This document shows, one piece after another, positions 1 through 64,000 of a DNA stretch of 64,000 bases. The stretch is taken from contig LBSX01000007.1 of assembly GCA_000990355.1 (NCBI GenBank), positions 441-64,440 of the forward strand, read 5' to 3'. This DNA comes from Candidatus Magasanikbacteria bacterium GW2011_GWC2_37_14 (GTDB lineage: Bacteria; Patescibacteriota; Patescibacteriia; Magasanikbacterales; UBA922). Both the position numbers and the translations under genes were made by a program. Every line of letters begins with the position of its first letter. The first letter of the stretch is position 1. The notes below the pieces were generated by a model that was not told where the DNA came from, did not search any database, and worked only from the letters and a program-made list of their open reading frames with translations.

Positions 1-1319
1 ACCTCAAACATCTTTGTTAAATCTCTTGTTTCAAGCTTCTCAGCCCTAGCTACTTCTGGTTTGGGTGGTTTGGCCAAAGTTTCTACTTGCAACGCCCCAT
101 CAACCACTTTATTTATCATTGGCAAAGTTTGTTTCTTTTTAGTACTAAAATCACCATCGCCAAAACACTGTTCATAAACTTTCGTAAAAAACTCGGCTTT
201 CTTTTCTGGAGGATGTTTACTCTTTTTAAAAATTGGATCTAATTTTGCTAAAATTTTGTTTAAATAATCTAAAAACCACTCCACATCTTTCCAAAGCACT
301 TTTTCATCCATTATCAATTGTGTTAATACTGTTTTAATATCCGGTGTATAACCCAAATATTCTTTTAATACTAAATAATCTTTATTTAAGGCTTGTTCCA
401 ACAATAACGCCCTTTCACTGGCAACTTCTACAATGGGTGCTTTTGCCTCTGCCACCACAATTTTTGGTTGTTGTTCTTTAACAACAGGCCTTGTTGGCAC
501 AGGTTCTTTTTTAATATCAGGCTTTCGATAAATTCTCCCTTCTGGAGGTTTTTTAAATTCTAACTGTCCAATATAATAAGTTCTAGCAAAATTTGCAGGG
601 TTAGAGGCTTCACCGGTCATTTTTATTTTATTATCATCACCAACAGCTAAAATTGTTCCTTCTAAATAATTTAATTTTGGATCATCTCGCCGAATGGGTG
701 GTATATAAGCCATAACAATTTCACCAGCTCTTACACGATTACGCAAAATATCAATTGGCGCTTCTGGCAAAACCAGTCTTTCTCTAGCTGGCAACTTTTT
801 TTCTACTCTTATCTGTGGTTCAAATGCCTTTGCTGCTGGTTCAATAACCTTTTCTTCAACTTTTGCTTCCACTTTAACTACTGGTTTTGGAACAACCGGC
901 TCCACTACTGGCCTAACAACTTCCTCTACTACTGGTGCAACGACTTCTTTTTCTTCTGTTTCACTATTCAATTCCGCTTCATCTTTGTTTGCTCCCTTGC
1001 CAATACTAACATCCACTAATTTTTCTATATCTCCCATAGCTGCTTCTATTCGTCTTTCTTTTTCGTCAGCAGAAATAGCTTTTATACCTTCGGCCGCATT
1101 TCTATCTACCAATTCTTGTTGATCTCTACTTACTCCAATATTATATTGTCGCAATTCAATTTCCTCTTGACTGAGTGGTTTGGAAATACCCCAAAGTTTT
1201 CTCCAAGTAGATTTTAATCCTAATTTTTTATTGTGAGCACCCAAAACATCAGACGTTTCTACATCTGGCAAATTTTTACCATCTACAATATATCGTCGTT
1301 GGTTACCTTCTATTCCCAT
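1..1319 (-). CDS. hypothetical protein, 5'-complete and running off the window start. It has charged and Pro/Val/Glu-rich repeats and no recognised domain.
   Basis: Manual reverse-complement translation is open from an ATG at ~1319 to position 1. The N-terminus reads MGIEGNQRRYIVDGKNLPDV... The ORF track omits it because it has no stop inside the window. Confidence 0.5.
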   Translation of the reverse strand, partial: MGIEGNQRRYIVDGKNLPDVETSDVLGAHNKKLGLKSTWRKLWGISKPLSQEEIELRQYNIGVSRDQQELVDRNAAEGIKAISADEKERRIEAAMGDIEKLVDVSIGKGANKDEAELNSETEEKEVVAPVVEEVVRPVVEPVVPKPVVKVEAKVEEKVIEPAAKAFEPQIRVEKKLPARERLVLPEAPIDILRNRVRAGEIVMAYIPPIRRDDPKLNYLEGTILAVGDDNKIKMTGEASNPANFARTYYIGQLEFKKPPEGRIYRKPDIKKEPVPTRPVVKEQQPKIVVAEAKAPIVEVASERALLLEQALNKDYLVLKEYLGYTPDIKTVLTQLIMDEKVLWKDVEWFLDYLNKILAKLDPIFKKSKHPPEKKAEFFTKVYEQCFGDGDFSTKKKQTLPMINKVVDGALQVETLAKPPKPEVARAEKLETRDLTKMFE

Positions 1320-1366
1320 ACAAAAATATACTAATAATTCTAGCTTAATATTTTAAGCTATTTTTG

Positions 1367-4300
1367 TCAATCAACTATCTTTTCGGCTTCAGTCAATTTA
1401 ACCGATAATAAATGCGAGATGCCATCGGCTCCCATGGTTACGCCATAGAGCGCATCAGAGGCATGCATGGTAACTCGATTGTGAGTAATTACTACAAATT
1501 GTGATTGATTAGAAAGTTCCTGTAAAATTTTGGTAAAACGCAAAGTATTGGCTTCGTCTAGTGCGGCTTCTACTTCGTCCAAAACTACAAAAGGTGGCGG
1601 ATTGGTATGAAGAATGGCACAGACCAAAGCAATGGAGGCCAAAGTGCGTTCCCCTCCCGAAAGTGCTTGAATATTTTTAATTTTTTTGCCAGGTGGGCAA
1701 GCAATTACATCTACACCCAACAAAATTTGTTCTTTTTTATTTTTAGGTTTTGCATTTTCCTCTTCTTCATTTTCTAATTCATTATTTAAATCTTCTATAC
1801 TAATATTTGGGTCTTCGGCTAATTTACTTTCACCATACAATTCTACCAAATCAGCTTTGCCGCCATCGAATAATATTGCAAAATATCGCGAAAATTCTTT
1901 TTTAATTTGTTTAAAAGCCTTGTCGCGTTTTTTCTTCATTAATTCATCTAATTCTACAATCAAAGATTCCAAATCAGTTAAAGCTTTATTTAGGTCAGTT
2001 AATTGTGAATCTAAATATCCATAACGTTCCTTTGTTTCTTGGTATTCAGCCATTACTTCTTCATCAATTCCGCCAATCAAACTTAATTGATATTTTAATT
2101 TTTGAATTTTTTCTAGCGTTAATTCCATTTCCACAACTGGCAAAACTTCGGTACCACGTTCTTTTAAGGCAGTTAACTGGGTGTGTAATTCTTGATAAAC
2201 TTCGTTGCTTAAATCTTCTTGTTTAGTTTCCAATTTGGCCACCAAAACCTGCTTGTCGTTTTTCTTTTCGACAATTTTAGATAAGGCTGTTTGTTCTTCT
2301 TGCATGGCATCTTGCAAAGCAAAAATTCTTTGCTTTTTCTTTTCTTCACCTTCGTTAAATAATTTCATTTTTTCTTCCACTCCCAATAATTCTTTTTCTT
2401 TATTTTTGATTTCTTTTTCTACACCACTTTTTTGTTTTTCTACTTGGTGTAAATTTTCACTATACTCTTCTGGAGTCATGTTATGCACCGACAGTTCTTG
2501 TTGCAAAGCAGATAATTCTCTGGCTAATTCTTGCTTTTGTTCTCCAAAAACAGTTAAACGACCTACAGCAATTTGTTCACCAGACAACAAACTTTGTAAA
2601 TCAGTTTTGGCCAATTCATAATCTTTATCAACCAATTCTTCCTGCTTTTGATAAGTTAATATTTCTTCTTCTAAAGTAACCAAATCTGTACCCATTAAAT
2701 AGGGCGAATCGCCATAAGAAAAACTTAAACCACGAGCCCGTTCTTTTTTGCGATAACCGCCTTTTAAAGAACCCGACACTTCTACCACATCTCCCTCCAA
2801 AGTTACCATGCGAATCCGACCAATACCAATTTCTCGCGCCACATCCAAATTATCCACAATTAAAGTATTACCCAAAACATAAGAAAAAATATTATTAAAA
2901 CGACTATCAAATTTGGCCAATTCTACGGCCAAGCCATGCACCCCAGAACGGTTTTTTAATTCATTAATATCTTGTGAAACAATTCTTTGCCTAATTTTAT
3001 TGAGTGGCATAAAAGTGGCCACCCCCAATTCTTGAGCGCGCAAATATTCAATAGATTTTTGTGCAGTGCCGTCATTATCGACAACTACCGAAGAAAGATT
3101 GCCTCCAGCTGCCACGTCTAGTGCCAAACGATATTTTTCATCTACTTCGGCCAACTGCGCCACGGTGCCATACACTACACCCAAACGATGGCGCTCTTCT
3201 AGCACTGCTTGCACAGCTTTTAACCCAGAATATTGCATGTATGATTGTTCATTTTTTACTTGCAACATTTTTTGTTCGAGATTACCAATCTTGCCTTTAA
3301 TTTCGGTGTGCTCTAATAATTTTTCTTCTACTTCTTTTTTCTTTAACAAAATTTCTTCGGCATTTTTTTGCGAATTATTTTCTGCATCAGTTAGTTCTTT
3401 TTCCAAACGTGCCACTTCGCCTTCTAAATTATTAATTTTACTTTGAAGCCAGCCTACATTTTGCTTGCCAGCTTTGGAATATTCAGTTTGTAATTTCCCC
3501 ATTAAAACTGCTTTTTCACTTTCTAATAAATTTTTCTGTCTTAAAATTTCTTGATACTCTTTTTGTAAATTGGCAAATACTTCCTGACGCGATTCTTCGC
3601 GAGCCAAACGAGCCATTTCTTCTTGCACGGCCAATAACTTGGCATTACTTTCGGTATATTCTTTATTAAAAACTTTTAACTCTTGTTGTAAAACTTCTAA
3701 TTGAGTTTGATTGTAATAATATAATGTATAAAAATATTTCTCTTGACACTCACGTAATTGTATTTCCACTTCTTGACGTTGCTCTAATTTTTTTACTTGG
3801 CGCGACAAAGTGCGCAGTCGTGGTTCTACTTCGTTGAGTAAGGCAGTAGCCTGATCAATATTTTCTTTGGTATGATACAATTTTAAAGCGGCTTGATGGC
3901 GTTTAATTTGAAACTCTTTAATTCCACAGGCTTCATCAAAAAAATCCTTGCGTTCTTGTGGAGTTTGTAAAAGTAGTCGATCAATTGTACCCTGACCAAT
4001 TACACTATAAGCGCCTTGGCCAAATTGCGCTTTGGCCAAAAGTATTTGCAAATCAATCAACCGAACATTGTTGTTGTTTACCAAATATTCACTTTCTCCC
4101 GAACGATAAAAACGACGAGTAATTACTAATTCGTCATAATCAATTGGCACACGCTTATCGGCATTGTCCAAAATCATCGTTACTGCCGCCATGCCCATTT
4201 GCCCTTTGGAGTCAGATCCCGAAAAAATAATATCTTCACCTTTTTTACCACGCAACATTTTCATACTCTGTTCACCCATTACCCAGCGAATAGCATCGGA

Positions 4301-4441
4301 GATGTTACTTTTGCCCGCACCATTTGGCCCAACTACCGAAGTAACCGTATAACGGCCATCTTTGGCTTGAGGCAGAAATTCCAAAAAAGCCTTTTGTGCA
4401 AAAGACTTAAAACCATGTATTTCTAGACTTTTTAAATACAT
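1367..4441 (-). CDS. smc: chromosome segregation protein SMC
   Basis: Walker A GPNGAGKSN near the N-terminus, long coiled-coil arms, a central hinge, a C-terminal LSGGE signature and Walker B VVLDEVEAALD. The likely true start is MYLKSLEIHGFKSF, 12 codons inside the tracked ORF. Confidence 0.9.
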   Translation of the reverse strand: MYLKSLEIHGFKSFAQKAFLEFLPQAKDGRYTVTSVVGPNGAGKSNISDAIRWVMGEQSMKMLRGKKGEDIIFSGSDSKGQMGMAAVTMILDNADKRVPIDYDELVITRRFYRSGESEYLVNNNNVRLIDLQILLAKAQFGQGAYSVIGQGTIDRLLLQTPQERKDFFDEACGIKEFQIKRHQAALKLYHTKENIDQATALLNEVEPRLRTLSRQVKKLEQRQEVEIQLRECQEKYFYTLYYYNQTQLEVLQQELKVFNKEYTESNAKLLAVQEEMARLAREESRQEVFANLQKEYQEILRQKNLLESEKAVLMGKLQTEYSKAGKQNVGWLQSKINNLEGEVARLEKELTDAENNSQKNAEEILLKKKEVEEKLLEHTEIKGKIGNLEQKMLQVKNEQSYMQYSGLKAVQAVLEERHRLGVVYGTVAQLAEVDEKYRLALDVAAGGNLSSVVVDNDGTAQKSIEYLRAQELGVATFMPLNKIRQRIVSQDINELKNRSGVHGLAVELAKFDSRFNNIFSYVLGNTLIVDNLDVAREIGIGRIRMVTLEGDVVEVSGSLKGGYRKKERARGLSFSYGDSPYLMGTDLVTLEEEILTYQKQEELVDKDYELAKTDLQSLLSGEQIAVGRLTVFGEQKQELARELSALQQELSVHNMTPEEYSENLHQVEKQKSGVEKEIKNKEKELLGVEEKMKLFNEGEEKKKQRIFALQDAMQEEQTALSKIVEKKNDKQVLVAKLETKQEDLSNEVYQELHTQLTALKERGTEVLPVVEMELTLEKIQKLKYQLSLIGGIDEEVMAEYQETKERYGYLDSQLTDLNKALTDLESLIVELDELMKKKRDKAFKQIKKEFSRYFAILFDGGKADLVELYGESKLAEDPNISIEDLNNELENEEEENAKPKNKKEQILLGVDVIACPPGKKIKNIQALSGGERTLASIALVCAILHTNPPPFVVLDEVEAALDEANTLRFTKILQELSNQSQFVVITHNRVTMHASDALYGVTMGADGISHLLSVKLTEAEKIVD

Positions 4442-4509
4442 AATGGAAATATTATAGCACTCTTGACAAATTCCCACAATAGGATTATAATGGCTAGCTT
4501 GTAATATTT

Positions 4510-5493
4510 ATGGAAAGAACTGCCAAACAAATCCACAATTTAATTATCAATGCCCAAAACATTGTTTTGGTGCCCCACCAAAACCCCGACGGCGACGCTC
4601 TGGGGTCTGTTTCGTCTTTTTCCTATTATTTAATTAGTCTAAACAAAAGACACTATATTTTTTGTGCCACTCCTGCTTCTAGCAAATTACAAACTCTCCC
4701 CCATTTAATAGAACCTAATAATTCCTTAGAAATTTGGAAAACTCAGCCTGATTTAATTATTGTTTTGGATTCGGGCGATCTTAAATACGCGGGCATAGAC
4801 CAAATAATTAGCAATCTCACTCACGAATATTTAATTATAAATATTGATCACCATAATTCTAATACCAATTTTGGCCAGCATAATTTGGTAATAAAAAATG
4901 CTTCTGCCACGGCCGAAGTTTTGTATCATTTTTATAAATATAATAATATAAATATCGACAAAAACATGGCCTTGTCTCTCTTAACCGGTCTAATTACCGA
5001 CACCGACAACTTTACCAATGGTGCCACTAATACTAGTTCTTTAAAAATTGCTTCGGAACTTATTCACCGCGGAGCTAATTTTAATTTTCTTAAAAACTGG
5101 TTTATAAAAGATAAAAGTATTCTCGCTTTAAAACTTTGGGGTACCGTGCTTTCCCGTTTAAGTAAACACGAAGAATTGGATATTGTTTACACTTATCTTA
5201 CCAAAAATGATTTTAATAATTTGGAAATAAATGAAAATGAAATCGAAGGTATAGCTAATTTTTTAAATAATTTAGGCGAAGGCCGAGCTTCTTTAATTTT
5301 AAAGGAATTATCTAACAAAAAAATAAAAGGTAGTTTACGTACTACCAACGATAATATTGATGTTTCGGTAATTGCCAAAACTTTAGGCGGGGGTGGACAC
5401 AAAAAAGCTAGTGGCTTTGTACTCGAAGGTACACTAGAGGAAGTACTAAAAAAAGTTTGGGAAGCAGTTGCCAAGAGCGAAAAAAAGAAGTAA
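4510..5493 (+). CDS. nrnA: DHH-family phosphoesterase (NrnA-like oligoribonuclease / pAp phosphatase)
   Basis: Motifs HQNPDGDALGS, IDHH and a C-terminal GGGH (DHHA1) are present. Confidence 0.8.
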   Translation: MERTAKQIHNLIINAQNIVLVPHQNPDGDALGSVSSFSYYLISLNKRHYIFCATPASSKLQTLPHLIEPNNSLEIWKTQPDLIIVLDSGDLKYAGIDQIISNLTHEYLIINIDHHNSNTNFGQHNLVIKNASATAEVLYHFYKYNNINIDKNMALSLLTGLITDTDNFTNGATNTSSLKIASELIHRGANFNFLKNWFIKDKSILALKLWGTVLSRLSKHEELDIVYTYLTKNDFNNLEINENEIEGIANFLNNLGEGRASLILKELSNKKIKGSLRTTNDNIDVSVIAKTLGGGGHKKASGFVLEGTLEEVLKKVWEAVAKSEKKK

Positions 5494-5524
5494 AATAGTT
5501 AAGTAATCCTTAACTATTTTTTAT

Positions 5525-6124
5525 ATGTCTAACAAAGAAATACAAAATCAATATCTGATTCCCACCGTCATCGAAAAAACATCTTATGGCGAACGCGCCT
5601 ATGATATTTATTCCAGGTTGTTGAAAGACCGAATAATTTTTTTGGGCACAGCGATTGATGACGCCGTGGCCAATACCGTAATTGCCCAATTATTATTTTT
5701 GGCAAATCAAGATTCGGAAAAAGATATTAAAATTTATATCAATTCTCCTGGTGGTTCGGTTACAGCTGGTATGGCTATTTACGACACCATGCAATTTATA
5801 AAACCCGATGTTTCTACCACTTGCGTGGGTATGGCTGCTAGTATGGCTTCGGTACTCTTGGCTGCTGGCGCCAAAGGCAAACGTTTTTGTTTGCCAAATT
5901 CCGAAGTGATGATTCATCAAATTATGGGTGGTATGGAAGGTCAAGCCAGTGACATCAAAATTCATGCGGAAAGAATTTTAAAATTAAAAACTAAATTAAA
6001 TAATATTTTGGTAAAACACACTGGACAAACTTTGGAAAAAATTGACAAAGATACTGATCGTGATTATTTTATGACTGCCGAGGAAGCAGTAAAATATGGT
6101 TTGGTAGATAAGGTTATCGAATAG
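5525..6124 (+). CDS. clpP: ATP-dependent Clp protease proteolytic subunit
   Basis: 199 aa with [27 protein letters not shown] (active-site Ser) and MIHQIMGG. Confidence 0.95.
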
Positions 6125-6126
6125 TT

Positions 6127-6205
6127 TTTTTCCCTCCCCTATAAGGGGAGGCCCCTCGTAGGGGGAGGAAAATAAAAAACTGCGATTTATATCGCAGTTT
6201 TTTAT
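6127..6205 (+). terminator. compound terminator: two GC-rich palindromes (ccctcccctataaggggagg; cccctcgtaggggg) followed by hairpin aaaaaactgcgatttatatcgcagtttttt
   Basis: Inverted repeats read directly after the clpP stop. The last hairpin has T/A runs on both sides and is bidirectional. Confidence 0.7.
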
Positions 6206-6396
6206 TTTCAACTATTTATAATAATTTTACCCTCACACCTATGTATAGGTGTTGGGGTTTATAAACACTTGAGTCACCCTTGGTCCTCCAAGGCCAAGGT
6301 GCTCCTAAGTAATTAGGAAAAGATCGAAAAGAACGTAGATTGGTTGCCCCGGAGCTGGGGCGAGATAGACGGCTTGGCGCCATCAAGAACGGAAGG

Positions 6397-7257
6397 TTAT
6401 TCGTCGCTACACGCGTCACCAACCCCGTTGCCGTCGGCGTCGGCCTGATCGGGGTTGTAATCGCAATTGCAATTGTCGTCATAATCGTCAATACCATCAC
6501 CATCGGAATCCCCCCAGGGATCAGTGATAGAATGGGGGGCGTTGGGGCAATAGTCGCAAATATCACCCAATCCGTCGTGATCCGAATCTTTTTGACCGGG
6601 ATTGTATTCGTAACTATTATTGCAATTATCTTCATCATCTCGGACACCGTCGCCGTCGACATCGGAGTCGCACGCGTCGCCCACCCCATCGCCGTCGCCG
6701 TCGTTCTGTTTAAAATAATCCCAAGGTCTTTCGTCCCCCGGTCCCTGGAGCTCCTCGAAGTTATGTAGCGAACTACAGTGACCCCAATCATCTTCGGTTT
6801 CATTGCGACACCCCATCACGTCAAATATATTGGGGCAGTTGTCGCAAGCGTCGCCGATGCCGTCGCCGTCCATGTCACCCTGATCCAGGTTGTCAATGCC
6901 CGGGCAGTTGTCTTCTGCATCGGGCAGGCCGTCGTTGTCGTCGTCGGCTTCACAGGCATCGCCCACACCGTCGCCGTCAGCGTCGGCCTGATTGTGGTTG
7001 CTGATCTTGGGACAGTTATCGCAGGCGTCGCCAACACTATCGCCGTCAGCGTCGGCCTGGTCGTAGTTGTCCACGGTTGGACAGTTTTCACATTTGTCGC
7101 CCACGCCGTCGTAGTCAGTATCGACCTGCGCAGGGTTGGCGATCTGCTCGCAGTTGTCATCATAGTCCACGACGCCGTCGCCGTCCGTATCCGGGACTTC
7201 GCACGCCGCGAACAACAGGGCCGCCAGCACCAGCACAAACCAATCGCACTGCTTCAT
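6397..7257 (-). CDS. G+C-rich secreted lipoprotein-like protein built of thrombospondin type-3 (Ca-binding) repeats
   Basis: The ATG for MKQCDWFVLVLAALLFAAC (lipobox-like) is preceded by GGAGG. It has 8 or more repeats of D-x-D-x-DG-x-G-D-x-CD-NCP-x(3)-N-x-x-Q. Third codon positions are almost all G/C. Confidence 0.7.
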   Translation of the reverse strand: MKQCDWFVLVLAALLFAACEVPDTDGDGVVDYDDNCEQIANPAQVDTDYDGVGDKCENCPTVDNYDQADADGDSVGDACDNCPKISNHNQADADGDGVGDACEADDDNDGLPDAEDNCPGIDNLDQGDMDGDGIGDACDNCPNIFDVMGCRNETEDDWGHCSSLHNFEELQGPGDERPWDYFKQNDGDGDGVGDACDSDVDGDGVRDDEDNCNNSYEYNPGQKDSDHDGLGDICDYCPNAPHSITDPWGDSDGDGIDDYDDNCNCDYNPDQADADGNGVGDACSDE

Positions 7258-7285
7258 CACACCCTCCGAGCAAAAGGTTCGCCCA

Positions 7286-7324
7286 AAAGCACGCCCGTGC
7301 CTCCGAGCAAGAACAAGAACAGAA
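7286..7324 (-). promoter_or_regulatory. conserved ~40-nt 5' leader element, copy A (aaagcacgcccgtgcctccgagcaagaacaagaacagaa on the plus strand)
   Basis: Identical to copy B at 9753-9791. It lies 25-30 nt upstream of the start codon of the TSP3-repeat gene. Confidence 0.6.
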
Positions 7325-7366
7325 CCAAAACTAACGCAAAGCGCAAAACTAACTAAATTCAAACTA

Positions 7367-7413
7367 CCAGCTTTTTGTAGCTGGGACCTTTCATTGTCAA
7401 AGAGCGAGAAAAG
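7367..7413 (-). promoter_or_regulatory. upstream architecture copy A: hairpin ccagctttttgtagctgg plus box TTGTCAAAGAGCGAGAAAAG (read TCTCGCTCTTTGACAA on the coding strand)
   Basis: The same hairpin-plus-box arrangement recurs at 9820-9868 upstream of the second GC-rich gene. On the coding strand the box contains TTGACA. Confidence 0.45.
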
Positions 7414-7462
7414 AATACAACAATTATATGCTTTTCTCATTCTTTAAACAAAATTCATTTCT

Positions 7463-7510
7463 TCGAGGGGGAGCCGAACACGCTTTCCAGCATGTCAGCT
7501 CCCCCTCGTC
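7463..7510 (-). terminator. hairpin terminator of the Cys-rich protein gene (cgagggggagc ... gctccccctcg)
   Basis: An 11-bp perfect stem downstream of the stop at 7625, followed by a T-rich run on the minus strand. Confidence 0.6.
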
Positions 7511-7624
7511 CGCAGTGTATAGTTACCACCATTCCGATTACTCGGTTTAGTGAATTTAAATCTCAAAGATCAATTAGCATTTAATTATACAGAGCGCTTA
7601 CTCTGTGTTGTCTATATTTGTAAA

Positions 7625-9724
7625 TTAATTGCACCAGGGGTCGAGCTGGTTGCACTGCCCATCGTCCCAGTTGCACAGGGCGGTGCAGGGGTTGCCATCG
7701 GGCAGGCACTTGTCCTGGTACACGCACTGGCCCGTTTCCGGGTTGCACGACCCGTTCTGGCAATTGTTACTCTTGCAGGTGTCCTCCTGGTAATGACACC
7801 TGTTGTTCCAGATGTTGCATTCGCCCATGTACATCACCGACTTACCTGTAACGGTACAGACTCGAGTGCCCAAGGTCGGACACTCCTCATGGGTGTCACA
7901 GGCCTCACAGCCCGGCACCGGCAAGTTGGTGCAAGCACCATTCTTATAATCACAGGCGTCGTCTGTACAGGGTTCGCCGTCGTCACACTTTTCCTGGAAA
8001 GCACAACTTCCAGTTTCCGAGTTGCAATAACCAGTTCCACAGGCGTCCGAGGAGCAGACGTACTCGTGCGTACGGCACCTATGCCCCCAGGCCTCACATT
8101 CCCCCGTGTAGGAGATTGCCAAGGAGCTGCCCCCGCACATCTGCGTTCCCGACGACGGGCACTGTTCGTGGGTGTCGCAGGCCACGCAACCTGCGACGGT
8201 CAGGTTCGTGCACGCGCCCGTGCTGTCGTCGCACGAATCGTCGGTGCAGGGGTTCTCGTCGTCGCACTTGTCGTTCTGGATACACCCTCCTTTCGTCGGG
8301 TTGCACTCAGCGACCTGACACAGACCATAGGCCTGACAAACTACGCCCGGGTAAGTGCAGACATGGTCCACACACTTGTTGTCGGTGCAGGGGTTCTGGT
8401 CATCGCATTTGTAGTCCCCGTCGCACCAGATCGGGTCGTTTTCGCACCGGTAGCCATTCTGGACTTCTGCGTCCGGAATGCAGATCTGGCCACCCCAATC
8501 ACACCGTTTATTGTTGGAGCACTTGTTGCCGTCATCGCTCCATTCACAGTAATCGTCAGTACAGGGGTTCCCATCGTTGCAGTCGGCGGTCACAAGACAC
8601 GGCACACAGCCGACCGTTTCCCGACAGCGCAGGCCCTGCCCGCAGATGGCGTCCGACGCCTTGTGGGTGCACACGCACAGCGAACCCTGAGGCTCGGCGG
8701 CGTCGATCGTACAACCCACTTCGTCATCTTCGCACACTGGTGGCGCGTAAAAACACTTGTGATCGGGCCCGCAAATATCGCCCGTACAAGGGTTGCCGTC
8801 GTTGCAGTCGCCCTCGTCCAGGCAGCACCCGGGAATCTTCTCGTTCTGGCACCCCTTCCCCTCTTCGCAGAAGTCGTTGGTGCACTCGTTGTTGTCGTCG
8901 CACGACACCTGAGCCTGCCCGCAACCAAGGTACAATTCGCACTTGGCCTCGGTGCACACCGAGCTGTCGCTCGGGCACATGCCATCCATGGGCAAGTGCT
9001 GGCACAGCCCGTTGCTGTCGCATAAGTCGGTGGTGCAGTTGATGCCGTCGTCGCAATCGGTCTTGGTCTCGACGCATTGGCCGTCTACGCACGCCACGCT
9101 GGCACACTTGGACGACGCGATGCATTCCGAGAAACCGTTCCCACACTTGACTTTCTGATGGATGCAACCGATCCCAACGACACACATGTCGATGGTCGTG
9201 AGTTCGCCATCCTCGCACAGCACGGGAAAGAACTGGCAACCAACGCCGGTCACGCACTTGGCCTGGTTGCACTCGTCGCCCAAACCCAAGCACGCGTTCT
9301 CGTTGACGTGACTGAAGTTGCAACCGGTCGCCGGCAAGCACTCGTCGGCCGTGCACGGATCGTCATCGTTGCAGGTGAGCGCCTTCTGCTGGCACCCGGC
9401 CTGCAGATCGCACTCGTCCATGGTACACGCGTTGTTGTCGTTGCAGGCGACGTGGTTCGGGGTATGGTAACAGCTACCATTGTCGCACCGCTCGATGGTG
9501 CAGAGGATGCCGTCGTCGGCGCAGTCGCCATCGAAGTCACACTCGGACGGGTGATTGTCCACCTCCACCTTGTCGACTTCAGCGACCTCCTCCACCACCT
9601 CGACTTCCTGGGCCACGTCGGCCGTACCGCCGTTGCCCGTGTCCGACGTGTTGACGGAGACGCCGCACGTCACGGACACCAACGCCACCAGCACCAGCGC
9701 GAAGAACTTCACGAAGCGGTTCAT
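7625..9724 (-). CDS. G+C-rich secreted cysteine-rich repeat protein (~100 Cys; repeats C-x-D-D/N-x-N-x-C-T-x-D-x-C resembling the Myxococcus cysteine-rich repeat family)
   Basis: The ATG for MNRFVKFFALVLVALVSVTCG (signal peptide) is preceded by GGAGG. Repeated motifs include CNDGNPCTDDYC, CDDQNPCTDNKC, CDDENPCTDDSCD and CDDGEPCTDDACD. The plus-strand ORFs here are antisense artefacts. Confidence 0.7.
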   Translation of the reverse strand: MNRFVKFFALVLVALVSVTCGVSVNTSDTGNGGTADVAQEVEVVEEVAEVDKVEVDNHPSECDFDGDCADDGILCTIERCDNGSCYHTPNHVACNDNNACTMDECDLQAGCQQKALTCNDDDPCTADECLPATGCNFSHVNENACLGLGDECNQAKCVTGVGCQFFPVLCEDGELTTIDMCVVGIGCIHQKVKCGNGFSECIASSKCASVACVDGQCVETKTDCDDGINCTTDLCDSNGLCQHLPMDGMCPSDSSVCTEAKCELYLGCGQAQVSCDDNNECTNDFCEEGKGCQNEKIPGCCLDEGDCNDGNPCTGDICGPDHKCFYAPPVCEDDEVGCTIDAAEPQGSLCVCTHKASDAICGQGLRCRETVGCVPCLVTADCNDGNPCTDDYCEWSDDGNKCSNNKRCDWGGQICIPDAEVQNGYRCENDPIWCDGDYKCDDQNPCTDNKCVDHVCTYPGVVCQAYGLCQVAECNPTKGGCIQNDKCDDENPCTDDSCDDSTGACTNLTVAGCVACDTHEQCPSSGTQMCGGSSLAISYTGECEAWGHRCRTHEYVCSSDACGTGYCNSETGSCAFQEKCDDGEPCTDDACDYKNGACTNLPVPGCEACDTHEECPTLGTRVCTVTGKSVMYMGECNIWNNRCHYQEDTCKSNNCQNGSCNPETGQCVYQDKCLPDGNPCTALCNWDDGQCNQLDPWCN

Positions 9725-9752
9725 CGTATCCTCCGAACGAACGTGTGGTCTC

Positions 9753-9791
9753 GAAAGCACGCCCGTGCCTCCGAGCAAGAACAAGAACAGA
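9753..9791 (-). promoter_or_regulatory. conserved ~40-nt 5' leader element, copy B
   Basis: Identical to 7286-7324. It lies ~30 nt upstream of the ATG of the Cys-rich gene. Confidence 0.6.
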
Positions 9792-9819
9792 AACCGGCAC
9801 AAAAACAACACCAAAATTA

Positions 9820-9868
9820 ACCAGCTTAAATGGCTGGATTAGCTAGGTTGTCAAAGAGCCGAGAAAAA
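9820..9868 (-). promoter_or_regulatory. upstream architecture copy B: hairpin ccagcttaaatggctgg plus box TTGTCAAAGAGCCGAGAAAAAA
   Basis: Paralogous to 7367-7413. The hairpin is followed on the coding strand by a U-rich tract, which is attenuator-like. Confidence 0.45.
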
Positions 9869-9920
9869 ATAATTTTATTACTCTTTCTTCGCTCTTTGGC
9901 TAAATTTTCTTTAACAGCAG

Positions 9921-9949
9921 ATTGTAACAAACAAATGTCTGTTTGTCAA
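9921..9949 (-). promoter_or_regulatory. consensus sigma70-type promoter, TTGACA-17-TACAAT on the minus strand, pointing at the Cys-rich gene
   Basis: Read on the reverse complement: ttgacaaacagacatttgtttgttacaat. Confidence 0.5.
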
Positions 9950-15992: not shown

Positions 15993-18956
15993 TTAAAATT
16001 TGAGAGAATTCAATATCACTTCAAATTTATCACCCTTACCACGCACAAACAAAGTTCCGGTTCCTTTGCCAATCTCTACTCCTTCAAATTCCCCACCTAA
16101 CTCTTCGGGTAAAGCATCTTTATAACGCACAGCCTCTTTTCCACCAATTGTCGAAGTAGTTAAAGCTTCCACAGACATTTTTTCACTACTTCGCGAACCA
16201 TTGGTAGAAATAAAGAAATAAGCACCAGTTTTTTCATCTTTTAAAATTAAACTACTATCTGTGTGTTCAATACTCCAACCAACAGGATACTGTAAAGTAA
16301 AATTAGCAAAACTACTCTCTTTAAAAGTTAACAACTGATTACTTAACTGTTCATTAATTTTTTCCTTAATTCTCTCACGTACTTGGGCCGGCCCCATATT
16401 AAACACACCTTGTTCAATATTTTTATTTTCTTTATTTAATTTATCAAAATCATTTTTAGTACAACCTGCTCCTACCATAATTAAAGAAAAACCCAGCAAA
16501 CCAATTGCCATAACCAAACTCAAAAATCTAAAATTAGTTTTTTTACCAGTTCTGCCCAAAGTATGTTCTACTTTGTAAATTCTTTCACGTGTAGAAATTA
16601 CCGTATCAGGATTAAGCGAAATACTGTCAATTCCCTCACGTACCAACATTTCGGCAAATTCCGGGTAGTCACTAGGTGCTTGGCCACAAATGCCAATTTT
16701 TCTTTTATATTTATGGGCTATTTGAATAACCTGACGAATTAAAGTCGTTACCGCTTTATTTTTTTCACTATACACATGCGCTACCAAAGCCGAATCACGA
16801 TCCACCCCCAAAGTTAATTGCGTTAAATCATTAGAACCAATAGAAAAACCATCAAATATTTTGGCAAATTCTTCGGCCAAAATCACGTTCGACGGTATTT
16901 CGCACATTACATAAACCTGCAAACCATTTTCGCCTCTTTTTAAACCAAATTCTTCCATGGTTTTTATTACTTGTTCACCTTCTTCTGGTGTACGACAAAA
17001 TGGCACCATAATAATTACATTGGTCAACCCCCACTCATCACGAACTTTTTTCAAGGCTTCACATTCCAATTTAAATCCAGCTTTATATTCCTTGGAATAA
17101 TAACGAGAAGCCCCACGCCAACCAATCATGGGGTTTTCTTCTTTTGGTTCAAATTCACGGCCTCCAATTAACGTAGCATATTCATTAGTTTTAAAATCCG
17201 ACAAACGCACAATCACCTCATTTTTATAGGAAGCGACTGCAATTCGCGCAATTCCTTCGGCCAATTTGTCTACACAATAATCTGATTTTTTCTTATAACC
17301 GCGGGTCATTTCGGCAATTATTTTTTTCGCTTTTTTGTCTTTTAATTTGTCATAATTTATTAGTGCCAAAGGATGAATGCGAATAAAATTAGAAAAAATA
17401 AATTCTTCGCGGGCCAAACCAATACCATCGTTTGGTAAAAATGATAAAGCAAAGGCGTTATCTGGGTCGCCCACATTCATCATAATCTTGGTCTTGGTTT
17501 TAACCACGTCTTTTATTTCTGTTTTCTTAACTTCAAATGGTAAAATACCTGCGTAAACATAACCCTCATCACCTTCGGCGCAACTAACCGTAATTGGTTT
17601 ACCAGTTTTTAATATTTTTCTAGCTTCTCGTGCTCCCACAATACAAGGTACACCAAGTTCACGTGAAACAATTGCCGCGTGAGAAGTTTTACCACCCTGT
17701 TCAGTAATAATTGCCGAAGCAATCCGCATAATTGGCTCCCAATCAGGGTCGGTAATTCGCGTAACCAAAATTTCACCTTTTTTAAAGCTTTTCATTTGTT
17801 TGGGGTTTTCTATTACTCTAGCTTTACCAGCCCCAATTTTCTGACCTACTGCTGTACCGCGTAATAATAATTTCCCTTTTTCCTTAAGCTGATATTTTTC
17901 TATTACCGAGTGACTTGACCTGGCTTTTACTGTTTCTGGTCTCGCTTGTACAATATACAATTTACCAGTATTACCATCTTTGGCCCATTCAATATCCTGC
18001 GATTTTCCATAATGTTCCTCAATCATCACTCCCCATTTTGAAAGTTGTACTACCTCTTCGGGAGTAATAGCAAATTTATTTCTATCAATTTGTTTCACAT
18101 TTTCTTGTTTGGTGCCTTGTAATTTCCCGTAAACTAATTTTACTTCTTTACTACCTAAAATTTTACTAATAATCGCCTGTTTACCTTGCTTTACTCCTTC
18201 TTTAAAAACATAAAATTGGTCTGGTGTTACCCGGCCTTTAACCACATATTCTCCCAAACCATAAGCTGCATTAATTAAAACCACACCTTTAAAACCAGAC
18301 TCTGTGTCCAAGGTAAACATTACTCCACTAGAACCAACATCAGAACGCACCATTTCTTGTACAGTTACCGACAAAGCAATACTCATATGTTCAAAACCTT
18401 TGGTTTCACGATAAGAAATCGCCCGATCAGTAAAAAGTGAAGAAACACATTTTTTAACGGCCAAAAGTAGATCCTCTTCGCCTTTAACATTTAGATAGGT
18501 TTCTTGTTGACCAGCAAAACTAGCATCTGGTAAATCTTCGGCTGTGGCACTAGAACGTACTGCCACAGAAATATTTTTTGTTTTAGCCAAATCAGCTAAT
18601 TTTTTGTATTCAACAATAATTTCTTGTTCTAAACTTTTCGGAAAATCAGAATTTAAAATATAATTTCTAATACTCTTTCCTACTCTAGACAATTCCTTCA
18701 TATTGGAAATATCCAAACCTTTTAATTCTTTTTTCATCTTGTCTTCCAGTTTTGCATATTTTAAAAATTGCCAATAAGCCGCGGCCGTAATTGCAAAACC
18801 ATTTGGCACACTAATTCCTTTGGGAGTTAACTTGGAATACATTTCTCCCAAACTAGCATTTTTACCACCCACAAGCGGAATATCTTTAATAGATATTTCT
18901 TTAAACCAAAGAATATTTTTGCTTGTCTTGAGTTTATCGAAAGATTTTTCAGTCAT
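15993..18956 (-). CDS. ppsA: phosphoenolpyruvate synthase (~810 aa) continuing in-frame into a ~172-aa lipoprotein-like C-terminal module
   Basis: N-terminal VGGKNASLGEM, phosphohistidine domain GGKTSHAAIVSRELGVPCIVG and a PEP-utilising C-terminal domain. After ...KVEHTLGRTGKK the frame reads on through MAIGLLGFSLIMVGAGC (lipobox) to the stop. The two parts join at an A7 run at ~16530. Confidence 0.85.
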   Translation of the reverse strand: MTEKSFDKLKTSKNILWFKEISIKDIPLVGGKNASLGEMYSKLTPKGISVPNGFAITAAAYWQFLKYAKLEDKMKKELKGLDISNMKELSRVGKSIRNYILNSDFPKSLEQEIIVEYKKLADLAKTKNISVAVRSSATAEDLPDASFAGQQETYLNVKGEEDLLLAVKKCVSSLFTDRAISYRETKGFEHMSIALSVTVQEMVRSDVGSSGVMFTLDTESGFKGVVLINAAYGLGEYVVKGRVTPDQFYVFKEGVKQGKQAIISKILGSKEVKLVYGKLQGTKQENVKQIDRNKFAITPEEVVQLSKWGVMIEEHYGKSQDIEWAKDGNTGKLYIVQARPETVKARSSHSVIEKYQLKEKGKLLLRGTAVGQKIGAGKARVIENPKQMKSFKKGEILVTRITDPDWEPIMRIASAIITEQGGKTSHAAIVSRELGVPCIVGAREARKILKTGKPITVSCAEGDEGYVYAGILPFEVKKTEIKDVVKTKTKIMMNVGDPDNAFALSFLPNDGIGLAREEFIFSNFIRIHPLALINYDKLKDKKAKKIIAEMTRGYKKKSDYCVDKLAEGIARIAVASYKNEVIVRLSDFKTNEYATLIGGREFEPKEENPMIGWRGASRYYSKEYKAGFKLECEALKKVRDEWGLTNVIIMVPFCRTPEEGEQVIKTMEEFGLKRGENGLQVYVMCEIPSNVILAEEFAKIFDGFSIGSNDLTQLTLGVDRDSALVAHVYSEKNKAVTTLIRQVIQIAHKYKRKIGICGQAPSDYPEFAEMLVREGIDSISLNPDTVISTRERIYKVEHTLGRTGKKTNFRFLSLVMAIGLLGFSLIMVGAGCTKNDFDKLNKENKNIEQGVFNMGPAQVRERIKEKINEQLSNQLLTFKESSFANFTLQYPVGWSIEHTDSSLILKDEKTGAYFFISTNGSRSSEKMSVEALTTSTIGGKEAVRYKDALPEELGGEFEGVEIGKGTGTLFVRGKGDKFEVILNSLKF

Positions 18957-18959
18957 AAA

Positions 18960-18984
18960 TAAAGCACCTTATTCAGGTGCTTTA
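18960..18984 (-). terminator. hairpin aaagcaccttattcaggtgcttt after the FN3-protein gene
   Basis: Perfect 9-bp stem with flanking T/A runs. Confidence 0.6.
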
Positions 18985-19039
18985 TATTATAACATAATTT
19001 TAGACTGTACTCAATTTTCTGGGGATTAACAGTGAATAA

Positions 19040-21232
19040 TTAATTCAATTCTGCCCCGTCAGTATACCCCTCACTCTCCAACACAGTCACTATTCTATCC
19101 AATCTAAAGTTAAGAGAATTGAAGACTGTTTCGTTTGGTATCCAACGTTTAACTTGTTTGGTAGCGTCAGTTGGGTTTGGCTCTAGACGGTAAACCTTAG
19201 AATTATTGGCGTACTTAATTAGGGTGTAATTAGGGTGGACAGTGGTGTTGGTTATTTCACTACCAGTGGTGTATTTGTTAAGTAAGTCTGAATCAATGTC
19301 TTCGATCCAGTTCCAAGAGTATTTAAGCGTGTTAAAGACTGCTTCGGAAGTAATCCAATATTTTTCTGTACCTAGAAGTAGGTAAACCTTTGGATCAGTG
19401 ACAATCTTTACTAGAGCACCATATTTAGGATCATACTTAGGGCCCCAGGGCATAAAGCCAAGGGTGTCGTTGGGGATAGTGTCTAGAATAGTCTTGGTGG
19501 TTGTCTTCACATCATTCCATGATGTGAAGTAGGTAAAGAAGACATTAGACTTGTTAAAGGCTCGTTTGGTGCATTCTGGAGTAATGTAGTAAACAGCAGG
19601 AGAGGTGGCCAGTTTGTAAGCAGATTTGGTAGTAAGAGCACAAGTGGTTGGTGGAGTAACTACTACTACAGGAGGAGTGGTAGTAACGACAACTGGGGTT
19701 TCGACGACAGTGGCCGAAAGATAATCAATACTATCGGAAACAACTGAACTAACATTAAAGCTAGAATCTCTAAATTTAACATAGACAGTCTTGGTACCAG
19801 CGCCAGTGGTTAAGAGCCAGATTTTACTAGAGTTGTAGGCTTCCCAAGTAGCGCCCGTAAAGTCTGAAGTATTGCTTAAGATCATTTGGCTAGCTCCCGA
19901 AGCAAGAAGGGTTAGCGTAACTTGGTTGGATTGTGCAGTAACAGCGTTTTCATTAATCTTGATTGAGATGTTGGTTGGAGGAGTGGTGTCGGAGGAACCG
20001 CCGCCATTTGGACTTGAATTGGTAAGGGCTGTAGCTGTAGAAGAATATGGGGAATAGGTTACGCCATCGTTCTTGTAAAGAGCAGCGACTTTAAAAGTGT
20101 AACTAGTACCAGGAGAAAGGGCAGTTACATCATAACTAAGATCAGTAGTAGTACCGATTAAAGTACCATTACTGTAAGCTACTTTGTAAGTAGTGTTAGC
20201 AGAGTTACCATTAGTAGCCCAAGCAACTTGAATGCTTGTTTTACCAAGAGTGGTAGCAGAAACTGTAGTTGGAGCAATGGCAATCGTACCAGCAGTAGCG
20301 GAACTAGCGGTAGAAGTGGCAGTAGAAATGTCATCGCCATTTTGTGCTAGAACTACAAATTGATAAAGAGTGTTAGTGGCTAAGTTAATCGCTGGGAAAT
20401 TAGCACCCCAAGTAGTGGTGGATTGCCAGATTGGTGTGCCAGCATTGGAAGCGCCAAGAGCGCTTAAGAAATACCCCGAAGTAGAATTGTAAATGGCATA
20501 TTCTGTGCCAACTGGGTTGGTGCCTACATCAATGGTAATGGGCATGGTAGAGGTGGTGGGTGTGCCAATGGTAGGGATACCTGGTGTAGTTGCGAGGGTA
20601 TACAAAGTAGCAGCAGAACTAGAAGCAGTCAAAACATCACTTGTATTTTTAGCTACCACAACAAAAGAATATTGGGTGTGTGTAGAGGTAGCCCATTCTA
20701 CAGCACCAAGAGATCCATCTAGATTAAGGTATAGATCACTACCGGTTTCGTAAACAGCAAAGTTAGTATCTGTAGGATTAGTATCGGCATTTACTGTTAC
20801 ATCCAAAGTGGTAATGGCTGGGTTATCTACTGTAGGAGCAACTGGTGTAGTTGCGAGGGTATACGAAGAAGTTGCTGGATCACCACCACCACCTTCGGCA
20901 GTTACTACTAAAAAGTATTCTGTATTGGTGGCTAAATCAGTAACAATGTAAGATAAAAAATCAGGAGAAGTAGTAGCTGCAGTTGTTTCCAAATTATAAT
21001 CTATGCCATCTAAAGAAGCCCATACACTATATGTAGCTTCAACACCACCACCAGCCACCCAGTGTAAAGTCATGGCTTCAGTGGAGGTAGCATCTACGTA
21101 TAGACCAGTGGGGGCGACGTTGGCAGCCAAGGCATTTGGTACTCCAACTAAAAATAAAAACAAAAATAATCCCACTACCATTCCCCAACTAAGGAAAGAT
21201 TTTGTGAGATTACCCAAACTACTCTTCAGCAT
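19040..21232 (-). CDS. secreted surface protein with tandem fibronectin-III-like repeats and a C-terminal beta-rich domain
   Basis: Signal peptide/TM (LFLFLFLVGVPNALA). Repeated ~95-aa Thr/Ser-rich modules (..YTLATTP..). Confidence 0.75.
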   Translation of the reverse strand: MLKSSLGNLTKSFLSWGMVVGLFLFLFLVGVPNALAANVAPTGLYVDATSTEAMTLHWVAGGGVEATYSVWASLDGIDYNLETTAATTSPDFLSYIVTDLATNTEYFLVVTAEGGGGDPATSSYTLATTPVAPTVDNPAITTLDVTVNADTNPTDTNFAVYETGSDLYLNLDGSLGAVEWATSTHTQYSFVVVAKNTSDVLTASSSAATLYTLATTPGIPTIGTPTTSTMPITIDVGTNPVGTEYAIYNSTSGYFLSALGASNAGTPIWQSTTTWGANFPAINLATNTLYQFVVLAQNGDDISTATSTASSATAGTIAIAPTTVSATTLGKTSIQVAWATNGNSANTTYKVAYSNGTLIGTTTDLSYDVTALSPGTSYTFKVAALYKNDGVTYSPYSSTATALTNSSPNGGGSSDTTPPTNISIKINENAVTAQSNQVTLTLLASGASQMILSNTSDFTGATWEAYNSSKIWLLTTGAGTKTVYVKFRDSSFNVSSVVSDSIDYLSATVVETPVVVTTTPPVVVVTPPTTCALTTKSAYKLATSPAVYYITPECTKRAFNKSNVFFTYFTSWNDVKTTTKTILDTIPNDTLGFMPWGPKYDPKYGALVKIVTDPKVYLLLGTEKYWITSEAVFNTLKYSWNWIEDIDSDLLNKYTTGSEITNTTVHPNYTLIKYANNSKVYRLEPNPTDATKQVKRWIPNETVFNSLNFRLDRIVTVLESEGYTDGAELN

Positions 21233-21352
21233 ATTTTTTATATATATGTAAAATTTTCATTTAAATGATTAAATGAAAACTAATATAATTATTAATTCAA
21301 AACTATTATACCAAAAATACTCTGTTAATAACACTATACTGTGGATAACTGT

Positions 21353-22792
21353 TTATTTTACCTCTCTAACTTCCAATAAATTTACATGCCCAGCTTGACC
21401 CACTGGTTCTCCAGAAACTACAATTACCTTATCACCTTTTTTAACTAATTTTAATTTTTTTACAAACAACATTGAGCGTTGGACTAATTCTTCTATTGTA
21501 TAACAGGGATTTAACACGAACGGCTCTACACCCCAAGACAAATTAAGTTGATTACGTACTCTTTCGGTACTAGTGGCCACCACAATTGGTAATTCTGGAC
21601 GATGACGAGAAATAAGTCGGGCAGTTTCTCCGGTAATTGAAGCGGCTAAAATTATTTTAGCACCAACTTTTTGGGCTAGCATTTTTGACATTTCACTTAC
21701 TACCTCATCTATTCTTTTTTGTTTTTTAACATATTTACTATTTTCTAAATCATCATAAACCGAATTTTCAGTTTCCATAATAATACTCGCCATCATCTGC
21801 ACAGTTTCGACTGGAAAACGTCCTACCGATGTTTCATTAGAAAGCATTACCGCGTCAGTATGTTCAATTACTGCGTTGGCCACGTCGCTCACTTCGGCTC
21901 GTGTCGGCCGAGGATTATTTTGCATAGAATCCAACATTTGAGTAGCCACAATTACTGGTTTGGCCATAAGCAAACACTCATCAATTAATTGTTTTTGCAC
22001 CAAAGGTACTTTTTCTGGAGGAATTTCTACGCCCAAATCCCCTCTAGCAATCATAATCCCATCTACTACTTCCAAAATTTCTTTAATATTTTTTACTGCT
22101 TGTTGTCTTTCAATTTTTGCAATAATTCTAATTGGTTGAATTGATTTTATTTTAAATTTCTTTTCATACTCTTCAATCAAAAAACGTAAATCCAAAATAT
22201 CTTGGGCACTATTTACAAAAGACAAATCTACAATATCCACTTTATTTTTTACGCCAAATTTTAAATCTTCTTTATCTTTGTCCGACAAAGCACTAATTCC
22301 CAATTTACTATCTGGTAAATTTATACCTTTGTTTGATTGCAACACTCCGCCATTTATTACCTCGGCTATAATACGTGTGTCAACCACTGACTTAATTACC
22401 GCGCCCATTCGCCCATCATCAAAAAACATTCTTTCACCTTTTTTTAAATATTTGTGTAAATCAGAAAAACGAATAGGAATAATTGCACCCGACATTTTGG
22501 TCAAAGAAGTGTCAAATTTAATTTCTGTTTTGTCTTTTAATTTTATTCCTTCTTTGGGTAATTCTCCTACTCTAATTTTTGGTCCTTCCAAATCTTGAAT
22601 AATAGTAATAGTTTTACCAGTTTTTTTACTAACAATTTTTAAATTTTTAATAATTTGCAAATGACTTTCATGAGTACCATGTGCAAAATTAAGCCGAGCA
22701 CAATTCATGCCGGCCAAAACCATTTTTTCTAAAGTAGCCAACGACGAAGAAGCTGGCCCCAAAGTACAAACTATTTTTGTTCGTTTACGCAT
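21353..22792 (-). CDS. pyk: pyruvate kinase
   Basis: It starts MRKRTKIVCTLGPAS and contains the catalytic motif MIARGDLGVEIP. The tracked ORF has a 32-codon spurious 5' extension. Confidence 0.9.
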   Translation of the reverse strand: MRKRTKIVCTLGPASSSLATLEKMVLAGMNCARLNFAHGTHESHLQIIKNLKIVSKKTGKTITIIQDLEGPKIRVGELPKEGIKLKDKTEIKFDTSLTKMSGAIIPIRFSDLHKYLKKGERMFFDDGRMGAVIKSVVDTRIIAEVINGGVLQSNKGINLPDSKLGISALSDKDKEDLKFGVKNKVDIVDLSFVNSAQDILDLRFLIEEYEKKFKIKSIQPIRIIAKIERQQAVKNIKEILEVVDGIMIARGDLGVEIPPEKVPLVQKQLIDECLLMAKPVIVATQMLDSMQNNPRPTRAEVSDVANAVIEHTDAVMLSNETSVGRFPVETVQMMASIIMETENSVYDDLENSKYVKKQKRIDEVVSEMSKMLAQKVGAKIILAASITGETARLISRHRPELPIVVATSTERVRNQLNLSWGVEPFVLNPCYTIEELVQRSMLFVKKLKLVKKGDKVIVVSGEPVGQAGHVNLLEVREVK

Positions 22793-22835
22793 AATAAAAA
22801 CAGTATACCATTTTTTTGGGAATAAAAAAAGAAAA

Positions 22836-24614
22836 TTACTCAATAAAACCACCGGCCTGTAAATTCCAAAGTCTACTATACAAACCATTTTTCTTTTTCA
22901 ATAATTTTTCATGCGTCCCCTCTTCTTGCAACTTACCATTTTCAATTACCAAAATCCGATCCATTTTCATAATTGTAGACAAACGATGAGCAATTACAAT
23001 TACCGTTTTACCTTTCATCAAATTATTCAATGCCGCTTGAATCAATGATTCTGATTCAGAATCCAAACTAGAAGTAGCTTCATCCAAAATTAAAATCGGC
23101 GCATTATGCAAAATTGCGCGGGCAATTGCCACACGTTGTCGTTCGCCACCAGATAATTTTATACCTCGTTCACCTACAAAAGTATTATAGCCCTCGGATA
23201 ATTCGCTAATAAAATCATGACAATAAGCCAACTTGGCTGCTTCTTCTACATCGGCGTCAGTTGCATCGGGCTTACCATAACGAATATTCTCTCGTAAAGT
23301 TCGATGAAACAAAACTGGATCTTGTGGCACCAAACTCGTTGCTTGCCACAAACTTTCCAAAGTAACTTTGGCAATATTTTGGTCATTAATCAAAATTTTT
23401 CCACCACTTAAATCATATAAACGTTGTATCAAACGCACAATTGTGGATTTACCAGCCCCAGAAGGACCCACCAAAGCTACTTTTTCCTGTGGTTTAATAA
23501 TTAAATTAAAATGCGACAAAATTGTTCGTGTCTCATTATAATCAAAAGTAACATTTTTAAATTCTATTTCACCTTTATTCACAATTAAATCTTTAGCATT
23601 ACGAATATCTTTTATATCATGTTCTTTTTCCAACATTTCTGTCATTTCGGCAGCATCGGCCAAATCTTCAAATATATGTTGGAGTAATCGACCAAAATCC
23701 CACAATCTCATAAAGAGTGATATTACATAAGATTGAACCAAAACAAAATCACCCACAGTAAATAAACCAACTCGCCATAATTGTACACCAAAATAAAGCA
23801 AGCCTAATTCCAAAGTAATAGCCAATAAACCCTGTACTGCTTCAAAAACATTGGAAAGATTCCAAGTAAACAAACGGATATTCCCTAAGCTATCTACTAC
23901 TTTAGAAAAATCACCCAATTCTTGTTTATAGCCATTAAACAATTTTATATTAGTATGATTAGTAAAAGTATCAGCCAATACTCCACTAACTTTTGAATCC
24001 AAATCACTGCGTTTAATATCATGTGGCAACTTAAATCTTACAAACAACCAATTTACTCCCATAAAAACTATTACCCACACCAACATCCCCACGCCCAATT
24101 GCCAATGATTTCTAGTAATAATTACAATAATCAAAATCACCTGTACTATTAGCGGTATAATATTAAAAATGGTTTTGTCAGCAATACTTTCAAATGACCT
24201 AGTAAATCTATTTACACGTTTAACAAGCGAACCAACAAAATTATTATGAAAAAAAGCAATTGAATGTTTATGCAAGTAACTAAAACAAGTACGTGACAAA
24301 TCAGCCATAATTTTTGCCTGAAAATAAGAGGCAAAAAAAGTGTTCAAACGAAATAAAATCCAAGCAACAAATTCCAACAAAGCCACTACTAACAATATTT
24401 TAATTAAAAGTGGCGCAATTACCGCTGTTGGACCAGGATTGGTTAATAAATCAAAAAACTTTTTATAATACAAAGGAACATAGGTATTAACACACCACAC
24501 AAAAATTGTCGCCAACAACATTATCCACCCACTCTTGGGGTAGACTTTTAAATGTTGCCAATAGTATCTCAATGTTGCTTTTACATTACTTTGCATATAA
24601 CATTTTTGCCACAT
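22836..24614 (-). CDS. ABC transporter, fused permease/ATP-binding exporter (MsbA-like)
   Basis: Six N-terminal TM segments, Walker A GPSGAGKST, signature LSGGERQRVAIARA and Walker B ILILDEATS. Confidence 0.85.
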   Translation of the reverse strand: MWQKCYMQSNVKATLRYYWQHLKVYPKSGWIMLLATIFVWCVNTYVPLYYKKFFDLLTNPGPTAVIAPLLIKILLVVALLEFVAWILFRLNTFFASYFQAKIMADLSRTCFSYLHKHSIAFFHNNFVGSLVKRVNRFTRSFESIADKTIFNIIPLIVQVILIIVIITRNHWQLGVGMLVWVIVFMGVNWLFVRFKLPHDIKRSDLDSKVSGVLADTFTNHTNIKLFNGYKQELGDFSKVVDSLGNIRLFTWNLSNVFEAVQGLLAITLELGLLYFGVQLWRVGLFTVGDFVLVQSYVISLFMRLWDFGRLLQHIFEDLADAAEMTEMLEKEHDIKDIRNAKDLIVNKGEIEFKNVTFDYNETRTILSHFNLIIKPQEKVALVGPSGAGKSTIVRLIQRLYDLSGGKILINDQNIAKVTLESLWQATSLVPQDPVLFHRTLRENIRYGKPDATDADVEEAAKLAYCHDFISELSEGYNTFVGERGIKLSGGERQRVAIARAILHNAPILILDEATSSLDSESESLIQAALNNLMKGKTVIVIAHRLSTIMKMDRILVIENGKLQEEGTHEKLLKKKNGLYSRLWNLQAGGFIE

Positions 24615-24930
24615 CTTCCAAATTTATCGCACTATTTACTGAATTACTAGCAGTAATTCCATTTAATAAACCACTATATTGCTTGGTAAATTGTTCCAAT
24701 AAAGTTGGTAAATAAATAAAACCCAAAATCGTTGGTACCGCAATCAAAACAATCCAAATATACTTAGTTATAACCATTAAAGTTAAGCGATTCTTAATTT
24801 TTTTATTTTGTTCATAAATAAGCTGAGACCATTGTAAATTTTTTACAAGCATTTCTTCAATACTTAATTTTTTTTCTTCTTGTAGAGACATAATATTTTG
24901 TGTCTCTATCTTATTTTTTTCTTCTACCAT
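24586..24930 (-). CDS. hypothetical small membrane protein
   Basis: 114 aa with a central TM region. It overlaps the start of the ABC exporter gene. Confidence 0.45.
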   Translation of the reverse strand: MVEEKNKIETQNIMSLQEEKKLSIEEMLVKNLQWSQLIYEQNKKIKNRLTLMVITKYIWIVLIAVPTILGFIYLPTLLEQFTKQYSGLLNGITASNSVNSAINLEDVAKMLYAK

Positions 24931-24937
24931 ATTATTT

Positions 24938-25405
24938 TTATTTATTTTTTAATTTCTTACCACCTAATTCTTTAATCACCATTTCAAACTTACCTACATC
25001 TTCAAAAGCCCGGTAAATTGACGCAAAGCGCACATAAGCAATCTTATCAAACTTCTCCAAATGACGCATTACCAACTCGCCTATTTCTTTACTAGTCACT
25101 TCCCTTTTCTTTTTCTTTTGTATATCTCTTTCAATTGCCTGAATCAATCTATTAAAAGCCTCTTGCGTATATGGACGTTTGGTAAGAGAACGGACAACTC
25201 CGCTTTCCATTTTACTCCGAGAATAACCTTCGCGTCGGCCATCTTGTTTTACCACCACAATATCCAATAATTCCGCTTCTTCTATTGTAGAAAAACGGTA
25301 AGCGCATTTTTCACATTCACGCCGGCGACGAATTGCCAAACCATCTTGGGTAACGCGAGAATCTACTACTTTGGTTTCTTTGTAGCGACAAACAGGACAA
25401 AACAT
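24938..25405 (-). CDS. nrdR: transcriptional repressor NrdR
   Basis: Zinc ribbon MFCPVCRYKETKVVDSR...CEKCAYRF followed by an ATP-cone. Confidence 0.9.
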   Translation of the reverse strand: MFCPVCRYKETKVVDSRVTQDGLAIRRRRECEKCAYRFSTIEEAELLDIVVVKQDGRREGYSRSKMESGVVRSLTKRPYTQEAFNRLIQAIERDIQKKKKREVTSKEIGELVMRHLEKFDKIAYVRFASIYRAFEDVGKFEMVIKELGGKKLKNK

Positions 25406-25472
25406 ATATCATGAAAACATTAAAACAAATAACATAAAAACATATTTATATTTTATCATTCTTAACAGTTAA

Positions 25473-25500
25473 AGTAAAATCTCCCTTACTCGGGGAGATT
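25473..25500 (-). terminator. hairpin aaaatctcccttactcggggagatttt after ftsZ
   Basis: Perfect stem with flanking A/T runs; bidirectional. Confidence 0.6.
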
Positions 25501-25543
25501 TTAAATATGTTTTAATGCTTTAATGCTATTTTGCTTTCATGTT

Positions 25544-26863
25544 TTACATGCCCATCTTTCTTCTTATAAAAGCTGGAATTTCCAAATCATTATCATCATC
25601 ACTATTTTTTGATTTTACAGGTACCACAGGAGTTACCGGGAAAATAGTGCGAGGAGAAGATTTTTTAACCGTGTCTTCGACTCCTTCAAACACTGGCTTA
25701 CTTACAAACATTGTTCTTTTTGCTGGAACATCTTCTTCTTTTTCTTTTACTTCTTCTCTTCTCACTTCTTTTATTTCTTCTTTTTCTTTATCTTTTTTGT
25801 TTAATGAACTAGTAGAATAAAAATTTCTAGCACCAGCAAAAAAACTTCTGGTATCGTCTTCTCTAAAATTTGACACAATTTTACTAACACGATCTTCAAA
25901 ACCAGTAGCCACTACGGTTATTCTTACATCATCTTTCATTTCTTCGTCTATTACTGCTCCAAAAATAACCTTGGCATTTTCATCGGCAGAAGCAGTAATT
26001 ATTTTGGCTGCTTCAGCTACTTCGTGCATTCCCAAATTAGCACCACCGGTAATTGTAAACAAAATTCCTCTAGCACCATCTATAGAAACATCCAAGAGTG
26101 GGCTAGAAATAGCTGCTTGAGCTGCGTCTACTGCTCTATTTTCACCACTGCCTGTACCAATTCCCATTAAGGCCGAGCCTGTATCTCGCATAATTGCTTT
26201 TACATCGGCAAAATCCACATTAATTAATCCTGGCACAGTAATTAATTCCGAAATACCTTGTACTCCTTGACGTAAAACGTCATCAACAATTTTAAAAGCT
26301 TCTACCAATGAAGTTTTTTTATCAATAATTTGTAATACTCGATCATTGGGAATTGTAATAATTGTATCAATATTTCTAGATAATTCTTCATGAGCTTTTT
26401 CGGCGATAGCTTTTCTTTGTTGTCCTTCAAAAGTAAATGGTTTTGAAACTACCGCAATAGTTAAGATGCCTAATTCTTTGGCAATTGCTGCCACTACAGG
26501 ACTAGCACCACTTCCAGTACCACCACCCAAACCACATGTTAAAAAAACCATGTCTGCGTCTTTAAGAATTTCTCGAATTTCATTTTGTGACTCTTCTGCA
26601 CTTTTGCGACCTAAATCAGGGTCCATTCCTGCACCCAAACCACGAGTTACACCCTTTCCTATGTGTAATTTATGAGGCGCACTGTTGTAATGAAGTGCTT
26701 GGACATCGGTATTCATGGCAGTAAAATCTACTCCTCTAATTCCTGCCTTTACCATTCTATCAATGGCCGACCCACCAGACCCACCAATACCAATAACTTT
26801 AATTTTTGCGAATGTTTCAATTTCTGGTTTTACTTGTGGCATATGAACAATTTTTGTACTCAA
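25544..26863 (-). CDS. ftsZ: cell division protein FtsZ
   Basis: Tubulin signature GGGTGSGASPVVA and a C-terminal acidic/Lys-rich tail. Confidence 0.95.
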   Translation of the reverse strand: MSTKIVHMPQVKPEIETFAKIKVIGIGGSGGSAIDRMVKAGIRGVDFTAMNTDVQALHYNSAPHKLHIGKGVTRGLGAGMDPDLGRKSAEESQNEIREILKDADMVFLTCGLGGGTGSGASPVVAAIAKELGILTIAVVSKPFTFEGQQRKAIAEKAHEELSRNIDTIITIPNDRVLQIIDKKTSLVEAFKIVDDVLRQGVQGISELITVPGLINVDFADVKAIMRDTGSALMGIGTGSGENRAVDAAQAAISSPLLDVSIDGARGILFTITGGANLGMHEVAEAAKIITASADENAKVIFGAVIDEEMKDDVRITVVATGFEDRVSKIVSNFREDDTRSFFAGARNFYSTSSLNKKDKEKEEIKEVRREEVKEKEEDVPAKRTMFVSKPVFEGVEDTVKKSSPRTIFPVTPVVPVKSKNSDDDNDLEIPAFIRRKMGM

Positions 26864-26879
26864 TTAACCTTAAATAAAA

Positions 26880-26902
26880 TAAGCGGAGTCTTACTCCGCT
26901 TA
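26880..26902 (-). terminator. hairpin aagcggagtcttactccgctt after ftsA
   Basis: Perfect 8-bp stem followed by a T-rich tract on the minus strand. Confidence 0.55.
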
Positions 26903-26950
26903 TAGTGTATAATTTTTAACTCCCCTAGTCAAAAAACGATTGTGTATAAC

Positions 26951-28213
26951 TTAAGGGATCAAAGATTTAAACCAACCCTTCACTTGAGCCGAAACTTTTT
27001 CTACACTTTTTAATCCCGCGTTTCCTCCCCTACCCATACCAGCTTGCATGCTTGCGCCCCAACGCACAAGTCCTATTGCTGTAGTAAAAGATAAATCATT
27101 TATTTTTTCACTAGCACTCAAAATATCTAACGGATAACCCAAAGTCGCTGGTAAGCGTAATTTATCTTTTGCCAAATCTACCAAGCCAAAAATTTTTGCT
27201 CCACCACCAGTAAATACTACACCGGCTGGTAACAATGAGCTACGACCAATTTTATTTAATTCAGTTTCTATTTTTTCCAAAATTTCTTCCATGCGAGCAT
27301 TAATAATTTCTGCAATATATTTTCTACTTACTTCTTCATTTAGTTCTGCCCCAAACATTTTCAAATCAATCATTTCTTTTTTATTTAAATGTCCAGGATA
27401 ACATTCTCCACATTCAATTTTTACTCTTTCTGCAACTTCAATCGAAGTACGTAATCCTATTGCCAAGTCATTGGTAACATGTTCGCCACCAATCGGTAAA
27501 ACTGCAGTATGAATAATATCGCCCTCTTCATAAACAATTAAACTCGTGGTCGCCCCACCAATATTTACCACTATTGCTCCCAAATCCCTTTGTCTTGGTG
27601 TGGTAACCAAATCTCCCACCGACAAAACAGAAAAAACCAAATCATCTATATCAATTCCTGTACGATAAACAGCTTTGGTAATATTTTTTATATGTGAAGT
27701 TTGGCCTTCAATTATTTGTGTGTCAACTTCCAACCGCACCCCAGTCATACCCACAGGATCTTTGATTCCAGTTTGTCCATCTACCACAAAAGCTCTAGGA
27801 ATTACATGTAAAATTTCATAATTTAGTGGTGTAGCTACTGCTCGCGAAGCTTCAATTGCTCTTTCCAAATCTTCGGCCGTAATTTCTCCGTCAGCCTTGG
27901 CCACAGCCACTACACCTTTACTATTTTGCGATATTATTTGCAACCCCGAAATACCAACCCAAGCATGTTCAATCGGTACGCCAATTAATTGTTCCATTTT
28001 TTCTAAACTATGAGAAACAGCCGATACTGTTTCCTCTATACTAGTAATTACACCCTTATGAATTCCCTCCGAAGGTACTTCTATTAAACCAACTATTTGA
28101 AAACTAGTTTTTTCTCCTGGAACAAAAACCTGCTTGGCTACTGCCAAACGCACCGAAGTAGAACCTAAGTCAAGTCCGGTAATTAATTCCACGTGTGCTT
28201 TTCTCTTTATCAT
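26951..28213 (-). CDS. ftsA: cell division protein FtsA
   Basis: Actin-like ATPase fold motifs DLGSTSVRLAV and VVNIGGATTSL. Confidence 0.9.
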   Translation of the reverse strand: MIKRKAHVELITGLDLGSTSVRLAVAKQVFVPGEKTSFQIVGLIEVPSEGIHKGVITSIEETVSAVSHSLEKMEQLIGVPIEHAWVGISGLQIISQNSKGVVAVAKADGEITAEDLERAIEASRAVATPLNYEILHVIPRAFVVDGQTGIKDPVGMTGVRLEVDTQIIEGQTSHIKNITKAVYRTGIDIDDLVFSVLSVGDLVTTPRQRDLGAIVVNIGGATTSLIVYEEGDIIHTAVLPIGGEHVTNDLAIGLRTSIEVAERVKIECGECYPGHLNKKEMIDLKMFGAELNEEVSRKYIAEIINARMEEILEKIETELNKIGRSSLLPAGVVFTGGGAKIFGLVDLAKDKLRLPATLGYPLDILSASEKINDLSFTTAIGLVRWGASMQAGMGRGGNAGLKSVEKVSAQVKGWFKSLIP

Positions 28214-28240
28214 AATAAGAAAATTTTATCATCTTCCAGA

Positions 28241-28600
28241 CTATAAAGCAATAAGATAAGGATAAAAAATAAAAATACCAATTATTAAAGCTACCAAAGA
28301 GGACAAAAATACTGCTCCGGCCATAATTTCTTTTATTAATTTTACTTGACCAGAGAGTCGTGGCTCTACTACATCCAAAAGTCTTTCAACCACACTGTTT
28401 ATTACTTCCATTATTAATACTAAAAAAATTAAAAGCAATAAAACAATTTTTTCACTCTTGGTTAAAGTCCAAACAAACATTAAAAAAATAACCAAAATAG
28501 CCAAGTAAACTTGTAGTCGAAAGTTTTGTTCACTTTTAAATACAGTTCTCAATCCATGTAAAGATTCTTTAAAACTAGAACCTAATCTTTTGAAATTCAT
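28241..28600 (-). CDS. dgkA: diacylglycerol kinase family membrane protein
   Basis: 119 aa, 3 TM, with the conserved EVINSVVE motif. Confidence 0.75.
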   Translation of the reverse strand: MNFKRLGSSFKESLHGLRTVFKSEQNFRLQVYLAILVIFLMFVWTLTKSEKIVLLLLIFLVLIMEVINSVVERLLDVVEPRLSGQVKLIKEIMAGAVFLSSLVALIIGIFIFYPYLIAL

Positions 28601-29025
28601 AATAATTCCTTTAACAATTTTTCTTGTGTAACAAACATTTTTTTAGCTTCTTCTTTTTTTAGATGATCATGTCCCAAAAGATGCAGAATACCATGAACCA
28701 TCATTCTAAACATTTCCTCCTCTACGTTAATTTTAAGTTCTCGTGCCTGTTTAATTATTTGCTTCTGGCAAATAAAAATATCTCCAAAATCTCTTTCTGC
28801 TTTTTTAAAAAAAACATTATCTTCTGTAGCAAACGATAAAACATCAGTTACCAGGTCATACCCCCTATACACTTTATTCAAATACTTTATTCTTTTCTCC
28901 CCCACCAAATGTACACTAAGCAAGCCATTTTTTTTAAGTTTCCCAAAAATCAAATTTACTAATTTTTTAATTTTTTCTTTTTTAAAAATTTCTTCTTTTA
29001 CCTGTGAAAAAACCAAACATTCCAT
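28597..29025 (-). CDS. ybeY: rRNA maturation endoribonuclease YbeY
   Basis: HGILHLLGHDH metal-binding motif. Confidence 0.85.
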   Translation of the reverse strand: MECLVFSQVKEEIFKKEKIKKLVNLIFGKLKKNGLLSVHLVGEKRIKYLNKVYRGYDLVTDVLSFATEDNVFFKKAERDFGDIFICQKQIIKQARELKINVEEEMFRMMVHGILHLLGHDHLKKEEAKKMFVTQEKLLKELL

Positions 29026-29031
29026 ATATTT

Positions 29032-30129
29032 TTAAGGTGTCACTGTCGTATTAACTGTTGGTTCACCCAAAACAGCTTGTTCCGGAATTTCTACCAAAGT
29101 TTTATTGGGACGAAAACTTTGTAACATTAATTGCATAAAATGTCGATAACTTATAAAACCACTACTGTCTGTATGGTAAGTAATCACATACACTTTATCA
29201 AAATTAACAAAATAACCCACCAAATCATCTCCTCTTTTTTTACCATTTTCTTTAAAACGGTTAACAAAATCACTAAGATCAATAAACCTCTGACCCGTGG
29301 CTGTTTTAGCAAACCAATCAGCAAAAGTATCATTTTTTTCTTTGTCCACTACGTCTATTTCTATGTAATCACCATCACTAGCGCTAAACAACACTTGCCG
29401 GCCTTCTTCATCCACTGTGCCAATTTGCCAGGTAGCAGGATAATAAACACGATATTGCCACTTGGGATCAATATATTCCTGTACTACGCCAGAATCCACT
29501 ATTTTCATTGGTGCCAAACCTATTGGATTATAAAGATTATAAACTTCTTGGCCATCATAATAACCATCTTTATCTGTGTCCCATACACCACTATCTGTCC
29601 CCAAAGTTTCTTCTTCAAGGTCTGTTAAAGAATCATTATCCATGTCGGCACTATTGGTCAAAAATACTGGCAAAAACTCCAAAGTTTTAACTTTACCCAC
29701 CAAAGTAGAAGTAGTGTTTTCAACCAAAGTCGTGGTGGTTATTTCTTCTATCACAGAAACCTGTTCCGTGGTAGTTGGCTTGTTTGTATTGTCTGTAGTA
29801 ATTTTTGGTAGTTCTGGCTCAACAACTACTGGCTTAGCAAAAAAACCAGCCTGATTTAAATAATACCAAGTAATTACACCTGTCACCAACAAAAACACCA
29901 CACCAATTACACTATACAAAACAATTTTATTTTTAAATAAACCCGCCAATCGATTATTTATACCAACTTCTGGCAATAATTTTTCTGGTTTATTTTTTAT
30001 TTTATCTTTGTTTTGATAATGGATAACTGGATCTTTACCACCATAAAATTCTTCGGGTATCACCAACATCGGCACATTAATGGCCGTTTTAATTATTTCT
30101 TTGTTTTTCTTTCTGAAAAACATAAACAC
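29032..30129 (-). CDS. membrane-anchored protein with thrombospondin-type-3-like Ca-binding repeats (paralog 1)
   Basis: N-terminal TM segment and DMDNDSLTDLEE...WDTDKDGYYDGQEVYNLYNPIG. It shares the D-x-D-x-DG...Y-N-P-x-G module with the next two genes. Confidence 0.6.
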   Translation of the reverse strand: MFMFFRKKNKEIIKTAINVPMLVIPEEFYGGKDPVIHYQNKDKIKNKPEKLLPEVGINNRLAGLFKNKIVLYSVIGVVFLLVTGVITWYYLNQAGFFAKPVVVEPELPKITTDNTNKPTTTEQVSVIEEITTTTLVENTTSTLVGKVKTLEFLPVFLTNSADMDNDSLTDLEEETLGTDSGVWDTDKDGYYDGQEVYNLYNPIGLAPMKIVDSGVVQEYIDPKWQYRVYYPATWQIGTVDEEGRQVLFSASDGDYIEIDVVDKEKNDTFADWFAKTATGQRFIDLSDFVNRFKENGKKRGDDLVGYFVNFDKVYVITYHTDSSGFISYRHFMQLMLQSFRPNKTLVEIPEQAVLGEPTVNTTVTP

Positions 30130-30131
30130 AA

Positions 30132-30947
30132 TTATTTAGTTTCTGGTAATTCAAAAATTTTTCCAAGGCCCGTTGGACTATAACCATTTTTTACTTCTGC
30201 TCCATCCAAATAATTATCACCATCACTGTCTGGATTAAGTGGATTGGTTTTCCAAATAATTACCTCATCACCATCACTTAATTCATCTTTATCTGTATCC
30301 CAATTATTGGGATCTGTACCAATTTCTACTTCTCTGGTATCATCCAGGCCGTCTCCATCTTTGTCAATTGGTTCACCAAAAAGCACTTGATCATCGGTTA
30401 TTTGTGAACCAATATCAGTAACAGTGTTATTTTCATTCCCAGTATTAACCACAGTATTATTATTTGCTTCTATTTGATTATTATCTATGTTATTAGTTGT
30501 ATCGGCAGTATTATTTTCCACCACAGCTGGTTGGTTAGAATTAATATATTTATTATAAGCCCACCAACCTCCCATTCCCAAACCACCCACAACCAAAACA
30601 ATCACCAACAAAGTAATAATTACTCTAGTGACTACTGGTTCTTTCAAATCATAGTTTTCTGTTGATTTAATAATTGGTGGAGTAGTTTCTTCTGGCATTG
30701 CCGAAAAAGACGGTCTACTAACCGGTATTTCTACATTATTAACTTCTGGCTGAACTTTTGGAGTAAGCACCCCCGCAGCCAAAGCACTGTTCCCTGCTCC
30801 TGGTTCCAGAGTAACTTCGTTTTCTTCGGTAGCAACCCCAGAAAACATATCTTCGGGCTCGCCTTGACCAAATGGAACAGGCTCGCCTACTGGCAAATTG
30901 CCAGGAATTCCCGAGGGATTTTTGGTATTGATTGGTTCATCAAACAT
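30132..30947 (-). CDS. membrane-anchored protein with TSP3-like repeats (paralog 2)
   Basis: DKDGDGLDDTREVEIGTDPNNWDTDKDELSDGDE...DSDGDNYLDGAEVKNGYSPTG. Confidence 0.6.
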   Translation of the reverse strand: MFDEPINTKNPSGIPGNLPVGEPVPFGQGEPEDMFSGVATEENEVTLEPGAGNSALAAGVLTPKVQPEVNNVEIPVSRPSFSAMPEETTPPIIKSTENYDLKEPVVTRVIITLLVIVLVVGGLGMGGWWAYNKYINSNQPAVVENNTADTTNNIDNNQIEANNNTVVNTGNENNTVTDIGSQITDDQVLFGEPIDKDGDGLDDTREVEIGTDPNNWDTDKDELSDGDEVIIWKTNPLNPDSDGDNYLDGAEVKNGYSPTGLGKIFELPETK

Positions 30948-30988
30948 ATAATTGTCCTGTCATTCCCGCGCAGGCGGGAATCTAAAAA

Positions 30989-31393
30989 TTATTTAACTAA
31001 TTTACCTGCACCTAATGGATTATAATTATTAATAATTTCATAGCCATCCCAATAGCCATCGTCATCAGTGTCTACCTTTGTTGGATCAGTTTTATAAACT
31101 TCTATTTCTTCTTTATCAGTTAAACTATCACCATCAGTATCAGAATCACGATTACTAGTGCCAATTTCTTTTTCTTTGGTATCCAAAATTCCGTCACCAT
31201 CCAAATCATTGGGATCTAATTTTAATTTTTCAAAAACTACTGTTTCCACTGGCTTAATTTTATTATCTAATACTACATTATTTTTATTCCTTAAAAGTAG
31301 CCAAAAACCAGCCAAGATTCCTGCTCCCAGTATTAAAACCAATAAACTAATTAAAATAATTCTTTTCATATTATTTTTTAAGTAGTAGGACAA
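30989..31393 (-). CDS. membrane-anchored protein with TSP3-like repeats (paralog 3)
   Basis: LDGDGILDTKEKEIGTSNRDSDTDGDSLTDKEE...DTDDDGYWDGYEIINNYNPLG. Its first codons overlap the end of the giant gene. Confidence 0.6.
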   Translation of the reverse strand: MSYYLKNNMKRIILISLLVLILGAGILAGFWLLLRNKNNVVLDNKIKPVETVVFEKLKLDPNDLDGDGILDTKEKEIGTSNRDSDTDGDSLTDKEEIEVYKTDPTKVDTDDDGYWDGYEIINNYNPLGAGKLVK

Positions 31394-34300
31394 CTCTCCA
31401 AAACATCCGCACTTACTTTCACATCACATTCATCAGTTCTAATCACCCCATCTGCATGGTCAACATCTACTGGAGCAATAATCGGCGCTGTATTATTTCC
31501 CCTAATCTTAAACACATACCAATACTTAGCCCGTGCATTACTACTAGTGCCCGAGGCATTACGAATACTAAAAGTACGGGTTGGTTTGTAAATTGAATAA
31601 GCTGGTATTTGATTTGCATGAGCCGTATATACTTCTACTTGCAAATTACTTCTCTTGGCGGGCCCACCAATAAAATTAGTCAAAGCACTCACCGTAAACA
31701 CATAATCTTTGCCAGCTCCTGCATCTACAGTAAAAGATTGTACATAAATTTTTGGAGTATGCACTTTGGCATGTACACAAACCAAACTTGTACAGCCATC
31801 CGGAACCCAATATTCATCTGCATTTTTAATTATTGTGCCAAAAGTTGTTGTTGGCAAACGATTGTGTGTCCATTCAGTCGGACTATTAGTTTTTATTACA
31901 TCACCCACAAAACCACCTAATTTATTTTCTTCTTCGCTCGTCCATTTTACTACTATTCTTACCGTGCTTGTTGGCACAGCTGGAGACATTATAACATCAT
32001 TCTCAATCCTAAGCGATTCATCATTAACTGGATAATCAAAAATATCACCATAACCATTTTTCCAAAAATCATTTGCAGTACCACCTCCCGAAACTTTGGT
32101 TTGCAAACCATTTTCATTAAAAAATACTTTATATTCATCTTTACACTGCAAATTTGTTTCTATACCCTTTGGTAAAACGTCTTCAACTGTAATTAATGAA
32201 CTTGATTTATAAAAATAAGCATAATTAGTAGGTACACCATTTTCATTAATATTTAATTTAATTTGTTTAAAATAATATAAATAACCTAAAACATTGGGAT
32301 AATTTCTATACAAACTAACCAATTCAACTCCATAAATACTGTCCCAATTAAACCCTTGCTCAATCATTGGATTTAAAATAGCAATCATTGGATTGGCACC
32401 ACCGTCTACTCTGTCCATTTCAGCACAATTTATACAATTATTTTGTAAATCCAGACAATTGTTTTCACAACTAAAATTTCCTTTATCATTAACATTACAA
32501 GACTTATTTGCTTCACCTACTACTTTGGTGGTAGGGTTATAAGTGCTACTTACTACCGTACCATCACTTTTTACATCACATTTTTCAAAAACTGGAGTGG
32601 TACTACTCACAATTACATCAATCTTACCATTACCACAATAATCAGTTGTTTCTTTAGTAAAGACTTTTTTACAATCACCCGAACACCAGGTGCAAATTTT
32701 GCCTTTGCCATATTCTGGTGTACATTCCAAACCATTTTGTGCTCCCATATCGCAAGCCTCTTTTAAATTTTCATCCACAATTCCGTTGCCACAATAATTT
32801 TCCTGGCCACTTTCTAGTGCGCAACTAATAGAACAGCCATCGCCATTTCTTGGTAAGCATTTTCCTTTACCAATTCCCGCGCAAGTATTATCAGTAGTAC
32901 AAGGTTTTTTGTTTTCACATTGCATACCGTCGTCACAAGTTTCACTACCATTCACTAATCCATCACCACAAAAAACAGTTGCTTTTAATTTACAATTATT
33001 TTGGCATTTGTCTGTATCTACATCATTGCCATCATCACACTCTTCCTGGCCAGCGTCTAGTACTCCATCACCACAATAAGAACCATATTTCTGACAATCC
33101 CACGAACAAGAATATTCTTTATTTTTGGCATAACTGGCAATAATCGGCACACAACGTCCTTTATATTCAGAGGTAGTTTTTACATCATTCAAAAAGTCAT
33201 TTACATTGCTGTAACCTGACAAACCCTCATCAATATTTATACTTTGGGTATTAATGTTACAATCATCATTTGTACGACAAACAAAATTAGTATTTAGGGC
33301 ACAATAACCTATTTTATCTGTACAAATATCATTTCTTTCCTTGGCCCAACCTGTTTTGTTGGCATCATTCAAATCCTGCAATGCCTGCATTAATATTACC
33401 GAAACTTCATCACAAGCATCACCAATACCATCACCATCAATATCATTTTGTAATGGGTTATAATTATTTGGACAATTGTCCTCTGTGCCACATTTTTCAT
33501 CTTTATCCACATCATTTTCTGCACAATTAGGATAATAATCACAAGCATTACCGAGTCCGTCACCATCCGAATCTGGCCCATTTGATTTTTTTAGTTGCAT
33601 TTCAGAAGGTAAACAAAAAGGCTGTCCCGCTGGACAAGAAGAACTCATAACACTGTTAGCATTTTTGGGACAATTATCCAAATCATTTATTATTTCGTCA
33701 CCATCACAATCTAAGCCTGGAAAACTCGAAAGATTACACTGTATTTTTAGTGGATCTTCTAAACCTAAATCAAAATTAATGATATGCGATTGTAAAGTAT
33801 TTATGTCTACCAACTTATCCAAATTATATTGATTAGCATAATTAAGCCAATTTCCTAAACCACTAATTAAACCACCATTTACATTAACAGAAGTCTCACT
33901 ACAATTACCTTGAAACACCCAATTCCCAGTTCTAATTGAAGCTTTGTTTTGTGCCAAAGGAGTAGTGGAAGTAAAGTCACACAACTCCAGCGGTTTATTA
34001 TTTGCATCTTTATCTATCAGACTATCTATACTACTATAAACAATATTATGAAAATTTCCACAATAAGCTTGATGTGGCCCCATACAAGCCACCACCCCAA
34101 CGCTATTTTCTCCCGCACAATGCCCATAAGTACCATTTAATTGTCCTTCATCACAAAACTCCGCACTTTCTTTTTCTCCATTACCACAAGTAAAATCCGC
34201 CTGGCAAGCACCATAACTCCAAGTACAAGTATTGGTACAAGTACGAGCCGCTTTGGTAGCACCGGCGCAAGCAGTCAAAACACCACCAATTTTTGTTTGG

Positions 34301-37300
34301 GCTGTTAATTCATTCTTTCCTGGTGGTTCACATTCTTCTCCTGGGGCGACAATACCATCACCGCATTTTTCGCCAAAAGCTCTAAAAGGAGTTTCACTAT
34401 TGCACCAAGGTGTGGTAGTAAAAGTACTAGTATTAATTTTTTCTTCCACAATATTACTACTTAGAGCAAAAAACTCTAATGGGGAATGTAATAAATAACT
34501 CTTGGTAGAAGAAACATAATTATATTCATAAATATTGGAAAATACCGGGCAATACACTGTGGAACTAGGGGCATACCAGCAAGTTTGTTTTTCTGCTCCC
34601 AACCCTGCATCTGTACAACTAGTCCAGGCATTTACTGGATCTTGTGGTAAAGTGCCAACCTTGGCTCCCAATGTATTATTCCAAGAAGGCCAGAGCGACA
34701 AGGTAGCTCCAGGAATAAAAGTCCCGCCTGGCAAATTTCCTTCAAAAGTAACTTTATTCAAATTACTAGTAAAATAACTAGCTAATTTATTTTGCATTCC
34801 CGCAATATCATTCAAACGACGCAAATCACGGAAAAATTTGGTTTTGGCATTGGAACAAATTCCCGAAGTATTTGTTTTAATATTGCCATTTGTTTCTCGA
34901 CATTCAAAGTCTGTATTACAAGAAAATTGATCATTAATATTATCTTGATTATCAAATAGTGTACCATCATTTAAACAATATTTATGATCGCTAATATTAA
35001 TATTAAATTCCAAAGAACCTAAAATTTGTTCCAAAACTTTTTTGGTATTGGCTTGTGCACCTTTGTTTAAACTTATTTGATAAATATTATTCCACAAAGC
35101 ATAATCATGGCCCGTGGTAGTTACCAAATTAAGTGCATTTATATAATAATTGTCACCATCTTGTACTGCATCAAAGCCGGCCAATTCTACTCTCTTGGCA
35201 TTTTGAGTATTGGGAAATCTTTGGGGACTGGTATACCAATCATAGGCCGATAAACGATCAGGATTTTGAAATATTTGTATACCAATTACATCATCGTTAA
35301 TGTTACTAAATAACAAATATCGGCGTAAGGTATCATCTGTAAGTGTAGGATTCATTATCTCTTCTACTTGTTCACCACCGCCAGTACATTGGTCAGCAAC
35401 ACTACTCGTTCCAACTCCACTACAAGTATCTGCTACCAAACTAGCAGGAGCAGCACCCACACAAGTATTAACAACTCCAGAAATTTTCCAAATAGGATCA
35501 AAAGGTACACAGTTCTCACCAGCATTACAACCAGTAGCGTCAGTACAAAAACGATAAGTTGAAGCATAATCTGGTGGATATTGGCCAGTTATTGTACAAT
35601 ATTTACTTTCAGTAACAAGATGTCTAAATTTGCAACTCTTATCCTTATAATATTGAAAATTATAAGCACCACCATATTTACTACAAGATACATACAAAGA
35701 ACTCTCACCAGGCAATACATACCAATCTGTTGTCGGGCAGTCAGTATCAACATTACAAACAGTTGACTGATTATTTGACTTTAATGAACAAGCACCTGGC
35801 TGTGCTACTGAATAATCAGGACAATCGGCACTAGTAGTACAACTTGTACTTGGACTGTGGACACATTTTCCAGGGGTGGCAGTGACTATTGGTGGACAAC
35901 TAGCATCAGTTGTACAACTTGTACTTGGGTTCTGGGCACACTGTCCGGGTACCACAACAATATTAGTCCCAGTATCTTTTTCAATTACTGGCAACAAATT
36001 CATGAATGGTAAGTCATCGGTGGTGGTGCCCGAACGACCTGCATCGGCACAATAACTTAAACTAAAATTATATTTATTATCCTTTAATGGCAGCCAACTA
36101 TCCTCGGTTTCTGGTTCTGGCCAAGGACGTTCACAAAATTTAGCAGTAAGCTCGGTACGTCCAGTAAATATTTTTCCAACCTGATTATTGGTAAGACTTA
36201 AATCATGGGTAACTTTGGCTTGAGCTACAGCTATCAACGACCCTTCTACTTGTCGTGAAGCAATATCTACACTGTCACTCGTGGCATCAAGTGGATTATC
36301 CGAATCTGGAATTGCAAAAACACGATTGTTTGCTGGGGCCCAATGCCAAGTCCAACCATAAGCTGGTGGTAAAGAAACAATTATTTGTCCATTTTCACTT
36401 TCGGCAAAAGAATCAAAAAATTCCGAAGTATTGGCTTTTTTATACCAAGCCTTTTCTGGACTAACTGTTACCTTGTTAATTTTACAAACATCTTTGCCTG
36501 TTTTAAATAACCAAACATCATCTAACTGGTCATTATTTTCTCCATCTTTGGCTCGGATACCTACTCCCCGCACGTCTTTAATGCCACTGTTTCCACCTTT
36601 TAAGATTACGGCATATTCGGTATCTTTTTCTAATAAATTATTTATATAAATTGCAATTGTGGTAGTATTTACAAAAGTTTCATTTCCTACAGTAATTTCT
36701 TCATAACGAACTTTTGACTGCACACCCACACTACCCTCACACCACACTACACTTGCAGGAGTAATAGTAGTGGCTACCGCTTGATCGTTGGTAAATAAAC
36801 TAACAAAAAATAATTTTATTTTCTGCCAAATGTTATTTAAAAAACCAAGCAATTTAGTATCTTGTTCCAAAGCATCTATTCCCATTAATTCATTAGCCCA
36901 AGCTGTACGATCAATAGTATTATTATTAGCACAATTATAGGTGGAACTAGTAGTGCCTTTTAGTAACACAATGTTATCTAATACTGTTTGTTTGTCAATT
37001 TCATTATTAAAAGTTGCTTCTAGATAAGTATTAAGACAAACTCCTTCACTACCCTCCTCAAAACCAGCACCATCAATTGGGTAAACTGTATTTCTTACCG
37101 GACGATAATAACAACAAGAATTTTTACCTACACCAAAAGTATTTACTTCTTGGGCACCATCGGCATCACCCGGACAATTATTATACCAGCCAGCAAAATC
37201 TCCATATTCTGCTTGGGTCTCAAATTCTTTATAACCACACTGTAAATAATATTTACCAGTACCAGTTTTTTGTTCTGCTGTTTGTAAACCTACTTTATCA

Positions 37301-40300
37301 CCATTAGCGTTGGTAAAAGAAATAGCTTTGGCATTAATTGGTGTATATTGGTCGTCAGTTGCTGGGTCTACCTCACCTTCACCAACAGCTGTGGCTACTT
37401 GCACGGGGTTTTCTCCTAAATTTTCGCCCGACAAACTAACTTCACAAAATCCATATTCACCCGAACCAGTTTCTCCATCACCACAGAGCGAAGGTTGTGT
37501 ATAATTTGGCGAAGAACCGCGCAAAGTACAATCTGGCCGACACCACTGTTCATTTGTGTCACATTTTAAATCACTCACATCTAAATTTTCCTCATCATAA
37601 TCTTCATTACAAAGATTTTGCAACAAACAGCTGCTATTACAAACTTTGTTTGCTGGTTGAATAGTAGTAAAAAGGGTATCACCTTCATTGTGAACTTTTA
37701 TTTTCTTGGCAACATCATCAATAATTTCACACTCTTCACCAGATTCTACTATATCATTGCCACAAATACTTATGGCGTTATTACAAGCCTGGGGAACATC
37801 TGCAGCTGTTTGTTCATCAGCTGCTTGTTCATCACACCAAGCCTGCGAAAGGGCTGTGCCAATATGTAAACAATTACTAGAACAACCTTTTTTCGTTGCC
37901 GTATCTTTGGTATCACATTCTTCACCCAATGTTACCGAACCACTACCACACCAAGAAACAGTTACCTGTCCAGCTGGTTGTGTAGATGCGGAACCTTTCC
38001 AAGTGCAATTATTACTTTTACAATAATTTTTTTGATCCATATCTCCTGGGTCACATTCTTCACCTAGAGCAGTAGAAACAAATCCATCACCACAAAGTCC
38101 AAGATTAATTCCAACCGTGGTAGTAGTTAAATTATTTCCCGTGTGCAAACAATTATAACCACAACCTGCTTCGGTGTCCGGGTCATCAATATCACAATCT
38201 TCACCAGCGCCTACTTCACCATCTCCACAGTAAGTTGGCACTTCAATTAATTTTTTGTCACTGCCCAGTGGCTTACAGACTGGACTGCAAAAAGAATTTA
38301 AAGGATCGCCAGTAGAAAAATTAGAAATAGTCGCTACTTCGGTAACATCAGCGGTCCATTCCCAACCAAAACTCCAGGGATTAAGATCTTGTCCATAGGG
38401 ACTACAACTATCGGGCTTGGTTTTTGGTAAAGACAAATATTTAGTTTTTTCTCCGATTAAAAACGAAGTAAAATTATTTGGCACTACTTCTACTTTTTCG
38501 GCTTTGCAAGGGGTGTCATCATTTTTGGTTCTAAATTTCCAGGCAAAAGCTTGTAAATCATTACCGACTTGGATTGAACCATTGGCTTTAAAAGCCCCAA
38601 TGGCTTTTATTTCACTTGTTAAACGCACTAAATACCAAGAATTTTTTACCAAATAAGGATCACTCACATTTATGCGCAAAGTATTGTAAGAAGACATGCT
38701 CTCATCAATTGAAATTAAATCATTCTGTTCATCCAATTTATCTTCGCTACAAAGTTCATCACCACACATATAAAATTCCAAACCATCAGCAAAAGTACTA
38801 GTTACCATCATTTGATTAAATTGCGCGCCAATACCAGCATTTATACAAGCTTCCTCACAATTTGGCCAATAAGAAATTACTTTCGGATCAGACAAATCCA
38901 CTACCAAAGTACTAGTGCCGGTAATAGTAGTTAAGTTATCATCAGTAACATTTTGTAAAGTATTGGTAGTGGCAGTAATTTTTACATTCCAAGGAGTGGT
39001 ATTGGACCACGCAATAATTTTTGCACGGCTATCTATATAACGCGGAGTTAATTTATTGTCACTAGGGTCACTCCCTCCCCGAGAAATTGTACTGCTTACC
39101 CAAGATTCATTATCCGTTTGCCAATTCCAGCCATATCCATCCACATTTAATACTGAACATTTTTGACTGCCCCGACCCCAAACATAATAAAAATAAGGTT
39201 GAGCTGGCGGATGCGGGTTAAAAGGATTAACCAAATCCTGTGGATGAGAAAAATCTTGCACCACACCCAAAAGATGAGTTACATAATTATCGGGAATAAT
39301 CCCAGCCGAAGCTAAAGTACAATTACCATCACCAGTCTTAAAATCAAAACAATAAGCAGTACCATCACTGCAGGGCTTGGTTTTTTTCAAAGGTTGATTA
39401 AATTCTACAAAATTACCCAATGTTTCTCTACGTTCGGCAGAAAAAATATTATCTTTTAATTCTACATGATACCAAGTATTAGAAACCAAATTTGTGGTAC
39501 CATCATGAATATACAAAACTGGATTATTATAAATCGGACCATTTACCTCTACTTCTTCTTTGTCGCTACAATCAATATCACCATTCTTTGCTTCAGCACA
39601 TTTGTATACTGTCACTTTGCCAACAAAATTATTTTTCATCGGCATGTTAAAACGCACCGCAATACTGGCATTCAAACAAGCATTAGTACCACCTTCCCAA
39701 TTTTGCCAAGGCACTGGTGTGGGAAAAGGCACAGTAACAGTTCCCTTACTCCAATTAACTTGGTCACAAACTTCCATTACTTCTGGCAAATGAGGAATTA
39801 AACCAGTAGTAAAACGCCACACATAACCAGCACTATCGGGCTGACCTTTACAACTTAGAGTACTTAATTTCCATTTACCAGCTTCTGCCCCCTCGCTACA
39901 ACACTGAAACCCAGGCATAGCTGTGTTACTATCTCGACAGTCATTAACCAAATAATTTACACTATTTCCAATTCTGTTATTTTTATCTTGTACTTTAATA
40001 GCACCGGTTTCCATGGTTAAGCCATTTTCATAAGGAATAATTGTTTGAATTTTTTCACCATCAATTGATTTGGAATAAGCAAAACCAACAGCATTTATTG
40101 CCTCACTATTTTCCAACCAACCACCACTGGTATTAGGCGACCAAAATTTAACCGTTGGTGTATCGGAAAAATTAATCCCATATAAATTTAAAAATTTTCC
40201 CGCTGGCAAAGGTGCCGGACCAGAAGCTGGAGCAATCGCACAAATTCCGGGCTGTGGCTCTCCTACCATCAAACCAAAAGTATTTTCTCCACTACTAGCC

Positions 40301-43300
40301 AAATTAAAATTATTTTTTAAAATTAAATTTACTTCATCTAATGTTTTTTCTGCTACTTGTGTTGAATGAATAAATTCTAACTTGTTAATTTTTCCATAAA
40401 ATAATCTAGAATTGTCATCTAATGAAGAAATAATATTACCTATTCTAAATGGCAAACTCTCTTTTTTTATTAAATCCGGATCTAAACCCAACTGGATTTT
40501 CGGAATAATTGGTAATGGATTACCCCCTTCACTTAAATAAACATTCATTTTATTATCCTTAATTTCAATCTTTAAATTATAAAGATTGGTAGAATTGTTT
40601 AATAAAGCCACATTCGCTCCATAATCACGCATCGACTTATCAAGAAAAACAGCCGAATGAATAAACAAATATCTTTTTACAATACCATCATTTTTTACTT
40701 GTTCATTTATATACACTTGTTCTTTGCCATCATTCCTAAAAAATAAAAATCTATATTTCATCCACAAATCACCACTTTCAATAAAACCAACATCCGATGA
40801 GGTTGTCAAATTATCTAGTTCAATATCAAATTCAATGGCAGTATCATTTAACAAAGAATAATCACCATTTGTGTCATTGTAAACTTTTGCTTCTGCCAAA
40901 GTATTTATACTATTACCAAGATTTAAACCAATGATATCCGCTAAATCAGCACTCTCGGTTACTATTTTATAAACTGTTTTACCACCAATAAATTTGGTAT
41001 CAATATTTTTTGGTATATTAACTATCACTTGAGTATCTTGCCAATTTTCCGAACACTGTGGTGGTAAACCAACAGTGGTTAATTCTTTACATTTAGTAGA
41101 ATCATAATTTATTGCACAAGCTTTGGCGTCGTTACTATTACCTGCCAAATAAACATGTCCACTAGAACCAAAATTAGACCCATAAATGGTAATTAAACTA
41201 CCAGGGGTTGTGGTAACTGGATCAATAGAACTAATAATTGGTGTTTTAACTGAACCATCACTCAAAATTTCAAATGGCACGCCATTACTATTTTCACCAT
41301 TCACTGTAGCTACTACCCCAACTTTACCTGCACTCAAAACTGGCACAAAAGACCTTACCACAGCATCAGACCAACCAGCACCAACAATTATGGCTTGTAC
41401 CCCACCAAATTTCATGGTGCTACCACTTTGGGTATCACCCAATCCTTTGCCCTGTATTACTACTTGCGCCTTAGATTCTGCTTCTCCTGGTGTAATCGCA
41501 CAAAGACCAGGACGTATAGCGTCATTTTTTAAAAACCAACCGTCATTTGGCCCTGGCATTACACCCCATTCAGGAGTAGTAAGCCCAGCAGTGTCATCAC
41601 TTGGTTTAATTGATTCGCCAGCAATCGTTAAAGTTTTAGCTGATTCTAATTTAATATCACTCAAAAAATTACGATCTAAATCAATATCAGCGGGCACTTC
41701 AATAATTACCCATTGGTCATGCCAAACATTTGTACCTTCTCCGCAATCAGCCAAATTTACATCTAGCCAATCTCCAGCACTTACTTCTCCATCTTGATTT
41801 TTATCTATTCCAAAACTCACTTTGCCTTTGGTACTACCAAAATTTCTTCCCAAAATTGTTACCCAATTACCAGCTCCCCCGTCCATTGGTTCTACATTTT
41901 CAATCAAAGGAAAGGGGCGACAAATTTTGTCATTAACATTTCCTGCGCCAACAGGGTCAATACATTTAAAACTGTAAGCGCAATCAAGGTCATCATGGCA
42001 CGAAGCCCCATCACCACCTCCACAAGAACCACCAACATCTGTCCCTGTTTCATTGCCATTTTTTATTCTATCTTTGCAATGAGCTCCAACCAACATATAG
42101 GTACTAGTAACTTCGGCAAACTTACTATCAATATCATTTCCTCGCAAAGTAAGAGAAATACGCTGTGGAACAATTAAATTTTCTGGAAAAAATACACGTT
42201 GACTAAAATTATAAGGATTATCTATAGGCGCATCCGAAGTGCTAGCAGGGCCATTAAAATAACCATAAATTCTCTCTCCTAAATTTTCAAAACTTCCATT
42301 ATTGAGTGTTAAACCTACATAACCAGCGCCACTTTCATCACTTTCACTGGTTCCAAAATAATATGCACTACCAACTGGCAAACGATCATCAGCTATCTCT
42401 TCTCTCACTCCACTTTTGTTTACCATTTCTACAACTAAGGGAGTTAAAATTGGGGCTAGACTATCTTTTACCGCACTCGTAGTTACGGTAAACTCTGCTT
42501 CGGCACTAAAATCTCCACAACTAGTTTTTAATTCCAAATTATAACCATCAATATCTTTGATATTGGGGCTAACAATTACTTGGTAAGTACCAGCTGGCAA
42601 ACAACTGGTGCTATCTTCACATTTTGTTTCACCAATATAAGTAGCCTGTATTAAACTATTGGCATCTGCCAACTCTCTACCCAAAACTTCAAAACTAAAT
42701 TCTTCGGTAGAGGTAACATTATTACGTAAAATTGTTAGATAATTTTTTATTTCATTACTACTCATGTTTTGCAGTTTTCTGCTAAATGTTACCCGAATAA
42801 CTGCATTATTCATTTGGGTATTGGTAGTTTTTGGGGTAATGCTTTGTACGACAAAATGTTTGTCTTCACAAGAACATAGAGTAGGAAATTCTCTGCAAAA
42901 AACACTCTCACATTCATCACGATTTTCCAAAACATATTTTAAATCGCGACAAGACAAATTGTCTCCATTGCCATCACCAAAACCTGTAGCGTCGGATAAC
43001 TGATTAATTACAAACTGAGCAATAGCCAAAGCTGAAAGAATAATCATTATACCAATCGCGGCATTAATTAAAATCTTTCTTGCCTGTCCAACTTTTTCTT
43101 CATTTCCCGCCGAAGTCATATAAACAAAACCACCATAAAGCATTAAGCCTAGGGCAATAATACCAAGTAAACCCAAAATAGCTCGGATAATCTGGGCAAT
43201 AATTAAACGGATATCAGTAGCTGGAAGATCTAAACTACCCCCGATTCTGTTTAAGCCAAAAGCATCTTGAGCAAAAACATTTGTTTTGAATAACAAAAAC

Positions 43301-43365
43301 ATCCCTAATAATAAAATTATGGAAAAGAAAATATTTTTTATAATTTTATTTTTACTCCAAAACAT
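31378..43365 (-). CDS. giant (3995 aa) secreted/surface protein: N-terminal signal plus two-helix membrane hairpin, Big_5-like Ig domains, many Myxococcus-type cysteine-rich repeats (CGDGxVxxGEECD) and TSP3 repeats
   Basis: Single uninterrupted ORF. Motifs read directly: CGDGEVGAGEDCD, CGSGSVTLGEECD, CGDGIVAPGEECE, CGDGVLDAGQEECDDGN, and DNCPNNYNPLQNDIDGDGIGDACD. Confidence 0.85.
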   Translation of the reverse strand: MFWSKNKIIKNIFFSIILLLGMFLLFKTNVFAQDAFGLNRIGGSLDLPATDIRLIIAQIIRAILGLLGIIALGLMLYGGFVYMTSAGNEEKVGQARKILINAAIGIMIILSALAIAQFVINQLSDATGFGDGNGDNLSCRDLKYVLENRDECESVFCREFPTLCSCEDKHFVVQSITPKTTNTQMNNAVIRVTFSRKLQNMSSNEIKNYLTILRNNVTSTEEFSFEVLGRELADANSLIQATYIGETKCEDSTSCLPAGTYQVIVSPNIKDIDGYNLELKTSCGDFSAEAEFTVTTSAVKDSLAPILTPLVVEMVNKSGVREEIADDRLPVGSAYYFGTSESDESGAGYVGLTLNNGSFENLGERIYGYFNGPASTSDAPIDNPYNFSQRVFFPENLIVPQRISLTLRGNDIDSKFAEVTSTYMLVGAHCKDRIKNGNETGTDVGGSCGGGDGASCHDDLDCAYSFKCIDPVGAGNVNDKICRPFPLIENVEPMDGGAGNWVTILGRNFGSTKGKVSFGIDKNQDGEVSAGDWLDVNLADCGEGTNVWHDQWVIIEVPADIDLDRNFLSDIKLESAKTLTIAGESIKPSDDTAGLTTPEWGVMPGPNDGWFLKNDAIRPGLCAITPGEAESKAQVVIQGKGLGDTQSGSTMKFGGVQAIIVGAGWSDAVVRSFVPVLSAGKVGVVATVNGENSNGVPFEILSDGSVKTPIISSIDPVTTTPGSLITIYGSNFGSSGHVYLAGNSNDAKACAINYDSTKCKELTTVGLPPQCSENWQDTQVIVNIPKNIDTKFIGGKTVYKIVTESADLADIIGLNLGNSINTLAEAKVYNDTNGDYSLLNDTAIEFDIELDNLTTSSDVGFIESGDLWMKYRFLFFRNDGKEQVYINEQVKNDGIVKRYLFIHSAVFLDKSMRDYGANVALLNNSTNLYNLKIEIKDNKMNVYLSEGGNPLPIIPKIQLGLDPDLIKKESLPFRIGNIISSLDDNSRLFYGKINKLEFIHSTQVAEKTLDEVNLILKNNFNLASSGENTFGLMVGEPQPGICAIAPASGPAPLPAGKFLNLYGINFSDTPTVKFWSPNTSGGWLENSEAINAVGFAYSKSIDGEKIQTIIPYENGLTMETGAIKVQDKNNRIGNSVNYLVNDCRDSNTAMPGFQCCSEGAEAGKWKLSTLSCKGQPDSAGYVWRFTTGLIPHLPEVMEVCDQVNWSKGTVTVPFPTPVPWQNWEGGTNACLNASIAVRFNMPMKNNFVGKVTVYKCAEAKNGDIDCSDKEEVEVNGPIYNNPVLYIHDGTTNLVSNTWYHVELKDNIFSAERRETLGNFVEFNQPLKKTKPCSDGTAYCFDFKTGDGNCTLASAGIIPDNYVTHLLGVVQDFSHPQDLVNPFNPHPPAQPYFYYVWGRGSQKCSVLNVDGYGWNWQTDNESWVSSTISRGGSDPSDNKLTPRYIDSRAKIIAWSNTTPWNVKITATTNTLQNVTDDNLTTITGTSTLVVDLSDPKVISYWPNCEEACINAGIGAQFNQMMVTSTFADGLEFYMCGDELCSEDKLDEQNDLISIDESMSSYNTLRINVSDPYLVKNSWYLVRLTSEIKAIGAFKANGSIQVGNDLQAFAWKFRTKNDDTPCKAEKVEVVPNNFTSFLIGEKTKYLSLPKTKPDSCSPYGQDLNPWSFGWEWTADVTEVATISNFSTGDPLNSFCSPVCKPLGSDKKLIEVPTYCGDGEVGAGEDCDIDDPDTEAGCGYNCLHTGNNLTTTTVGINLGLCGDGFVSTALGEECDPGDMDQKNYCKSNNCTWKGSASTQPAGQVTVSWCGSGSVTLGEECDTKDTATKKGCSSNCLHIGTALSQAWCDEQAADEQTAADVPQACNNAISICGNDIVESGEECEIIDDVAKKIKVHNEGDTLFTTIQPANKVCNSSCLLQNLCNEDYDEENLDVSDLKCDTNEQWCRPDCTLRGSSPNYTQPSLCGDGETGSGEYGFCEVSLSGENLGENPVQVATAVGEGEVDPATDDQYTPINAKAISFTNANGDKVGLQTAEQKTGTGKYYLQCGYKEFETQAEYGDFAGWYNNCPGDADGAQEVNTFGVGKNSCCYYRPVRNTVYPIDGAGFEEGSEGVCLNTYLEATFNNEIDKQTVLDNIVLLKGTTSSTYNCANNNTIDRTAWANELMGIDALEQDTKLLGFLNNIWQKIKLFFVSLFTNDQAVATTITPASVVWCEGSVGVQSKVRYEEITVGNETFVNTTTIAIYINNLLEKDTEYAVILKGGNSGIKDVRGVGIRAKDGENNDQLDDVWLFKTGKDVCKINKVTVSPEKAWYKKANTSEFFDSFAESENGQIIVSLPPAYGWTWHWAPANNRVFAIPDSDNPLDATSDSVDIASRQVEGSLIAVAQAKVTHDLSLTNNQVGKIFTGRTELTAKFCERPWPEPETEDSWLPLKDNKYNFSLSYCADAGRSGTTTDDLPFMNLLPVIEKDTGTNIVVVPGQCAQNPSTSCTTDASCPPIVTATPGKCVHSPSTSCTTSADCPDYSVAQPGACSLKSNNQSTVCNVDTDCPTTDWYVLPGESSLYVSCSKYGGAYNFQYYKDKSCKFRHLVTESKYCTITGQYPPDYASTYRFCTDATGCNAGENCVPFDPIWKISGVVNTCVGAAPASLVADTCSGVGTSSVADQCTGGGEQVEEIMNPTLTDDTLRRYLLFSNINDDVIGIQIFQNPDRLSAYDWYTSPQRFPNTQNAKRVELAGFDAVQDGDNYYINALNLVTTTGHDYALWNNIYQISLNKGAQANTKKVLEQILGSLEFNINISDHKYCLNDGTLFDNQDNINDQFSCNTDFECRETNGNIKTNTSGICSNAKTKFFRDLRRLNDIAGMQNKLASYFTSNLNKVTFEGNLPGGTFIPGATLSLWPSWNNTLGAKVGTLPQDPVNAWTSCTDAGLGAEKQTCWYAPSSTVYCPVFSNIYEYNYVSSTKSYLLHSPLEFFALSSNIVEEKINTSTFTTTPWCNSETPFRAFGEKCGDGIVAPGEECEPPGKNELTAQTKIGGVLTACAGATKAARTCTNTCTWSYGACQADFTCGNGEKESAEFCDEGQLNGTYGHCAGENSVGVVACMGPHQAYCGNFHNIVYSSIDSLIDKDANNKPLELCDFTSTTPLAQNKASIRTGNWVFQGNCSETSVNVNGGLISGLGNWLNYANQYNLDKLVDINTLQSHIINFDLGLEDPLKIQCNLSSFPGLDCDGDEIINDLDNCPKNANSVMSSSCPAGQPFCLPSEMQLKKSNGPDSDGDGLGNACDYYPNCAENDVDKDEKCGTEDNCPNNYNPLQNDIDGDGIGDACDEVSVILMQALQDLNDANKTGWAKERNDICTDKIGYCALNTNFVCRTNDDCNINTQSINIDEGLSGYSNVNDFLNDVKTTSEYKGRCVPIIASYAKNKEYSCSWDCQKYGSYCGDGVLDAGQEECDDGNDVDTDKCQNNCKLKATVFCGDGLVNGSETCDDGMQCENKKPCTTDNTCAGIGKGKCLPRNGDGCSISCALESGQENYCGNGIVDENLKEACDMGAQNGLECTPEYGKGKICTWCSGDCKKVFTKETTDYCGNGKIDVIVSSTTPVFEKCDVKSDGTVVSSTYNPTTKVVGEANKSCNVNDKGNFSCENNCLDLQNNCINCAEMDRVDGGANPMIAILNPMIEQGFNWDSIYGVELVSLYRNYPNVLGYLYYFKQIKLNINENGVPTNYAYFYKSSSLITVEDVLPKGIETNLQCKDEYKVFFNENGLQTKVSGGGTANDFWKNGYGDIFDYPVNDESLRIENDVIMSPAVPTSTVRIVVKWTSEEENKLGGFVGDVIKTNSPTEWTHNRLPTTTFGTIIKNADEYWVPDGCTSLVCVHAKVHTPKIYVQSFTVDAGAGKDYVFTVSALTNFIGGPAKRSNLQVEVYTAHANQIPAYSIYKPTRTFSIRNASGTSSNARAKYWYVFKIRGNNTAPIIAPVDVDHADGVIRTDECDVKVSADVLESCPTT

Positions 43366-43377
43366 AAAAAACTATTC

Positions 43378-45549
43378 TTATTTGAAAATAACTGTTTGAG
43401 AAATATCTTCGGTTTTTAAAGCCGACAAACATTTAGCAACTGTGGAGGTAACTTGTAAATCAGTATCGGTTGTTTGTACACAACCAGTATCTTTGGCACT
43501 CGCTGTTTCTACACCTACACAATTTTCTGTTGACAGAATACTACCATCATCTTCGTTGTAAGTAACTATACAAGCAGTTGATTGTCCTTGTGCCCCTTGT
43601 ACCACCGGGCCTCTTCCTGGATAAACACAATTTTGTACCAAATTTTTTATTGTACTAGGGATAGAAGGAAAATAATACAAATCTGCATTGTTTGGCCCAA
43701 AAATTCGGTGGTCCAGTTTGGTAACAGTTTTTCCAGCAAAAGTTTCGGAAATTGGACAAAACCAAATTGGCTCTACACCATTTACCGCAACCGGATATTC
43801 GTCTAATTTTATTCCATAAACAGAGTCTAGCCACATCCGACTATTAAAATGTATTTTTAAAGGTGCATTGTCAGTTACATTCTCCTCATCAATATCTGGT
43901 TCCACAGTTTGGATATAAGGTGAGGTACGATCTATTTTATTTATAATATTAAAATTCCAATAAAAATTATCTGGATTTCTTTCATTATCATTAATTAAAA
44001 GTGGATTACTAATTGTCGGTTTATGCGGTGTAGCTAATCTACCTTGGTTATTGTCATCCAAAGCATTACTCGCCATATCCATTGCACCCGAAAAAGGCAT
44101 ACCCTCAAATGGTAATTGTGCCCCTGGCATTAAATCTGCCGTACGTACCAGTGCCTTAAAGGGTTTGGTACAATTTTCTGCGTTAGAGGGGCAATCCAAT
44201 GGCAAACAATACATAGTTTCGCCACAACTATTTTGTCCACAAGCCAAACTTGAAACAAATTCCAAAGTACGGTAACGATTGGATAATTTCCAATTACCCA
44301 AAGTAGTAGTTGGAGTAACTCCAAAATTAGTATTTAAAATAACATTGGCAAAACTAGTGGGGTCAGCAATTATTTGTCCTTGCACACCAGTAGGATCCAT
44401 GGCCTCACTAAAATTTATTTGGATAATAGAATTACGTGCCGGTGTATCTTTGCCTGTTTCATTGCCAGTGGGATAAGTATCTACTACATATGGTGGAGTA
44501 AAATCTATTTGAGTATTGGTCTGAAAATTCCATTCATAATCCTTACGGCCAATATTCTTGGAAAACACTCCAGGTGTATCTCCTGGGGCTGGTTCTTTGT
44601 ATAAAATATTATTGGTTAAACGCACACTATACCAAACATCAGTGGTTTCACTGCCAATAAAATCATAAGGTTTAAAAACAAAAGTACGAGTATTTTTTTG
44701 TGCACCATCTTCATAAATAGTAAGAGCACTAGCCGTTACCAATTGCCCACCATTGGCAGTAATACTACCAAGATTGGCAAAATAAGTGTCAGTTGCCATA
44801 AAAATACCAATTGTACTAGTATTCATGGCGTCACATTCTGTAAGCCTGTTAATTTTATTATCTTTATTAACATCCAAGCAATCACCATAATAAGGAATAG
44901 CAGGAACCGCTCCACCAAACTCACAAGTAGTGGTAGGTTTATTATCTCCACCCCAACAACTACTATTCGTATTTACAATAATCGAAGCTGGATCAATTGG
45001 CTCAAAAAAAGTAACAACTATTGAGGTATTGCGTGGCACAGCTGTTTGATCACGGAAAGGATAATGGTCTTTTACCACTTGGCCCAAAGCGCCACTACCA
45101 GCAAAAGTGTTAATAATTGGCACCCCAGCAGCACCACGCCCGTTGTTTTGATTGCCGTCCGAAAGCATGTTAATTATAAATTGAGCAATAGCAAAAGCCG
45201 ACAAAATTATTGCCAAGCCAATCACGGCATTGATCATAATTTTTTTGCCTTTTGACACTTCTTCTTCGTTGCCACCCGAAGTCATAATCACATAACCAGC
45301 ATACATCATTATTACCAAAGCAATAGTTCCCAGCAATCCAAAAATTGCTCGAATGATTTGAGCAATAATTATACGAATATCAGTTTTTACCAAACCAATA
45401 CTATTTTCTACTGGTTGCAAACCAAACAAGTCATTGTTTTGTGCCTGCGCTGGCAAAACTTGCCAAAACAAAAAAGCCACCACAAAAACTAACAGCCCAA
45501 GGATGGCGGCTTTTAACCAAGAATGATTTTTATTTATCCAAGGCAGCAT
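43378..45549 (-). CDS. 723-aa secreted protein sharing the N-terminal membrane-hairpin domain of the giant protein, with Big_5-like (..IQINFSEAMDPTG..) domains
   Basis: N-terminal residues 50-125 align residue-by-residue with the giant protein (IRIIIAQIIRAIFGLLGTIAL.. vs IRLIIAQIIRAILGLLGIIAL..). Confidence 0.8.
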   Translation of the reverse strand: MLPWINKNHSWLKAAILGLLVFVVAFLFWQVLPAQAQNNDLFGLQPVENSIGLVKTDIRIIIAQIIRAIFGLLGTIALVIMMYAGYVIMTSGGNEEEVSKGKKIMINAVIGLAIILSAFAIAQFIINMLSDGNQNNGRGAAGVPIINTFAGSGALGQVVKDHYPFRDQTAVPRNTSIVVTFFEPIDPASIIVNTNSSCWGGDNKPTTTCEFGGAVPAIPYYGDCLDVNKDNKINRLTECDAMNTSTIGIFMATDTYFANLGSITANGGQLVTASALTIYEDGAQKNTRTFVFKPYDFIGSETTDVWYSVRLTNNILYKEPAPGDTPGVFSKNIGRKDYEWNFQTNTQIDFTPPYVVDTYPTGNETGKDTPARNSIIQINFSEAMDPTGVQGQIIADPTSFANVILNTNFGVTPTTTLGNWKLSNRYRTLEFVSSLACGQNSCGETMYCLPLDCPSNAENCTKPFKALVRTADLMPGAQLPFEGMPFSGAMDMASNALDDNNQGRLATPHKPTISNPLLINDNERNPDNFYWNFNIINKIDRTSPYIQTVEPDIDEENVTDNAPLKIHFNSRMWLDSVYGIKLDEYPVAVNGVEPIWFCPISETFAGKTVTKLDHRIFGPNNADLYYFPSIPSTIKNLVQNCVYPGRGPVVQGAQGQSTACIVTYNEDDGSILSTENCVGVETASAKDTGCVQTTDTDLQVTSTVAKCLSALKTEDISQTVIFK

Positions 45550-45574
45550 GGAACCTTAGATTAAACATTAAAAC

Positions 45575-46027
45575 TTATTTTTGTAAGAATTTACTCACAA
45601 CTTCGCGTACAATATTACCATCGGCCTTACCTTTTAATTCTTTCATTACCAAGCCCATGGTTTTTCCGACATCGGGAGCGCTGAATAAATTTTCACGCTC
45701 CAAAATTTTCTTTACCAAAATTTCAATTTCTTCTTTACTTAATTGCTTTGGTAAATAAACTTGCAAATAAGCAATTTCTTTTTCTACTTGTAATACCAAA
45801 TCTTCGCGTCCGCCTCTTTTAAAATCAGCCAATGAATCTTGCAATTGTTTTACTTGACGTAAAAGCACTGCCTGAATTTCGCTATCATCCAAAGGTTGCT
45901 GTTTTTCTATTTCAGCATTTTTTAATGCCGAAGATAAAATACGCAAAATTGACAAACGACCTTCATCCTTTTCTTTCATGGATTGCAACTGATCAGCGGA
46001 AATTTTCGTTCTGAGTTCCGATGACAT
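45575..46027 (-). CDS. GatB/YqeY domain protein
   Basis: 150 aa with typical YqeY layout (..LKNAEIEKQ...QLSKEEI..). Confidence 0.8.
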   Translation of the reverse strand: MSSELRTKISADQLQSMKEKDEGRLSILRILSSALKNAEIEKQQPLDDSEIQAVLLRQVKQLQDSLADFKRGGREDLVLQVEKEIAYLQVYLPKQLSKEEIEILVKKILERENLFSAPDVGKTMGLVMKELKGKADGNIVREVVSKFLQK

Positions 46028-46036
46028 AATTGTAGT

Positions 46037-46288
46037 TTAATATTTTTTTTGTTCTAATGGATCTTCGCGTAAACGACCAGTTTTGCGCAAGTATTCGGTT
46101 TTGGCAACCTTTTTAATATACTTCACGCGATTTTTATTTTGTTCGTTCTTACTTTTCTTTTCTTCAAAGAACTGGATTTTTCTAGCCTGTAATAATTTTC
46201 CAGACTGTTGCCAGCGTCTTTTTACTCTACGTAAAAAAGCATCGAAAGATTCTCCTTTTTTTCTTTTAATTTCTGACACAATATTCAC
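46037..46288 (-). CDS. rpsU: 30S ribosomal protein bS21
   Basis: 83 aa, basic, with the F(D/E)xALRRFKR-like core (ESFDAFLRRVKRRW). Confidence 0.75.
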   Translation of the reverse strand: MNIVSEIKRKKGESFDAFLRRVKRRWQQSGKLLQARKIQFFEEKKSKNEQNKNRVKYIKKVAKTEYLRKTGRLREDPLEQKKY

Positions 46289-46352
46289 CTCCCCCCCCTA
46301 TTAAAAATTAATTAACTTATTAAACCTATATTACACTAAATCTACGCAAAAG

Positions 46353-47771
46353 TCAAACTTTTGGCTGGAGCTTTTTTTCAAGCGCATTTTTTAGTTTTTT
46401 CTGGTCCACAATTTCTTGAATTCCCGATTCCATATCGCGGATAATTGCCGTGCCATCTTGGACTTCTTTTTGCCCCAAAATTAAACTATAACGCACTTTT
46501 AATTTGTCGGCCATTTCCATTTGTCCTTTTAAAGAAGACTTGCCAAAACTATGAGCTACTACAATACCAGACTTTCTTAAAACTTCTAATAAACGCAAAG
46601 CCCGACGGCGCGCTTGTTCACCAAGCTGAGCAAAAAATACGGACGGGAATACTTCTTTTATTTTACAAGTTCCTTCATCGGTTTGTTTGCGCAAAACACT
46701 TATTACCCTTTCTAGGCCAATAGAAAAACCGGCACCTGGCGTTGGCCGTCCACCCAATTGTTCTACCAAACCATTGTAGCGGCCACCACCACACAAAGCC
46801 GATTGAGCACCTTCACTGTCTTCTTCCAAATAAATTTCAAAAACAGTATCGGTGTAATAATCCAAACCTCGTACCAAAGTATTTTGCAGAACATAGGGCA
46901 CATTTATTTCATCTAAATATTCCAAAACTTTCATAAAATAAGACTTGGAACTTTCGGAAAGCCATTCAATAATTTGTGGTGCTTCATTTAAAACTTCTTT
47001 ACATTCTAAATTTTTGCAATCCAAAACGCGCAAAGGATTTTTTACCAAACGTTTTTTGCAATCTTCACAAAGATAACTGCGTTTGGTGCGCAAATAACCA
47101 GTTAATTCTATTAAATAATTTTGACGATCTTCGGGAGTGCCCAAGCTATTTAAATGCACATTTACTTTCAAACCCAAATCTTCTAAAAAATGATAAGCCA
47201 CGGCAATAAGTTCGGCATCTACCACCGGATCGTGTACGCCAAAAGATTCACAACCAAATTGGGTAAACTGGCGATAACGTCCTGCTTGAGGACGATCATG
47301 ACGAAACATTGGTCCATAGTACCAAAATTTTACTGGTTGCGGTAAACTTTGCATGCCATGAACAATAAAAGCTCGGGCGCAAGAAGCAGTGGCTTCGGGG
47401 CGCAAACAAATTTTGCCACCATCCAAGTCTTCAAAAGAATACATTTCTTTGTCTACTACATCGGTGCCCCGTCCCAAAGAACGAACAAAAAGAGCTGTTT
47501 CTTCCAAAATTGGGGTGTTGATCAATCCAAAACCATAGGCTTCGGCTAAATTTTCGGCTGTGTGGTGCAAAGTCTTCCAAAAAAATTCTTCTTTTGGCAA
47601 CAAATCCTTCATACCCCGAAGTAAGGCTGGAGTGCGCACCGAACCTTTTGTAGAAATTGTATTCTCTTCTCCGTCATTTTTGGCAGGAGTATTTTTTTCT
47701 TTTTTAACTAATTTTTTTTCTGAAAGATTTTTTTTCTTAGCAATTTTTTTATTATTTTTTTTAAGAATCAT
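46353..47771 (-). CDS. hisS: histidine--tRNA ligase with a ~45-aa Lys-rich N-terminal extension
   Basis: Class II motifs, HisRS-specific ...GGGRYNGL and a C-terminal anticodon-binding domain. Confidence 0.9.
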   Translation of the reverse strand: MILKKNNKKIAKKKNLSEKKLVKKEKNTPAKNDGEENTISTKGSVRTPALLRGMKDLLPKEEFFWKTLHHTAENLAEAYGFGLINTPILEETALFVRSLGRGTDVVDKEMYSFEDLDGGKICLRPEATASCARAFIVHGMQSLPQPVKFWYYGPMFRHDRPQAGRYRQFTQFGCESFGVHDPVVDAELIAVAYHFLEDLGLKVNVHLNSLGTPEDRQNYLIELTGYLRTKRSYLCEDCKKRLVKNPLRVLDCKNLECKEVLNEAPQIIEWLSESSKSYFMKVLEYLDEINVPYVLQNTLVRGLDYYTDTVFEIYLEEDSEGAQSALCGGGRYNGLVEQLGGRPTPGAGFSIGLERVISVLRKQTDEGTCKIKEVFPSVFFAQLGEQARRRALRLLEVLRKSGIVVAHSFGKSSLKGQMEMADKLKVRYSLILGQKEVQDGTAIIRDMESGIQEIVDQKKLKNALEKKLQPKV

Positions 47772-47776
47772 AAAGA

Positions 47777-48406
47777 TTATAAATTATAATTAGGAATAGA
47801 AAATTTAGTTATTTTATTTAATGGCCAGCCACGCAACCAAGCTCGACCAACAATTTCTTCTTTTTTAACTGGTCCAAAACGCCGAGAATCATAACTAGCA
47901 CCACGGTTATCTCCCAAAACAAAGTATTCATCGGCACCCAAAGTTTGCACCAAAGAACCAGTAGTCTTTTGATCCAAATAAATTTCTTCAACCAAAACTC
48001 CTTCGGGATGAGTTTCATTATAAATAATAATTTTATTGTTATCTATTTTTACTCGTTCGCCGGGCAAACCCACGACTCTTTTTAAATAATAATCACTATT
48101 GGATGGTGAATGAAGCACAATTACTTCACCTCTTTCGGGTGGACGAAAACGATAAGATAGTTCGTCAATTATTAAATAATCATTTTCATGAAAATTTGGC
48201 TCCATGGATTGCCCTTTTACATAAAAAGGTTTGAACAAAAAATAACGCACCAAACCAATGGTAATGACTGCCAAAATCGCCATTTTTAAAAAATCAAAAA
48301 AAATAGCACTAAACTTTTGTAAAAAAGTTTGCTCTTGATGGCTAACCACAGCCGAATTTATTAACTTTTCTGCTGATTCTTCTATTTTATCCTCTTCTTG
48401 GTTCAT
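47777..48406 (-). CDS. lepB: signal peptidase I
   Basis: N-terminal TM, GQSMEPNF (Ser box), VVGLPGERV and LGDNRGASYDSR. Confidence 0.9.
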   Translation of the reverse strand: MNQEEDKIEESAEKLINSAVVSHQEQTFLQKFSAIFFDFLKMAILAVITIGLVRYFLFKPFYVKGQSMEPNFHENDYLIIDELSYRFRPPERGEVIVLHSPSNSDYYLKRVVGLPGERVKIDNNKIIIYNETHPEGVLVEEIYLDQKTTGSLVQTLGADEYFVLGDNRGASYDSRRFGPVKKEEIVGRAWLRGWPLNKITKFSIPNYNL

Positions 48407-48464
48407 AAATATTTATTAGTACTAAATTATAACGCAAAAAACCGAAAAAAGCAAATAAAAAAAA

Positions 48465-48731
48465 TCAATTAGAAATTGTCTGTTTAATAAAATTTTCAAC
48501 ACTCAGTTCAGTCAATTTTACTTTAATTTTTTTTATTTTGTATTCTATCTGTCTAGCTTGTTTTATATCTTCAAATTCCCAAAATCTTTTTATTTTCCAG
48601 GGGCCTTTACCACAGGTAGATTTCGTTAACCCTTGATTATGTTCCTTTTCTCTGCTAAAAATATCAACAGTACTACCTAAATAAGGCCGCAAACAATTCG
48701 GACTTTCCAATAAATAAATATAACCTTTCAT
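48465..48731 (-). CDS. GIY-YIG nuclease domain protein (YhbQ/UPF0213-like)
   Basis: 88 aa with GYIYLLES...YLGST...REKEHN. Its start codon lies 1 nt from the tRNA-Ile 3' end. Confidence 0.8.
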   Translation of the reverse strand: MKGYIYLLESPNCLRPYLGSTVDIFSREKEHNQGLTKSTCGKGPWKIKRFWEFEDIKQARQIEYKIKKIKVKLTELSVENFIKQTISN

Positions 48732-48732
48732 G

Positions 48733-48806
48733 TGCGCGCGCCTGGAATCGAACCAGGGACCTCGTCATTATCAGTGACGCGCTCTAACCATCTGAGCTAC
48801 GCGCGC
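48733..48806 (-). tRNA. tRNA-Ile (anticodon GAU); CCA not encoded
   Basis: GCGCGCGUAGCUCAGAUGGUUAGAGCGCGUCACUGAUAAUGACGAGGUCCCUGGUUCGAUUCCAGGCGCGCGCA forms a cloverleaf with anticodon loop cuGAUaa. Confidence 0.85.
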
Positions 48807-48811
48807 ATAAT

Positions 48812-48879
48812 TTAATATAGTCGAACCTCCGACCTTCCCGACACTATCGGGACGCTCTAACCATCTGAGCTAGCCGCCC
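48812..48879 (-). pseudogene. 3'-truncated tRNA (acceptor 5' strand, D-arm, anticodon arm with loop auAGUgu, T-stem 5' half and T-loop only)
   Basis: GGGCGGCUAGCUCAGAUGGUUAGAGCGUCCCGAUAGUGUCGGGAAGGUCGGAGGUUCGACU, then AT-rich sequence. No complementary T-stem 3' half or acceptor 3' strand is present. It lies 5 nt from tRNA-Ile. Confidence 0.6.
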
Positions 48880-48892
48880 TTTTAATTTACTG

Positions 48893-48966
48893 TAGGCGTA
48901 TCCCGAATTGAACGGGAGACCTTTGCAATGTCAATGCAACGCTCTAACCAGCTGAGCTATACGCCC
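48893..48966 (-). tRNA. tRNA-Val (anticodon GAC); CCA not encoded
   Basis: GGGCGUAUAGCUCAGCUGGUUAGAGCGUUGCAUUGACAUUGCAAAGGUCUCCCGUUCAAUUCGGGAUACGCCUA forms a cloverleaf with a G1-U72 pair. Confidence 0.85.
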
Positions 48967-48974
48967 TTGGTTAA

Positions 48975-49175
48975 ACAACTGCCTGCCCGCCGTGTTTGCT
49001 GGTGCCACGGCGCCGAATGGCTTGCGGTATGAACCGAGAGGCGGGAGCATGAGTCCGATTATAGCAGAACTTTTTAATAAAATCAAGTGTACCAGAGTGA
49101 ATAAAAAAAATCAAGAAATCTTCCTACAAAAACACCCGCTTTTTACAGCAGGTGTTTTTCGTGATCCTCGGCCCA
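48975..49175 (+). ncRNA. candidate ~200-nt small RNA ending in a rho-independent terminator (aaacacccgctttttacagcaggtgttttt)
   Basis: GC-richer structured segment with stem cccgcc/ggcggg. Only a noise-like 74-aa ORF is present. The terminator hairpin plus T-tract at 49138-49172 was read directly. Identity unknown. Confidence 0.25.
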
Positions 49176-49520
49176 GGGTAGTGTCTATTCATACCCCTGA
49201 CGAAGCAGGTGGGTGATCGCACCTCTGGCCCACAGGCCAAAGAAATATTGATCTCCCTAGTATAAATATTTGCGGATATGAAATTCACTACCCAGCTCTA
49301 GGATCACTTATATTATATAAAATCAAAATACCGCTGTCAAGCTGAATTTTAAAAGTGCTTGCCCTATACCCTTGTGGTATAGGGTCAAATAATTTTCCGC
49401 CCGTAATAATTATTAATTCTAGTTACTAATTATTACGTGCGGGGGTAATGCATCACCTCCTTGACCCCTACACTTTTGCGAACGCGAATTCTTGCTCGGA
49501 CACCCGCCCTTGATGGACGA

Positions 49521-49722
49521 TTACTCTTCGCCGCGCCGCTCCTCGAAGAACAGTGCGATGGCGTTGTGGTCGCCCCTCCGCGTAAGACGACGGAGAAGAT
49601 CCCTCGAAGCGTCGGCAGGCACGTAGGCCACCAGAACCCCCTCCTGGGCCACGTTGTGCTGGCCCTGAACCACTGCGTCACCCGCAACCGTCGTCGTCAT
49701 CGTCCCCTCCTCATCGGCCATT
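49521..49722 (-). CDS. G+C-rich 66-aa hypothetical protein (MADEEGTMTTTVAGDAVVQGQHNVAQEGVLVAYVPADASRDLLRRLTRRGDHNAIALFFEERRGEE)
   Basis: GGAGG lies 7 nt upstream of the ATG. GC3 is almost all G/C. No recognised family. Confidence 0.4.
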
Positions 49723-49875
49723 TGTAGACCTCCTGCCCACGAATCCCTCCCGCGTCGTGGCCCTGTGCCAAAACGCGTAAGAAAAACCAAATTCTTGGTT
49801 GCTCTTGGCGCTTTGGCACAAAAAAATAATGCATTACCCATTTTTCTCCTTATTTTTTAAAGAACAATTAACAAA

Positions 49876-49900
49876 TAAAACACCCTGCTTTTATTTGCAG
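49876..49900 (-). terminator. hairpin caccctgc..gcagggtg downstream of ndk
   Basis: 8-bp stem with a flanking T-run. Confidence 0.5.
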
Positions 49901-50192
49901 GGTGTAAATTTATTTTTAGGTAATTTCTAACAACTACAACCACCTAAATATAACACCCCACAACTTGGTAACCATGCGTAATTTGCACGTACCAAAAGAC
50001 CACGGTCGCAAATGACGGAGTGTTTAATTAAATTTTTGTTAGAAAATGAATTCATACTAAATATATAGTATAACAATAAAAATATTTTGTAAACACACTT
50101 ATCCACAAAACAAAAGTCACCATTTCGCTGGTGACTTTATAAACTTTAAAACTTTATAACCTGCCTCGCCGGCAGGCAGGCTTTACAAACTC

Positions 50193-50672
50193 TTATACTC
50201 TCTCATCATCCATGTACACGTGTAAGTATTCGGTTTTGTTATAATCAAAAATTTCTTCGGCTTTAAAAAATCTATTTACTTCTGCTTCGGCAGTTTCTAC
50301 ACTATCGGAACAATGAACTACATTGCACATACCCATGGCCAAGTCGCCACGAATTGTACCACCATCGGCTTTGGCTGCATTGGTTACTCCGGCAATCAAA
50401 CGCACAGCTTCTACTGCTCCCTTACCTTCGGCACACATACAAACTACTGGACTAGATTTCATAAAAGCCTCAAGCCCAGGATAAAATGGTTTTTCTACAT
50501 GGTGAGCATAATGTTCACGAAGTTTATTTTCGTCCAAATACATCATTTTCAAACCCACAACTTTTAAACCTTTCATTTCTAGTCTTTTTAAGACTTCGCC
50601 AACCAAACCCCTTTGTACGCCATCGGGTTTTACAATTAAAACTGTTTTTTCAAAAATACCAGTAAAATTCAT
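50193..50672 (-). CDS. ndk: nucleoside diphosphate kinase
   Basis: It starts MNFTGIFEKTVLIVKPDGV and carries the active-site NVVHCSDS. Confidence 0.9.
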   Translation of the reverse strand: MNFTGIFEKTVLIVKPDGVQRGLVGEVLKRLEMKGLKVVGLKMMYLDENKLREHYAHHVEKPFYPGLEAFMKSSPVVCMCAEGKGAVEAVRLIAGVTNAAKADGGTIRGDLAMGMCNVVHCSDSVETAEAEVNRFFKAEEIFDYNKTEYLHVYMDDERV

Positions 50673-50825
50673 ATAAATAGCTAATTTAAGAGTAATTTTA
50701 GTGCATATATTATAGCACATTTTAAAGGTTTTGTCAATAGTGGATAAAAATCACCTTATTCTTGACAACAACTAAATATTACTGTTTAATATGATAGAAC
50801 CAACATCTCCAATGCGGGAGGGTCC

Positions 50826-50941
50826 ATGGCGGGAGGAGTCAAGAGCTCGAAGGGCCACAAGGCCAAGAGGAAGAAGGGCTGGACCAGGCACTCGAACGGC
50901 CCGAGCCGCGGAGGCTCGAACAACCGTAAGGGCGCCAAGTA
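50826..50941 (+). CDS. G+C-rich 38-aa Lys/Arg-rich peptide (MAGGVKSSKGHKAKRKKGWTRHSNGPSRGGSNNRKGAK)
   Basis: GGGAGGG lies 6 nt upstream of the ATG. It is followed by a 28-bp perfect-stem hairpin at 51040-51098 and a terminator at 51098-51128. Confidence 0.35.
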
Positions 50942-51097
50942 ACGCGACGTTCTTCGCGTCAAGCGCCCCTGGTCCACAACCAGGGCCACATTCTCAAGTC
51001 CGCTGCCGCCGCGGAGATTAACCAGGTTCGTTCTGTTCCTGCGTTGGTCTCCACAGCTAAAATATTTTTAGTTGTGGAGAACGCAGGAACAGCTAAA

Positions 51098-51128
51098 TAA
51101 AAACATCCGCCGATGAGGCGGATGTTTT
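51098..51128. terminator. bidirectional terminator aaaaacatccgccgatgaggcggatgttttt
   Basis: Perfect stem flanked by A5 and T5. It serves the 38-aa gene on plus and the 706-aa gene on minus. Confidence 0.7.
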
Positions 51129-51137
51129 TAAAAATTT

Positions 51138-53213
51138 TTAACTTCCTGCTGGTTTATTTATGGCTGATAATGCTTGTTCTATAACTGCTTCTCTTTTTAA
51201 TAATCCATGTTTCCCCCTGCCATCATCTCCACCTAAAATCTTTTGTGCTTCTAACAAACGATCCAGCAAATATTTCCGGTCACTTTCACTTCTTTTCAAT
51301 CTATCTTCCAAATCTTTATTAATTCCTTCCAAATTTTCACCATGAAATTTCACTTCACCTAATTCTTTTTTCATTCTTTCCACCGCCTTAGGCAATGTCT
51401 CGCCTGGTTCTGGTTTTATCACCGTTTCTAAGGAAACTAATAAAGCTTGTAATTCTGCTTTCTTTAAAACCTCTTTGGCAGCCACACCCTTGCCACGTTC
51501 CAAAGCTTCTTTACCAATTCTTTCCGCATCAGAAACTGTTAAAGCAACTTGTTGATCTGGGGTTTTACCCTTGTTTATTCTTTCACTCAAACGTTGTTTA
51601 AATTCTCGCAACTCTTCTTCTCTGGTCTGTGCCAAATCCGGAGTTTCATATAATGTGCCAGTCATTGTTCTGTTGCCACGCACATCCTTGATTAAATTAC
51701 GGTTAGTAGTCAAAATATATTGTTGAGTATTTTGGTCAAGAACAGAAACTTCCGCTTCTACAATAGCTTGTATTTTATTCAAAAACACCGCGTCTCTTTC
51801 TACAGCATTTTTAAATAACTCTTGGAGATATTCCCCAAGTCTAATTTCATTTCCACGTTCTTGAGGAAATTTTTCATCCAAAAAAAGTTCATAAGCTTTT
51901 CTTGTATTCACAGCATATACCCCACCAGTTTCAATTTGATTTTCAGTTGGAGGAAATTTTTCCAAGGCATCCCTAAAAGTCAAATAACGGGCCAAACCTT
52001 CCATGTTTGTTGTTGGTTTTGGTGCATGAGTATGTTCATCTGTGCTATCCTGTAAATTAGTCAGGGATATATCACTTAAAAATTTTGTTTGTAAAAAATT
52101 TAAAACAATATTTTTAACTGCCTCGGGTTTTAATTGAGAAAATTGACTCATGTCGCCAACGGCGTTAACAAAAGTATATTGTGAGTAGCCTGTTTCAGCA
52201 CTCTTATTTGCACCCAAACGAAAATTTCTTTGGCAATATTCCAAAATCTTACGTTTTTCTGCCTCATTCTCTGCACCGGGTAATTCTTCTTCCACAATTT
52301 CTTTTGTCTGCTCAAAAAAATCTTGCCAAAGCATTTCTTCCATTCTTAAACGTCTTTCATCATACAAAACTTCTCGCTCAAAAGCCGGTGACTTTATTGT
52401 AAGTTCAGCATTTTCAGAAGACAAACCTTGATGGAATATTCTTTTACCATCTGCCCCCAAAGTTTGGACTTGATAAACCGTTTCTGGATAAAAACCATAT
52501 TGCCCTTTATTTGCTCTATTTTTTTCTGTTGTTGCAACAGCATGTTCCAAGTTTTTTACTGTTTGTCTTTCTCTAGTTGTGTTAGCTTCAACCAACTTCG
52601 CACCTGCATAATCACAATAACCTTCATAAGTCTCTGGAACAAGATCAAAATTATTATAAGCCTCTTGTAATTGTGCTTGTTCTTCTGTTGTTAAAGCATT
52701 CTCGGCTCTTTTTTGTTCCAATAATTTTGTAACCAACTTGGCACAATATTCTCTAATTTTTGGTCTGGCTTCTTGCACCCTTTGGTGAATTTCCAACATT
52801 TCTCGCAAAACCCTGCCTTTTTCTTTTTCGGCTGTATCGCCAGCTTCGTATTCGGCAATTAAATCCTCTACACTCATATTTTCGGCACTAGCGTTTTCTT
52901 GTAAAATCTGTACACCTTCTTTTAAATCTTCTTCATCCTCAGAAGAAATATTATACAAAGCCGACATTTCTCTACCCACCTCGGTCTTAAATGATTCATC
53001 ACCAACAAACCCATTCAATTCTGTGGCCATTAAAGTTAAATAATTAACATCTAATTCATGTTCAGGACTAGTAGAAGCAAAAAATTCGCCCATTCTTTCT
53101 AGGTCATCTATTTGGCCAGCTACCGTTGCCCCTTGTCCTTTTTTCTCTTCTGCAGCTCTTTTAAAACCTCTTTGTTCACCAACTCCCGCTGCAACTTCTT
53201 TAAATCTACCCAT
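51138..53213 (-). CDS. hypothetical acidic, coiled-coil-rich protein (~690 aa)
   Basis: Long ORF with host-like composition, starting MGRFKEVAAG. No NTPase or other motif recognised. Confidence 0.55.
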   Translation of the reverse strand: MGRFKEVAAGVGEQRGFKRAAEEKKGQGATVAGQIDDLERMGEFFASTSPEHELDVNYLTLMATELNGFVGDESFKTEVGREMSALYNISSEDEEDLKEGVQILQENASAENMSVEDLIAEYEAGDTAEKEKGRVLREMLEIHQRVQEARPKIREYCAKLVTKLLEQKRAENALTTEEQAQLQEAYNNFDLVPETYEGYCDYAGAKLVEANTTRERQTVKNLEHAVATTEKNRANKGQYGFYPETVYQVQTLGADGKRIFHQGLSSENAELTIKSPAFEREVLYDERRLRMEEMLWQDFFEQTKEIVEEELPGAENEAEKRKILEYCQRNFRLGANKSAETGYSQYTFVNAVGDMSQFSQLKPEAVKNIVLNFLQTKFLSDISLTNLQDSTDEHTHAPKPTTNMEGLARYLTFRDALEKFPPTENQIETGGVYAVNTRKAYELFLDEKFPQERGNEIRLGEYLQELFKNAVERDAVFLNKIQAIVEAEVSVLDQNTQQYILTTNRNLIKDVRGNRTMTGTLYETPDLAQTREEELREFKQRLSERINKGKTPDQQVALTVSDAERIGKEALERGKGVAAKEVLKKAELQALLVSLETVIKPEPGETLPKAVERMKKELGEVKFHGENLEGINKDLEDRLKRSESDRKYLLDRLLEAQKILGGDDGRGKHGLLKREAVIEQALSAINKPAGS

Positions 53214-53271
53214 ATATTTAAAATTAAAATTATTTATATAATAAATATAGTATAGCAAAACCTATTTTTTT

Positions 53272-55620
53272 CTACAACTCATCCAAGTCTTTTAAAAAGC
53301 TTACCACATTATTTCGTACTTTCGCACTATTCGTAATTTGCACATCATTGTCATCCTCACTCACATATTCTATTTCATCTTGTCCTGAGCTTGCCGAAGG
53401 GTCGTCGCCAAACACTGTTCCGCCATTCATTTCACTCTTACCCGCCTGCCATGACTTACCGACAGACATGTCGGGCAGGTCCAATAACTCATTATTTAAT
53501 TCTTCCAAAAACAAACTTGGAGTAGCCAGTACGTCGCCCCAACCACTAGTGAGTGAATAGGTAAGCTGTAAATATTTTTTAGCCCGAGTTACTGCCACAT
53601 AAAACAAACGTCGTTCTTCTTCCAAGCCTCCATTTTCCCGCAAAGCCCGGTCATTGGGGAATTGGCCATTGGTTAAGCCAATAATAAAAACTGCTTCCCA
53701 TTCCAACCCTTTGGCTTGGTGAATGGTAGACAAAACAACTTTGTCGCCACCTCGCTGTAGAGACGCAAAATTTTGCGTCTCTACGTTTGTGTCAACCCGC
53801 CGAAACGACTCTTGTAAAGTTGCCTCTGCTAAAAATGTGTTTAAATCCGGTTGTTGTTTGGCAAACCCAGCTAATTGTTGTAAATCTTCCATTCGTTCGC
53901 GATAATCTGGATATTCATTTTCCAAATATTCAATATATTTTGATTCCAAAATTTGTAAAATTAAATCACTTGGTTTCCCTCCTGCTGATTTCCCTCCCCT
54001 TGTAGCCTTCGCCGTGAGCTCAGGCCGAACGGGGGAGGGTGGGGTGGGGTCTGCATCAACAACTAACATTAATTTCTCATAAATCTGTAAAAAATCATTC
54101 CAGCCTATTTGCGCTTTGGCAGATAATGTAGCTCCTATCTCTCGTAAGTTCCCTCCCCTATGAGGGGAGGGTGGGGTGGGGTTTGTCTCGTCCGAAACCC
54201 CCTCCTCTCCTCCCCCTTGTAGGGGGAGGGACATAATTTTTTCAATAATACGTTCAGCACTCACCGCCCCAATCCCCACTTGCATATTTAATACTCTTCG
54301 CCAAGCCACGTTATCTTCAATATTATTAATAATTCGCAAATATGCCAAAGCATCTTTAATATGCGCCCGTTCAAAAAACCGCACTCCACCACGATAATCA
54401 TAATCAATCCCCCGCTTTACTAATTCCATTTCCAAAGCTTGGCTGTGATAAGCTGCTCTAAACAACACGGCAATTTTACTTGGCTCCACTCCTTCGCTCT
54501 CTAATTCAAAAATACGATTAGCAATATATTCTGCTTCTTCTTTTTGATCGGCAAAAGCTTGCAATTCTGGCTTGGCAAATTTTTCTTTTATGCTTTTTAA
54601 CTTTTTTTCGTATTGATTTAAATTATTACTAATTACATTGTTTGCTAAATCCAAAATATTGGGTGTAGAACGATAATTAGTTTCGAGCTTAAATACTTTT
54701 GCATCTGGGTATCTGCCCTCTCCGCCAAAAGCGGATCCGTCTTTGGCAGAGAATGATAAAATATTTTGAATATCCGCCGCACGAAAAGAATAAATACTTT
54801 GGGCATCATCACCCACTACCAATAAATTTTTGTGCTTTGATGCCAACAAATCAATAATCGAAGCTTGAATTTTATTGGTGTCTTGATATTCATCTACCAA
54901 AATATATTGAAATTGTTCGGCTAACTTATTTTTTATTCCTTGTTCCTTTACCAAGAGCAAATACCAATTCACCAACAAATCATCAAAATCCATCGCATTA
55001 GCTTCTTGTTTGCGTTTGGCATAATCCTCAGCAATGCGCACAATTGTTTCCGATACCGACAAAAAATGTTCATATTTTAAATCCAAGACATCTTCAATGG
55101 TCATTTCACTATTCCTAGCATAAGAAATAATTGATTGTAATACAGCTGGCGAAGGAAATCTTTTTTCTGTGCGATCAATTCCCTCTTGTTTTAAACACAA
55201 TTTAATTAAAGCCAAACTATCTTCACTATCCAAAACAGAAAAATTATTTTTATAGCCTAAAAGCAAAGCATATTTTTTTAGCAATCGATAACCAATATGA
55301 TGAAACGTCCCCGACCACTGCAGGTGTGTCCCCCTCTTGACCTCGAGGGGACCAGGGGGAGTTGCCGAGGTTAAGTCTGAATCAACTAAATTCATCACCC
55401 TCTCAATCATTTCTTTGGCCGCCTTGTTGGTAAAAGTTACTAACAAAATATTTTCTGGTTTTATACCCTGTTCCAGCAAATACGCCACGCGATAAGTAAT
55501 GGTGCGGGTCTTGCCACTACCTGCTCCGGCCAATACCAAACATGGGCCATCGCCCTCATACACAACTTTTAATTGTTCGACATTTAATTCTTTTTTAAAA
55601 TCAATCATATTAGTCGTCAT
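53272..55620 (-). CDS. UvrD/PcrA-family ATP-dependent DNA helicase carrying multiple in-frame GC-rich palindromic insertions
   Basis: Motifs I GAGSGKTRTIT, Ia TFTNKAAKEM, II DEYQDTN, III GDDAQSIYSFRAAD, V/VI VLSTIHQAKGLEWEAVFIIGL and RRLFYVAVTRAKKYLQL. Extra Pro/Gly-rich segments (e.g. DLTSATPPGPLEVKRGTHLQ, NPTPPSPHRGGN, DPTPPSPVRPELTAKATRGGKSAGGKP, VETQNFASLQ, SASSGQDE) coincide with palindromes. Confidence 0.9.
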   Translation of the reverse strand: MTTNMIDFKKELNVEQLKVVYEGDGPCLVLAGAGSGKTRTITYRVAYLLEQGIKPENILLVTFTNKAAKEMIERVMNLVDSDLTSATPPGPLEVKRGTHLQWSGTFHHIGYRLLKKYALLLGYKNNFSVLDSEDSLALIKLCLKQEGIDRTEKRFPSPAVLQSIISYARNSEMTIEDVLDLKYEHFLSVSETIVRIAEDYAKRKQEANAMDFDDLLVNWYLLLVKEQGIKNKLAEQFQYILVDEYQDTNKIQASIIDLLASKHKNLLVVGDDAQSIYSFRAADIQNILSFSAKDGSAFGGEGRYPDAKVFKLETNYRSTPNILDLANNVISNNLNQYEKKLKSIKEKFAKPELQAFADQKEEAEYIANRIFELESEGVEPSKIAVLFRAAYHSQALEMELVKRGIDYDYRGGVRFFERAHIKDALAYLRIINNIEDNVAWRRVLNMQVGIGAVSAERIIEKIMSLPLQGGGEEGVSDETNPTPPSPHRGGNLREIGATLSAKAQIGWNDFLQIYEKLMLVVDADPTPPSPVRPELTAKATRGGKSAGGKPSDLILQILESKYIEYLENEYPDYRERMEDLQQLAGFAKQQPDLNTFLAEATLQESFRRVDTNVETQNFASLQRGGDKVVLSTIHQAKGLEWEAVFIIGLTNGQFPNDRALRENGGLEEERRLFYVAVTRAKKYLQLTYSLTSGWGDVLATPSLFLEELNNELLDLPDMSVGKSWQAGKSEMNGGTVFGDDPSASSGQDEIEYVSEDDNDVQITNSAKVRNNVVSFLKDLDEL
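53757..53784. repeat. palindromic element, family GTAGAGACGCA...TGCGTCTCTAC (copy inside the helicase CDS)
   Basis: gtagagacgcaaaattttgcgtctctac. A second copy, gtagagacgcattgcaatgcgtctctac, is intergenic at 61055-61082. Confidence 0.7.
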
Positions 55621-56480
55621 TCTACCACCAAAATTACCTTGCGTCCATTTTTTACATCACCATTATTCCAATCATGAATAGCATTCATTAAATCTTGATA
55701 TTTATATTTAAAATCTTTGCCAAACTGTGTGCCTGGATCATTGGTAATAAAATTTTCTTCATCATAACCTTTAATAATCAATGCATGGTAAATTGGTCCA
55801 CCATTCCGAAAATTTGGATTAGGTAACACTTTACCGTTCGCTACTACCAACACTGGTTTATTATTTGCAATAAATTTTTTTATATCATCAACAGTTGGAT
55901 TTTCAATAATTTTAATTTGTCCTACTAAATTTAAATGAAAATATTCCTCTGTCATTTGTTTGATATCAACAATTGGGATACTTAACCCCCAGCCCTTATC
56001 CTCTTCCCATTTTACCATTTTCAAAATTTCATCACGCGAAAAAATAGGGCTTAAATTATAACCTTTATAATAGGCATCAAGCATAAGTAAAGCCGCTTCT
56101 TCACACGCATCTTGCCACGGCTGTTCCCAATTTTTTTCTGGCGCTTGTGAGGTAAATGGAACATTCAAAATAAATTCTTTTGGGAGTATTGTGCTGTCAT
56201 TCCCTACTTCGGTACCAGATGTCGAGCTTGCCTGCCGAGGAGGCAGGGAATCCCTTGCTTCTGTAATTTTGACCGTGCTTGTAATGCTTTCAGGTGTTAA
56301 TGCTTTAATGTCTTCACTGCTATCTGTTATCTGTTGTTTGCTATCTGAAGATACTGTTTCATAATTAATTATTATCTCATCATTCACAAACATTTTTCCA
56401 AAAATATAAATCGTCCCTACCAAAAAACACCCGCTCAAAATCAGGCAAATTGTGTTTAATATTGTATATTTTGACTTCAT
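55617..56480 (-). CDS. C39-like (papain-fold) peptidase domain protein with N-terminal membrane anchor
   Basis: VPFTSQAPEKNW...DACEEAALLM (catalytic Cys) and ...IYHALIIKGYD (His). An in-frame palindromic insert lies in the linker. Confidence 0.65.
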   Translation of the reverse strand: MKSKYTILNTICLILSGCFLVGTIYIFGKMFVNDEIIINYETVSSDSKQQITDSSEDIKALTPESITSTVKITEARDSLPPRQASSTSGTEVGNDSTILPKEFILNVPFTSQAPEKNWEQPWQDACEEAALLMLDAYYKGYNLSPIFSRDEILKMVKWEEDKGWGLSIPIVDIKQMTEEYFHLNLVGQIKIIENPTVDDIKKFIANNKPVLVVANGKVLPNPNFRNGGPIYHALIIKGYDEENFITNDPGTQFGKDFKYKYQDLMNAIHDWNNGDVKNGRKVILVVE

Positions 56481-56518
56481 TATTCTATTATATAGTGTAA
56501 AACTTAAAAAAACAAAAA

Positions 56519-56569
56519 CCGCCCTCTGCTTGATTTCCTTTTATAAAGAAATCCAGCAGACTGGGGCGG
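56519..56569 (-). terminator. imperfect long hairpin (ccgccctctgcttgatttcc / ggaaatccagcagactggggcgg) after the GC-rich 172-aa gene
   Basis: Preceded on plus by aaaaacaaaaa, which reads as a T-run on the minus strand. Confidence 0.5.
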
Positions 56570-56590
56570 TTCTCCCTCTTTGTCTGCGTT

Positions 56591-57088
56591 CTAACGAACT
56601 ACGCGGACAAATGAGGATTTGTTGGCAGATTTTGCCTTGAAAGAACGCGAGGGGGGGGTGCTTTTGATACCCTTTTTAGAGGGTTTGGGTTTTTTACCAC
56701 CGGGAAGGGCGGTAAAAAGAGAGGCTCGAAGCACTTGTGCTGTGTCATCGTCTTCGGGAACTTCGTCAACGAACCGAAGTCCGACGAGAGGCGGCTTGAC
56801 TTGAACAGCAGGTGCCTGGCCCATTACGCCGGCTTTCTGTCTCGCCAGTCTGGCCAGTTCTTCCTGCTTGCTCTTCAGCTCACTGCGCAAACGCGCCAGA
56901 ACAGGTTCGTCCTTTTCTTCCACTTCGTGGAAATTGGGATGCCCGTTATGGCACGCTTTCTTGTAGACCCGAACCCAGGAACCTCCTTGAATCCCTTCCG
57001 GGTTTTTGTAGTGCTCAGAGAAGTCAGAATCCTCGAACACCACAGTTTGTCTACACTTCCCGTGTCTACAGGTTATTCTCGCCTGCAT
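56591..57088 (-). CDS. G+C-rich protein with N-terminal Cys/His zinc-binding-like region, central coiled-coil and Lys/Pro-rich histone-H1-like tail
   Basis: MQARITCRHGKCRQ...KKACHNGHPNFHE; LARLRSELKSKQEELARLARQ; KKPKPSKKGIKSTPPSRSFKAKSANK. The start is ambiguous: ATG at ~57088 or TTG at 57109. Confidence 0.45.
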   Translation of the reverse strand: MQARITCRHGKCRQTVVFEDSDFSEHYKNPEGIQGGSWVRVYKKACHNGHPNFHEVEEKDEPVLARLRSELKSKQEELARLARQKAGVMGQAPAVQVKPPLVGLRFVDEVPEDDDTAQVLRASLFTALPGGKKPKPSKKGIKSTPPSRSFKAKSANKSSFVRVVR

Positions 57089-57229
57089 CTTGCGGACCCC
57101 CGTTTTCAAAAAACGTCCTGGTTTCGGCGGGGTTCAAAGCACCAGCCTCCTTTCAAATTTATTATATAAACAATTGATTTTTTATGCAATATCAGTTAAA
57201 ATCAATCTGTAAATCAGGATTATCAGTAA

Positions 57230-58450
<1,221 letters not shown>

Positions 58451-58451
58451 C

Positions 58452-58477
58452 TGTCATCCTGAACTTGTTTCAGGATC
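58452..58477. repeat. palindromic element, family GTCATCCTGAAC..TTCAGGATC (tgt-uppP spacer)
   Basis: ctgtcatcctgaacttgtttcaggatcc. Related copies: 61088-61114; 62832-62856 and 30958-30982 (gtcat(c/t)c(c/t)cgcgcaggcggg(g/a)atc); 56196-56254 and 61854-61892 are longer variants inside CDSs. Confidence 0.65.
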
Positions 58478-58487
58478 CCCAAAAAAT

Positions 58488-59288
58488 ATGACCATCCTAC
58501 ACTCAATCATTCTTGGCATTGTGGAAGGCATCACCGAATTTTTACCTATTTCTTCAACTGGGCATTTAATCCTCACTGCCAAACTTTTGCATTTACCCGA
58601 AACCAATTTTAATAAAAGCTTTGAAATCATTATTCAACTCGGAGCAATCTTAGCTGTTTTAGTAATTTACTGGAAAAAACTTTTTTTAAATAAAGAAACA
58701 TTCAAAAAAGTTGCTTTGGCTTTTATTCCCACAGCGATTATTGGTTTAACACTCTACAAAATTATCAAAAGTTATTTATTAGGTAGTACCACCGTCGTTC
58801 TCTGGTCACTATTAATTGGTGGTATTATTATCATTATTTTTGAAAAATTTTATTTACCCTGTACCGCTCTGGTACAAGGTCATGAAAATTCCGAAACAAA
58901 TCTTGCTTTGGAAAAAATTACTTACAAACAAGCATTGCTAATTGGACTATTCCAATCAATTGCTATTATTCCCGGCGTTTCGCGTTCTGCAGCTACAATT
59001 ATTGGTGGCTTATCACTTGGCCTAAACCGAAAAACAATTGTAGAATTTTCTTTTTTATTAGCCATCCCAACCATGGCTGCCGCCACTGGATTAGACTTAA
59101 TCAAAAATGCTTCTAGTTTTTCTAGCAGCGAATTTGGTATTTTGAGTATTGGTTTTGTTACTGCTTTCTTGGTCGCCATTCTCGCCGTTAACTGGTTTTT
59201 AAAATTTATTACCAAACATACTTTTATTACTTTTGGCATTTACCGGATTGCCATTGCAATTTTATTTTTTATTTTGTTTATTAAATAA
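58488..59288 (+). CDS. uppP: undecaprenyl-diphosphatase
   Basis: ILGIVEGITEFLPISSTGHLIL and PGVSRSAATIIGG motifs with 7-8 TM. Confidence 0.9.
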   Translation: MTILHSIILGIVEGITEFLPISSTGHLILTAKLLHLPETNFNKSFEIIIQLGAILAVLVIYWKKLFLNKETFKKVALAFIPTAIIGLTLYKIIKSYLLGSTTVVLWSLLIGGIIIIIFEKFYLPCTALVQGHENSETNLALEKITYKQALLIGLFQSIAIIPGVSRSAATIIGGLSLGLNRKTIVEFSFLLAIPTMAAATGLDLIKNASSFSSSEFGILSIGFVTAFLVAILAVNWFLKFITKHTFITFGIYRIAIAILFFILFIK

Positions 59289-59293
59289 AAAAT

Positions 59294-59770
59294 ATGAAAA
59301 TTACTCTACTTGTTATTGGCAAATTAAAAGAAGACTATTGGCGCCAAGCCGAAGCCGAATATTTAAAACGCTTGTCTGCTTTTGTTAAGCTAGAAATTAT
59401 TGAACTTAAAGAAGAAAGTTTTACAGAAAAAGATAATCCCGAAACAATCAAAACCAAAGAAGCCAAAAAACTTGAAGAACAATTAGCTAAAATAAAACCC
59501 GATTATTTAGTTGCTATGAACAGTACTGGCAAACAATTTTCTTCAATCAAACTCTCTGAGCAATTTAACAATGTGACAATTCAACAATGTAACAATGTAG
59601 TTTTTATCATCGGCGGTCCCCTTGGATTAGACAAAACTATTTTAGATCATGTCAATTTAATTTTAAGCCTTTCCAATCTGACCTTTACTCACCAAATGGC
59701 ACGCATAATTTTGGAAGAACAAATCTATCGCGCTTTCATGATTAAAGAAAATAGAAAGTATCATTATTAA
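59294..59770 (+). CDS. rlmH: 23S rRNA (pseudouridine1915-N3)-methyltransferase RlmH (SPOUT)
   Basis: MKITLLVIGKLKEDYW... and the C-terminal FTHQMARIILEEQIYRA motif. Confidence 0.85.
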   Translation: MKITLLVIGKLKEDYWRQAEAEYLKRLSAFVKLEIIELKEESFTEKDNPETIKTKEAKKLEEQLAKIKPDYLVAMNSTGKQFSSIKLSEQFNNVTIQQCNNVVFIIGGPLGLDKTILDHVNLILSLSNLTFTHQMARIILEEQIYRAFMIKENRKYHY

Positions 59771-59808
59771 ATAAATACCCCGGGCCAATCCCGGGGTATT
59801 TATTTAAG
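59771..59808. terminator. bidirectional terminator aaataccccgggccaatcccggggtattt
   Basis: Perfect 9-bp GC stem with A/T flanks between convergent genes. Confidence 0.7.
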
Positions 59809-60226
59809 CAAATTTTGAAAATTGTTTTCCTTTATAATTTCTATGCGGATCTGGATTTTTATGAGGGTCTCTCATTTCACCACTCCCCATACCTTGTCTA
59901 CTTGGTAAATTATTAACATCAATTTTTCTTCTAGGACCATTTTTATAATCACCTGGTAATCTGTCTCTTACAACAAGACCATCTGGTTCTACCAAATGAA
60001 CGGCTACCTCTTCGGTAGTTAAACCATGTCTATAAGTAGGCAATTCACTTTCTTTCAAATCCTCTAATGGATTTTTATCTTTTAACGAGGCCTTCTTTAA
60101 CCGTGCTTCTTCTATAGCTTTAGCGTTCATTGAAACTACTTCGGAACGTCTGGAAGAACCAAAATTGTTATATCTTTTTTTCTCATTGCCCCTAGGCCTC
60201 TGGGCCAAATGGACTTCTTGGAACAA
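59804..60226 (-). CDS. hypothetical protein (140 aa, charged)
   Basis: ORF with host-like composition. No motif recognised. Confidence 0.4.
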   Translation of the reverse strand: MFQEVHLAQRPRGNEKKRYNNFGSSRRSEVVSMNAKAIEEARLKKASLKDKNPLEDLKESELPTYRHGLTTEEVAVHLVEPDGLVVRDRLPGDYKNGPRRKIDVNNLPSRQGMGSGEMRDPHKNPDPHRNYKGKQFSKFA

Positions 60227-60345
60227 AACCTTCTTTACCCATATAATTTTAAAGTTAATAATTATATAAATATTTTAACATCTTATTAAAAACCTGCCAA
60301 CCCCCCTGTACAAAATACCTTTTATTCACTATAATCACTAATAAT

Positions 60346-61041
60346 TTGGCAATAACACTTTATAACTATTATATGCGCTCATACAAATATCTCGCCTTCA
60401 TCACCACTTTCTTTTCTGTAGTTCTAATTTTATCCAACATTGCCAGTAGCAAAATTCTTTCACTTGGTTGGTTTAGTTTTGATGGTGGCACAATTCTCTT
60501 TCCGCTCGCCTATATCTTTGGCGATGTGCTTACCGAAGTCTATGGTTATGCCAATTCCCGTCGAGTAATTTGGACTGGTTTTATTATGAATGTTTTAATG
60601 GTTTTAGTTTTTTGGATTGTTGGAATTTTACCACCTGCCATGGACTGGAGTAACCAAACTGCTTTTGATGCGATTCTTGGTGTGGTTCCACGCATTGTTC
60701 TTGGTAGTTTGTGTGCTTATTTAATTGGTGAATTTTTAAATAGTTATATCTTGGCAAAATTAAAAGTAAAAACTGCGGGTAAATATTTTTGGCTTCGCGC
60801 CCTTGGTTCTACATTGGTTGGAGAATTTTTTGATACTACGGTATTTTTATTAATTGCCTTTGCTGGTGTACTACCTTGGAATTTAATTTGGATTATTTGG
60901 CTTTCTAATTATATTTTTAAAGTTGGTATAGAAATTATTTTCTTACCGCTCACCTACCGTGTGGTCGCTTTCTTAAAGAAAAAAGAAAATGAAGATTATT
61001 TTGACAAAGATACTAATTTTAATCCACTGACATTGTCGTAA
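60346..61041 (+). CDS. queuosine-precursor transporter, YhhQ/Vut_1 (DUF165) family
   Basis: 6-TM protein with LFPLAYIFGDVLTEVYGY and GEFLDSxxF-like motifs. Confidence 0.75.
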   Translation: MAITLYNYYMRSYKYLAFITTFFSVVLILSNIASSKILSLGWFSFDGGTILFPLAYIFGDVLTEVYGYANSRRVIWTGFIMNVLMVLVFWIVGILPPAMDWSNQTAFDAILGVVPRIVLGSLCAYLIGEFLNSYILAKLKVKTAGKYFWLRALGSTLVGEFFDTTVFLLIAFAGVLPWNLIWIIWLSNYIFKVGIEIIFLPLTYRVVAFLKKKENEDYFDKDTNFNPLTLS

Positions 61042-61201
61042 TGTCGTCACTCACGTAGAGACGCATTGCAATGCGTCTCTACAATAGTTGTCATCCTGAA
61101 CTGGTTTCAGGATCTTTCATAAATTTAAGCATTTTAGTAAATCTGACTAACGGAAAGATACTGAAATAAATTCAGCATGACACACAAAACAAAAACCGGG
61201 T

Positions 61202-61492
61202 TTATGACCCGGTTTTTTTAAATATTGATTCTAATTTCGCTTTTGCTTGATCTGGAGTAGCTGTTACTTGTGCTTCTTTTTTCTTTTGAAATTCTCTTAA
61301 ATCATCTGCAACACTAACACTTGTTCTTAATTTTCCTTCTGTACCAACAACCGGTCGTGTTCTTTCTGCACCAGCTCTTCTCTTTACCACACCAGGTGCA
61401 ACTTGTTCTCCTAACACAGATCTTACTGGCACACCTCTTGTTGCTTCAACAGGTGGCATATGTTCACCTGGTCTACGTGGCATCCAAACCAT
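61202..61492 (-). CDS. hypothetical 96-aa basic protein
   Basis: ORF with moderately elevated G+C. No motif recognised. Weakly supported. Confidence 0.3.
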   Translation of the reverse strand: MVWMPRRPGEHMPPVEATRGVPVRSVLGEQVAPGVVKRRAGAERTRPVVGTEGKLRTSVSVADDLREFQKKKEAQVTATPDQAKAKLESIFKKTGS

Positions 61493-61591
61493 ATATTTTA
61501 AATTAATTGCCTGCCTGCCGATGAGGTAGGGCCTAAATTAGCCAATATTTATTTAAATACCTATATATTATAGCACAAAAATCGCCTTTTG

Positions 61592-62821
61592 TCAATAGAT
61601 AAACATCGCATCACCAAAACTAAAAAACCGATATTTTTCTTTTACTGCCTGCCTGTAACACTCCAACATAAACTCTTTACCACTGCCAGGAGCACTCTTG
61701 TCCGCTGTAGCTTCAGCGAAGGCGGAGACCAACATTAGTAAAGTTGACTTAGGTAAATGAAAATTTGTAATCATGGCATCCACTATTTTAAATTCAAATC
61801 CTGGTTTAATAAAAATATTTATATCACCATGATAGGGCCTAAGTGTCATTGCGAGCCCTGCTCGAGCAGGGCGTGACAATCCCCCAGTTTTATCTTTAAC
61901 CATTGGGATTGCTTCGTCGCCTATGTCGGCTCCTCGCAATGACAAACTCGCAATCCCTTCCAACGTCCTCACTGTTGTCGTACCAACCGCCACCACTCGC
62001 CGACCTTCGGCTTTGGCACGATTAATTTTTTCAGCATTTTCTTCACTAAGTTCAATCCATTCACTATGCATGGTATGGTCTTCCACTTTTTCTGATTTTA
62101 CTGGCAAAAAAGTTCCCAATCCCACATGCAAAGTTACTTCGGCAAATTCCACACCTTTATTTTTAAGTTTTTCAATTAAAGAATCAGTAAAATGAAAACC
62201 CGCAGTTGGTGCTGCCACTGAACCTTCGGGTTTTGCATAAACTGTTTGGTATGTTTCTAATTCATGTGGCTCATCTTTTACATAAGGTGGCACAGGAATG
62301 TGACCATATTTATTGGCTTTAGCTCGTACAATATCGGCGTTATCGGGAAATTGCACCAAAATTGTTCCATCATTTTCTTTAACCAAGGCATCACAATAAA
62401 AATCAGGAGTTTGCCCTGAGCTTGTCGAAGGGGCAAACACCACTCGCATCCCCTCTCGTAAATGTCGCCCTGGCTTAGCCAATACTTTCCACACTCCTTG
62501 ATTTTCCATTTCACGAATTAAAAAAATTTCTATTTCTTTTTTGTGTTCCAATAATTCTTGATTATTTTCTGCTTCCACTAATTTACCAAATAACCGAGCT
62601 TTAAAAACTTTGGAATTATTCCAAACCAACAAATCACCGGGTTTTAAATAATCTATAATATCATAAAAATGCTTGCCCTGAGCGGAATGAAATGAAGCCG
62701 AAGGGTTTTCTTTAATTTTTTTTCTATCAACAACAAACAAACGCGAACTATCGCGTGGCGCAAGTGGATACTGAGCAATTAATTCTAATGGGAGGTTGTA
62801 GTCAAAATCAGTTGTTAGCAT
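61592..62821 (-). CDS. queA: S-adenosylmethionine:tRNA ribosyltransferase-isomerase with two in-frame palindromic insertions
   Basis: MLTTDFDYNLPLELIAQYPL, VAVGTTTVRTLE and FMLECYRQAV. Inserts read APSTSSGQTP (at 62409-62437) and ...TGGLSRPARAGLAMTL... (at 61854-61892). Confidence 0.9.
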   Translation of the reverse strand: MLTTDFDYNLPLELIAQYPLAPRDSSRLFVVDRKKIKENPSASFHSAQGKHFYDIIDYLKPGDLLVWNNSKVFKARLFGKLVEAENNQELLEHKKEIEIFLIREMENQGVWKVLAKPGRHLREGMRVVFAPSTSSGQTPDFYCDALVKENDGTILVQFPDNADIVRAKANKYGHIPVPPYVKDEPHELETYQTVYAKPEGSVAAPTAGFHFTDSLIEKLKNKGVEFAEVTLHVGLGTFLPVKSEKVEDHTMHSEWIELSEENAEKINRAKAEGRRVVAVGTTTVRTLEGIASLSLRGADIGDEAIPMVKDKTGGLSRPARAGLAMTLRPYHGDINIFIKPGFEFKIVDAMITNFHLPKSTLLMLVSAFAEATADKSAPGSGKEFMLECYRQAVKEKYRFFSFGDAMFIY

Positions 62822-62865
62822 AAAATTTCACTGTCATCCTCGCGCAGGCGGGGATCCAGAAATAA

Positions 62866-63738
62866 TTATAAATGAATTTTATTAGTATTATGTTCTTCCA
62901 AAGTTTTAGCATAATGCACTGTTCCATCACTAGATGTAAGAAAATACCAATAACTATTTTTTGTTGGTTCAAGTGTGGCTTTAATTGAATCCAAGCCTGG
63001 ATTGCAAATGGGACTTGGAGGAAGACCGGGATATTTATAAGTATTCCATAAAGAATCTACCTGACGATCTTTGGCAGTGGTGTAAACATTACCCTCTTTG
63101 GCAACAACATAATGTACTGTGGAATCAGCTTGCAACGCCCAATTTTTCTCCAGTCTCCGCCAAAAAATATCAGCCACTAATTTTTTATCTTCTATATTTC
63201 TAACTTCTTTCTCCAAAATACTGGCCAGGATTAAAATCTCGTGTAAACTTTTTTTAGAAGCTTTTACTTTATTCAAAATATCTGGTGTTAATTGATCTTT
63301 TCTAATAAAATAAAATTTATCAATTACACTTACCAAATCACTATCTGCAAAAACTCTAACTGTTTCTGGAGCCAGGTAACCTTCCATACTCAAACCAAAT
63401 GGTTTCTGTCCAAGCAAATCATCCGATGGACCAAACGAAAAAATTTCTTCACTTACTTTATACTTTCTAGCTGGCTCACCAGTAATAGCATAAACATCTG
63501 CAGTACTACTCGCTAATTTTTTATCCACTAAATATTTTGCCACATCACGCAAATCCCAACCAGGGATAATTGTTAAAGTTACTTCTGCTCGCGGTGGTAA
63601 TGGAATATATTTGGGATGAAAATAACGATAACACTTATAACTTCCAAACAACAACAAAAACAAAGCTAAAATGCCAATTAATTTATACAACTGAAAATTT
63701 GAAATCTTGCCTATCGGCAGACAGGTTTTAATTTTCAT
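62866..63738 (-). CDS. mltG: endolytic murein transglycosylase MltG (YceG family)
   Basis: N-terminal TM and the YceG-like domain (TIIPGW..., ...LASILEKE...). Confidence 0.85.
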   Translation of the reverse strand: MKIKTCLPIGKISNFQLYKLIGILALFLLLFGSYKCYRYFHPKYIPLPPRAEVTLTIIPGWDLRDVAKYLVDKKLASSTADVYAITGEPARKYKVSEEIFSFGPSDDLLGQKPFGLSMEGYLAPETVRVFADSDLVSVIDKFYFIRKDQLTPDILNKVKASKKSLHEILILASILEKEVRNIEDKKLVADIFWRRLEKNWALQADSTVHYVVAKEGNVYTTAKDRQVDSLWNTYKYPGLPPSPICNPGLDSIKATLEPTKNSYWYFLTSSDGTVHYAKTLEEHNTNKIHL

Positions 63739-63751
63739 TAGAAATTAGTTA

Positions 63752-64000
63752 TTAGAAATTAAAAAATTGTTTATAGTTCTCTCTCGCCCACTCCAACCTC
63801 TCCGGCACACCCACATCTATCCAAATATCTTTAAATTCATAAACATACAAATTATTTACATTTGGAAAAACGTCATATTCAATACTAAATTCTTGGCTTT
63901 CTGGAAAATACTTTTTTATACTTGGATTAAAAATATAATAACCACCATTTTGATAACCTGGCTCATGAATACCAGTCTTTTCTTTAAAAGCCGTTAAGTG
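63752..64000 (-). CDS. sugar-phosphate nucleotidyltransferase, C-terminal 82 aa (N-terminus beyond the window)
   Basis: Manual translation ...GYYIFNPSIKKYF...IWIDVGVPERLEWARENY, typical of the G1P thymidylyl/uridylyl-transferase C-terminus. Confidence 0.55.
   Translation of the reverse strand, partial: HLTAFKEKTGIHEPGYQNGGYYIFNPSIKKYFPESQEFSIEYDVFPNVNNLYVYEFKDIWIDVGVPERLEWARENYKQFFNF

What the first reader, a model, noticed from the sequence alone, without database searches (positions are those of the whole stretch)
6216..57130. Mosaic of short G+C-rich coding islets in an AT-rich genome, each with a canonical GGAGG Shine-Dalgarno
Eight or more short blocks (6216-7330, 7500-9800, 13455-14330, 14400-14760, 15000-15800, 49440-49850, 50790-51060, 56590-57130) are visibly far richer in G+C than the flanking DNA; this is by eye and was not computed. 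Third codon positions are almost exclusively G/C. Every gene in them has a strong GGAGG-type RBS 4-8 nt upstream, whereas many backbone genes I checked (clpP, nrnA, hsp20, ftsZ) have no obvious SD. The elevated G+C is largely confined to the CDS plus leader, while promoters and terminators around the islets are AT-rich like the host. This fits recent horizontal acquisition of individual genes from a high-G+C donor, or an unusual recoded gene set. The junctions are continuous and carry terminator hairpins, which argues against simple chimeric assembly, but that should still be checked.
Basis: partly seen in the sequence, partly recalled or inferred. Interest (0 to 1): 0.75.

Follow-up and report, generated by a model that had tools for sequence, protein, structure and literature searches.

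The report
Foreign GC-rich gene islets in Magasanikbacteria
An AT-rich, very small uncultivated bacterium (a Magasanikbacteria relative) carries about eight gene-sized GC-rich inserts that look horizontally acquired, and these inserts have classical ribosome-binding sites that almost all of the host's own genes lack.

Summary
The compositional mosaic is real. All eight blocks have GC 0.51-0.60 against a 0.35 background. Four-fold-site GC3 is 0.56-0.82 in islet genes and 0.10-0.44 in 38 backbone genes. It is not an assembly artefact: contigs labelled with different samples and assemblies are 99.9-100% identical across every islet.

The islets encode two Cys/Asp-rich secreted lipoproteins (Dicty_CTDC and TSP_3 repeats), a VKOR-like membrane protein and five small ORFans. 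One listed block is mostly tRNA-Asp plus non-coding DNA.

Related Magasanikbacteria keep the backbone order HSP20-VanW-ClpP-NrnA-SMC. The VanW|ClpP gap differs in each: empty, a different GC-rich gene, or an AT-normal gene. Together with GC-type amino-acid composition and the lack of close homologues, this favours repeated horizontal acquisition. The events have different ages, because islet H predates a species split. No donor was identified.

The SD contrast also holds: mean SD:anti-SD duplex is -10.2 kcal/mol for islets and -1.6 for the backbone. The main backbone exceptions are vanW and rpsU, whose extended SD is conserved in a distant relative. This recalls the SD-blind ribosomes of Bacteroidia and is the most interesting lead.

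The parts
7625..9724 (-). Islet gene A. It encodes a 699-aa Cys-rich lipoprotein with a signal peptide, a lipobox and Dicty_CTDC repeats. GC is 0.60 and four-fold GC3 is 0.81.
   Evidence: ORF and sequence. Pfam Dicty_CTDC E=1.7e-31. GC3. Apart from a 100%-identical entry, the nearest homologue in 5.8 billion proteins is 31% identical.
9725..9949 (-). Promoter of A (TTGACA-17-TACAAT, 9949-9921) and a 5' UTR of about 190 nt. The UTR contains the hairpin CTCGGAGGCAC-GGGC-GTGCTTTCGAG and a GGAGG SD 6 nt before the ATG. The AT-rich to GC-rich junction lies inside the UTR at about 9800.
   Evidence: Promoter scan. Sequence. Fold z=-4.2. Alignment with the B leader.
6397..7257 (-). Islet gene B. It encodes a 286-aa lipoprotein made of thrombospondin type 3 (Ca-binding) repeats. 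Four-fold GC3 is 0.75 and decays towards the 3' end.
   Evidence: Pfam TSP_3 E=2.9e-40. NCBIfam MtsC-like hit of 162 bits, below the 350-bit cut-off. Sliding GC3.
7258..7425 (-). 5' module of B, homologous to that of A. A 39-nt stretch is identical (7286-7324 = 9754-9792). B shares with A the TTTTCTCG(G)CTCTTTGACAA motif, the CCAGC/GCTGG hairpin, the SD context and the signal-peptide DNA (76% identical).
   Evidence: (families D15, D16).
6168..6396 (-). GC-rich 3' UTR of B, with a bidirectional terminator (6168-6209) shared with clpP.
13909..14304 (-). Islet gene C. It encodes a 131-aa VKOR-like membrane protein with a CPGC motif. It has a TTG start with GGAGG 6 nt upstream. The AT-rich promoter lies at 14331-14360.
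   Evidence: Pfam VKOR E=4.9e-8, 33.6 bits against a 27.5-bit cut-off. Sequence. Homologues of 54-55% identity only. L019 context.
13531..13860 (-). Islet gene D. It encodes a 109-aa, very basic protein with a C-terminal CxC...CxxC zinc-ribbon-like motif. It probably forms an operon with C. GC3 is 0.74.
   Evidence: No family match. Only insignificant RanBP2-type zinc-finger resemblance in the PDB.
13406..13495 (-). Long AT-rich terminator hairpin that closes the C-D unit. The engB promoter follows.
   Evidence: Sequence. Spurious miRNA-like Rfam hits mark the hairpin.
14587..14661 (-). tRNA-Asp(GTC). It accounts for part of the listed block 14400-14760.
   Evidence: Rfam 66.6 bits and ARAGORN.
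14390..14597 (-). Exact 19-bp direct repeat of the tRNA-Asp 3' end (14579-14597 and 14390-14408). The repeats flank a 170-nt GC-rich, strongly folding spacer. This may be an att-like scar or a small RNA.
   Evidence: Repeat search, 0 of 100 shuffles reached 2 matches. Fold z=-6.85.
15032..15481 (+). Islet gene E. It encodes a 149-aa ORFan with an N-terminal transmembrane helix. AAGGAG lies 8 nt upstream. GC3 is 0.56.
   Evidence: No family, PDB or viral match.
15482..15860 (+). GC-rich non-coding tail after E. It contains a long-range hairpin terminator and one copy of the dispersed CCTCCCC...GGGGAGG hairpin element (15654-15690).
   Evidence: The element is 97% identical to L012 4486-4522.
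49521..49841 (-). Islet gene F. It is an ORFan of 66 aa (ATG at 49721, GGAGG 7 nt upstream, GC3 0.76) or 106 aa (ATG at 49841, AAGGAG 4 nt upstream).
   Evidence: Coding status is predicted only.
50826..50942 (+). Islet gene G. It encodes a 38-aa basic Lys/Gly/Ser-rich peptide. GGGAGGG lies 3 nt upstream and GC3 is 0.87. It has its own AT-rich promoter and two downstream hairpins that extend to about 51130.
   Evidence: Coding status is predicted only.
56591..57088 (-). Islet gene H. It encodes a 165-aa ORFan. A 72%-identical orthologue sits at the same locus in a sister species and is under purifying selection.
   Evidence: dN/dS 0.24; dS 0.83 against tgt 0.92; GC3 0.52 and 0.50 against 0.26 and 0.27.
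46037..46298 (-). Backbone context for the SD contrast. This is a bS21-like gene (rpsU) with a GTG start and an extended SD, GGGGGGGGAGGTGA (46298-46285).
   Evidence: Pfam S21 E=2.7e-4, below the family cut-off. Duplex -15.4 kcal/mol. The L005 orthologue has GAGGAGGTGA plus GTG.
10058..10285 (+). Conserved unknown small RNA that marks the VanW|ClpP gap. It has a perfect TTGACA-17-TATAAT promoter (10023-10051) and a terminator (10265-10285). The islets inserted next to it.

Best explanation
The window comes from an AT-rich, SD-poor bacterium of the Candidate Phyla Radiation related to Candidatus Magasanikbacteria. Its conserved backbone has been punctuated several times, at different dates, by gene-sized pieces of DNA from one or more GC-richer, SD-using organisms.

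Each piece survives as a minimal expression unit: an SD-bearing leader, one or two coding sequences, and sometimes a GC-rich 3' UTR. Each unit is driven by an AT-rich sigma-70-type promoter and closed by an AT-rich terminator of the recipient's style.

Shown:
- the compositional and codon discontinuity;
- the GC-type amino-acid make-up of the islet proteins;
- the SD contrast with the backbone;
- identity of the junctions in independently labelled assemblies;
- different occupancy of one syntenic gap in four related lineages;
- vertical inheritance and purifying selection of one islet gene (H) since a species split.

Inferred:
- the surrounding foreign non-coding DNA was lost through the deletion bias of a streamlined genome;
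- the GC3 differences reflect age, from A and D (about 0.8) through F and G to C, E and H (about 0.55-0.6), that is, amelioration in progress;
- A, B and C form a functional set: Cys-rich and Ca-binding surface lipoproteins for attachment, plus a VKOR-type disulfide-forming enzyme;
- the promoter, UTR and signal-peptide module shared by A and B was copied within this genome.

The vehicle and the donor are unknown.
For: Composition.

Amino-acid bias: the GARP/FYMINK ratio is 0.88-2.88 in islet proteins against a backbone mean of 0.69.

SD contrast.

Not a chimera: L001-L003, L020 and L022-L025 are 99.9-100% identical across all islets. They carry ENA, JGI and Rifle ANAN16 labels with different sample accessions.

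The backbone order HSP20-VanW...ClpP-NrnA-SMC is conserved in relatives. The VanW|ClpP gap contains:
- a small RNA plus A plus B in the window;
- an unrelated 809-aa gene of GC 0.61-0.74 in L004 and L013-L015;
- only the small RNA in L005;
- an AT-normal 1326-aa ORFan in L016.

Dicty_CTDC genes in two other Magasanikbacteria are also GC 0.60-0.70, against backbones of 0.32-0.45.

The H orthologue has dN/dS 0.24 and dS like the neighbouring tgt.

A, D, E and H have no close homologues.

In Patescibacteria generally, HGT and genomic islands are documented at up to 13% of genome length (PMC12455944).
Against: - No donor was found. The best non-self hit to A is 31% identical, so transfer is inferred from composition and synteny only.
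- No integrase, transposase or shared recombination site lies inside or next to the islets in the window. The only candidate scar is the 19-bp tRNA-Asp repeat.
- C keeps elevated GC3 (0.69 and 0.58) in two lineages whose ppsA dS is saturated (2.28). Simple neutral amelioration after a single ancient transfer does not predict this.
- GC-rich Dicty_CTDC genes recur in several Magasanikbacteria. This could mean maintained composition instead of repeated transfer.
- F and G rest only on ORF, SD and GC3 evidence.
Confidence: 0.68

Rival explanations
1. Maintained 'recoded' gene class. The islet genes would be long-standing residents, or circulate only among Magasanikbacteria. Their GC-rich codons and SD leaders would be kept by selection, for example to place them under a separate translational regime or to stabilise their mRNAs.
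For: - The C homologue in L019 is still GC3 0.58 and SD-led despite saturated divergence.
- H is GC3 about 0.5 in both sister species.
- Dicty_CTDC genes are GC-rich in three separate Magasanikbacteria.
- GC-rich genes in L004, L009, L011 and L019 mostly also carry GGAGG-type SDs, while their backbones are SD-poor.
Against: - The same syntenic gap is empty or holds unrelated genes in relatives.
- The islet proteins also have GC-type amino-acid composition.
- Most are ORFans.
- A rough relaxation estimate (inference, not a tool result) fits H decaying from GC3 of about 0.8 at the split.
- The backbone giant repeat protein is AT-rich (GC3 0.22).
Confidence: 0.14
2. Remnants of a GC-rich phage, plasmid or integrative element. 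Each islet would be what is left of a larger mobile element after deletion.
For: - The small basic, zinc-ribbon and ORFan proteins (D, E, F, G, H) resemble mobile-element cargo (inference).
- There is a 19-bp duplication of the tRNA-Asp 3' end next to C and D.
- An rve-family integrase lies about 0.4 kb beyond the window start in L002.
Against: - PHROGs and PADLOC gave no hits, apart from two low-complexity matches for the L004 809-aa protein.
- There are no relatives in IMG/VR.
- The repeats are only 189 bp apart and do not enclose C or D.
- There are no integrase or structural genes inside the window islets.
Confidence: 0.1
3. The small islets are GC-rich structured non-coding RNAs, and their ORFs are chance open frames in stop-poor DNA.
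For: - Block 14400-14760 is indeed a tRNA plus a structured spacer.
- The stretch 48685-49310 holds tRNAs and a 6S-like RNA.
- GC-rich DNA gives long ORFs in several frames.
- F and G have no homologues tested.
Against: - GC3 exceeds GC2 with codon periodicity in C, D, F, G and A.
- SD motifs sit at the correct spacing, far beyond chance.
- A, B and C have Pfam domains.
- H has dN/dS 0.24.
- No Rfam family matched.
Confidence: 0.06
4. Chimeric metagenome assembly that joins reads of a GC-rich organism to a CPR contig.
For: The data are metagenomic. Some contigs end in or near islets: L012 at window 10159, L025 inside H, and L024 just after G.
Against: - Eight or more contigs from differently labelled samples and assemblers are 99.9-100% identical through every junction.
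- The Crystal Geyser relative shows its own islet in four assemblies.
- The sister species has H at the same junctions.
- The A and B leaders mix AT-rich and GC-rich parts within one conserved module.
Confidence: 0.02

Closest known systems
Horizontally acquired genomic islands or islets with amelioration (Lawrence and Ochman model, from my own knowledge); genomic islands and single-gene transfers reported in groundwater Patescibacteria (PMC12455944)
   Same: The islets have atypical GC and codon usage. They show insertion polymorphism in a conserved backbone and carry ORFan or surface-protein cargo. Their atypicality is graded, consistent with different ages.
   Different: The units are single genes of 0.1-2.2 kb instead of multi-gene islands. 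They lack integrases and have no flanking repeats, apart from one tRNA-end duplication. The foreign DNA is trimmed to leader plus CDS under recipient-type promoters. The inserts differ from the backbone in translation-initiation signal as well as in composition. The cited study detected mostly Patescibacteria-to-Patescibacteria transfers and needed a sampled donor. Here no donor is sampled.
SD-blind ribosomes of Bacteroidia with rpsU autoregulation (PMC7797042, PMC9976891, PMC13000453)
   Same: The genome is almost devoid of SDs. The bS21 gene carries an unusually long SD (GGAGGTGA core, -15.4 kcal/mol) that is conserved in a distant relative.
   Different: The phylum is different (Patescibacteria). 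The 16S 3' tail and the bS21/bS18/bS6 pocket residues were not examined. Several non-ribosomal genes, namely the islets and vanW, also carry good SDs. In Flavobacterium johnsoniae rpsU is essentially the only such gene.
Myxococcus MtsC-type TSP3 cohesion proteins and Dicty_CTDC cysteine-rich repeat 'extracellular matrix' proteins of Myxococcota and other bacteria
   Same: B consists of TSP_3 repeats and scores 162 bits on the MtsC model. A consists of Dicty_CTDC repeats. Both have lipoprotein signal peptides, which suggests a role in surface adhesion.
   Different: B is below the MtsC cut-off of 350 bits and lacks a MYXO-CTERM tag. The best hits to A are about 30% identical at repeat level, so no orthology or donor can be claimed.
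Variable surface-lipoprotein families with a conserved 5' module (Mycoplasma vsp/vlp, Borrelia upstream homology box families; from my own knowledge)
   Same: Two adjacent lipoprotein genes share the upstream element, the 5' UTR (39 nt identical), the SD context and the signal-peptide DNA. Their mature parts are unrelated.
   Different: Only two copies were seen. There is no invertible element, no silent cassettes and no evidence of switching.

Membership tests
Horizontally acquired islet | Base composition and codon usage outside the range of the resident genes | tested here: met
   Four-fold GC3 is 0.56-0.82 in islet genes against 0.10-0.44 in backbone genes, with no overlap. GC is 0.51-0.60 against 0.35.
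Horizontally acquired islet | Presence/absence or content polymorphism at a conserved syntenic site in relatives | tested here: met
   The VanW|ClpP gap holds A plus B in the window, a different GC-rich gene in L004, nothing but the small RNA in L005, and an AT-normal ORFan in L016.
Horizontally acquired islet | A closer homologue in a compositionally matching donor lineage than in relatives of the recipient | tested here: not met
   The best non-self hit to A is 31% identical, spread over many phyla. C has only 54-55% homologues, one of them in a related CPR contig. H is found only in the sister species. B, D, E, F and G were not searched effectively, because the concatenated query failed.
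Horizontally acquired islet | Mobility signatures such as an integrase, a transposase, or att or target-site repeats | tested here: inconclusive
   The only candidate is a 19-bp duplication of the tRNA-Asp 3' end, with copies 189 bp apart, beside C and D. No shared repeats lie at other islet borders. Not every window ORF was scanned for integrase or transposase domains.
Integron gene cassettes | A shared attC-type imperfect inverted repeat at the 3' end of each cassette, and a nearby intI gene | tested here: not met
   No repeat family is shared by the islet 3' ends. Each islet has its own promoter. No integrase was seen among the ORFs examined.
Bacteroidia-type SD-blind translation with rpsU autoregulation | Genome-wide scarcity of SD sequences | tested here: met
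   In the window, 32 of 38 backbone starts are weaker than -6 kcal/mol. In the window and four relatives, 6-11% of low-GC3 ORFs have any strong SD even when the best candidate start is taken; two further loci of only six ORFs each gave 17% (L011) and 50% (L019).
Bacteroidia-type SD-blind translation with rpsU autoregulation | An extended SD upstream of rpsU, conserved across the lineage | tested here: met
   The window has GGGGGGGGAGGTGA, 5 nt, then GTG. L005 has GAGGAGGTGA, 6 nt, then GTG, with a 52%-identical protein. The S21 assignment rests on a sub-threshold Pfam hit of 21 bits against a 27-bit cut-off.
Bacteroidia-type SD-blind translation with rpsU autoregulation | A canonical anti-SD present but sequestered by a bS21/bS18/bS6 pocket (signature Tyr54, less basic bS21 C-terminus) | not testable with these tools
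   No 16S rRNA, bS18 or bS6 gene lies in the window. Sequestration needs ribosome structure or biochemistry.
VKOR family (gene C) | Pfam VKOR domain above the gathering score, with a CxxC active-site motif | tested here: met
   33.6 bits against a 27.5-bit cut-off, covering model positions 55-133 of 134. A CPGC motif is present. The N-terminal part of the domain is not matched.
MtsC cell-cohesion protein (gene B) | NCBIfam equivalog score of at least 350 bits and a MYXO-CTERM sorting tag | tested here: not met
   161.8 bits. The C-terminus ends ...GVGDACSDE with no tag.

The most novel reading that the evidence does not exclude
Magasanikbacteria may, like Bacteroidia, have ribosomes that normally ignore Shine-Dalgarno sequences. 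The evidence is an SD-poor backbone and a conserved extended SD on rpsU. If so, the SD-led GC-rich acquired genes would form a translationally insulated class. They would be read efficiently only by a ribosome subpopulation with a free anti-SD, for example ribosomes lacking bS21. Foreign surface and ORFan genes would then be kept at low or conditional expression. A related possibility is that the GC-rich donor is the symbiont's own host, which would make the islets a marker for identifying that host.
Probability: 0.1. Interest if true: 0.85.

Novelty: new variant of a known kind. Interest (0 to 1): 0.55.

Why it matters
Candidate Phyla Radiation bacteria are uncultivated, have minimal genomes and are thought to live attached to other cells. 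How they gain new surface functions, and how they initiate translation, is largely unknown.

This locus shows gene-by-gene import of compositionally foreign DNA into a hot spot of a streamlined genome. The pattern recurs in several Magasanikbacteria. The cargo is plausibly involved in attachment: Cys-rich and Ca-binding lipoproteins plus a disulfide-forming enzyme.

The locus also exposes two translation-initiation regimes in one genome: an SD-less backbone, and SD-led imports together with rpsU. If that split is functional, it would extend the Bacteroidia SD-blind ribosome paradigm to a second, very distant phylum. It would also suggest a way for cells to quarantine or condition the expression of acquired genes.

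Tried and rejected
- One homology search used a concatenation of C, D, E, F, G and H to save capped searches. It returned nothing, not even self-hits. I treat this as a method failure (candidate cap), not as evidence of absence. As a result D, E, F and G have no proper distant-homologue search.
- PHROGs, NCBIfam and PADLOC gave no informative hit for the small islet proteins.
- IMG/VR scans with A, D, E and H found no relatives.
- PDB sequence searches for D, E and H gave only insignificant hits.
- AlphaFold models of E (mean pLDDT 54.5) and H (37.4) were too poor for fold searches, so none were run.
- Rfam at permissive thresholds found no family for the islets or for the conserved small RNA at 10058-10285.
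- Biased gene conversion in repeat genes was considered and rejected. The non-repetitive small genes are equally GC-rich, and the 3995-aa repeat protein of the backbone has GC3 0.22.
- An integron-like cassette array was rejected because there is no shared 3' element and each unit has its own promoter.
- The leader shared by A and B was searched in all fetched loci. It occurs only in the same species.
- My literature searches found no description of GC-rich islets or of SD usage in Magasanikbacteria or other CPR bacteria. Absence from this library is weak evidence.

Full report
**1. The observation**

The window has GC 0.379. A 120-nt scan gives a background of 0.347 (sd 0.056). It recovers the same blocks as the only long segments at GC 0.5 or above, plus 48685-49835.

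A greedy ORF map shows backbone GC3 of 0.13-0.35. At four-fold sites the backbone pools to 0.29, with a per-gene range of 0.10-0.44. The islet genes pool to 0.73, with a per-gene range of 0.56-0.82 and no overlap. Every two-fold codon pair is inverted between the two sets; for example, AAC is 16% of Asn codons in the backbone and 80% in the islets, and TTC is 6% versus 79% of Phe codons.

**2. What the blocks contain**

- Gene A (7625-9724, minus strand) encodes a 699-aa lipoprotein built of Dicty_CTDC cysteine repeats.
- Gene B (6397-7257, minus strand) encodes a 286-aa lipoprotein built of thrombospondin type 3 repeats.
- Gene C (13909-14304, minus strand, TTG start) encodes a VKOR-like membrane protein.
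- D, E, F, G and H are small proteins without family matches.
- Block 14400-14760 is not protein-coding. It holds tRNA-Asp, its leader, and a 170-nt strongly folding spacer bounded by an exact 19-bp duplication of the tRNA 3' end.
- The unlisted GC-elevated stretch at 48.7-49.3 kb holds tRNA-Val, a truncated tRNA-like sequence, tRNA-Ile and a sub-threshold 6S-like RNA.

Evidence that the small ORFs are genes is uneven:
- H has a 72%-identical orthologue with dN/dS 0.24.
- C has a Pfam domain and homologues.
- D, E, F and G rest on codon-position GC, SD placement and ORF integrity only.

**3. The ribosome-binding-site contrast**

With a generic anti-SD, the eight islet starts average -10.2 kcal/mol and the 38 backbone starts average -1.6 (Mann-Whitney p=1.8e-5). 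Seven islet starts reach -9.5 or stronger, which only 3.5% of random windows inside the same GC-rich genes do. The SDs are therefore not a by-product of composition.

The motifs are GGAGG for A, B, C and F, GGGAGGG for G, AAGGAG for E, GGAAGG for D, and only GGGGG for H.

Most backbone genes have nothing recognisable. Several have a TATAAT box 4-12 nt before the ATG, which suggests leaderless mRNAs. The two clear backbone exceptions are vanW and the bS21-like gene.

**4. Not an assembly artefact**

Exact-protein look-ups retrieved contigs labelled as ENA ERZ27254745, JGI 3300025308 and 3300025309, and Rifle ANAN16 samples SAMN03202995 and SAMN03202999. All are 99.9-100% identical to the window across A, B, C, D, E, F, G and H. 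The only difference in the left part is a 43-bp indel inside a hairpin-repeat element at 6151/6152. I could not map reads.

**5. Who it is, and what relatives show**

The VanW protein places the window near Candidatus Magasanikbacteria. The order HSP20-VanW...ClpP-NrnA-SMC is kept in relatives with 44-53% VanW identity. The gap between vanW and clpP always contains a conserved small RNA, found here at 10058-10285 on the plus strand, with no Rfam match. Otherwise the gap differs:

| Lineage | Content of the VanW-ClpP gap (besides the small RNA) |
|---|---|
| Window | A plus B |
| Crystal Geyser lineage (L004, L013-L015) | An unrelated 809-aa gene of GC 0.61-0.74, inserted on the other side of the small RNA |
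| L005 | Nothing (385 bp in all) |
| L016 | An AT-normal 1326-aa ORFan |

This is direct evidence that the gap is a hot spot receiving different genes in different lineages.

The Crystal Geyser locus has two further GC-rich single genes with AT-rich promoters and GGAGG- or GGGGGG-type SDs. Dicty_CTDC genes in two more Magasanikbacteria are GC 0.60-0.70 in backbones of 0.32-0.45. The mosaic is therefore a trait of the lineage, not of this genome alone.

**6. Ages of the islets**

A has no homologue above 31% identity, apart from a 100%-identical copy, among 5.8 billion proteins. That database does contain the sister species' H orthologue. A is therefore probably a late, species-specific gain, and it has the highest GC3.

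H lies between the same neighbours in the sister species (L021). Its dS (0.83) matches tgt next door (0.92), so it predates that split. GC3 is about 0.5 in both copies against 0.26-0.27 for tgt. A rough two-state relaxation estimate (my inference) puts its GC3 near 0.8 at the split, which is compatible with amelioration.

C is harder to explain. A 54%-identical homologue lies near tRNA-Asp and ppsA in L019. Its GC3 is 0.58, it has a GGAGG SD, and its neighbouring genes are also SD-led. The ppsA dS between the two genomes is saturated at 2.28. Either C moved separately into both lineages, or its composition is maintained. This keeps the 'recoded class' rival alive.

**7. Origin**

Islet proteins are richer in Gly/Ala/Arg/Pro and poorer in Phe/Tyr/Met/Ile/Asn/Lys than backbone proteins (ratio 0.88-2.88 against a mean of 0.69). 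Synonymous recoding alone would not produce this.

No donor could be named. Dicty_CTDC and TSP3 repeat proteins are common in Myxococcota, and B scores half the cut-off of the Myxococcus MtsC model, but the identities are at repeat level only. There is no sign of phage origin.

HGT and genomic islands are already documented in groundwater Patescibacteria (PMC12455944). I found no report of gene-sized GC-rich, SD-led islets.

**8. Architecture of A and B**

The two adjacent genes share an upstream module of about 160 nt. It comprises:
- a hairpin whose arms differ by compensatory changes;
- the motif TTTTCTCG(G)CTCTTTGACAA;
- a CCAGC/GCTGG hairpin;
- 39 identical nucleotides containing a decoy GGAGG inside a stable hairpin;
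- the real SD;
- 76%-identical signal-peptide DNA.

Their mature parts are unrelated. The junction from AT-rich to GC-rich DNA lies inside this shared UTR, so the module was copied within this genome after acquisition. C is a disulfide-forming enzyme type, which would suit the roughly 120 cysteines of A. This functional link is inference.

**9. The side observation with the most potential**

The bS21-like gene has a GTG start preceded by GGGGGGGGAGGTGA (-15.4 kcal/mol). The orthologue in the distant relative L005 has GAGGAGGTGA followed by GTG. Backbones of the window and four relatives are SD-poor, while two short six-ORF loci (L011, L019) gave higher fractions. This combination defines the Bacteroidia system. 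There, bS21, bS18 and bS6 hide the anti-SD, and ribosomes lacking bS21 translate the SD-led rpsU (PMC7797042, PMC9976891, PMC13000453). Whether the same holds here cannot be tested with this window. If it does, the SD-led imports would form a separately translated class.

**10. Verdict**

The horizontal-transfer reading is the best supported, but as several events of different age from unidentified donors. It is a variant of a well-known phenomenon. Its interest is raised by three things: it recurs across a CPR lineage, the foreign DNA is trimmed tightly to expression units, and two translation-initiation regimes coexist in one genome.

Noticed in passing
window 46037-46298 (-); L005 20290-20552 (+): The bS21-like gene has an extended SD (GGGGGGGGAGGTGA, -15.4 kcal/mol) and a GTG start in an otherwise SD-poor genome. 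The SD core GGAGGTGA and the GTG start are conserved in a distant Magasanikbacteria relative. This mirrors rpsU autoregulation in SD-blind Bacteroidia.
   Followed up: partly
window 10023-10285 (+); L014 about 14948-15235; L005 about 11740-12050; L012 3' end: A conserved small RNA gene of about 230 nt lies between vanW and clpP. It has a perfect TTGACA-17-TATAAT promoter and an intrinsic terminator. Its core is CTGTATCCACGACAAGCATGG...GGCTCCGGCTC...CTTCTTGGrTACAG. It has no Rfam match, even at E<=1.
   Followed up: partly
window 14390-14597 (-): An exact 19-bp direct repeat of the tRNA-Asp 3' end flanks a 170-nt GC-rich spacer that folds far better than shuffles (z=-6.85). The 3' part of the spacer mimics the 3' half of the tRNA. 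It may be an att scar or a tRNA-derived small RNA.
   Followed up: partly
window 48807-48880 (-): A truncated tRNA-like sequence with intact D and anticodon arms (apparent anticodon AGU) lies between tRNA-Val and tRNA-Ile. It is cut off after the T-loop. ARAGORN and Rfam do not call it.
   Followed up: no
window 49159-49308 (-): A 6S RNA-like sequence (35.9 bits, E=4.7e-5, below the 46.4-bit gathering score) lies behind a good promoter, upstream of the tRNA cluster.
   Followed up: no
window 6130-6165 and 15654-15690; L012 4486-4522; L001 6634-6676: A dispersed hairpin element, CCTCCCC-TTATA-GGGGAGG, is present in the sister species as well. Other assemblies of the same species carry 43 extra bp at window 6151/6152 inside this element. 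This is a strain variant or an assembly collapse.
   Followed up: partly
window 12725-12745, 4442-4465, 56481-56500, 47772-47790: Several backbone genes (hsp20, smc, the C39-like peptidase gene, hisS) have a TATAAT box ending 4-12 nt before the ATG. This suggests leaderless mRNAs. Five of 38 meet a strict criterion.
   Followed up: partly
window 14775-14939 (-): A Lys-rich ORF of 40-54 aa (MRKKINAIKKVERAKAKIKRDKAKLKRLKK...) sits behind a perfect consensus promoter (14956-14928). It is apparently co-transcribed with tRNA-Asp and has no family match.
   Followed up: no
window 31378-45549 (-): A 3995-aa AT-rich repeat protein containing TSP3-like repeats in host codon usage is followed by a protein with T4SS-pilin and Big_5 domains. 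The sister-species contig L012 carries a VirB4-like ATPase. This may be a surface or DNA-transfer apparatus relevant to gene uptake.
   Followed up: no
window 61202-61492 (-): A 96-aa backbone ORF has GC-type amino-acid composition (GARP/FYMINK ratio 2.33) but GC3 of only 0.13. It may be a fully ameliorated old import or simply a Pro/Gly-rich protein.
   Followed up: no

Follow-up and report, generated by a model that had tools for sequence, protein, structure and literature searches.

A GC-rich stretch at 6.3-9.8 kb in the genome segment analyzed here appears to be a locus of two genes, both encoding repeat proteins exported to the cell exterior, in a bacterium of the Candidate Phyla Radiation (CPR). 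The segment, hereafter the window, comprises 64,000 nucleotides from Candidatus Magasanikbacteria bacterium GW2011_GWC2_37_14 (GCA_000990355.1 LBSX01000007.1:441-64440). In our judgment the stretch is probably a surface-lipoprotein locus that is old and recombines, and in which some force maintains the GC-rich composition. Its two genes, designated A and B, look like old residents with a GC-rich codon usage of their own rather than fresh imports. We regard the locus as old because relatives down to 43% amino-acid identity also have a GC-rich gene B between VanW and ClpP. The original prediction had read the GC-rich islets as cargo of horizontal transfer, passed around among a guild of related surface systems and duplicating the repeat families of the host. 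We consider that reading unlikely, and the evidence on both sides of it is given below. Table 1 lists the features under discussion.

Table 1. Features of the locus and of related genes in the window (all on the minus strand).
Feature	Position	Description	GenBank
Structured 3' UTR of gene A	6212..6396	RNA fold z-score -3.4
Gene A	6397..7257	286-aa lipoprotein, ~11 thrombospondin type-3 Ca-binding repeats	KKQ27614.1
Gene A 5' module	7258..7400	GCTCTTTGACAA box, CCAGC/GCTGG hairpin, leader core, second GGAGG
Leader core, copy 1	7286..7324	Upstream of gene A; 39 nt identical to copy 2
Gene B	7625..9724	699-aa exported protein, 14.4% Cys	KKQ27615.1
Gene B 5' module	9725..9865	Architecture as in gene A module (leader alignment)
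Leader core, copy 2	9754..9792	Upstream of gene B
VKOR-family gene (disulfide-bond formation)	13909..14316	Second, neighboring GC-rich islet; GC3 0.67
Two native AT-rich genes, TSP3_bac repeats	30132..31393	271 aa and 134 aa; directly downstream of giant
Native AT-rich giant surface protein	31378..43365	3995 aa, GC3 0.22
TIGR02232/DUF4215 repeats of giant	32686..33075	aa 3431-3560; more copies at 34087-34365 and 37663-38229
TSP_3 repeats of giant	33409..33708	aa 3220-3319; host codon usage

Repeat families of the GC-rich genes and of the giant protein

Gene A encodes, as originally predicted, a lipoprotein built of D-x-D-x-DGxGD repeats. Pfam model TSP_3 (PF02412) scores 136.1 bits (E 2.9e-40, gathering threshold 25), and seven repeats are found by a strict motif, eleven by a custom repeat HMM. 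A lipobox was likewise found, as LVLAALLFAAC with Cys19. It is canonical under a PROSITE PS51257-type rule that asks for K/R within the first 7 residues, an uncharged stretch, the pattern [LIVMFWSTAG]2-[LIVMFYSTAGCQ]-[AGS]-C, and the Cys at 15-35; gene X of the relative L012, described below, and several homologs with CTDC or TSP3 repeats on CPR contigs conform to the same rule. Solved structures match gene A with E values from ~1e-47 to 1e-41, including TSP-2 (1yo8, E 3.7e-47) and COMP (3fby). Gene A shares with the type-3 repeats of thrombospondin and COMP (PF02412; 1yo8, 3fby, 1ux6) the DxDxDGxxDxxD-NCP..N..Q pattern with paired Cys, and by that homology should wrap Ca2+ in a disulfide-tied wire; Ca2+ binding is suggested by the Ca-loaded state of the solved structures. 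The product would be a membrane-anchored lipoprotein whose mature part is almost wholly such a "calcium wire," of ~11 DxDxDGxxDxxD repeats. Unlike thrombospondin and COMP, it is a bacterial lipoprotein of 286 residues made of repeats only, without EGF modules, a C-terminal lectin-like domain, or a coiled coil. The top NCBIfam match (NF047638, 161.8 bits) is MtsC, a MYXO-CTERM protein of cell-cell cohesion in Myxococcus, which similarly places a TSP3 repeat array on a bacterial surface protein. Gene A was rejected as an MtsC equivalog, since the score falls far under the 350-bit cutoff and the C-terminus, ...GVGDACSDE, has no hydrophobic or MYXO-CTERM tail; unlike MtsC, it is predicted to be anchored through an N-terminal lipid rather than by a MYXO-CTERM sorting signal.

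Gene B, described in the original prediction as having about one Cys per 7 residues, has 101 Cys in 699 residues, one per 6.9. An alternative in-frame GTG start at 9760 would give 711 residues. Pfam model Dicty_CTDC (PF00526) matches 7-10 stretches (108.1 bits, E 1.7e-31, cutoff 27). The protein consists of repeated 24-residue Cys-rich units, with at least 13 Dicty_CTDC repeats and, by motif count, 13 C-x4-6-C-T-x-D-x-C cores, followed by a tandemly duplicated 93-residue C-terminal module whose copies are 54% identical. No canonical lipobox was found in gene B, the sequence VSVTC having Thr at -1, and the best identities to outside homologs are 31-45%. Both the profile-matched repeats and the 13 CxDxNxCTxDxC cores are shared with the extracellular-matrix and spore-coat proteins of Dictyostelium (PF00526), and an alternating consensus of two repeat types runs through the whole homolog family. 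Unlike the Dictyostelium proteins, gene B is bacterial and has an N-terminal signal peptide and the duplicated C-terminal Cys module. The Dicty_CTDC family is without any solved structure (PMC8078820). In an AF2 model, gene B is a rod of beta-hairpins; pLDDT is 85-94 across the repeat regions, although the mean is only 65. A Foldseek search with this model ranks first the heavy chain of the Entamoeba Gal/GalNAc lectin, an amoebal adhesin with a Cys-rich stalk (E 9e-6), with low TM-scores because both are extended rods. In this model the repeats would stack as disulfide-stapled beta-hairpins, giving a disulfide-stabilized rod with a putative surface role as a matrix protein or adhesin stalk. 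The VKOR-family gene of the neighboring GC-rich islet (Pfam VKOR, 33.7 bits, cutoff 27.5) may act as a partner of these exported Cys-rich proteins in oxidative folding.

The giant protein combines a T4SS_pilin-like N-terminus, TIG and Big_5 domains, ~9 TIGR02232/DUF4215 repeats, and three TSP_3 repeats. It had been predicted to hold both repeat families of the GC-rich genes, in host codon usage, and the motifs quoted in support were located at aa 3295-3319 and 3431-3447. TSP_3 is indeed present, by a small match of 39 bits (E 6.4e-10, three repeats, cutoff 25) that appears only when aa 3201-3330 are scanned alone and is absent from the scan of the full 3995 residues; a tblastn search with gene A reaches the same repeats at E 1e-8, and this stretch is also a repeat family at the DNA level. 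The Myxococcus-type repeat is present as well, with 31 bits for TIGR02232 (cutoff 20.8), 28.6 bits for DUF4215 (PF13948) against a cutoff of 27 in the fragment aa 3401-3660, and nine cores by regular expression. This short, acidic, Cys-rich repeat is not the repeat of gene B. The Cys-rich fragments of the giant have no Dicty_CTDC match in Pfam at E up to 10, and an HMM built on the repeats of gene B reaches no more than -2.6 bits there. Conversely, gene B has no TIGR02232 match in NCBIfam at E up to 0.01 and no DUF4215 match in Pfam at E up to 10, and an HMM built on the repeats of the giant reaches no more than -0.8 bits against it. A comparison of the two families by hhalign gave a probability of 6.6% over one aligned column. 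The assignment of the gene B repeats to TIGR02232 is ruled out by these four comparisons. TSP3 is the sole repeat family common to the GC-rich genes and the giant; for the Cys-rich repeats, the profile searches give the very outcome that the original prediction had named as its refutation.

TSP3-type Ca-binding repeats are a theme native to this genome, with TSP_3 in the giant and TSP3_bac (PF18884) in the two AT-rich genes beside it (39.1 and 33.2 bits; GC3 0.24 and 0.19), a point in favor of cargo duplicating host families. Nevertheless, the shared TSP_3 repeats say little about exchange within a guild, because gene A has matches in over 6000 proteins of many phyla and the repeats of the giant are no closer to it (36-50% identity) than those of outside proteins, whose best identities are 40-56%. 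The suggestion that the islets encode extra members of the organism's own surface repertoire holds at the level of broad functional class, in that A and B, judged from sequence, are probably exported, repeat-built, Cys- and Asp-rich extracellular proteins like the giant; it does not hold for the Cys-rich families, which differ.

Composition, relatives, and the age of the locus

GC content is 0.5-0.7 over the stretch ~6290-9800 and 0.31-0.39 in the flanks, and the steps in composition are sharp at gene borders. Gene A has GC 0.57 and GC3 0.65, and gene B has 0.60 and 0.79, against GC3 of 0.19-0.35 in host genes. Compared amino acid by amino acid, the share of codons ending in G or C is 60-90% in A and B, except for Glu in gene A (0.23), and 10-40% in host genes and the giant. 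Sharp steps and an unusual amino-acid composition could suggest an artefact, namely a chimeric assembly of a GC-rich organism with a CPR genome, or a GC content that merely follows from Cys-, Asp-, and Gly-rich proteins. This explanation is scarcely credible. The junctions are 100% identical in four independent contigs, so the island is not a misassembly, and they recur across different samples, in assemblies of MEGAHIT, IDBA-type, and Logan origin, and in diverged relatives. Synonymous codon choice, moreover, explains the difference in composition: with host codons for the same proteins, GC would fall from 0.57-0.60 in A and B to 0.42-0.43, and in the giant similar residues are encoded at GC3 0.21. 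Identical junctions and the recoding test together refute the artefact.

The strongly foreign codon usage is compatible with transferred cargo, as are MtsC being the top NCBIfam match of gene A and the abundance of Dicty_CTDC and TSP_3 repeats in Myxococcota-like genomes that are GC-rich and whose native composition these repeats match (genome L018 among them, and by hit names). Against this, no donor-like homolog was found in 5.8e9 or 1.8e9 protein clusters, and none above 56% identity; searches for phage relatives found none. The immediate neighbors of the islet are the housekeeping genes ClpP, DHH, VanW, HSP20, and EngB, and among them no integrase, transposase, or tRNA was found, the integrase profile scan having covered part of the window's ORFs. 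There are no att-like flanking repeats; the only long repeat found is the leader 5' of each gene. The islet thus resembles a classical genomic island in its atypical composition, codon usage, and sharp borders, but differs in having no such mobility signature or identifiable donor, and in that gene B is conserved in position, and not ameliorated, in diverged relatives. Nor is it absent from relatives as such an island should be, only gene A being variable.

Gene B occupies the same position in two relatives, the closer L012 and the more distant L020, and is GC-rich in both. The order is HSP20-VanW-[B]-ClpP, or HSP20-VanW-(ArsB)-[B]-ClpP in L020. These positional orthologs share 43-75% amino-acid identity. 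The gene A slot is absent from L020 and is younger. The orthology of gene B, together with the missing donor, makes the horizontal-cargo interpretation doubtful; gene B stays syntenic and GC-rich where its own third positions (L012) or those of the backbone (L020) are almost randomized.

How such a composition persists can be asked of each relative in turn. Between the window and L012, the backbone is ~81% identical in nucleotides and its synonymous sites are not saturated; gene B is 75% identical in amino acids, with dN/dS 0.09 and GC3 of 0.74 and 0.76. The strong/weak (S/W) state of its third positions is almost randomized (remaining correlation x = 0.11), yet both copies stay at 0.75. Neutral decay from an ancestral GC3 of 0.95 predicts 0.70 (bootstrap 0.63-0.75) for this observed 0.75, and is excluded only marginally. 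Between the window and L020, backbone GC3 is 0.19 and 0.23 with x = 0.09, so that synonymous sites are saturated, and gene B has GC3 of 0.76 and 0.63, where the ceiling under neutral decay is 0.44, even with an ancestral GC3 of 1.0. Other low-GC CPR contigs (L006, L014, L015, L019) carry Dicty_CTDC genes with GC3 0.70-0.85 among neighbors at 0.3-0.5. The CTDC pair of L014 and L015 is 49% identical in amino acids and the neighboring Wzy gene 51%, an equal divergence; for this pair the decay model predicts at most 0.63, and 0.80 is observed.

These values bear on a further alternative, in which a very GC-rich donor passed the genes once, long ago, to the ancestor of this Magasanikbacteria lineage, with slow neutral amelioration still under way and no special force. 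It would accommodate a graded series of GC3 values (0.79 in gene B, 0.65 in gene A, 0.63-0.66 in the L020 ortholog, 0.32-0.53 in L017), the AT-rich patches within gene A, and the L012 comparison, where decay from an ancestral 0.95-1.0 is excluded only marginally. The L020 and L014-L015 comparisons, and the near-randomized third positions of gene B, run against it, and we judge it quite improbable. The intermediate genes of L017, and native-like CTDC genes of L005 (GC3 0.36-0.38), do fit amelioration at different stages. We infer instead, by an argument that rests on few sequences, that some force preserves GC-rich codon usage at this old locus. The repeats themselves do not need such codons, as the Cys-rich repeats of the giant are encoded without them. 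Synonymous divergence of gene B (pS 0.69) exceeds that of the backbone (0.41-0.59), which would fit allele replacement from a GC-rich reservoir; replacement from an unsampled reservoir of this kind may be compatible with the positional orthology of gene B.

A common 5' module and a replaceable body

Each of the two genes would be expressed and exported through its own copy of one 5' module. The proposed parts are a promoter-like box, hairpins, the 39-nt leader (in which an SD-like GGAGG would be sequestered), a further SD, and signal peptides that are related to each other. The leader core contains GTTCT repeats and places the first GGAGG inside a predicted hairpin. A pattern search with this core found two matches, where none was expected by chance, and the hairpin is predicted in all three leaders compared (gene A, gene B, and gene X of L012). 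In the gene A module the second GGAGG lies 5 nt before the ATG, and an 11-codon uORF, read from the sequence, runs from GTG at 7292 to TGA at 7257, overlapping the start codon as TGATG. A diverged version of the module precedes the gene B ortholog in L020.

In the gene A slot, the leader and the 3' UTR are conserved, and the body between them appears to be replaceable. In L012, the TSP3 body is replaced between these elements by gene X, a GC-rich orphan. Homology of the window to L012 stops ~12 codons into the coding sequence and resumes within ~15 nt of the stop codon, and by alignment the structured 3' UTR of gene A, kept in L012 downstream of the unrelated gene X, forms the 3' edge of the swapped segment. 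The different GC-rich body in this slot means that some exchange at the locus is real, and to this extent the original prediction of exchange among surface systems is borne out.

Variable surface lipoproteins such as Vlp and Vsa of Mycoplasma have a conserved 5' end and signal peptide and divergent bodies. Genes A and B show the same pattern, that of paralogs with a common promoter region, 5' UTR, and signal-peptide start and with unrelated mature parts. As in Vlp/Vsa-type families, close relatives carry different bodies, and gene X has a mosaic leader made up of A-type and B-type stretches. Unlike in those families, no homopolymer tract, invertase site, or silent cassettes were seen within the window, and the codon usage of the bodies at this locus is foreign to the genome around them.

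Codon usage and borders of the GC-rich islet

A GC-rich stretch running from about 6290 to 9800, in a window whose GC content is about 0.35, carries gene A and gene B, whose products are identical to KKQ27614.1 and KKQ27615.1, respectively (contig US42_C0007, Candidatus Magasanikbacteria bacterium GW2011_GWC2_3x, Rifle aquifer). Both borders of this islet occur at 100% identity to the window in four contigs from different samples and assemblers, and the same arrangement is seen in two diverged relatives; the islet is therefore not an assembly chimera. Host genes have GC3 values of 0.19-0.35. For the same amino acids, G/C-ending codons account for 60-90% of choices in genes A and B (except for Glu in gene A), against 10-40% in 14 host genes and the giant, a native surface protein with a GC3 of 0.22. 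Recoding genes A and B with host usage gives a GC content of 0.42-0.43, compared with the actual 0.57-0.60, so the contrast comes from codon choice and amino acid composition is ruled out as its source. No mobility gene or tRNA was found adjoining the islet.

A second GC-rich islet, 4 kb away, adjoins tRNA-Asp (14587-14661). The VKOR family, one member of which it encodes, acts in disulfide formation and would serve Cys-rich exported proteins. Two more short GC-rich patches (GC 0.56-0.67; ORF GC3 0.54) received no Pfam or Rfam assignment; the first adjoins a cluster of tRNAs, among them a tRNA-like remnant (48852-48881).

Coordinates of features in the window and, where named, in related contigs
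Feature	Position	Strand	Details
Gene A	6397..7257	-	286 aa
Gene B	7625..9724	-	699 aa; 711 aa with in-frame GTG at 9760
Identical leader cores	7286-7324; 9754-9792		39 nt
Second GC-rich islet	13400-15500
VKOR-family gene	13909-14316		GC3 0.67; second islet
Unassigned GC-rich ORFs	13465-13839; 15032-15481		second islet; the latter with N-terminal TM helix
Short GC-rich patches	49450-49800; 56591-57109
Giant	31378-43365	-	3995 aa
Giant's neighbor	43378-45549		723 aa
Promoter-to-terminator unit	9976-10290; L020 7302-7760	+ (window)	promoter 10023-10051; terminator 10265-10285
REP-like palindromes	6130-6151; 54149-54229; 58255-58276; L001 11107-11149		downstream of genes
Hairpin-containing repeats, GTCATTCCCGCGCAGGCGGGAATC	30945-30993; 62819-62867		intergenic
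Hairpin-containing repeats, TGTCATCCTGAACTTGTTTCAGGATC	58452-58495; 61089-61132		intergenic
Extra AT-rich gene	L012 747-1112		between DHH and ClpP

Repeat families of the encoded proteins

The gene A product matches Pfam family TSP_3 (E 2.9e-40) and the solved type-3 repeats of thrombospondin-2 and COMP (E 1e-47 to 1e-41), and an HMM made from its own repeats finds 11 units. Its N-terminus, MKQCDWFVLVLAALLFAAC, fits a PROSITE-type lipobox rule, in agreement with its earlier designation as a lipoprotein. By homology, it would form a lipid-anchored, Ca2+-binding, disulfide-tied "wire".

Gene B encodes 101 Cys residues (one per 6.9 residues), 13 CxDxNxCTxDxC cores, and a C-terminal 93-residue module duplicated in tandem, the copies being 54% identical. 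It matches Dicty_CTDC (PF00526; 108 bits, E 1.7e-31), which is among the repeat families listed as being without known structure (PMC8078820), and a search of the PDB found no sequence homolog. In the AlphaFold model, beta-hairpins follow one another in a chain; pLDDT averages 65 overall and reaches 85-94 in the repeat regions. Among solved structures, the model best matches the Cys-rich stalk of the Entamoeba Gal/GalNAc adhesin (Foldseek E 9e-6; TM-scores are low, as expected for rods). We infer that the protein may be an extended, disulfide-stapled extracellular rod, acting as a matrix or adhesin element.

The original prediction held that the two GC-rich genes use the same repeat families as the giant, namely TSP3 and Myxococcus-type Cys-rich repeats. 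The sequence observations behind it hold: the motifs quoted for the giant are indeed present there. The TSP3 part of the claim also stands. Residues 3201-3330 of the giant, scanned alone, score 39 bits against the TSP_3 cutoff of 25, with three repeats; the gene A repeat HMM makes three weak matches in the same stretch, and tblastn of gene A against it gives E 1e-8. TSP3_bac repeats also occur in two native AT-rich genes directly downstream of the giant. This sharing carries little weight, since gene A matches more than 6000 proteins from many phyla and its repeats are no closer to those of the giant than to those of outside proteins. The Cys-rich part does not stand, by the very outcome that the original prediction named as refuting it. 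The CGDG..EECDDGN repeats of the giant belong to TIGR02232/DUF4215, and no Dicty_CTDC was found in that protein; gene B, for its part, matches neither TIGR02232 (NCBIfam searched to E 0.01) nor DUF4215 (Pfam searched to E 10), and calling it a Myxococcus-type repeat protein was wrong. The repeat HMMs of gene B and the giant score below zero on each other's protein, and hhalign of the two Cys-rich repeats gives 6.6% probability over one column.

The giant and the adjacent native 723-residue protein have the same N-terminal arrangement, a T4SS_pilin/TrbC-like domain and then Big_5, and appear to be paralogous, pilin-anchored surface proteins.

A shared leader and replacement of a gene body

Genes A and B have a common 5' architecture consisting of a GCTCTTTGACAA box, a CCAGC/GCTGG hairpin, GTTCT repeats, and the identical core, which contains a GGAGG inside a hairpin; a second GGAGG lies 5 nt upstream of the ATG. 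In both leaders a GTG follows 7 nt after GGAGG (7257-7292 and 9722-9760). In gene A this GTG begins an 11-codon uORF that ends in a TGA overlapping the ATG (TGATG). In gene B it is in frame with the CDS, would add 12 residues, and is used by the ENA gene call. Rfam scans of the islet and leaders, with both gathering and E-value thresholds, returned only sub-threshold terminator-like matches, which rules out the leader as a known RNA family. Integron-like cassettes are likewise ruled out, as the repeats lie 5' of each gene, within the leader, and no integrase is nearby.

A 21-mer from the leader had one match, by chance, in a 74%-GC Actinomycetes genome among genome contigs of species representatives other than the source genome. 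Among metagenome contigs it had six, five of them chance occurrences in GC-rich contigs. The only real one, L012, comes from a closer relative, about 81% identical to the window at the nucleotide level in DHH and ClpP. It has a gene B ortholog, but where the window has the gene A body it carries gene X, an unrelated GC-rich orphan (418 residues, with a lipobox). Homologs of gene X, sought as a donor marker, amounted to short matching CTDC-like motifs. Homology between the window and L012 is lost about 12 codons into the CDS and regained, no more than about 15 nt from the stop codon, in a 3' UTR that is conserved and structured. The gene X leader is mosaic, combining the A-type and B-type leaders of the window. 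The A/X gene is absent from L020, a more distant relative. An apparent empty slot there, with the gene A leader fused to its 3' UTR, was not supported by alignment, as the sequence aligns better with the hairpins of the gene B 3' flank. Lipoproteins that bind calcium, are disulfide-stapled, and have bodies open to swapping could plausibly mediate the cell-to-cell attachment that episymbiotic bacteria of the Candidate Phyla Radiation (CPR) need.

Age of the locus and persistence of GC-rich codons

Atypical GC content is routinely read as recent horizontal transfer, fading with time. Here gene B stays at a GC3 of 0.63-0.79 at one locus across relatives, and the AT-rich backbone (about 0.2) of the more distant one has fully turned over synonymously. 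Collinear gene B homologs at about 44% identity came from a full HMMER scan of 1.8e9 representatives. One of them, P0252 on L020, lies in the order HSP20-VanW-(ArsB)-[B]-ClpP, the window's own synteny. Backbone proteins of this pair are 52-68% identical, with third positions saturated (x = 0.09, where x is the remaining correlation of third-position strong/weak state between two sequences). At codons for conserved residues, gene B has GC3 values of 0.76 (window) and 0.63 (L020), against 0.19 and 0.23 for the backbone; a backbone-calibrated two-state decay model predicts at most 0.44 for gene B, even from an ancestor at 1.0. For the window and L012, gene B has a dN/dS of 0.09, and its third positions are nearly randomized (x = 0.11) with both copies at GC3 0.75. 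Decay from 0.95, calibrated in the same way, predicts 0.70 (bootstrap 0.63-0.75) and is only marginally excluded for this pair. The intragenic 93-residue duplicates and a third taxon are too diverged to polarize substitutions.

The account of the islet as transferred cargo, taken to mean recently transferred, is thus the weaker one: gene B is syntenic and GC-rich in both L012 and L020, and no donor-like homolog was found for genes A, B, or X. The best outside matches, at the level of repeats, have 31-45% identity for gene B and 40-56% for gene A. A phage origin is ruled against, since among viral contigs none encodes a gene B relative. The evidence better supports a surface-lipoprotein locus that is old, specific to the lineage, and recombining, with a conserved module for expression and export, and in which GC-rich codon usage persists.

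Similar genes recur in other CPR contigs. Dicty_CTDC genes with GC3 of 0.70-0.85 lie beside neighbors at 0.3-0.5 in L006, L014, and L015 (labeled Magasanikbacteria or Azambacteria) and in the unlabeled, AT-flanked L019. Between L014 and L015, the CTDC pair (49% amino acid identity) and the adjacent Wzy gene (51%) show similar divergence. Dicty_CTDC genes have native composition in L018, a GC-rich contig, and in certain low-GC ones (L005); L017 has intermediate values.

We tentatively propose that genes encoding repeat proteins that are exported, Cys-rich, and mostly lipid-anchored keep, in Magasanikbacteria and perhaps CPR-wide, a GC-rich codon dialect of their own through a gene-specific force. 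The class would take in Dicty_CTDC and TSP3 proteins as well as orphans like gene X, and perhaps VKOR, at GC3 0.63-0.85 inside genomes at 0.2-0.5. Under this proposal a gene-specific force must act, because the dialect outlasts saturation of synonymous sites. Candidate forces would be GC-biased gene conversion where surface-protein loci recombine constantly, selection favoring codons that are rare in the host and so slow the translation of exported proteins rich in disulfides, and an ongoing replacement of alleles out of a hidden GC-rich reservoir; the two relatives do not discriminate among selection, conversion, and import from an unsampled source. If the proposal is true, methods that call islands by composition would misclassify an entire class of CPR surface-protein genes that are long resident, and a strong local force would act on base composition in these tiny genomes. 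In the searchable literature we found no account of CPR genomes with GC-rich genes of the Dicty_CTDC or Cys-rich type.

In L006, L014, and L015 the GC-rich Dicty_CTDC clusters adjoin genes for Wzy_C (O-antigen-ligase-like), a GT4 glycosyltransferase, and GHL15, which hints that their products may be glycosylated or belong to a surface-layer locus; runs of four or five consecutive GC-rich genes occur in both L014 and L015. L019 carries, at a different locus with AT-rich flanks, a collinear gene B homolog (683 residues, 44% identity, GC3 0.82) that directly follows the apparent C-terminus of a CTP-synthase gene, as read by eye; the GC-rich tract again extends about 130 nt beyond the stop codon.

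Several smaller features accompany these loci. In L012, the extra gene encodes a 23S rRNA-intervening-sequence/Avd-like four-helix-bundle protein (PF05635, 101 bits; weak bAvd-like match), and no reverse transcriptase is visible on this short contig. A conserved unit, inverted relative to the flanking protein genes, has a perfect TTGACA-17-TATAAT promoter and a predicted transcript of about 230 nt. The blocks of it that align in the window and L020 share 78-83% identity, compared with 70-73% for the flanking protein genes; it matches no Rfam family and is probably an undescribed small RNA gene. REP-like palindromes (TTCCCTCCCCTATAAGGGGAGG) include a copy after ClpP that has about 43 extra nt in one assembly (L001) and in L012, so the element is length-variable. 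The two families of hairpin-containing repeats are each about 80% identical.

Follow-up and report, generated by a model that had tools for sequence, protein, structure and literature searches.

Two large proteins carrying a probable VirB2-type pilin module are encoded in a conserved five-gene surface locus of Magasanikbacteria

Can a VirB2-type pilin carry a very large extracellular protein? The question is raised by a block of five genes in the genome of an ultra-small bacterium of the Patescibacteria (Magasanikbacteria), examined here in a 64-kb window (the whole stretch of DNA analysed). In this block, the genes for a 723 aa protein (p723) and a 3995 aa protein (here called the giant), which have related N-termini, are followed by genes for three small membrane proteins (s134, s271 and s365). 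To our knowledge, VirB2-type conjugative pilins have so far been known only as filament subunits of about 7 kDa, and an ectodomain of approximately 430 kDa on such a subunit is without precedent. The literature searched makes no mention of fusions of the pilin module to ectodomains of this size. The genes and the domains that matter here are listed in the order of transcription.

47777-48406, minus strand: lepB, upstream of the block (Pfam)
46353-47771, minus strand: hisS, upstream (Pfam)
46037-46288, minus strand: S21-like ORF, upstream (Pfam)
45575-46027, minus strand: yqeY, directly upstream of the block (Pfam)
43378-45549, minus strand: p723, putative modular pilin-domain protein, 723 aa (ORF; PF18895 and Big_5 matches; AF2 model)
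45442-45549, minus strand: predicted signal peptide of p723, residues 1-36, with an A-Q-A / Q cleavage motif (sequence reading)
45157-45387, minus strand: putative pilin hairpin core of p723, residues 55-131, made up of helix, MTSGGNEE loop and helix (PF18895, AF2)
43381-45102, minus strand: ectodomain of p723, residues 150-723, Ig-like/Big_5 beta-sandwich (Pfam, AF2, family alignment)
31378-43365, minus strand: giant, putative modular pilin-domain protein, 3995 aa (ORF; PF18895, Big_5, TIG, DUF4215)
42991-43221, minus strand: putative pilin hairpin core of the giant, residues 49-125 (PF18895, NF045849)
33376-33711, minus strand: Cys-containing thrombospondin type 3 (Ca-binding) repeats of the giant, residues ~3219-3330 (Pfam TSP_3, motifs)
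30989-31393, minus strand: s134, single TM segment, bacterial TSP3 repeats, ends ...YNPLGAGKLVK (TSP3_bac, alignment, synteny)
30132-30947, minus strand: s271, 271 aa, one TM segment, TSP3 repeats, ends ...YSPTGLGK... (TSP3_bac, alignment, synteny)
29032-30129, minus strand: s365, 365 aa, one TM segment, TSP3 repeats, PsbP-like C-terminal domain (family alignment)
28597-29025, minus strand: ybeY, directly downstream of the block (Pfam)
28241-28600, minus strand: dgkA, downstream (Pfam)
26951-28213, minus strand: ftsA, downstream (Pfam)
25544-26863, minus strand: ftsZ, downstream (Pfam)

Both large ORFs are intact. As all of the genes are on the minus strand, the five-gene block is transcribed ahead of ybeY-dgkA-ftsA-ftsZ and so lies upstream of them, not downstream as a first-pass annotation of the sequence had placed it. 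Only 6 nt separate s365 from ybeY, ybeY and dgkA overlap by 4 nt, and 27 nt lie between dgkA and ftsA. Approximately 40 independent metagenome contigs carry the order lepB-hisS-yqeY-p723-giant-three TSP3 membrane proteins-ybeY-dgkA-ftsA-ftsZ, so that synteny in relatives, which the first-pass annotation had proposed to check, holds. The upstream order is the same in the related contigs L002, L004, L088 and L089, and s365-ybeY-dgkA-ftsA-ftsZ was found in approximately 37 of the 43 contigs of at least 9 kb, being invariant wherever a contig reaches that far. Orthologs of s134 hold the same position in approximately 40 contigs. Intact orthologs of the giant with the same N-terminal domain are present in four other genomes and its C-terminal parts in approximately 40 contigs; the orthologs in L002 and L004 are colinear with it and 35-44% identical. 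In our reading, Magasanikbacteria-type Patescibacteria (GTDB class ABY1) inherit these five genes vertically as a conserved cell-surface module, and such a host fits the 'episymbiont-type' bacterium predicted earlier.

Among the profile matches of the 64-kb window there is neither a T4SS ATPase nor any other component of a T4SS. p723 and the giant are its only pilin ORFs, with no free-standing pilin, and they are adjacent only to each other with no pilin array or virB4 alongside. In relatives, neither T4SS genes nor free-standing pilins were found within 10 kb of the locus. VirB4 is marked as present for the Magasanikbacteria assemblies examined in Table S1 of a published survey.

p723 is made up of a signal peptide, a VirB2-like hairpin and a beta-rich, disulfide-containing ectodomain of approximately 570 aa. 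Its AF2 model (pLDDT 89.5, pTM 0.80) has a signal helix (residues 3-29) and a low-confidence stretch, then a confident hairpin (helix 58-89, loop 90-94, helix 95-136; pLDDT >90), a linker and the beta-rich ectodomain. The signal peptide, of the Sec type like that of the giant, is probably cleaved at A-Q-A / Q, and the A-x-A position is kept across the alignment. A leader ending in A-x-A is of the signal peptidase I type, not class III, and none of the five block proteins matched the Pfam N_methyl family (PF07963). The ectodomain includes a Big_5 match of 47.7 bits and 15 Cys residues, 10 of them invariant in the family, and fold searches with it returned only generic matches (tandem Ig-like, SbsC or CopC-type). 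Beyond its N-terminus p723 has no further hydrophobic stretch. The family comprises 627 matches that are 40-75% identical over their full length, nearly all with the same PF18895 plus PF13205 architecture. The hairpin core is its best-conserved part, with a mean identity of 64% versus 44% for the ectodomain, and part of this difference is compositional because the hydrophobic helices draw on a restricted alphabet. Seven polar hairpin residues are near-invariant (D57, R59, T90, G93, E95, K102 and N107), and the hairpin family retains a polar signature made up of D-I-R, LGLLG, MT-x-GGNEE and K/R.

The giant combines Ig-like (Big_5) and IPT/TIG domains, Cys-rich acidic repeats (DUF4215 / TIGR02232) and thrombospondin type 3 repeats, in agreement with the Ig-like, Cys-repeat and TSP3 ectodomain described for it earlier. 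It contains 160 Cys residues. The TSP_3 match (E 0.0014) is below the Pfam GA, and D-x-D-x-D-G motifs lie at residues 3219, 3265 and 3308. Hydrophobic, TM-like segments are confined to residues 7-124; there is no C-terminal TM, and profile searches matched no RTX or sorting-signal family. On these hydrophobicity and profile data the giant does not conform to LPXTG-anchored or T1SS-secreted giant adhesins. GC3 is 0.22, in line with host genes. A VWA domain was seen in one ortholog of the giant.

Comparison of the N-termini of p723 and the giant revealed 54% identity over 123 aa (BLASTP, E 3e-33) and 70% over 76 residues of the hairpin core. The similarity is far beyond chance; the N-termini are homologous, but the description of them as 'near-identical' overstated the case. 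Third-codon identity of the pair is only 52% and the longest identical run 11 nt, which argues against recent gene conversion. In a co-variation test on five genomes, the hairpins of p723 and the giant shared a mean of 64% identity within a genome versus 56% between genomes.

The AF2 model and the PF18895 matches bear out the earlier reading of a signal peptide followed by a two-helix hairpin in both large proteins. Both exceed the GA (26.6 bits) of the T4SS_pilin family PF18895, p723 with 37.2 bits over residues 61-125 and the giant with 35.7 bits over residues 52-119, and the same family was matched by 33 of 33 close relatives. With NF045849 ('pilin-like conjugal transfer protein'), the giant (42.1 bits) passes the cut-off of 40 and p723 reaches 33 bits, though length and context do not correspond here, as the model is of the 'equivalog' type and describes a small ICE protein. 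The TrbC/VirB2 family proper, PF04956, covers profile positions 5-98 of 98 with E-values of 7e-5 to 2.5e-3, but both full-length p723 (18.4 bits) and its N-terminal 139 aa (23.3 bits) remain below the GA of 27.9; 18 of the 33 close relatives reach E <=0.01, the best being 1.2e-7. The TrbC/VirB2-type pilin identity first proposed for the hairpin is supported by PF18895 and by the NF045849 score of the giant, but PF04956 itself stays below its threshold.

PF18895 proteins of 118-221 aa, some of them named 'pilin' by NCBI, are most closely related to the N-terminal 139 aa, and E-values against free-standing pilins go down to 1e-38. The closest hairpin relatives are free-standing pilins of 120-150 aa from Candidatus Magasanikbacteria, and the hairpins of p723 and the giant resemble these as much as the free-standing pilins resemble each other. 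Hundreds of relatives of the module exist and profiles recognise it, contrary to what would have refuted the earlier reading, namely a lack of profile similarity and conservation limited to the two paralogs. A profile built from p723, the giant and free-standing pilins matched only p723 and the giant among 636 six-frame ORFs of the window, with E-values (1e-47 and 5e-45) that are partly circular as both proteins were in the training alignment. The two-helix hairpin is confidently predicted, but fold searches cannot single out VirB2, because unrelated helical hairpins score as well by the hundreds; they gave no specific link to the solved VirB2 or TraA pilins, which were not retrieved by sequence-profile searches of the PDB either. 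A 13-gene pilin array in a relative includes pilins in which Cys-rich modules precede the hairpin (243, 318 and 357 aa) and others in which they follow it (193-271 aa). It is thus a trait of the family that either external terminus can be extended by modules, with p723 and the giant at the extreme end of a series of modular pilins. Taken at the level of sequence, these comparisons support the identification of the hairpin of both proteins as a VirB2-type pilin module.

Each of the three small proteins (s134 is 134 aa) combines a single TM segment with D-x-D-x-D repeats of the TSP3 type, as had been noted for three membrane proteins with Ca-binding-type repeats. They share the motif D-G-(Y/x)-x-D-G-x-E-(V/I)-x-N-x-Y-(N/S)-P-x-G, in which the final part reads YNPLG, YSPTG or YNPIG. 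The earlier statement that all three end in Y-N-P-x-G needs amending on two counts: the motif is Y-(N/S)-P-x-G, and it is C-terminal only in s134 and s271, since in s365 approximately 160 further residues, the PsbP-like domain, come after it. TSP3_bac (PF18884; GA 25) was matched by s134 (33.2 bits) and s271 (39.1 bits); s365 is below the reporting threshold, yet 17 of 41 members of its family match. The start of s134, a TTG inside the 3' end of the giant gene, is uncertain. In s271, an acidic N-terminal part of approximately 105 aa, probably cytoplasmic, precedes the TM segment, an N/T-rich linker and the TSP3 repeats. The N-terminal tail of s365, which includes an invariant P-x-x-F-Y-G-G motif, is likewise likely to be cytoplasmic; it is followed by the TM segment, a T-rich linker, TSP3 repeats with DGYYDGQEV-x-NLYNP-x-G and the ~160 aa domain, for which the PsbP match is weak (6 of 41 family members). 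The s365 family includes 205 cluster representatives at E <1e-30.

VirB2-like pilins, in arrays of 2-11, are present in 1948 Patescibacteria assemblies; epibiotic growth of Southlakia requires the pilin array and the T4SS, and no PrgB-type adhesin has been found in the phylum (PMC12102498, PMC10633639, PMC12857230). T4SS-dependent polymerisation into a pilus has so far been demonstrated for no Patescibacteria pilin (PMC12857230). That p723 and the giant consist of a VirB2-type pilin module carrying extracellular ectodomains, encoded in a conserved core locus, is in our view highly probable. For the fuller explanation, mechanism included, that they are modular VirB2-like pilins displaying adhesin-like ectodomains, we see roughly even chances. 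Signal peptidase I would cut after A-Q-A (p723) or V-F-A (giant), and the hairpin would insert with both ends outside and the GGNEE-K/R loop in the cytoplasm, as in VirB2, TrbC and TraA pilins, so that the whole C-terminal ectodomain would be extracellular. The pilin module would then join a polymer of the genome's free-standing VirB2-like pilins, built by a chromosomal T4SS of the monoderm type. Because the ectodomains are bulky, p723 and the giant would be rare or tip-located subunits, presenting adhesin-like domains to the host cell in the role played elsewhere by VirB5 or PrgB-type adhesins. The three bitopic TSP3 proteins might bind Ca2+ and serve this surface structure as accessories anchored in the membrane, and the locus as a whole may encode a host-attachment organelle. 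Incorporation into a T4SS pilus can be proposed only tentatively: a 5-start pilus would have room for a ~430-kDa ectodomain only at its tip or in very few copies relative to the pilin. Moreover, the ectodomains are well conserved between single-copy orthologs that keep a fixed place among housekeeping genes, which resembles a core part of the envelope more than an adhesin that evolves rapidly with host range.

The same observations would suit a pilin hairpin co-opted as a plain membrane anchor, with p723, the giant and the three TSP3 proteins forming a permanent, T4SS-independent envelope or coat (fibrils, an S-layer-like scaffold or a wall-crossing spacer). We consider this a real, if minority, possibility. 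It accords with the fixed position and tight spacing among housekeeping and division genes, the absence of T4SS genes nearby in the window and in relatives, the conservation of the ectodomains and their size, which is hard to accommodate in a pilus. The S-layer protein SbsC was also the second Foldseek match for the p723 fold (probability 0.93, E only 1.8e-3). However, an anchor needs hydrophobicity alone, yet the hairpin retains its polar signature and the highest conservation, and the two hairpins of one genome track each other without gene conversion. In 1135 of 1948 Patescibacteria assemblies, moreover, this PF18895-type module has a genetic link to T4SS clusters (PMC12102498). Pilus incorporation and plain anchoring are not distinguishable from the present data.

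A link to cell division, in which small bitopic proteins and proteins with large ectodomains would act at the septum or pole and the small ones stand in for FtsQ/DivIB-type proteins, is improbable. FtsQ/DivIB-type proteins normally precede ftsA and consist of an N-terminal tail, one TM segment and an external domain, and both the invariant gene order from s365 to ftsZ and the layout of s365, with its conserved tail motif and external globular domain, are reminiscent of them. However, no FtsQ, POTRA or DivIB profile was matched and the external domain weakly matches PsbP; ybeY and dgkA lie between; gene order kept in reduced genomes need not imply shared function; and the pilin-domain proteins are without any tie to division. 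The suggestion that the resemblance is trivial, being that of the generic signal peptides and TM helices of two paralogs, and that the giant ORF stems from faulty assembly or annotation, finds a footing in the sub-threshold PF04956 scores but is rejected as very improbable given the PF18895 matches above GA, the E-values against free-standing pilins, the orthologs of the giant and its native codon usage.

Returning to modular pilins that display adhesin-like ectodomains, the most far-reaching version is that VirB2-type pilins are a general surface-display carrier in Patescibacteria and that the conserved, probably essential Magasanikbacteria pair, with 60-kDa and 430-kDa ectodomains, caps or decorates the T4SS filament and forms, with its three Ca-binding partners, the host-contact organelle of an epibiont. 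We regard this version as speculative and rather unlikely; if true, the pair would be the first VirB2 pilins of modular build and would provide the Patescibacteria T4SS with its missing adhesin or tip, the counterpart of VirB5/PrgB. The T4SS and pilin array are essential for epibiotic life in the one species tested and no adhesin has been found for the system, for which this locus offers concrete candidates. In or capping a filament, p723 and the giant would define host-cell contact and extend VirB2-type pilin biology to modular subunits in parallel to modular type IV pilins; labelling, cryo-ET and metaproteomics could then target them in uncultured lineages. If only membrane-anchored, they would still mark a core structure of the envelope in a large group of uncultured bacteria, with the pilin fold reused as an anchor.

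Among known systems, the closest are the VirB2-like pilins (PF18895) of the same phylum, such as the essential array that Southlakia epibionticum ML1 encodes within its T4SS cluster, or the 'Sec-secreted array' described for Nanosynbacter lyticus TM7x (PMC12102498, PMC10633639). Family membership above threshold, a signal peptide, two hydrophobic helices, a short polar loop and multiple paralogs per genome are common to both. However, the described pilins are small (~110-150 aa), arrayed and often beside virB4, while p723 and the giant are 723 and 3995 aa and occupy a fixed housekeeping locus with three TSP3 partner genes and no T4SS gene seen nearby. The TrbC/VirB2/TraA pilins of Gram-negative T4SSs share the leader peptide and the two-helix hairpin, with a basic loop facing the lumen or cytoplasm and both termini external; the window proteins differ in falling below the PF04956 GA, in their monoderm host and in the enormous C-terminal extension. 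In the Mbov_0395 / MMCAP2_0565 family of Mycoplasma ICEs (NF045849), whose cut-off the giant hairpin passes and p723 approaches, the link to monoderm conjugation agrees with the proposal that the Patescibacteria T4SS is of MPF-FATA ancestry, but that family is an 80-position small protein of a mobile element, whereas the genes described here are chromosomal and keep their synteny, and no conjugation genes were seen in the window or flanks.

The same design, a small pilin carrier with a short linker and bulky adhesive modules (vWA, lectin, Ig-like), is found in the modular type IV pilins PilB and PilC of Streptococcus sanguinis, which establish that filaments can carry bulky modules on a pilin and in which the modules are probably exposed at the filament tip (PMC8179133). 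Their fold and machinery (class III signal peptide, prepilin peptidase, PilB-type ATPase) are unrelated, and the most extreme multi-domain example in that survey is 860 aa, compared with 3995 aa for the giant. VirB5/TraC at the pilus tip and PrgB of Enterococcus pCF10 are similar in the proposed role, contact with the target cell, and the giant Ig-repeat adhesins SiiE and the 7651 aa adhesin of Mobiluncus in their length, Ca binding, Ig-like build and many repeats; the window proteins were found to be related to none of these by sequence or fold. Proteins of the VirB5, PrgB and SiiE type are separate from the pilin, and LPXTG-anchored or T1SS-secreted, whereas in p723 and the giant the anchor would be the pilin module itself.

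The 723-aa protein (p723) and the 3995-aa protein (the giant), each made up of a signal peptide, a VirB2-like pilin hairpin and an ectodomain, are encoded beside three small proteins, here s134, s271 and s365 after their lengths in amino acids. All five genes are on the minus strand, where they overlap or are separated by no more than 12 nt, except for the 41 nt before s271.

Genes of the five-gene block and those before it, in transcription order
48406-47777, minus strand: lepB, first in transcription order
47771-46353, minus strand: hisS, followed by an S21-like ORF
46027-45575, minus strand: yqeY, directly before p723
45549-43378, minus strand: p723
43365-31378, minus strand: giant, 3995 aa
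31393-30989, minus strand: s134
30947-30132, minus strand: s271
30129-29032, minus strand: s365, followed by ybeY, dgkA, ftsA, ftsZ and nrdR

As transcription order on the minus strand puts the five genes first, the block is upstream of ybeY-dgkA-ftsA-ftsZ, and not downstream as the first-pass annotation had placed it. Scans for promoters (82 vs 72.6±9.4) and terminators (15 vs 12±3.5) were at chance level, and an Rfam search returned three tRNAs and nothing else. A stand-alone 88-aa ORF with a GIY-YIG nuclease domain (48465-48731, minus strand) abuts tRNA-Ile (48732-48806), and tRNA-Val (48892-48966) is next.

The N-termini of p723 and the giant share 54% identity over 123 residues (BLASTP, E 3e-33), and the 76-residue hairpin cores are 70% identical. 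Similarity between the two ectodomains was rejected, as BLAST found none past residue 131. Both N-termini exceed the 26.6-bit gathering score of Pfam family PF18895 (T4SS_pilin), with 37.2 bits for p723 and 35.7 bits for the giant, and theirs are the only ORFs in the window with a pilin domain. The T4SS pilin reading of the first-pass annotation is supported by profile for both proteins, but its TrbC/VirB2 family, PF04956, matches p723 from end to end only below threshold (18.4 bits). Taken by itself, the N-terminal part of p723 (139 aa) reaches 23.3 bits (E 7e-5) with PF04956, a family that is matched by 18 of 33 close relatives (best E 1.2e-7). With NCBIfam NF045849, the 'pilin-like conjugal transfer protein' of Mycoplasma ICEs (cut-off 40), the giant scores 42.1 bits and p723 33 bits. 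In a search with the N-terminal 139 aa, the closest relatives were free-standing PF18895 proteins (118-221 aa, at most 66% identical), some of which, in Candidatus Magasanikbacteria, are named 'pilin' by NCBI. Matches of a few pilins to Holin_9, DctQ and DUF898 were set aside as hydrophobic-helix noise.

An AlphaFold2 model of p723, built from a 116-sequence alignment (pLDDT 89.5, pTM 0.80), starts with a signal helix (residues 3-29) and a disordered stretch. The hairpin follows as helix 58-89, a five-residue loop and helix 95-136, and a low-confidence linker (134-150) leads into a beta-rich ectodomain that extends to residue 720; a separate model of the hairpin alone was consistent with this. 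In fold searches, the hairpin matched hundreds of unrelated helical hairpins, with a T4SS pilin absent from the top 60, and the ectodomain returned only generic tandem Ig-like proteins, the S-layer protein SbsC and CopC-type single domains. When the p723 family, the pilin-domain alignment and the s365 family were used in sequence-profile searches of the PDB, no meaningful relative was found; the weak matches were to a TSP3-like stretch of a biofilm surface protein and, in low-complexity sequence, to DotF. The assignment of the hairpin as a putative pilin domain is based on sequence profiles.

The p723 family comprises 627 matches, most of the named members being from Magasanikbacteria, and nearly all have the PF18895+PF13205 architecture. 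The best 120 of the 627 are 38-75% identical over nearly their full length, with the exception of one 549-aa partial entry. A scan of genome contigs with p723 returned one short contig. A homology search with a 689-aa internal segment of the giant found only two partial proteins, and orthologs of the giant were located via their neighbour genes. In four other genomes, lepB-hisS-yqeY is followed by a p723 ortholog and then by a protein of 3435-4201 aa that also starts with PF18895. These giants are colinear and 35-44% identical, with lineage-specific inserts that include VWA (in L002), Laminin_G_3 and a beta-propeller (in L004) and Laminin_G_3 (in L088 and L089), suggesting that the lineages exchange part of the ectodomain and retain the framework. 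The giant itself includes Big_5 and IPT/TIG domains, Cys-containing thrombospondin type 3 repeats, C-G-D-G...E-E-C-D repeats assigned to DUF4215/TIGR02232, and a conserved C-terminal region. As it contains 160 Cys and no hydrophobic segment past residue 125, an extracellular location is the natural reading for its ectodomain.

The three small proteins each have one TM segment and bacterial TSP3 repeats. The module common to them, D-G-Y-x-D-G-x-E-V-x-N-x-Y-(N/S)-P-x-G, is the last, degenerate TSP3 repeat. It had been described as the end of all three and is indeed near the C-terminus of s134 and s271, but in s365 and its orthologs a further 150-250 residues form a domain with a weak PsbP match. 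The s365 family (205 cluster representatives at E below 1e-30) also has an invariant P-x-x-F-Y-G-G-x-D-P motif (P25, F28, Y29, G30, G31, P34) at about residues 20-35, in an N-terminal tail that is probably cytoplasmic; the gene with this motif is two genes upstream of ftsA.

When the s365 family alignment was used as a query, 80 metagenome loci were retrieved. Of the 43 that are at least 9 kb long, about 37 have giant-s134-s271-s365-ybeY-dgkA-ftsA-ftsZ on one strand in that order, and the remainder are interrupted by a contig end. The full block was found on a single contig in two relatives (L089 with L040, and L088 with L017), in the second of which the giant is split into two ORFs. In L017 (FLOH01000043.1, 99-3668 and 3948-8441), the giant ortholog is represented by a gene of 3435 aa and by a second ORF of 1497 aa, which begins in Cys-rich repeats and has neither a pilin domain nor a signal peptide. 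The split may be genuine, or it may come from a frameshift or an assembly error. Codon usage in p723 and the giant is native (GC3 0.22-0.25). The five-gene block is a long-resident core module and not a mobile island.

Elsewhere in the window, two adjacent minus-strand genes encode secreted Cys-rich proteins, one of 347 aa (6397-7440) with eukaryote-type thrombospondin type 3 repeats (Pfam TSP_3, E 2e-39) and one of 729 aa (7625-9814) with Dicty_CTDC repeats (E 7e-31). Their GC content is 0.54-0.60 and GC3 0.60-0.78, GC drops to 0.40 between them, and every other gene checked, including the Cys-rich region of the giant, has a GC3 of 0.19-0.29. The pair look as if a donor of high GC content had supplied them recently; otherwise, this part of the contig is chimeric. 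A further candidate surface protein, of 730 aa, is encoded between pyruvate kinase and PPDK (19040-21232, minus strand), and fibronectin type III repeats are all that can be recognised in it. An ORF of 706 aa that matches nothing in Pfam (51138-53258, minus strand) is between a uvrD-like helicase and ndk, and in the JGI copy of the contig a 691-aa gene is called in its place. Upstream of the UvrD-like helicase is a Peptidase_C39_2 family protein (55617-56480, minus strand), and this pair is kept in L088.

The best-supported account of the locus is pilus-coupled display of the ectodomains. p723 and the giant would be exported through Sec, signal peptidase I would remove their leaders, and the hairpin would be inserted with both ends outside. 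The pilin module would then link each ectodomain to a polymer of free-standing VirB2-like pilins from the chromosomal T4SS, in which the fused subunits would be present in low numbers or at its tip. Contact with the host cell would be made by the ectodomains, and the three TSP3 proteins would be Ca-binding accessories.

In the main rival, a serious but rather doubtful one, the hairpin would serve today only to anchor a permanent envelope structure; the housekeeping position of the locus, the absence of T4SS genes nearby, the conserved ectodomains and their sheer size favour it. Within the p723 family, conservation is highest in the hairpin, with a mean identity of 64% and entropy of 1.11 bits vs 44% and 2.04 bits for the ectodomain, and the polar residues D57, R59, T90, G93, E95, K102 and N107 are nearly invariant and common to this family and the free-standing pilins. 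Across five genomes, the p723 and giant hairpins have a mean identity of 64% within a genome vs 56% between genomes. Recent gene conversion was rejected, as the two coding segments in the window share only 52% of third positions and their longest identical run is 11 nt. The likeness is thus kept by selection, as would fit hairpins that act next to each other. A role linked to division is conceivable, with gene order as its only positive evidence. A trivial or artefactual origin was excluded.

Pilus-coupled display can also be set against what is known of T4SS in these bacteria. Of 3035 Patescibacteria assemblies, 2417 have VirB4. VirB2-like pilins were found in 1948 assemblies that also have VirB4 (PMC12102498); the Magasanikbacteria (class ABY1) entries that we looked at are VirB4-positive. 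Pilin arrays of 2-11 genes are common, and no PrgB-type adhesin was detected in Patescibacteria (PMC12102498). Southlakia cannot grow as an epibiont without its T4SS and the pilins of that system (PMC10633639; PMC12857230). The pilin domain family is already known, also from Patescibacteria, and some p723 orthologs carry the database labels 'pilin' or 'Ig-like domain-containing protein'. In the searchable literature, we found no description of VirB2-type pilin modules fused to 600-4000-aa ectodomains, of the conserved five-gene block, or of its fixed position before ybeY-dgkA-ftsA-ftsZ.

In a relative that has the same five-gene block, 13 genes for pilin-domain proteins of 118-357 aa form an array (L006, FLOH01000043.1, 44391-64795; genes 4792-15614). 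Twelve of them carry a PF18895 flag in the precomputed Pfam list, and the local pilin profile matches all 13. Two 23S_rRNA_IVP four-helix-bundle genes and a gene for a solute-binding protein interrupt the array, and no virB4 was found within 10 kb. A Cys-rich module is between the signal peptide and the hairpin in the 243-, 318- and 357-aa pilins, and after the hairpin in pilins of 193-271 aa. As a VirB2-type hairpin has its two ends on the outside, this family is modular at either terminus, and p723 and the giant mark the far end of the modular-pilin series. Modular type IV pilins are an example of pilins that bear bulky adhesive modules, probably at the tip of the filament (PMC8179133).

Follow-up and report, generated by a model that had tools for sequence, protein, structure and literature searches.

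The window analysed here is a stretch of 64 kb from Candidatus Magasanikbacteria GW2011_GWC2_37_14 with a GC content of 36%. It carries, among others, clpP, ndk, uvrD/pcrA, tgt, queA, yceG, a C39 peptidase gene and two TSP3-repeat genes, and GC-rich hairpins are scattered between and within these genes. Perfect GC-containing hairpins with stems of at least 7 bp number 47 in the window, against about 9 in Markov shuffles. The recurrent ones form at least four families, A to D (Table 1), and the copies of families A and B fold as DNA with -6 to -13 kcal/mol (z from -3 to -7).

An initial annotation had described many of these hairpins as intergenic repeats of REP/MITE type, with family-specific stems and variable loops. 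The hairpins listed there are all found in place, in numbers far above chance, including the family C copies at 6132-6168 and 15668-15688. The proposed type is likewise borne out, A being a CGTC/TGTC-tagged REP and B a GTAG-type palindrome, and so is the expansion of the families beyond the window, with copies across genomes and, in relatives, at non-orthologous sites. Intergenic placement is correct for part of the copies; coding sequence holds the one at 56228 and many more. Absent from that annotation were three degenerate or intragenic family A units (two in queA, one in the C39 peptidase gene), the family A copy at 61157, the family C copies within uvrD (54151-54232, 53974-54048) and tgt (58255-58277) and, more broadly, the fact that hairpin copies are often in frame within genes (uvrD, tgt, queA, yceG and the C39 peptidase gene). 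The listed hairpins are thus genuine REP-class repeats of several families. Elements of this kind are known, but the host, a small bacterium of the candidate phyla radiation, is new, and it has copies both between genes and in frame within essential ones.

Table 1. Hairpin repeats, related inserts and a candidate nuclease gene in the window
Feature	Position	Strand	Context and remarks
Family A, NTS type	30958..30982	+	TGTC tag, ATTCCCGC/GCGGGAAT stem, GCAG loop, C tail
Family A, CCTGAA type	58452..58477	+	Loop CTTGT; begins 1 nt past tgt stop codon; identical element across phyla
Family A, CCTGAA type	61089..61114	+	Left half of head-to-head dimer (tags outside)
Family A, GCTGAA type	61157..61182	-	Right half of same dimer; one G.T wobble
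Family A, NTS-like	62832..62856	+	Between yceG and queA; one T.G wobble
Family A, degenerate TGTCATTGCGAG type	61844..61881	+	queA coding sequence; left half of intragenic head-to-head pair
Family A, TGTCATTGCGAGGAGCCGACATAGGCGACGAAGCAATC	61907..61944	-	queA; right half of pair; encodes LSLRGADIGDEAI; missing from relative L127
Family A-like, split, TGTCATTCCCT ... AGGGAATC	56195..56252	+	C39 peptidase gene; encloses family D hairpin
Family B, GTAG...CTAC palindrome	61055..61082	.	13 nt past Vut_1 stop codon; adjoins family A dimer
Family B palindrome	53757..53784	.	In frame within uvrD/pcrA; peptide VETQNFASL
Family C composite	6133..6168	+	Downstream of clpP; internal 43-nt deletion (L252 and L253: ~85-nt form)
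Family C single hairpin, CCTCCCCTT-ata-AAGGGGAGG	15667..15687	.	
Family C three-hairpin composite	54151..54232	+	In frame in uvrD; peptide SLPLQGGGEEGVSDETNPTPPSPHRGG; bears G-run GGGGAGGGTGGGGTGGGG
Family C-related GC-rich insert, 75 nt	53974..54048	-	uvrD; CCCACCCCACCCTCCCC ... AGGGGAGGG
Family C hairpin	58255..58277	.	In frame in tgt; 10-aa insert between invariant Cys338 and Arg353
Family D, CCTGCCT-GCCGGCG-AGGCAGG	50160..50180	-	Downstream of ndk, before ndk terminator
Family D hairpin	61510..61530	+	One G.T pair; ~20 nt upstream of 96-aa minus-strand ORF
D-like insert, CCTGTCT-GCCGAT-AGGCAAG	63709..63729	-	N-terminus of yceG; missing from relative
GC-rich in-frame insert	55327..55371	-	uvrD; missing from relative
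Further GC-rich in-frame inserts	54721-54750, 53440-53478, 53386-53403		uvrD; missing from relative
Further GC-rich in-frame inserts	62411-62434, 61685-61714		queA; missing from relative
GIY-YIG gene, 88 aa, single-domain	48465..48731	-	Adjoins tRNA-Ile; UPF0213-like

Family A, a tagged hairpin found across phyla

Family A units consist of TGTCAT, an 8-bp stem, a loop of 4-5 nt and ATC. The window has five canonical copies, against an expectation of 0.05 per shuffled window; together with the three degenerate units they include two head-to-head dimers, one intergenic and one intragenic. All five read TGTC-AT, with the tag unpaired, and the stems start with AT...AT; loops are of 4 nt (30958, 62832) or 5 nt (58452, 61089, 61157). 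The tails are CTA, CCC, CTT, CCA and CTT, so that C is invariant and the remainder varies relative to the consensus CCA. The copy at 30958 is flanked by two TSP3-repeat genes, both on the minus strand.

This anatomy is close to that of the CGTC-tagged REPs, defined by an unpaired CGTC (or TGTC/CCTC) tag, a stem of 8-9 bp, a loop of 4-5 nt and a CCA tail, which include Neisseria dRS3 and Rickettsia RPE-4 and RPE-6 (Di Nocera, De Gregorio and Rocco 2013; PMC3733652). Common to both are the TGTC variant of the tag, an 8-bp stem that starts with A-T pairs (in CGTC-REPs the first two pairs are A-T/T-A), a loop of 4 or 5 nt and a tail starting with C. The CGTC-tagged REPs and the window repeats likewise both have head-to-head dimers, sites just downstream of ORFs, and intragenic copies in repair genes (UvrD). 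The host, however, belongs to the candidate phyla radiation, a group unsampled in that survey, and the density of copies within genes is high by comparison (PMC3733652).

The other known system of this kind comprises the Ssn-related motifs (SRM) and the Neisseria Transformation Sequence (NTS) of the SsnA GIY-YIG ssDNA nucleases (Chenal et al. 2025; PMC11893778). The critical NTS positions, i.e., the upstream GTCAT that gives orientation and the C after the palindrome (PMC11893778), are shared by family A, and the 30958 copy departs from the NTS consensus CGTCATTCCCGCGMAVGCGGGAATCYRG at two positions, both outermost, against the single mismatch that the definition allows. The published degenerate SRM pattern, in contrast, is matched by only one of the five canonical copies (62832), and not by those of the CCTGAA type; the sequence examined here yielded no SRM-flanked ssnA; and intragenic copies, which are many here, are rare for NTS in Neisseria (2%; PMC11893778). 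Judged by sequence, family A is a CGTC/TGTC-tagged REP, probably of the Ssn-related motif type.

The window copies have the stems and loops that are common in other genomes. The exact CCTGAA element turned up in 30 viral contigs and, across many phyla, in at least 119 genome stretches; chance would give about 1.4 matches if all bases were equally frequent, and no more than about 62 with a skewed composition. The ATGCTGAA stem of the 61157 copy recurs 22 times in other genomes. Such identity in unrelated phyla suggests a protein that recognises the sequence, and not a generic structure. Across genomes, head-to-head dimers outnumber tail-to-tail ones 53 to 14. Among 235 family A elements, in which the C tail was imposed by the scan, a single wobble is G.T on the tagged strand in 15 cases and C.A in one (p = 0.0005), i.e., pairing is conserved in a strand-specific manner. 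Loci with the CCTGAA element include five small single-domain GIY-YIG genes of one family; the hairpin flanks four of them (L102, L081, L085, L091) at a distance of up to about 60 nt, and the nearest copy is 1.3 kb off in the fifth (L075).

Family B and the division of partner enzymes

Family B is a perfect 28-nt palindrome, GTAGAGACGCA-N6-TGCGTCTCTAC, with GTAG ends and a 12-bp stem (6-13 bp in GTAG-type REPs), present in two exact copies in the window (0.00 expected). The site after Vut_1 in the syntenic relative L127 holds only a spacer and a terminator, without the cluster of the B element and the A dimer. At least 120 metagenome contigs contain family B; an HUH/Tyr RAYT-like transposase is encoded by 13 of them (matches to NF047646 with E of 5e-10 to 5e-12) and a GIY-YIG protein by none. 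The GTAG start, the GC-rich stem and the RAYT-like genes are reminiscent of GTAG REPs and REPINs; GTAG is, however, an unpaired tag in classical REPs (PMC3733652), whereas in family B it is paired (GTAG...CTAC), which makes the element a perfect palindrome without orientation. Moreover, GTAG REPs flank RAYT, while in the RAYT-bearing contigs the family B hairpin is inside the RAYT reading frame. Its sequence features place family B with the GTAG/RAYT-type REPs.

The enzymes divide between the two families: family A loci have 6 GIY-YIG and 0 RAYT genes, and family B loci 0 and 13 (p = 0.014 and 0.0002; n of at least 119 for A and at least 120 for B). The initial annotation suggested looking for a cognate REP-associated tyrosine transposase or other transposase; genes like the former are seen elsewhere with family B, and family A has a GIY-YIG nuclease as its partner instead. 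Neither the window nor L250 and L127-L129 yielded a RAYT-like ORF, and the window plus 10 kb past its right end (74 kb in all) yielded no canonical Ssn-type or RAYT gene.

In-frame inserts and the untagged families C and D

The syntenic relative L127 (74-91% amino acid identity) lacks the inserts in uvrD, tgt, queA, yceG and the C39 peptidase gene, as seen in codon alignments. The uvrD product is 782 residues long here and 677 in L127, and this one gene has seven inserts of at least 5 residues. In an alignment of 25 Tgt sequences the in-frame insert in this conserved protein is absent from close orthologues. Other relatives have units of families A, B and C elsewhere, and the inserts of their own are hairpins at the DNA level. 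Direct duplications of target sites, a further feature raised at the outset, are not evident at the insert boundaries in the codon alignments with L127, a comparison whose sensitivity suffers from 15-25% divergence and from having no truly empty sites.

This layout is that of the Rickettsia palindromic elements (RPEs), where conserved housekeeping genes of a small AT-rich genome have taken up GC-rich palindromes in frame and orthologues lack them. The likeness drawn here is one of layout; the host lineage differs, and the units are mostly of 20-40 nt, or composites of about 85 nt, as opposed to 100-150 nt in RPE-1. Yeast mitochondrial DNA has comparable GC clusters, palindromes scattered through a very AT-rich genome with coding regions included, which are organellar, eukaryotic and different in sequence; we know of no link between them and GIY-YIG or RAYT enzymes of this sort.

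Family C is a composite of three hairpins, roughly 85 nt long; the full form of the copy downstream of clpP is present in two other assemblies from the same population (L252, L253). Family D has the consensus CCTGCCT-GCCGnnG-AGGCAGG, and three copies fit CCTGCCTGCCGNNGAGGCAGG with at most one mismatch (0 expected), that at 61510 folding weakly (z = -0.75). Families C and D would be relatives that lack a tag, and no enzyme is known for either from the literature. One could go further and see in family C a new class of untagged mobile palindromes, in REP-type insertion within protein loops a routine source of protein sequence novelty in Magasanikbacteria, and in small tRNA-linked GIY-YIG proteins the resident mobilisers; we consider this combination improbable. 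Under that proposal the first hairpin of family C, which overlaps the MYC-like G-quadruplex run GGGGAGGGTGGGGTGGGG, may switch between hairpin and G4, and the enzyme may be neither Ssn nor RAYT.

Origin of the repeats

The hairpins are probably selfish palindromic DNA of the REP class, of at least four families, that has colonised this Magasanikbacteria genome. Family A would be part of the CGTC/TGTC-tagged REP superfamily, whose sequences were described again, at a later date, as SRM. Its strand with the unpaired TGTC tag would fold as ssDNA into the 8-bp hairpin, to which small GIY-YIG Ssn nucleases would bind, cutting a few bases upstream of it, whereas family B would be of the kind processed by HUH/Tyr RAYT transposases. 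New copies would come from insertion or copying of an element where DNA is exposed in single-stranded form, and those that survive would be at the least harmful sites, namely the few bases that separate a stop codon from a following gene or terminator, and tolerant protein loops in which the insert keeps the frame. Transposition of CGTC or SRM elements has no demonstration in the literature (PMC11893778, PMC3733652); we infer mobilisation of the elements here, past or continuing, by enzymes that presumably act in trans from elsewhere in the genome or have since been lost.

The GIY-YIG gene at 48465-48731 was considered as the source of the family A nuclease, which it probably is not. Its product matches PF01541 over residues 2-68 (35.9 bits; cut-off 22.6) and is single-domain, close to the 90-100 residues or so of Ssn proteins (cd10448); it is, however, 34% identical to UPF0213 BH0048 (E = 6e-7) and only 17-24% identical to the five hairpin-associated GIY-YIG proteins (E = 3.9e-4 to their profile, which is a proxy and not SsnA itself), and no hairpins flank the gene. 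A second small GIY-YIG gene, just past the window, scores 8.8e-14 against the profile of the hairpin-flanked proteins and is next to type IV pilus genes (PilM and N_methyl pilins).

That neighbourhood would suit a different reading, which we find doubtful, in which family A elements are domesticated host signals and a resident Ssn cuts incoming or exposed ssDNA bearing the motif, tuning recombination or transformation near the marked genes. Such a role has been proposed for Neisseria, where Ssn and NTS modulate natural transformation of N. meningitidis (PMC11893778), and here it would imply a bacterium dependent on DNA uptake. Yet no family A unit lies within 500 bp of either GIY-YIG gene in the window and the 10 kb beyond it, the marked genes (tgt, bacA, queA and a vitamin transporter) have no obvious theme, the intragenic and degenerate copies resemble debris rather than signals, and families B, C and D are left unexplained.

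It is less probable still that the hairpins are primarily RNA elements selected in transcripts, as terminators, stabilisers of mRNA 3' ends, processing sites or translational insulators within operons. Several copies are indeed 1-13 nt past stop codons, in short gaps between co-directional genes, many REPs have been argued to be transcribed and to lie downstream of ORFs (PMC3733652), and G.T pairs can be read as G.U. Nevertheless, the hairpins point either way with respect to transcription, and many are within coding sequence; they have no U-tracts, and ordinary terminators stand separately after them; no Rfam family matched them; and the same sequences recur in unrelated phyla. In the two imperfect family A copies of the window, moreover, the wobble is on the tagged strand; the mRNA corresponds to the other strand and would carry a C.A mismatch.

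Finally, the notion that the GC-rich patches are by-products of repair or replication (templated insertion, palindrome slippage or gene conversion from few donors, with no dedicated enzyme) would fit the lack of a transposase or target-site duplication in the 74 kb, the 43-nt indel in a family C array between otherwise identical assemblies, and the accumulation of different inserts at the same protein loops across lineages, but is very unlikely given that hundreds of unrelated genomes share the same 21-28 specified bases, that the GIY-YIG and RAYT associations are family-specific and reciprocal, and that conserved asymmetric tags and a bias to head-to-head dimers are not expected of local repair errors.

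Hairpin families of the window and their superfamilies

Family A is a member of the CGTC/Ssn-related superfamily of REP elements and family B of the GTAG/RAYT-related one, both already described and now extended to the candidate phyla radiation (CPR); their respective partners are the GIY-YIG single-stranded DNA nuclease Ssn and the REP-associated tyrosine transposase (RAYT). The other two families, C and D, are relatives that lack a tag. Four things are new here: the lineage of the host, how densely copies occur in frame, the test of reciprocal association and a family C composite of ~85 nt. The window (36% GC, majority of genes on the minus strand) contains 47 perfect GC-containing hairpins (stem of at least 7 bp, loop of 3-8 nt), versus ~9 in Markov shuffles. 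Its Tgt protein shows 100% identity to Tgt of Candidatus Magasanikbacteria bacterium GW2011_GWC2_37_14, a Patescibacteria (CPR) genome. Because several independent metagenome assemblies contain the window sequence at 100% identity, the hairpins are no artefact of a single assembly. All hairpin sequences listed in the initial annotation were found at their coordinates, and its REP/MITE reading of them is supported. The repeats are not limited to intergenic DNA: many copies, previously overlooked, lie in frame within genes (uvrD, tgt, queA, the C39 peptidase gene and yceG). Rfam searches found three tRNAs and nothing else in the whole window at the gathering threshold, and only chance-level matches in window 61000-61600 in E-value mode.

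A structural scan (GTCAT, then an 8-bp stem, a loop of 3-6 nt and C) recovers five family A units, versus 0.05 expected per shuffled window; the one on the minus strand is absent from the initial annotation. The units fold as DNA with -3.3 to -8.9 kcal/mol (z ~ -3 to -4). The Neisseria Transformation Sequence (NTS) is defined as CGTCATTCCCGCGMAVGCGGGAATCYRG (Chenal et al. 2025, PMC11893778); the copy at 30958 differs from it at the first and last positions and is identical elsewhere. SsnA, a 94-aa single-domain GIY-YIG protein, binds the NTS hairpin solely as ssDNA, on the tagged strand only, and cleaves a few bases upstream; three bases 5' of the palindrome and the C directly 3' of it are critical, and SsnA homologues with Ssn-related motifs (SRMs) are widespread (PMC11893778). 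CGTC-tagged REPs, which include Neisseria dRS3 and Rickettsia RPE-4/-6, had already been defined by Di Nocera et al. 2013 (PMC3733652): the tag is often TGTC, the 8-9 bp stems start with A-T pairs, loops are 4 or 5 nt, the tail is short, and dimers are mostly head-to-head. Family A agrees with them on the tag, stem, loop and dimer points; in its tail, the C is invariant across the five units and the bases after it vary. The pair at 61089 and 61157 is head-to-head with a 42-nt spacer and can be folded as a single long hairpin (z = -4.4). The published degenerate SRM pattern, scanned against the window, matches only the copy at 62832, so the CCTGAA variants form a sub-type outside that pattern. 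For CCTGAA copies, this regular expression is drawn too narrowly to serve as a detector.

We scanned 185,579 species genomes with TGTCATCCTGAA-N(3-7)-TTCAGGATC and found the family A CCTGAA element in at least 119 genome stretches; by chance, ~1.4 matches would be expected if all bases were equally frequent, and no more than ~62 under a skewed composition. Hosts among the matches listed include Patescibacteria (Gracilibacteria, Saccharibacteria, Nomurabacteria and others), Alpha- and Gammaproteobacteria, Bacteroidota, Elusimicrobiota, Gastranaerophilales, Treponema and Chloroflexi. The 839 kb of listed loci hold 228-235 tagged hairpins, with 22 occurrences of the window stem ATGCTGAA; the commonest loop types, CTTGT and TTTAT, are both present in the window. 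Close pairs are mainly head-to-head (53; tail-to-tail 14, tandem 13; p = 2e-6), the type to which the window pair belongs. Neither B nor C is present alongside A in these 839 kb, and family D occurs there once. The exact CCTGAA element is also found in 30 IMG/VR viral contigs, where no GIY-YIG or RAYT gene was found beside it; in contigs with several copies (L254, L258, L263, L268, L271) orientation is uniform within the contig. Identical sets of 21-28 specified bases recur in CPR bacteria, Proteobacteria, Bacteroidota, further groups and contigs classed as viral.

Coordinates of features in the window and in related assemblies, with lengths of genes carrying in-frame inserts
Feature	Position	Strand	Remark
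Family A unit	30958	+	structural scan
Family A unit	58452	+	structural scan
Family A unit	61089-61114	+	structural scan
Family A unit	61157-61182	-	structural scan
Family A unit	62832	+	structural scan
Family C single hairpin	15667		
Family C single hairpin	58255		inside tgt
Family C composite	54151-54232		within uvrD, other loops
Family C G-rich flank	54162-54180, 54030-54048; L252 6629-6650		AGGGGAGGGTGGGGTGGGG, four G-runs
43-nt difference	6151/6152; L252 6634-6676; L253 8058-8100		15 kb otherwise 100% identical
Family D copy	61510		weak fold
uvrD			782 aa (677 in L127); seven inserts of at least 5 aa, among them C composite and B palindrome
tgt			403 aa (388 in L127); one family C hairpin
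queA	61844-61944		409 aa (388 in L127); inserts include head-to-head TGTCATTGCGAG-type A units at this position
C39 peptidase gene			287 aa (278 in L127); split A-like unit around D hairpin
yceG			290 aa (286 in L127); one D-like insert
GIY-YIG gene	48465-48731	-	88 aa, begins directly after tRNA-Ile
tRNA-linked stretch	48732-48966		GIY-YIG gene abuts tRNA-Ile; truncated tRNA-like fragment upstream, 48822-48881
Second GIY-YIG gene region	L250 5660-6080		21-nt 5' duplicate of tRNA-Lys(CTT) and long GC hairpin
TSP_3-repeat protein	6397-7440	-	GC island 6300-9900
Cys-rich Dicty_CTDC-repeat protein	7625-9814	-	GC island 6300-9900
GC island	13500-15700		surrounds tRNA-Asp; no Pfam matches
Candidate 6S RNA	49159-49308	-	35.9 bits, E = 4e-5
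106-aa ORF	49521-49841		GC-rich, coding status doubtful
3995-aa protein	31378-43365	-	T4SS_pilin-type N-terminus
723-aa protein	43378-45549	-	T4SS_pilin-type N-terminus
229-nt direct repeat	42990-43218, 45156-45384		72% identity
rve-family integrase	L253 612-1496		IS element

Strand bias and the genes beside families A and B

Among 235 cross-genome family A elements, none with more than one non-Watson-Crick pair, the tagged strand carries G.T or T.G in 15 and C.A in one (p = 0.0005). The two window copies with an imperfect stem, at 62832 and 61157, have the wobble on the tagged strand, which is the non-mRNA strand in each case, and would therefore have a C.A mismatch in the transcript. These observations favour selection for a fold of one DNA strand rather than for mRNA structure.

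A small GIY-YIG ORF is present in six of the 119 listed family A loci, and five of the six are members of a single family, with 41-59% identity and the motif REKQLKNWHRxWKxNLI at the C-terminus. Family A hairpins lie directly upstream of the gene at loci L085 and L102, on both sides of it at L081 and, in inverted orientation, at L091; the closest copy at L075 is 1.3 kb off. The hairpin-flanked genes show the SRM-ssn-SRM architecture (PMC11893778), and we infer that their products are Ssn-family proteins.

Family B, GTAGAGACGCA-N6-TGCGTCTCTAC, has two copies in the window versus 0.00 expected, and folds with ~ -13 kcal/mol (z = -7). A metagenome scan found it in at least 120 contigs, with a contig GC of 0.28-0.67 among the matches listed; in these contigs the six central bases are usually palindromic too, giving a perfect 28-nt palindrome. 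Of the clusters formed by ORFs up to 1.5 kb from the hairpin, the largest contains the HUH motif MPNHxHxI and the Tyr motif YxDHIIRN. Its sole NCBIfam match is RAYT NF047646 (E 5e-10 to 5e-12, below the curated cut-off), and in Pfam there is only a sub-threshold match to Y1_Tnp. In the RAYT-like reading frame, the two catalytic motifs bracket the hairpin, which yields peptides VETQNFASL and VETHGRASL. We know of no description of a palindrome so placed inside a RAYT reading frame. In-frame palindromes between HUH and Tyr occur in metagenome contigs L138, L139, L166, L169, L170, L182, L190, L191, L193, L225 and L241; they are inside the genes rather than flanking them, at times as tandem repeats.

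The association is reciprocal in the loci listed: Ssn-like GIY-YIG genes number six in 119 family A loci and none in 120 family B loci (Fisher p = 0.014), and RAYT genes none and 13, respectively (p = 0.0002). This pattern supports a recent proposal in which Ssn nucleases are the missing partner of CGTC REPs.

Families C and D and the copies inside genes

Two other assemblies of the same population (L252 and L253) have 43 additional bases at window 6151/6152. The difference reflects either a genuine polymorphic deletion or a collapse, induced by the palindromes, in the assembly from which the window comes. As seen in these assemblies, the family C unit of ~85 nt has three parts, CCCTCCCCT-nnn-AGGGGAGGG, GGGTGGGGTTT-n10-AAACCCCCTCC and CCTCCCCCT-nnn-AGGGGGAGG, and the composite folds with -27 kcal/mol (z = -4.6). 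With other loops, it is also found within uvrD of the window and within queA of a syntenic relative (L127, GCA_049287025.1). The G-rich flank holds the 13-mer GGGGAGGGTGGGG, the core of the MYC promoter G-quadruplex; judging from sequence, it could switch between hairpin and quadruplex folds. The family D consensus CCTGCCT-GCCGnnG-AGGCAGG has three copies with at most one mismatch, versus none expected. A search of the literature by sequence string found no description of families C and D.

A set of GC-rich inserts that lie in frame in the window is absent from the same relative, which is 74-91% identical in amino acids. We infer mobility of the hairpin elements inside this genome. Downstream (3') of Vut_1, the window has a B palindrome and the A dimer; in L127 this site consists of a spacer and a terminator alone. 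The window Tgt has a 10-aa insert between the invariant Cys338 of the CxCxxC motif and the invariant Arg353, where P0006, the 87-90% identical Tgt of a relative, reads CSTC-KN-YTRAY. The insert adjoins the conserved CxCxxC cysteines, which are zinc ligands in characterised TGT enzymes. In other Magasanikbacteria, inserts of other kinds occupy these loops and further ones, and DNA confirms them as hairpins: tgt of L128 contains two NTS-type A units in inverted orientation; in L129, tgt holds three CCCCCCTT-tact-AAGGGGGG units in tandem, and a B palindrome, an exact copy, lies in another gene. REPs inside genes had been reported before, with repair genes, those of UvrD type included, prominent among the hosts (Di Nocera et al., PMC3733652), and intragenic copies are the hallmark of Rickettsia RPEs, which the window elements resemble in this respect. 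CPR genomes are typically small, and this one, presumably small too, tolerates dense in-frame insertion of elements in essential genes. Such inserts matter for gene calling, for CPR protein models and for picking natural Ssn/target pairs as ssDNA tools.

Candidate enzymes and other features of this genome

The 88-aa GIY-YIG protein of the window is 34% identical to UPF0213 BH0048 (E = 6e-7) and 17-24% identical to the hairpin-flanked family (E = 3.9e-4 to its profile). No family A unit lies near its gene in the window. As a cognate Ssn this protein is unsupported, being closer to UPF0213 and having no such unit nearby. A k-mer search found homologues in four relatives only, and the homologue loci of a syntenic (L005) and a distant (L007) relative have no family A hairpins. 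A second GIY-YIG gene (78 aa as read here, 68 aa in the source annotation), ~4 kb to the right of the window, has a duplicated 21-nt 5' piece of tRNA-Lys on one side and the intact tRNA-Lys on the other; it matches the hairpin-flanked profile at 8.8e-14, and no family A hairpins were found flanking it. The tRNA context suggests that both small GIY-YIG genes were inserted into tRNA genes.

The initial annotation had proposed looking for a cognate RAYT. Profile searches with RAYT and canonical Ssn found no RAYT in the window, its relatives or the DNA beyond the right end, and the only match in the window and relatives was a weak one to the window's GIY-YIG ORF. Since no RAYT was found there and neither GIY-YIG gene is hairpin-flanked, the cognate enzymes are either elsewhere in this genome or lost.

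Two islands of 50-61% GC (6300-9900 and 13500-15700; genome 36%) look horizontally acquired. One assembly of the same population has an rve-family integrase immediately to the left of the window. The 3995-aa and 723-aa genes with T4SS_pilin-type N-termini have a direct repeat in common. The candidate 6S RNA, which stays below the Rfam gathering score of 46.4, lies in a gene-poor stretch between tRNA-Val and ndk, adjoined by the 106-aa ORF.
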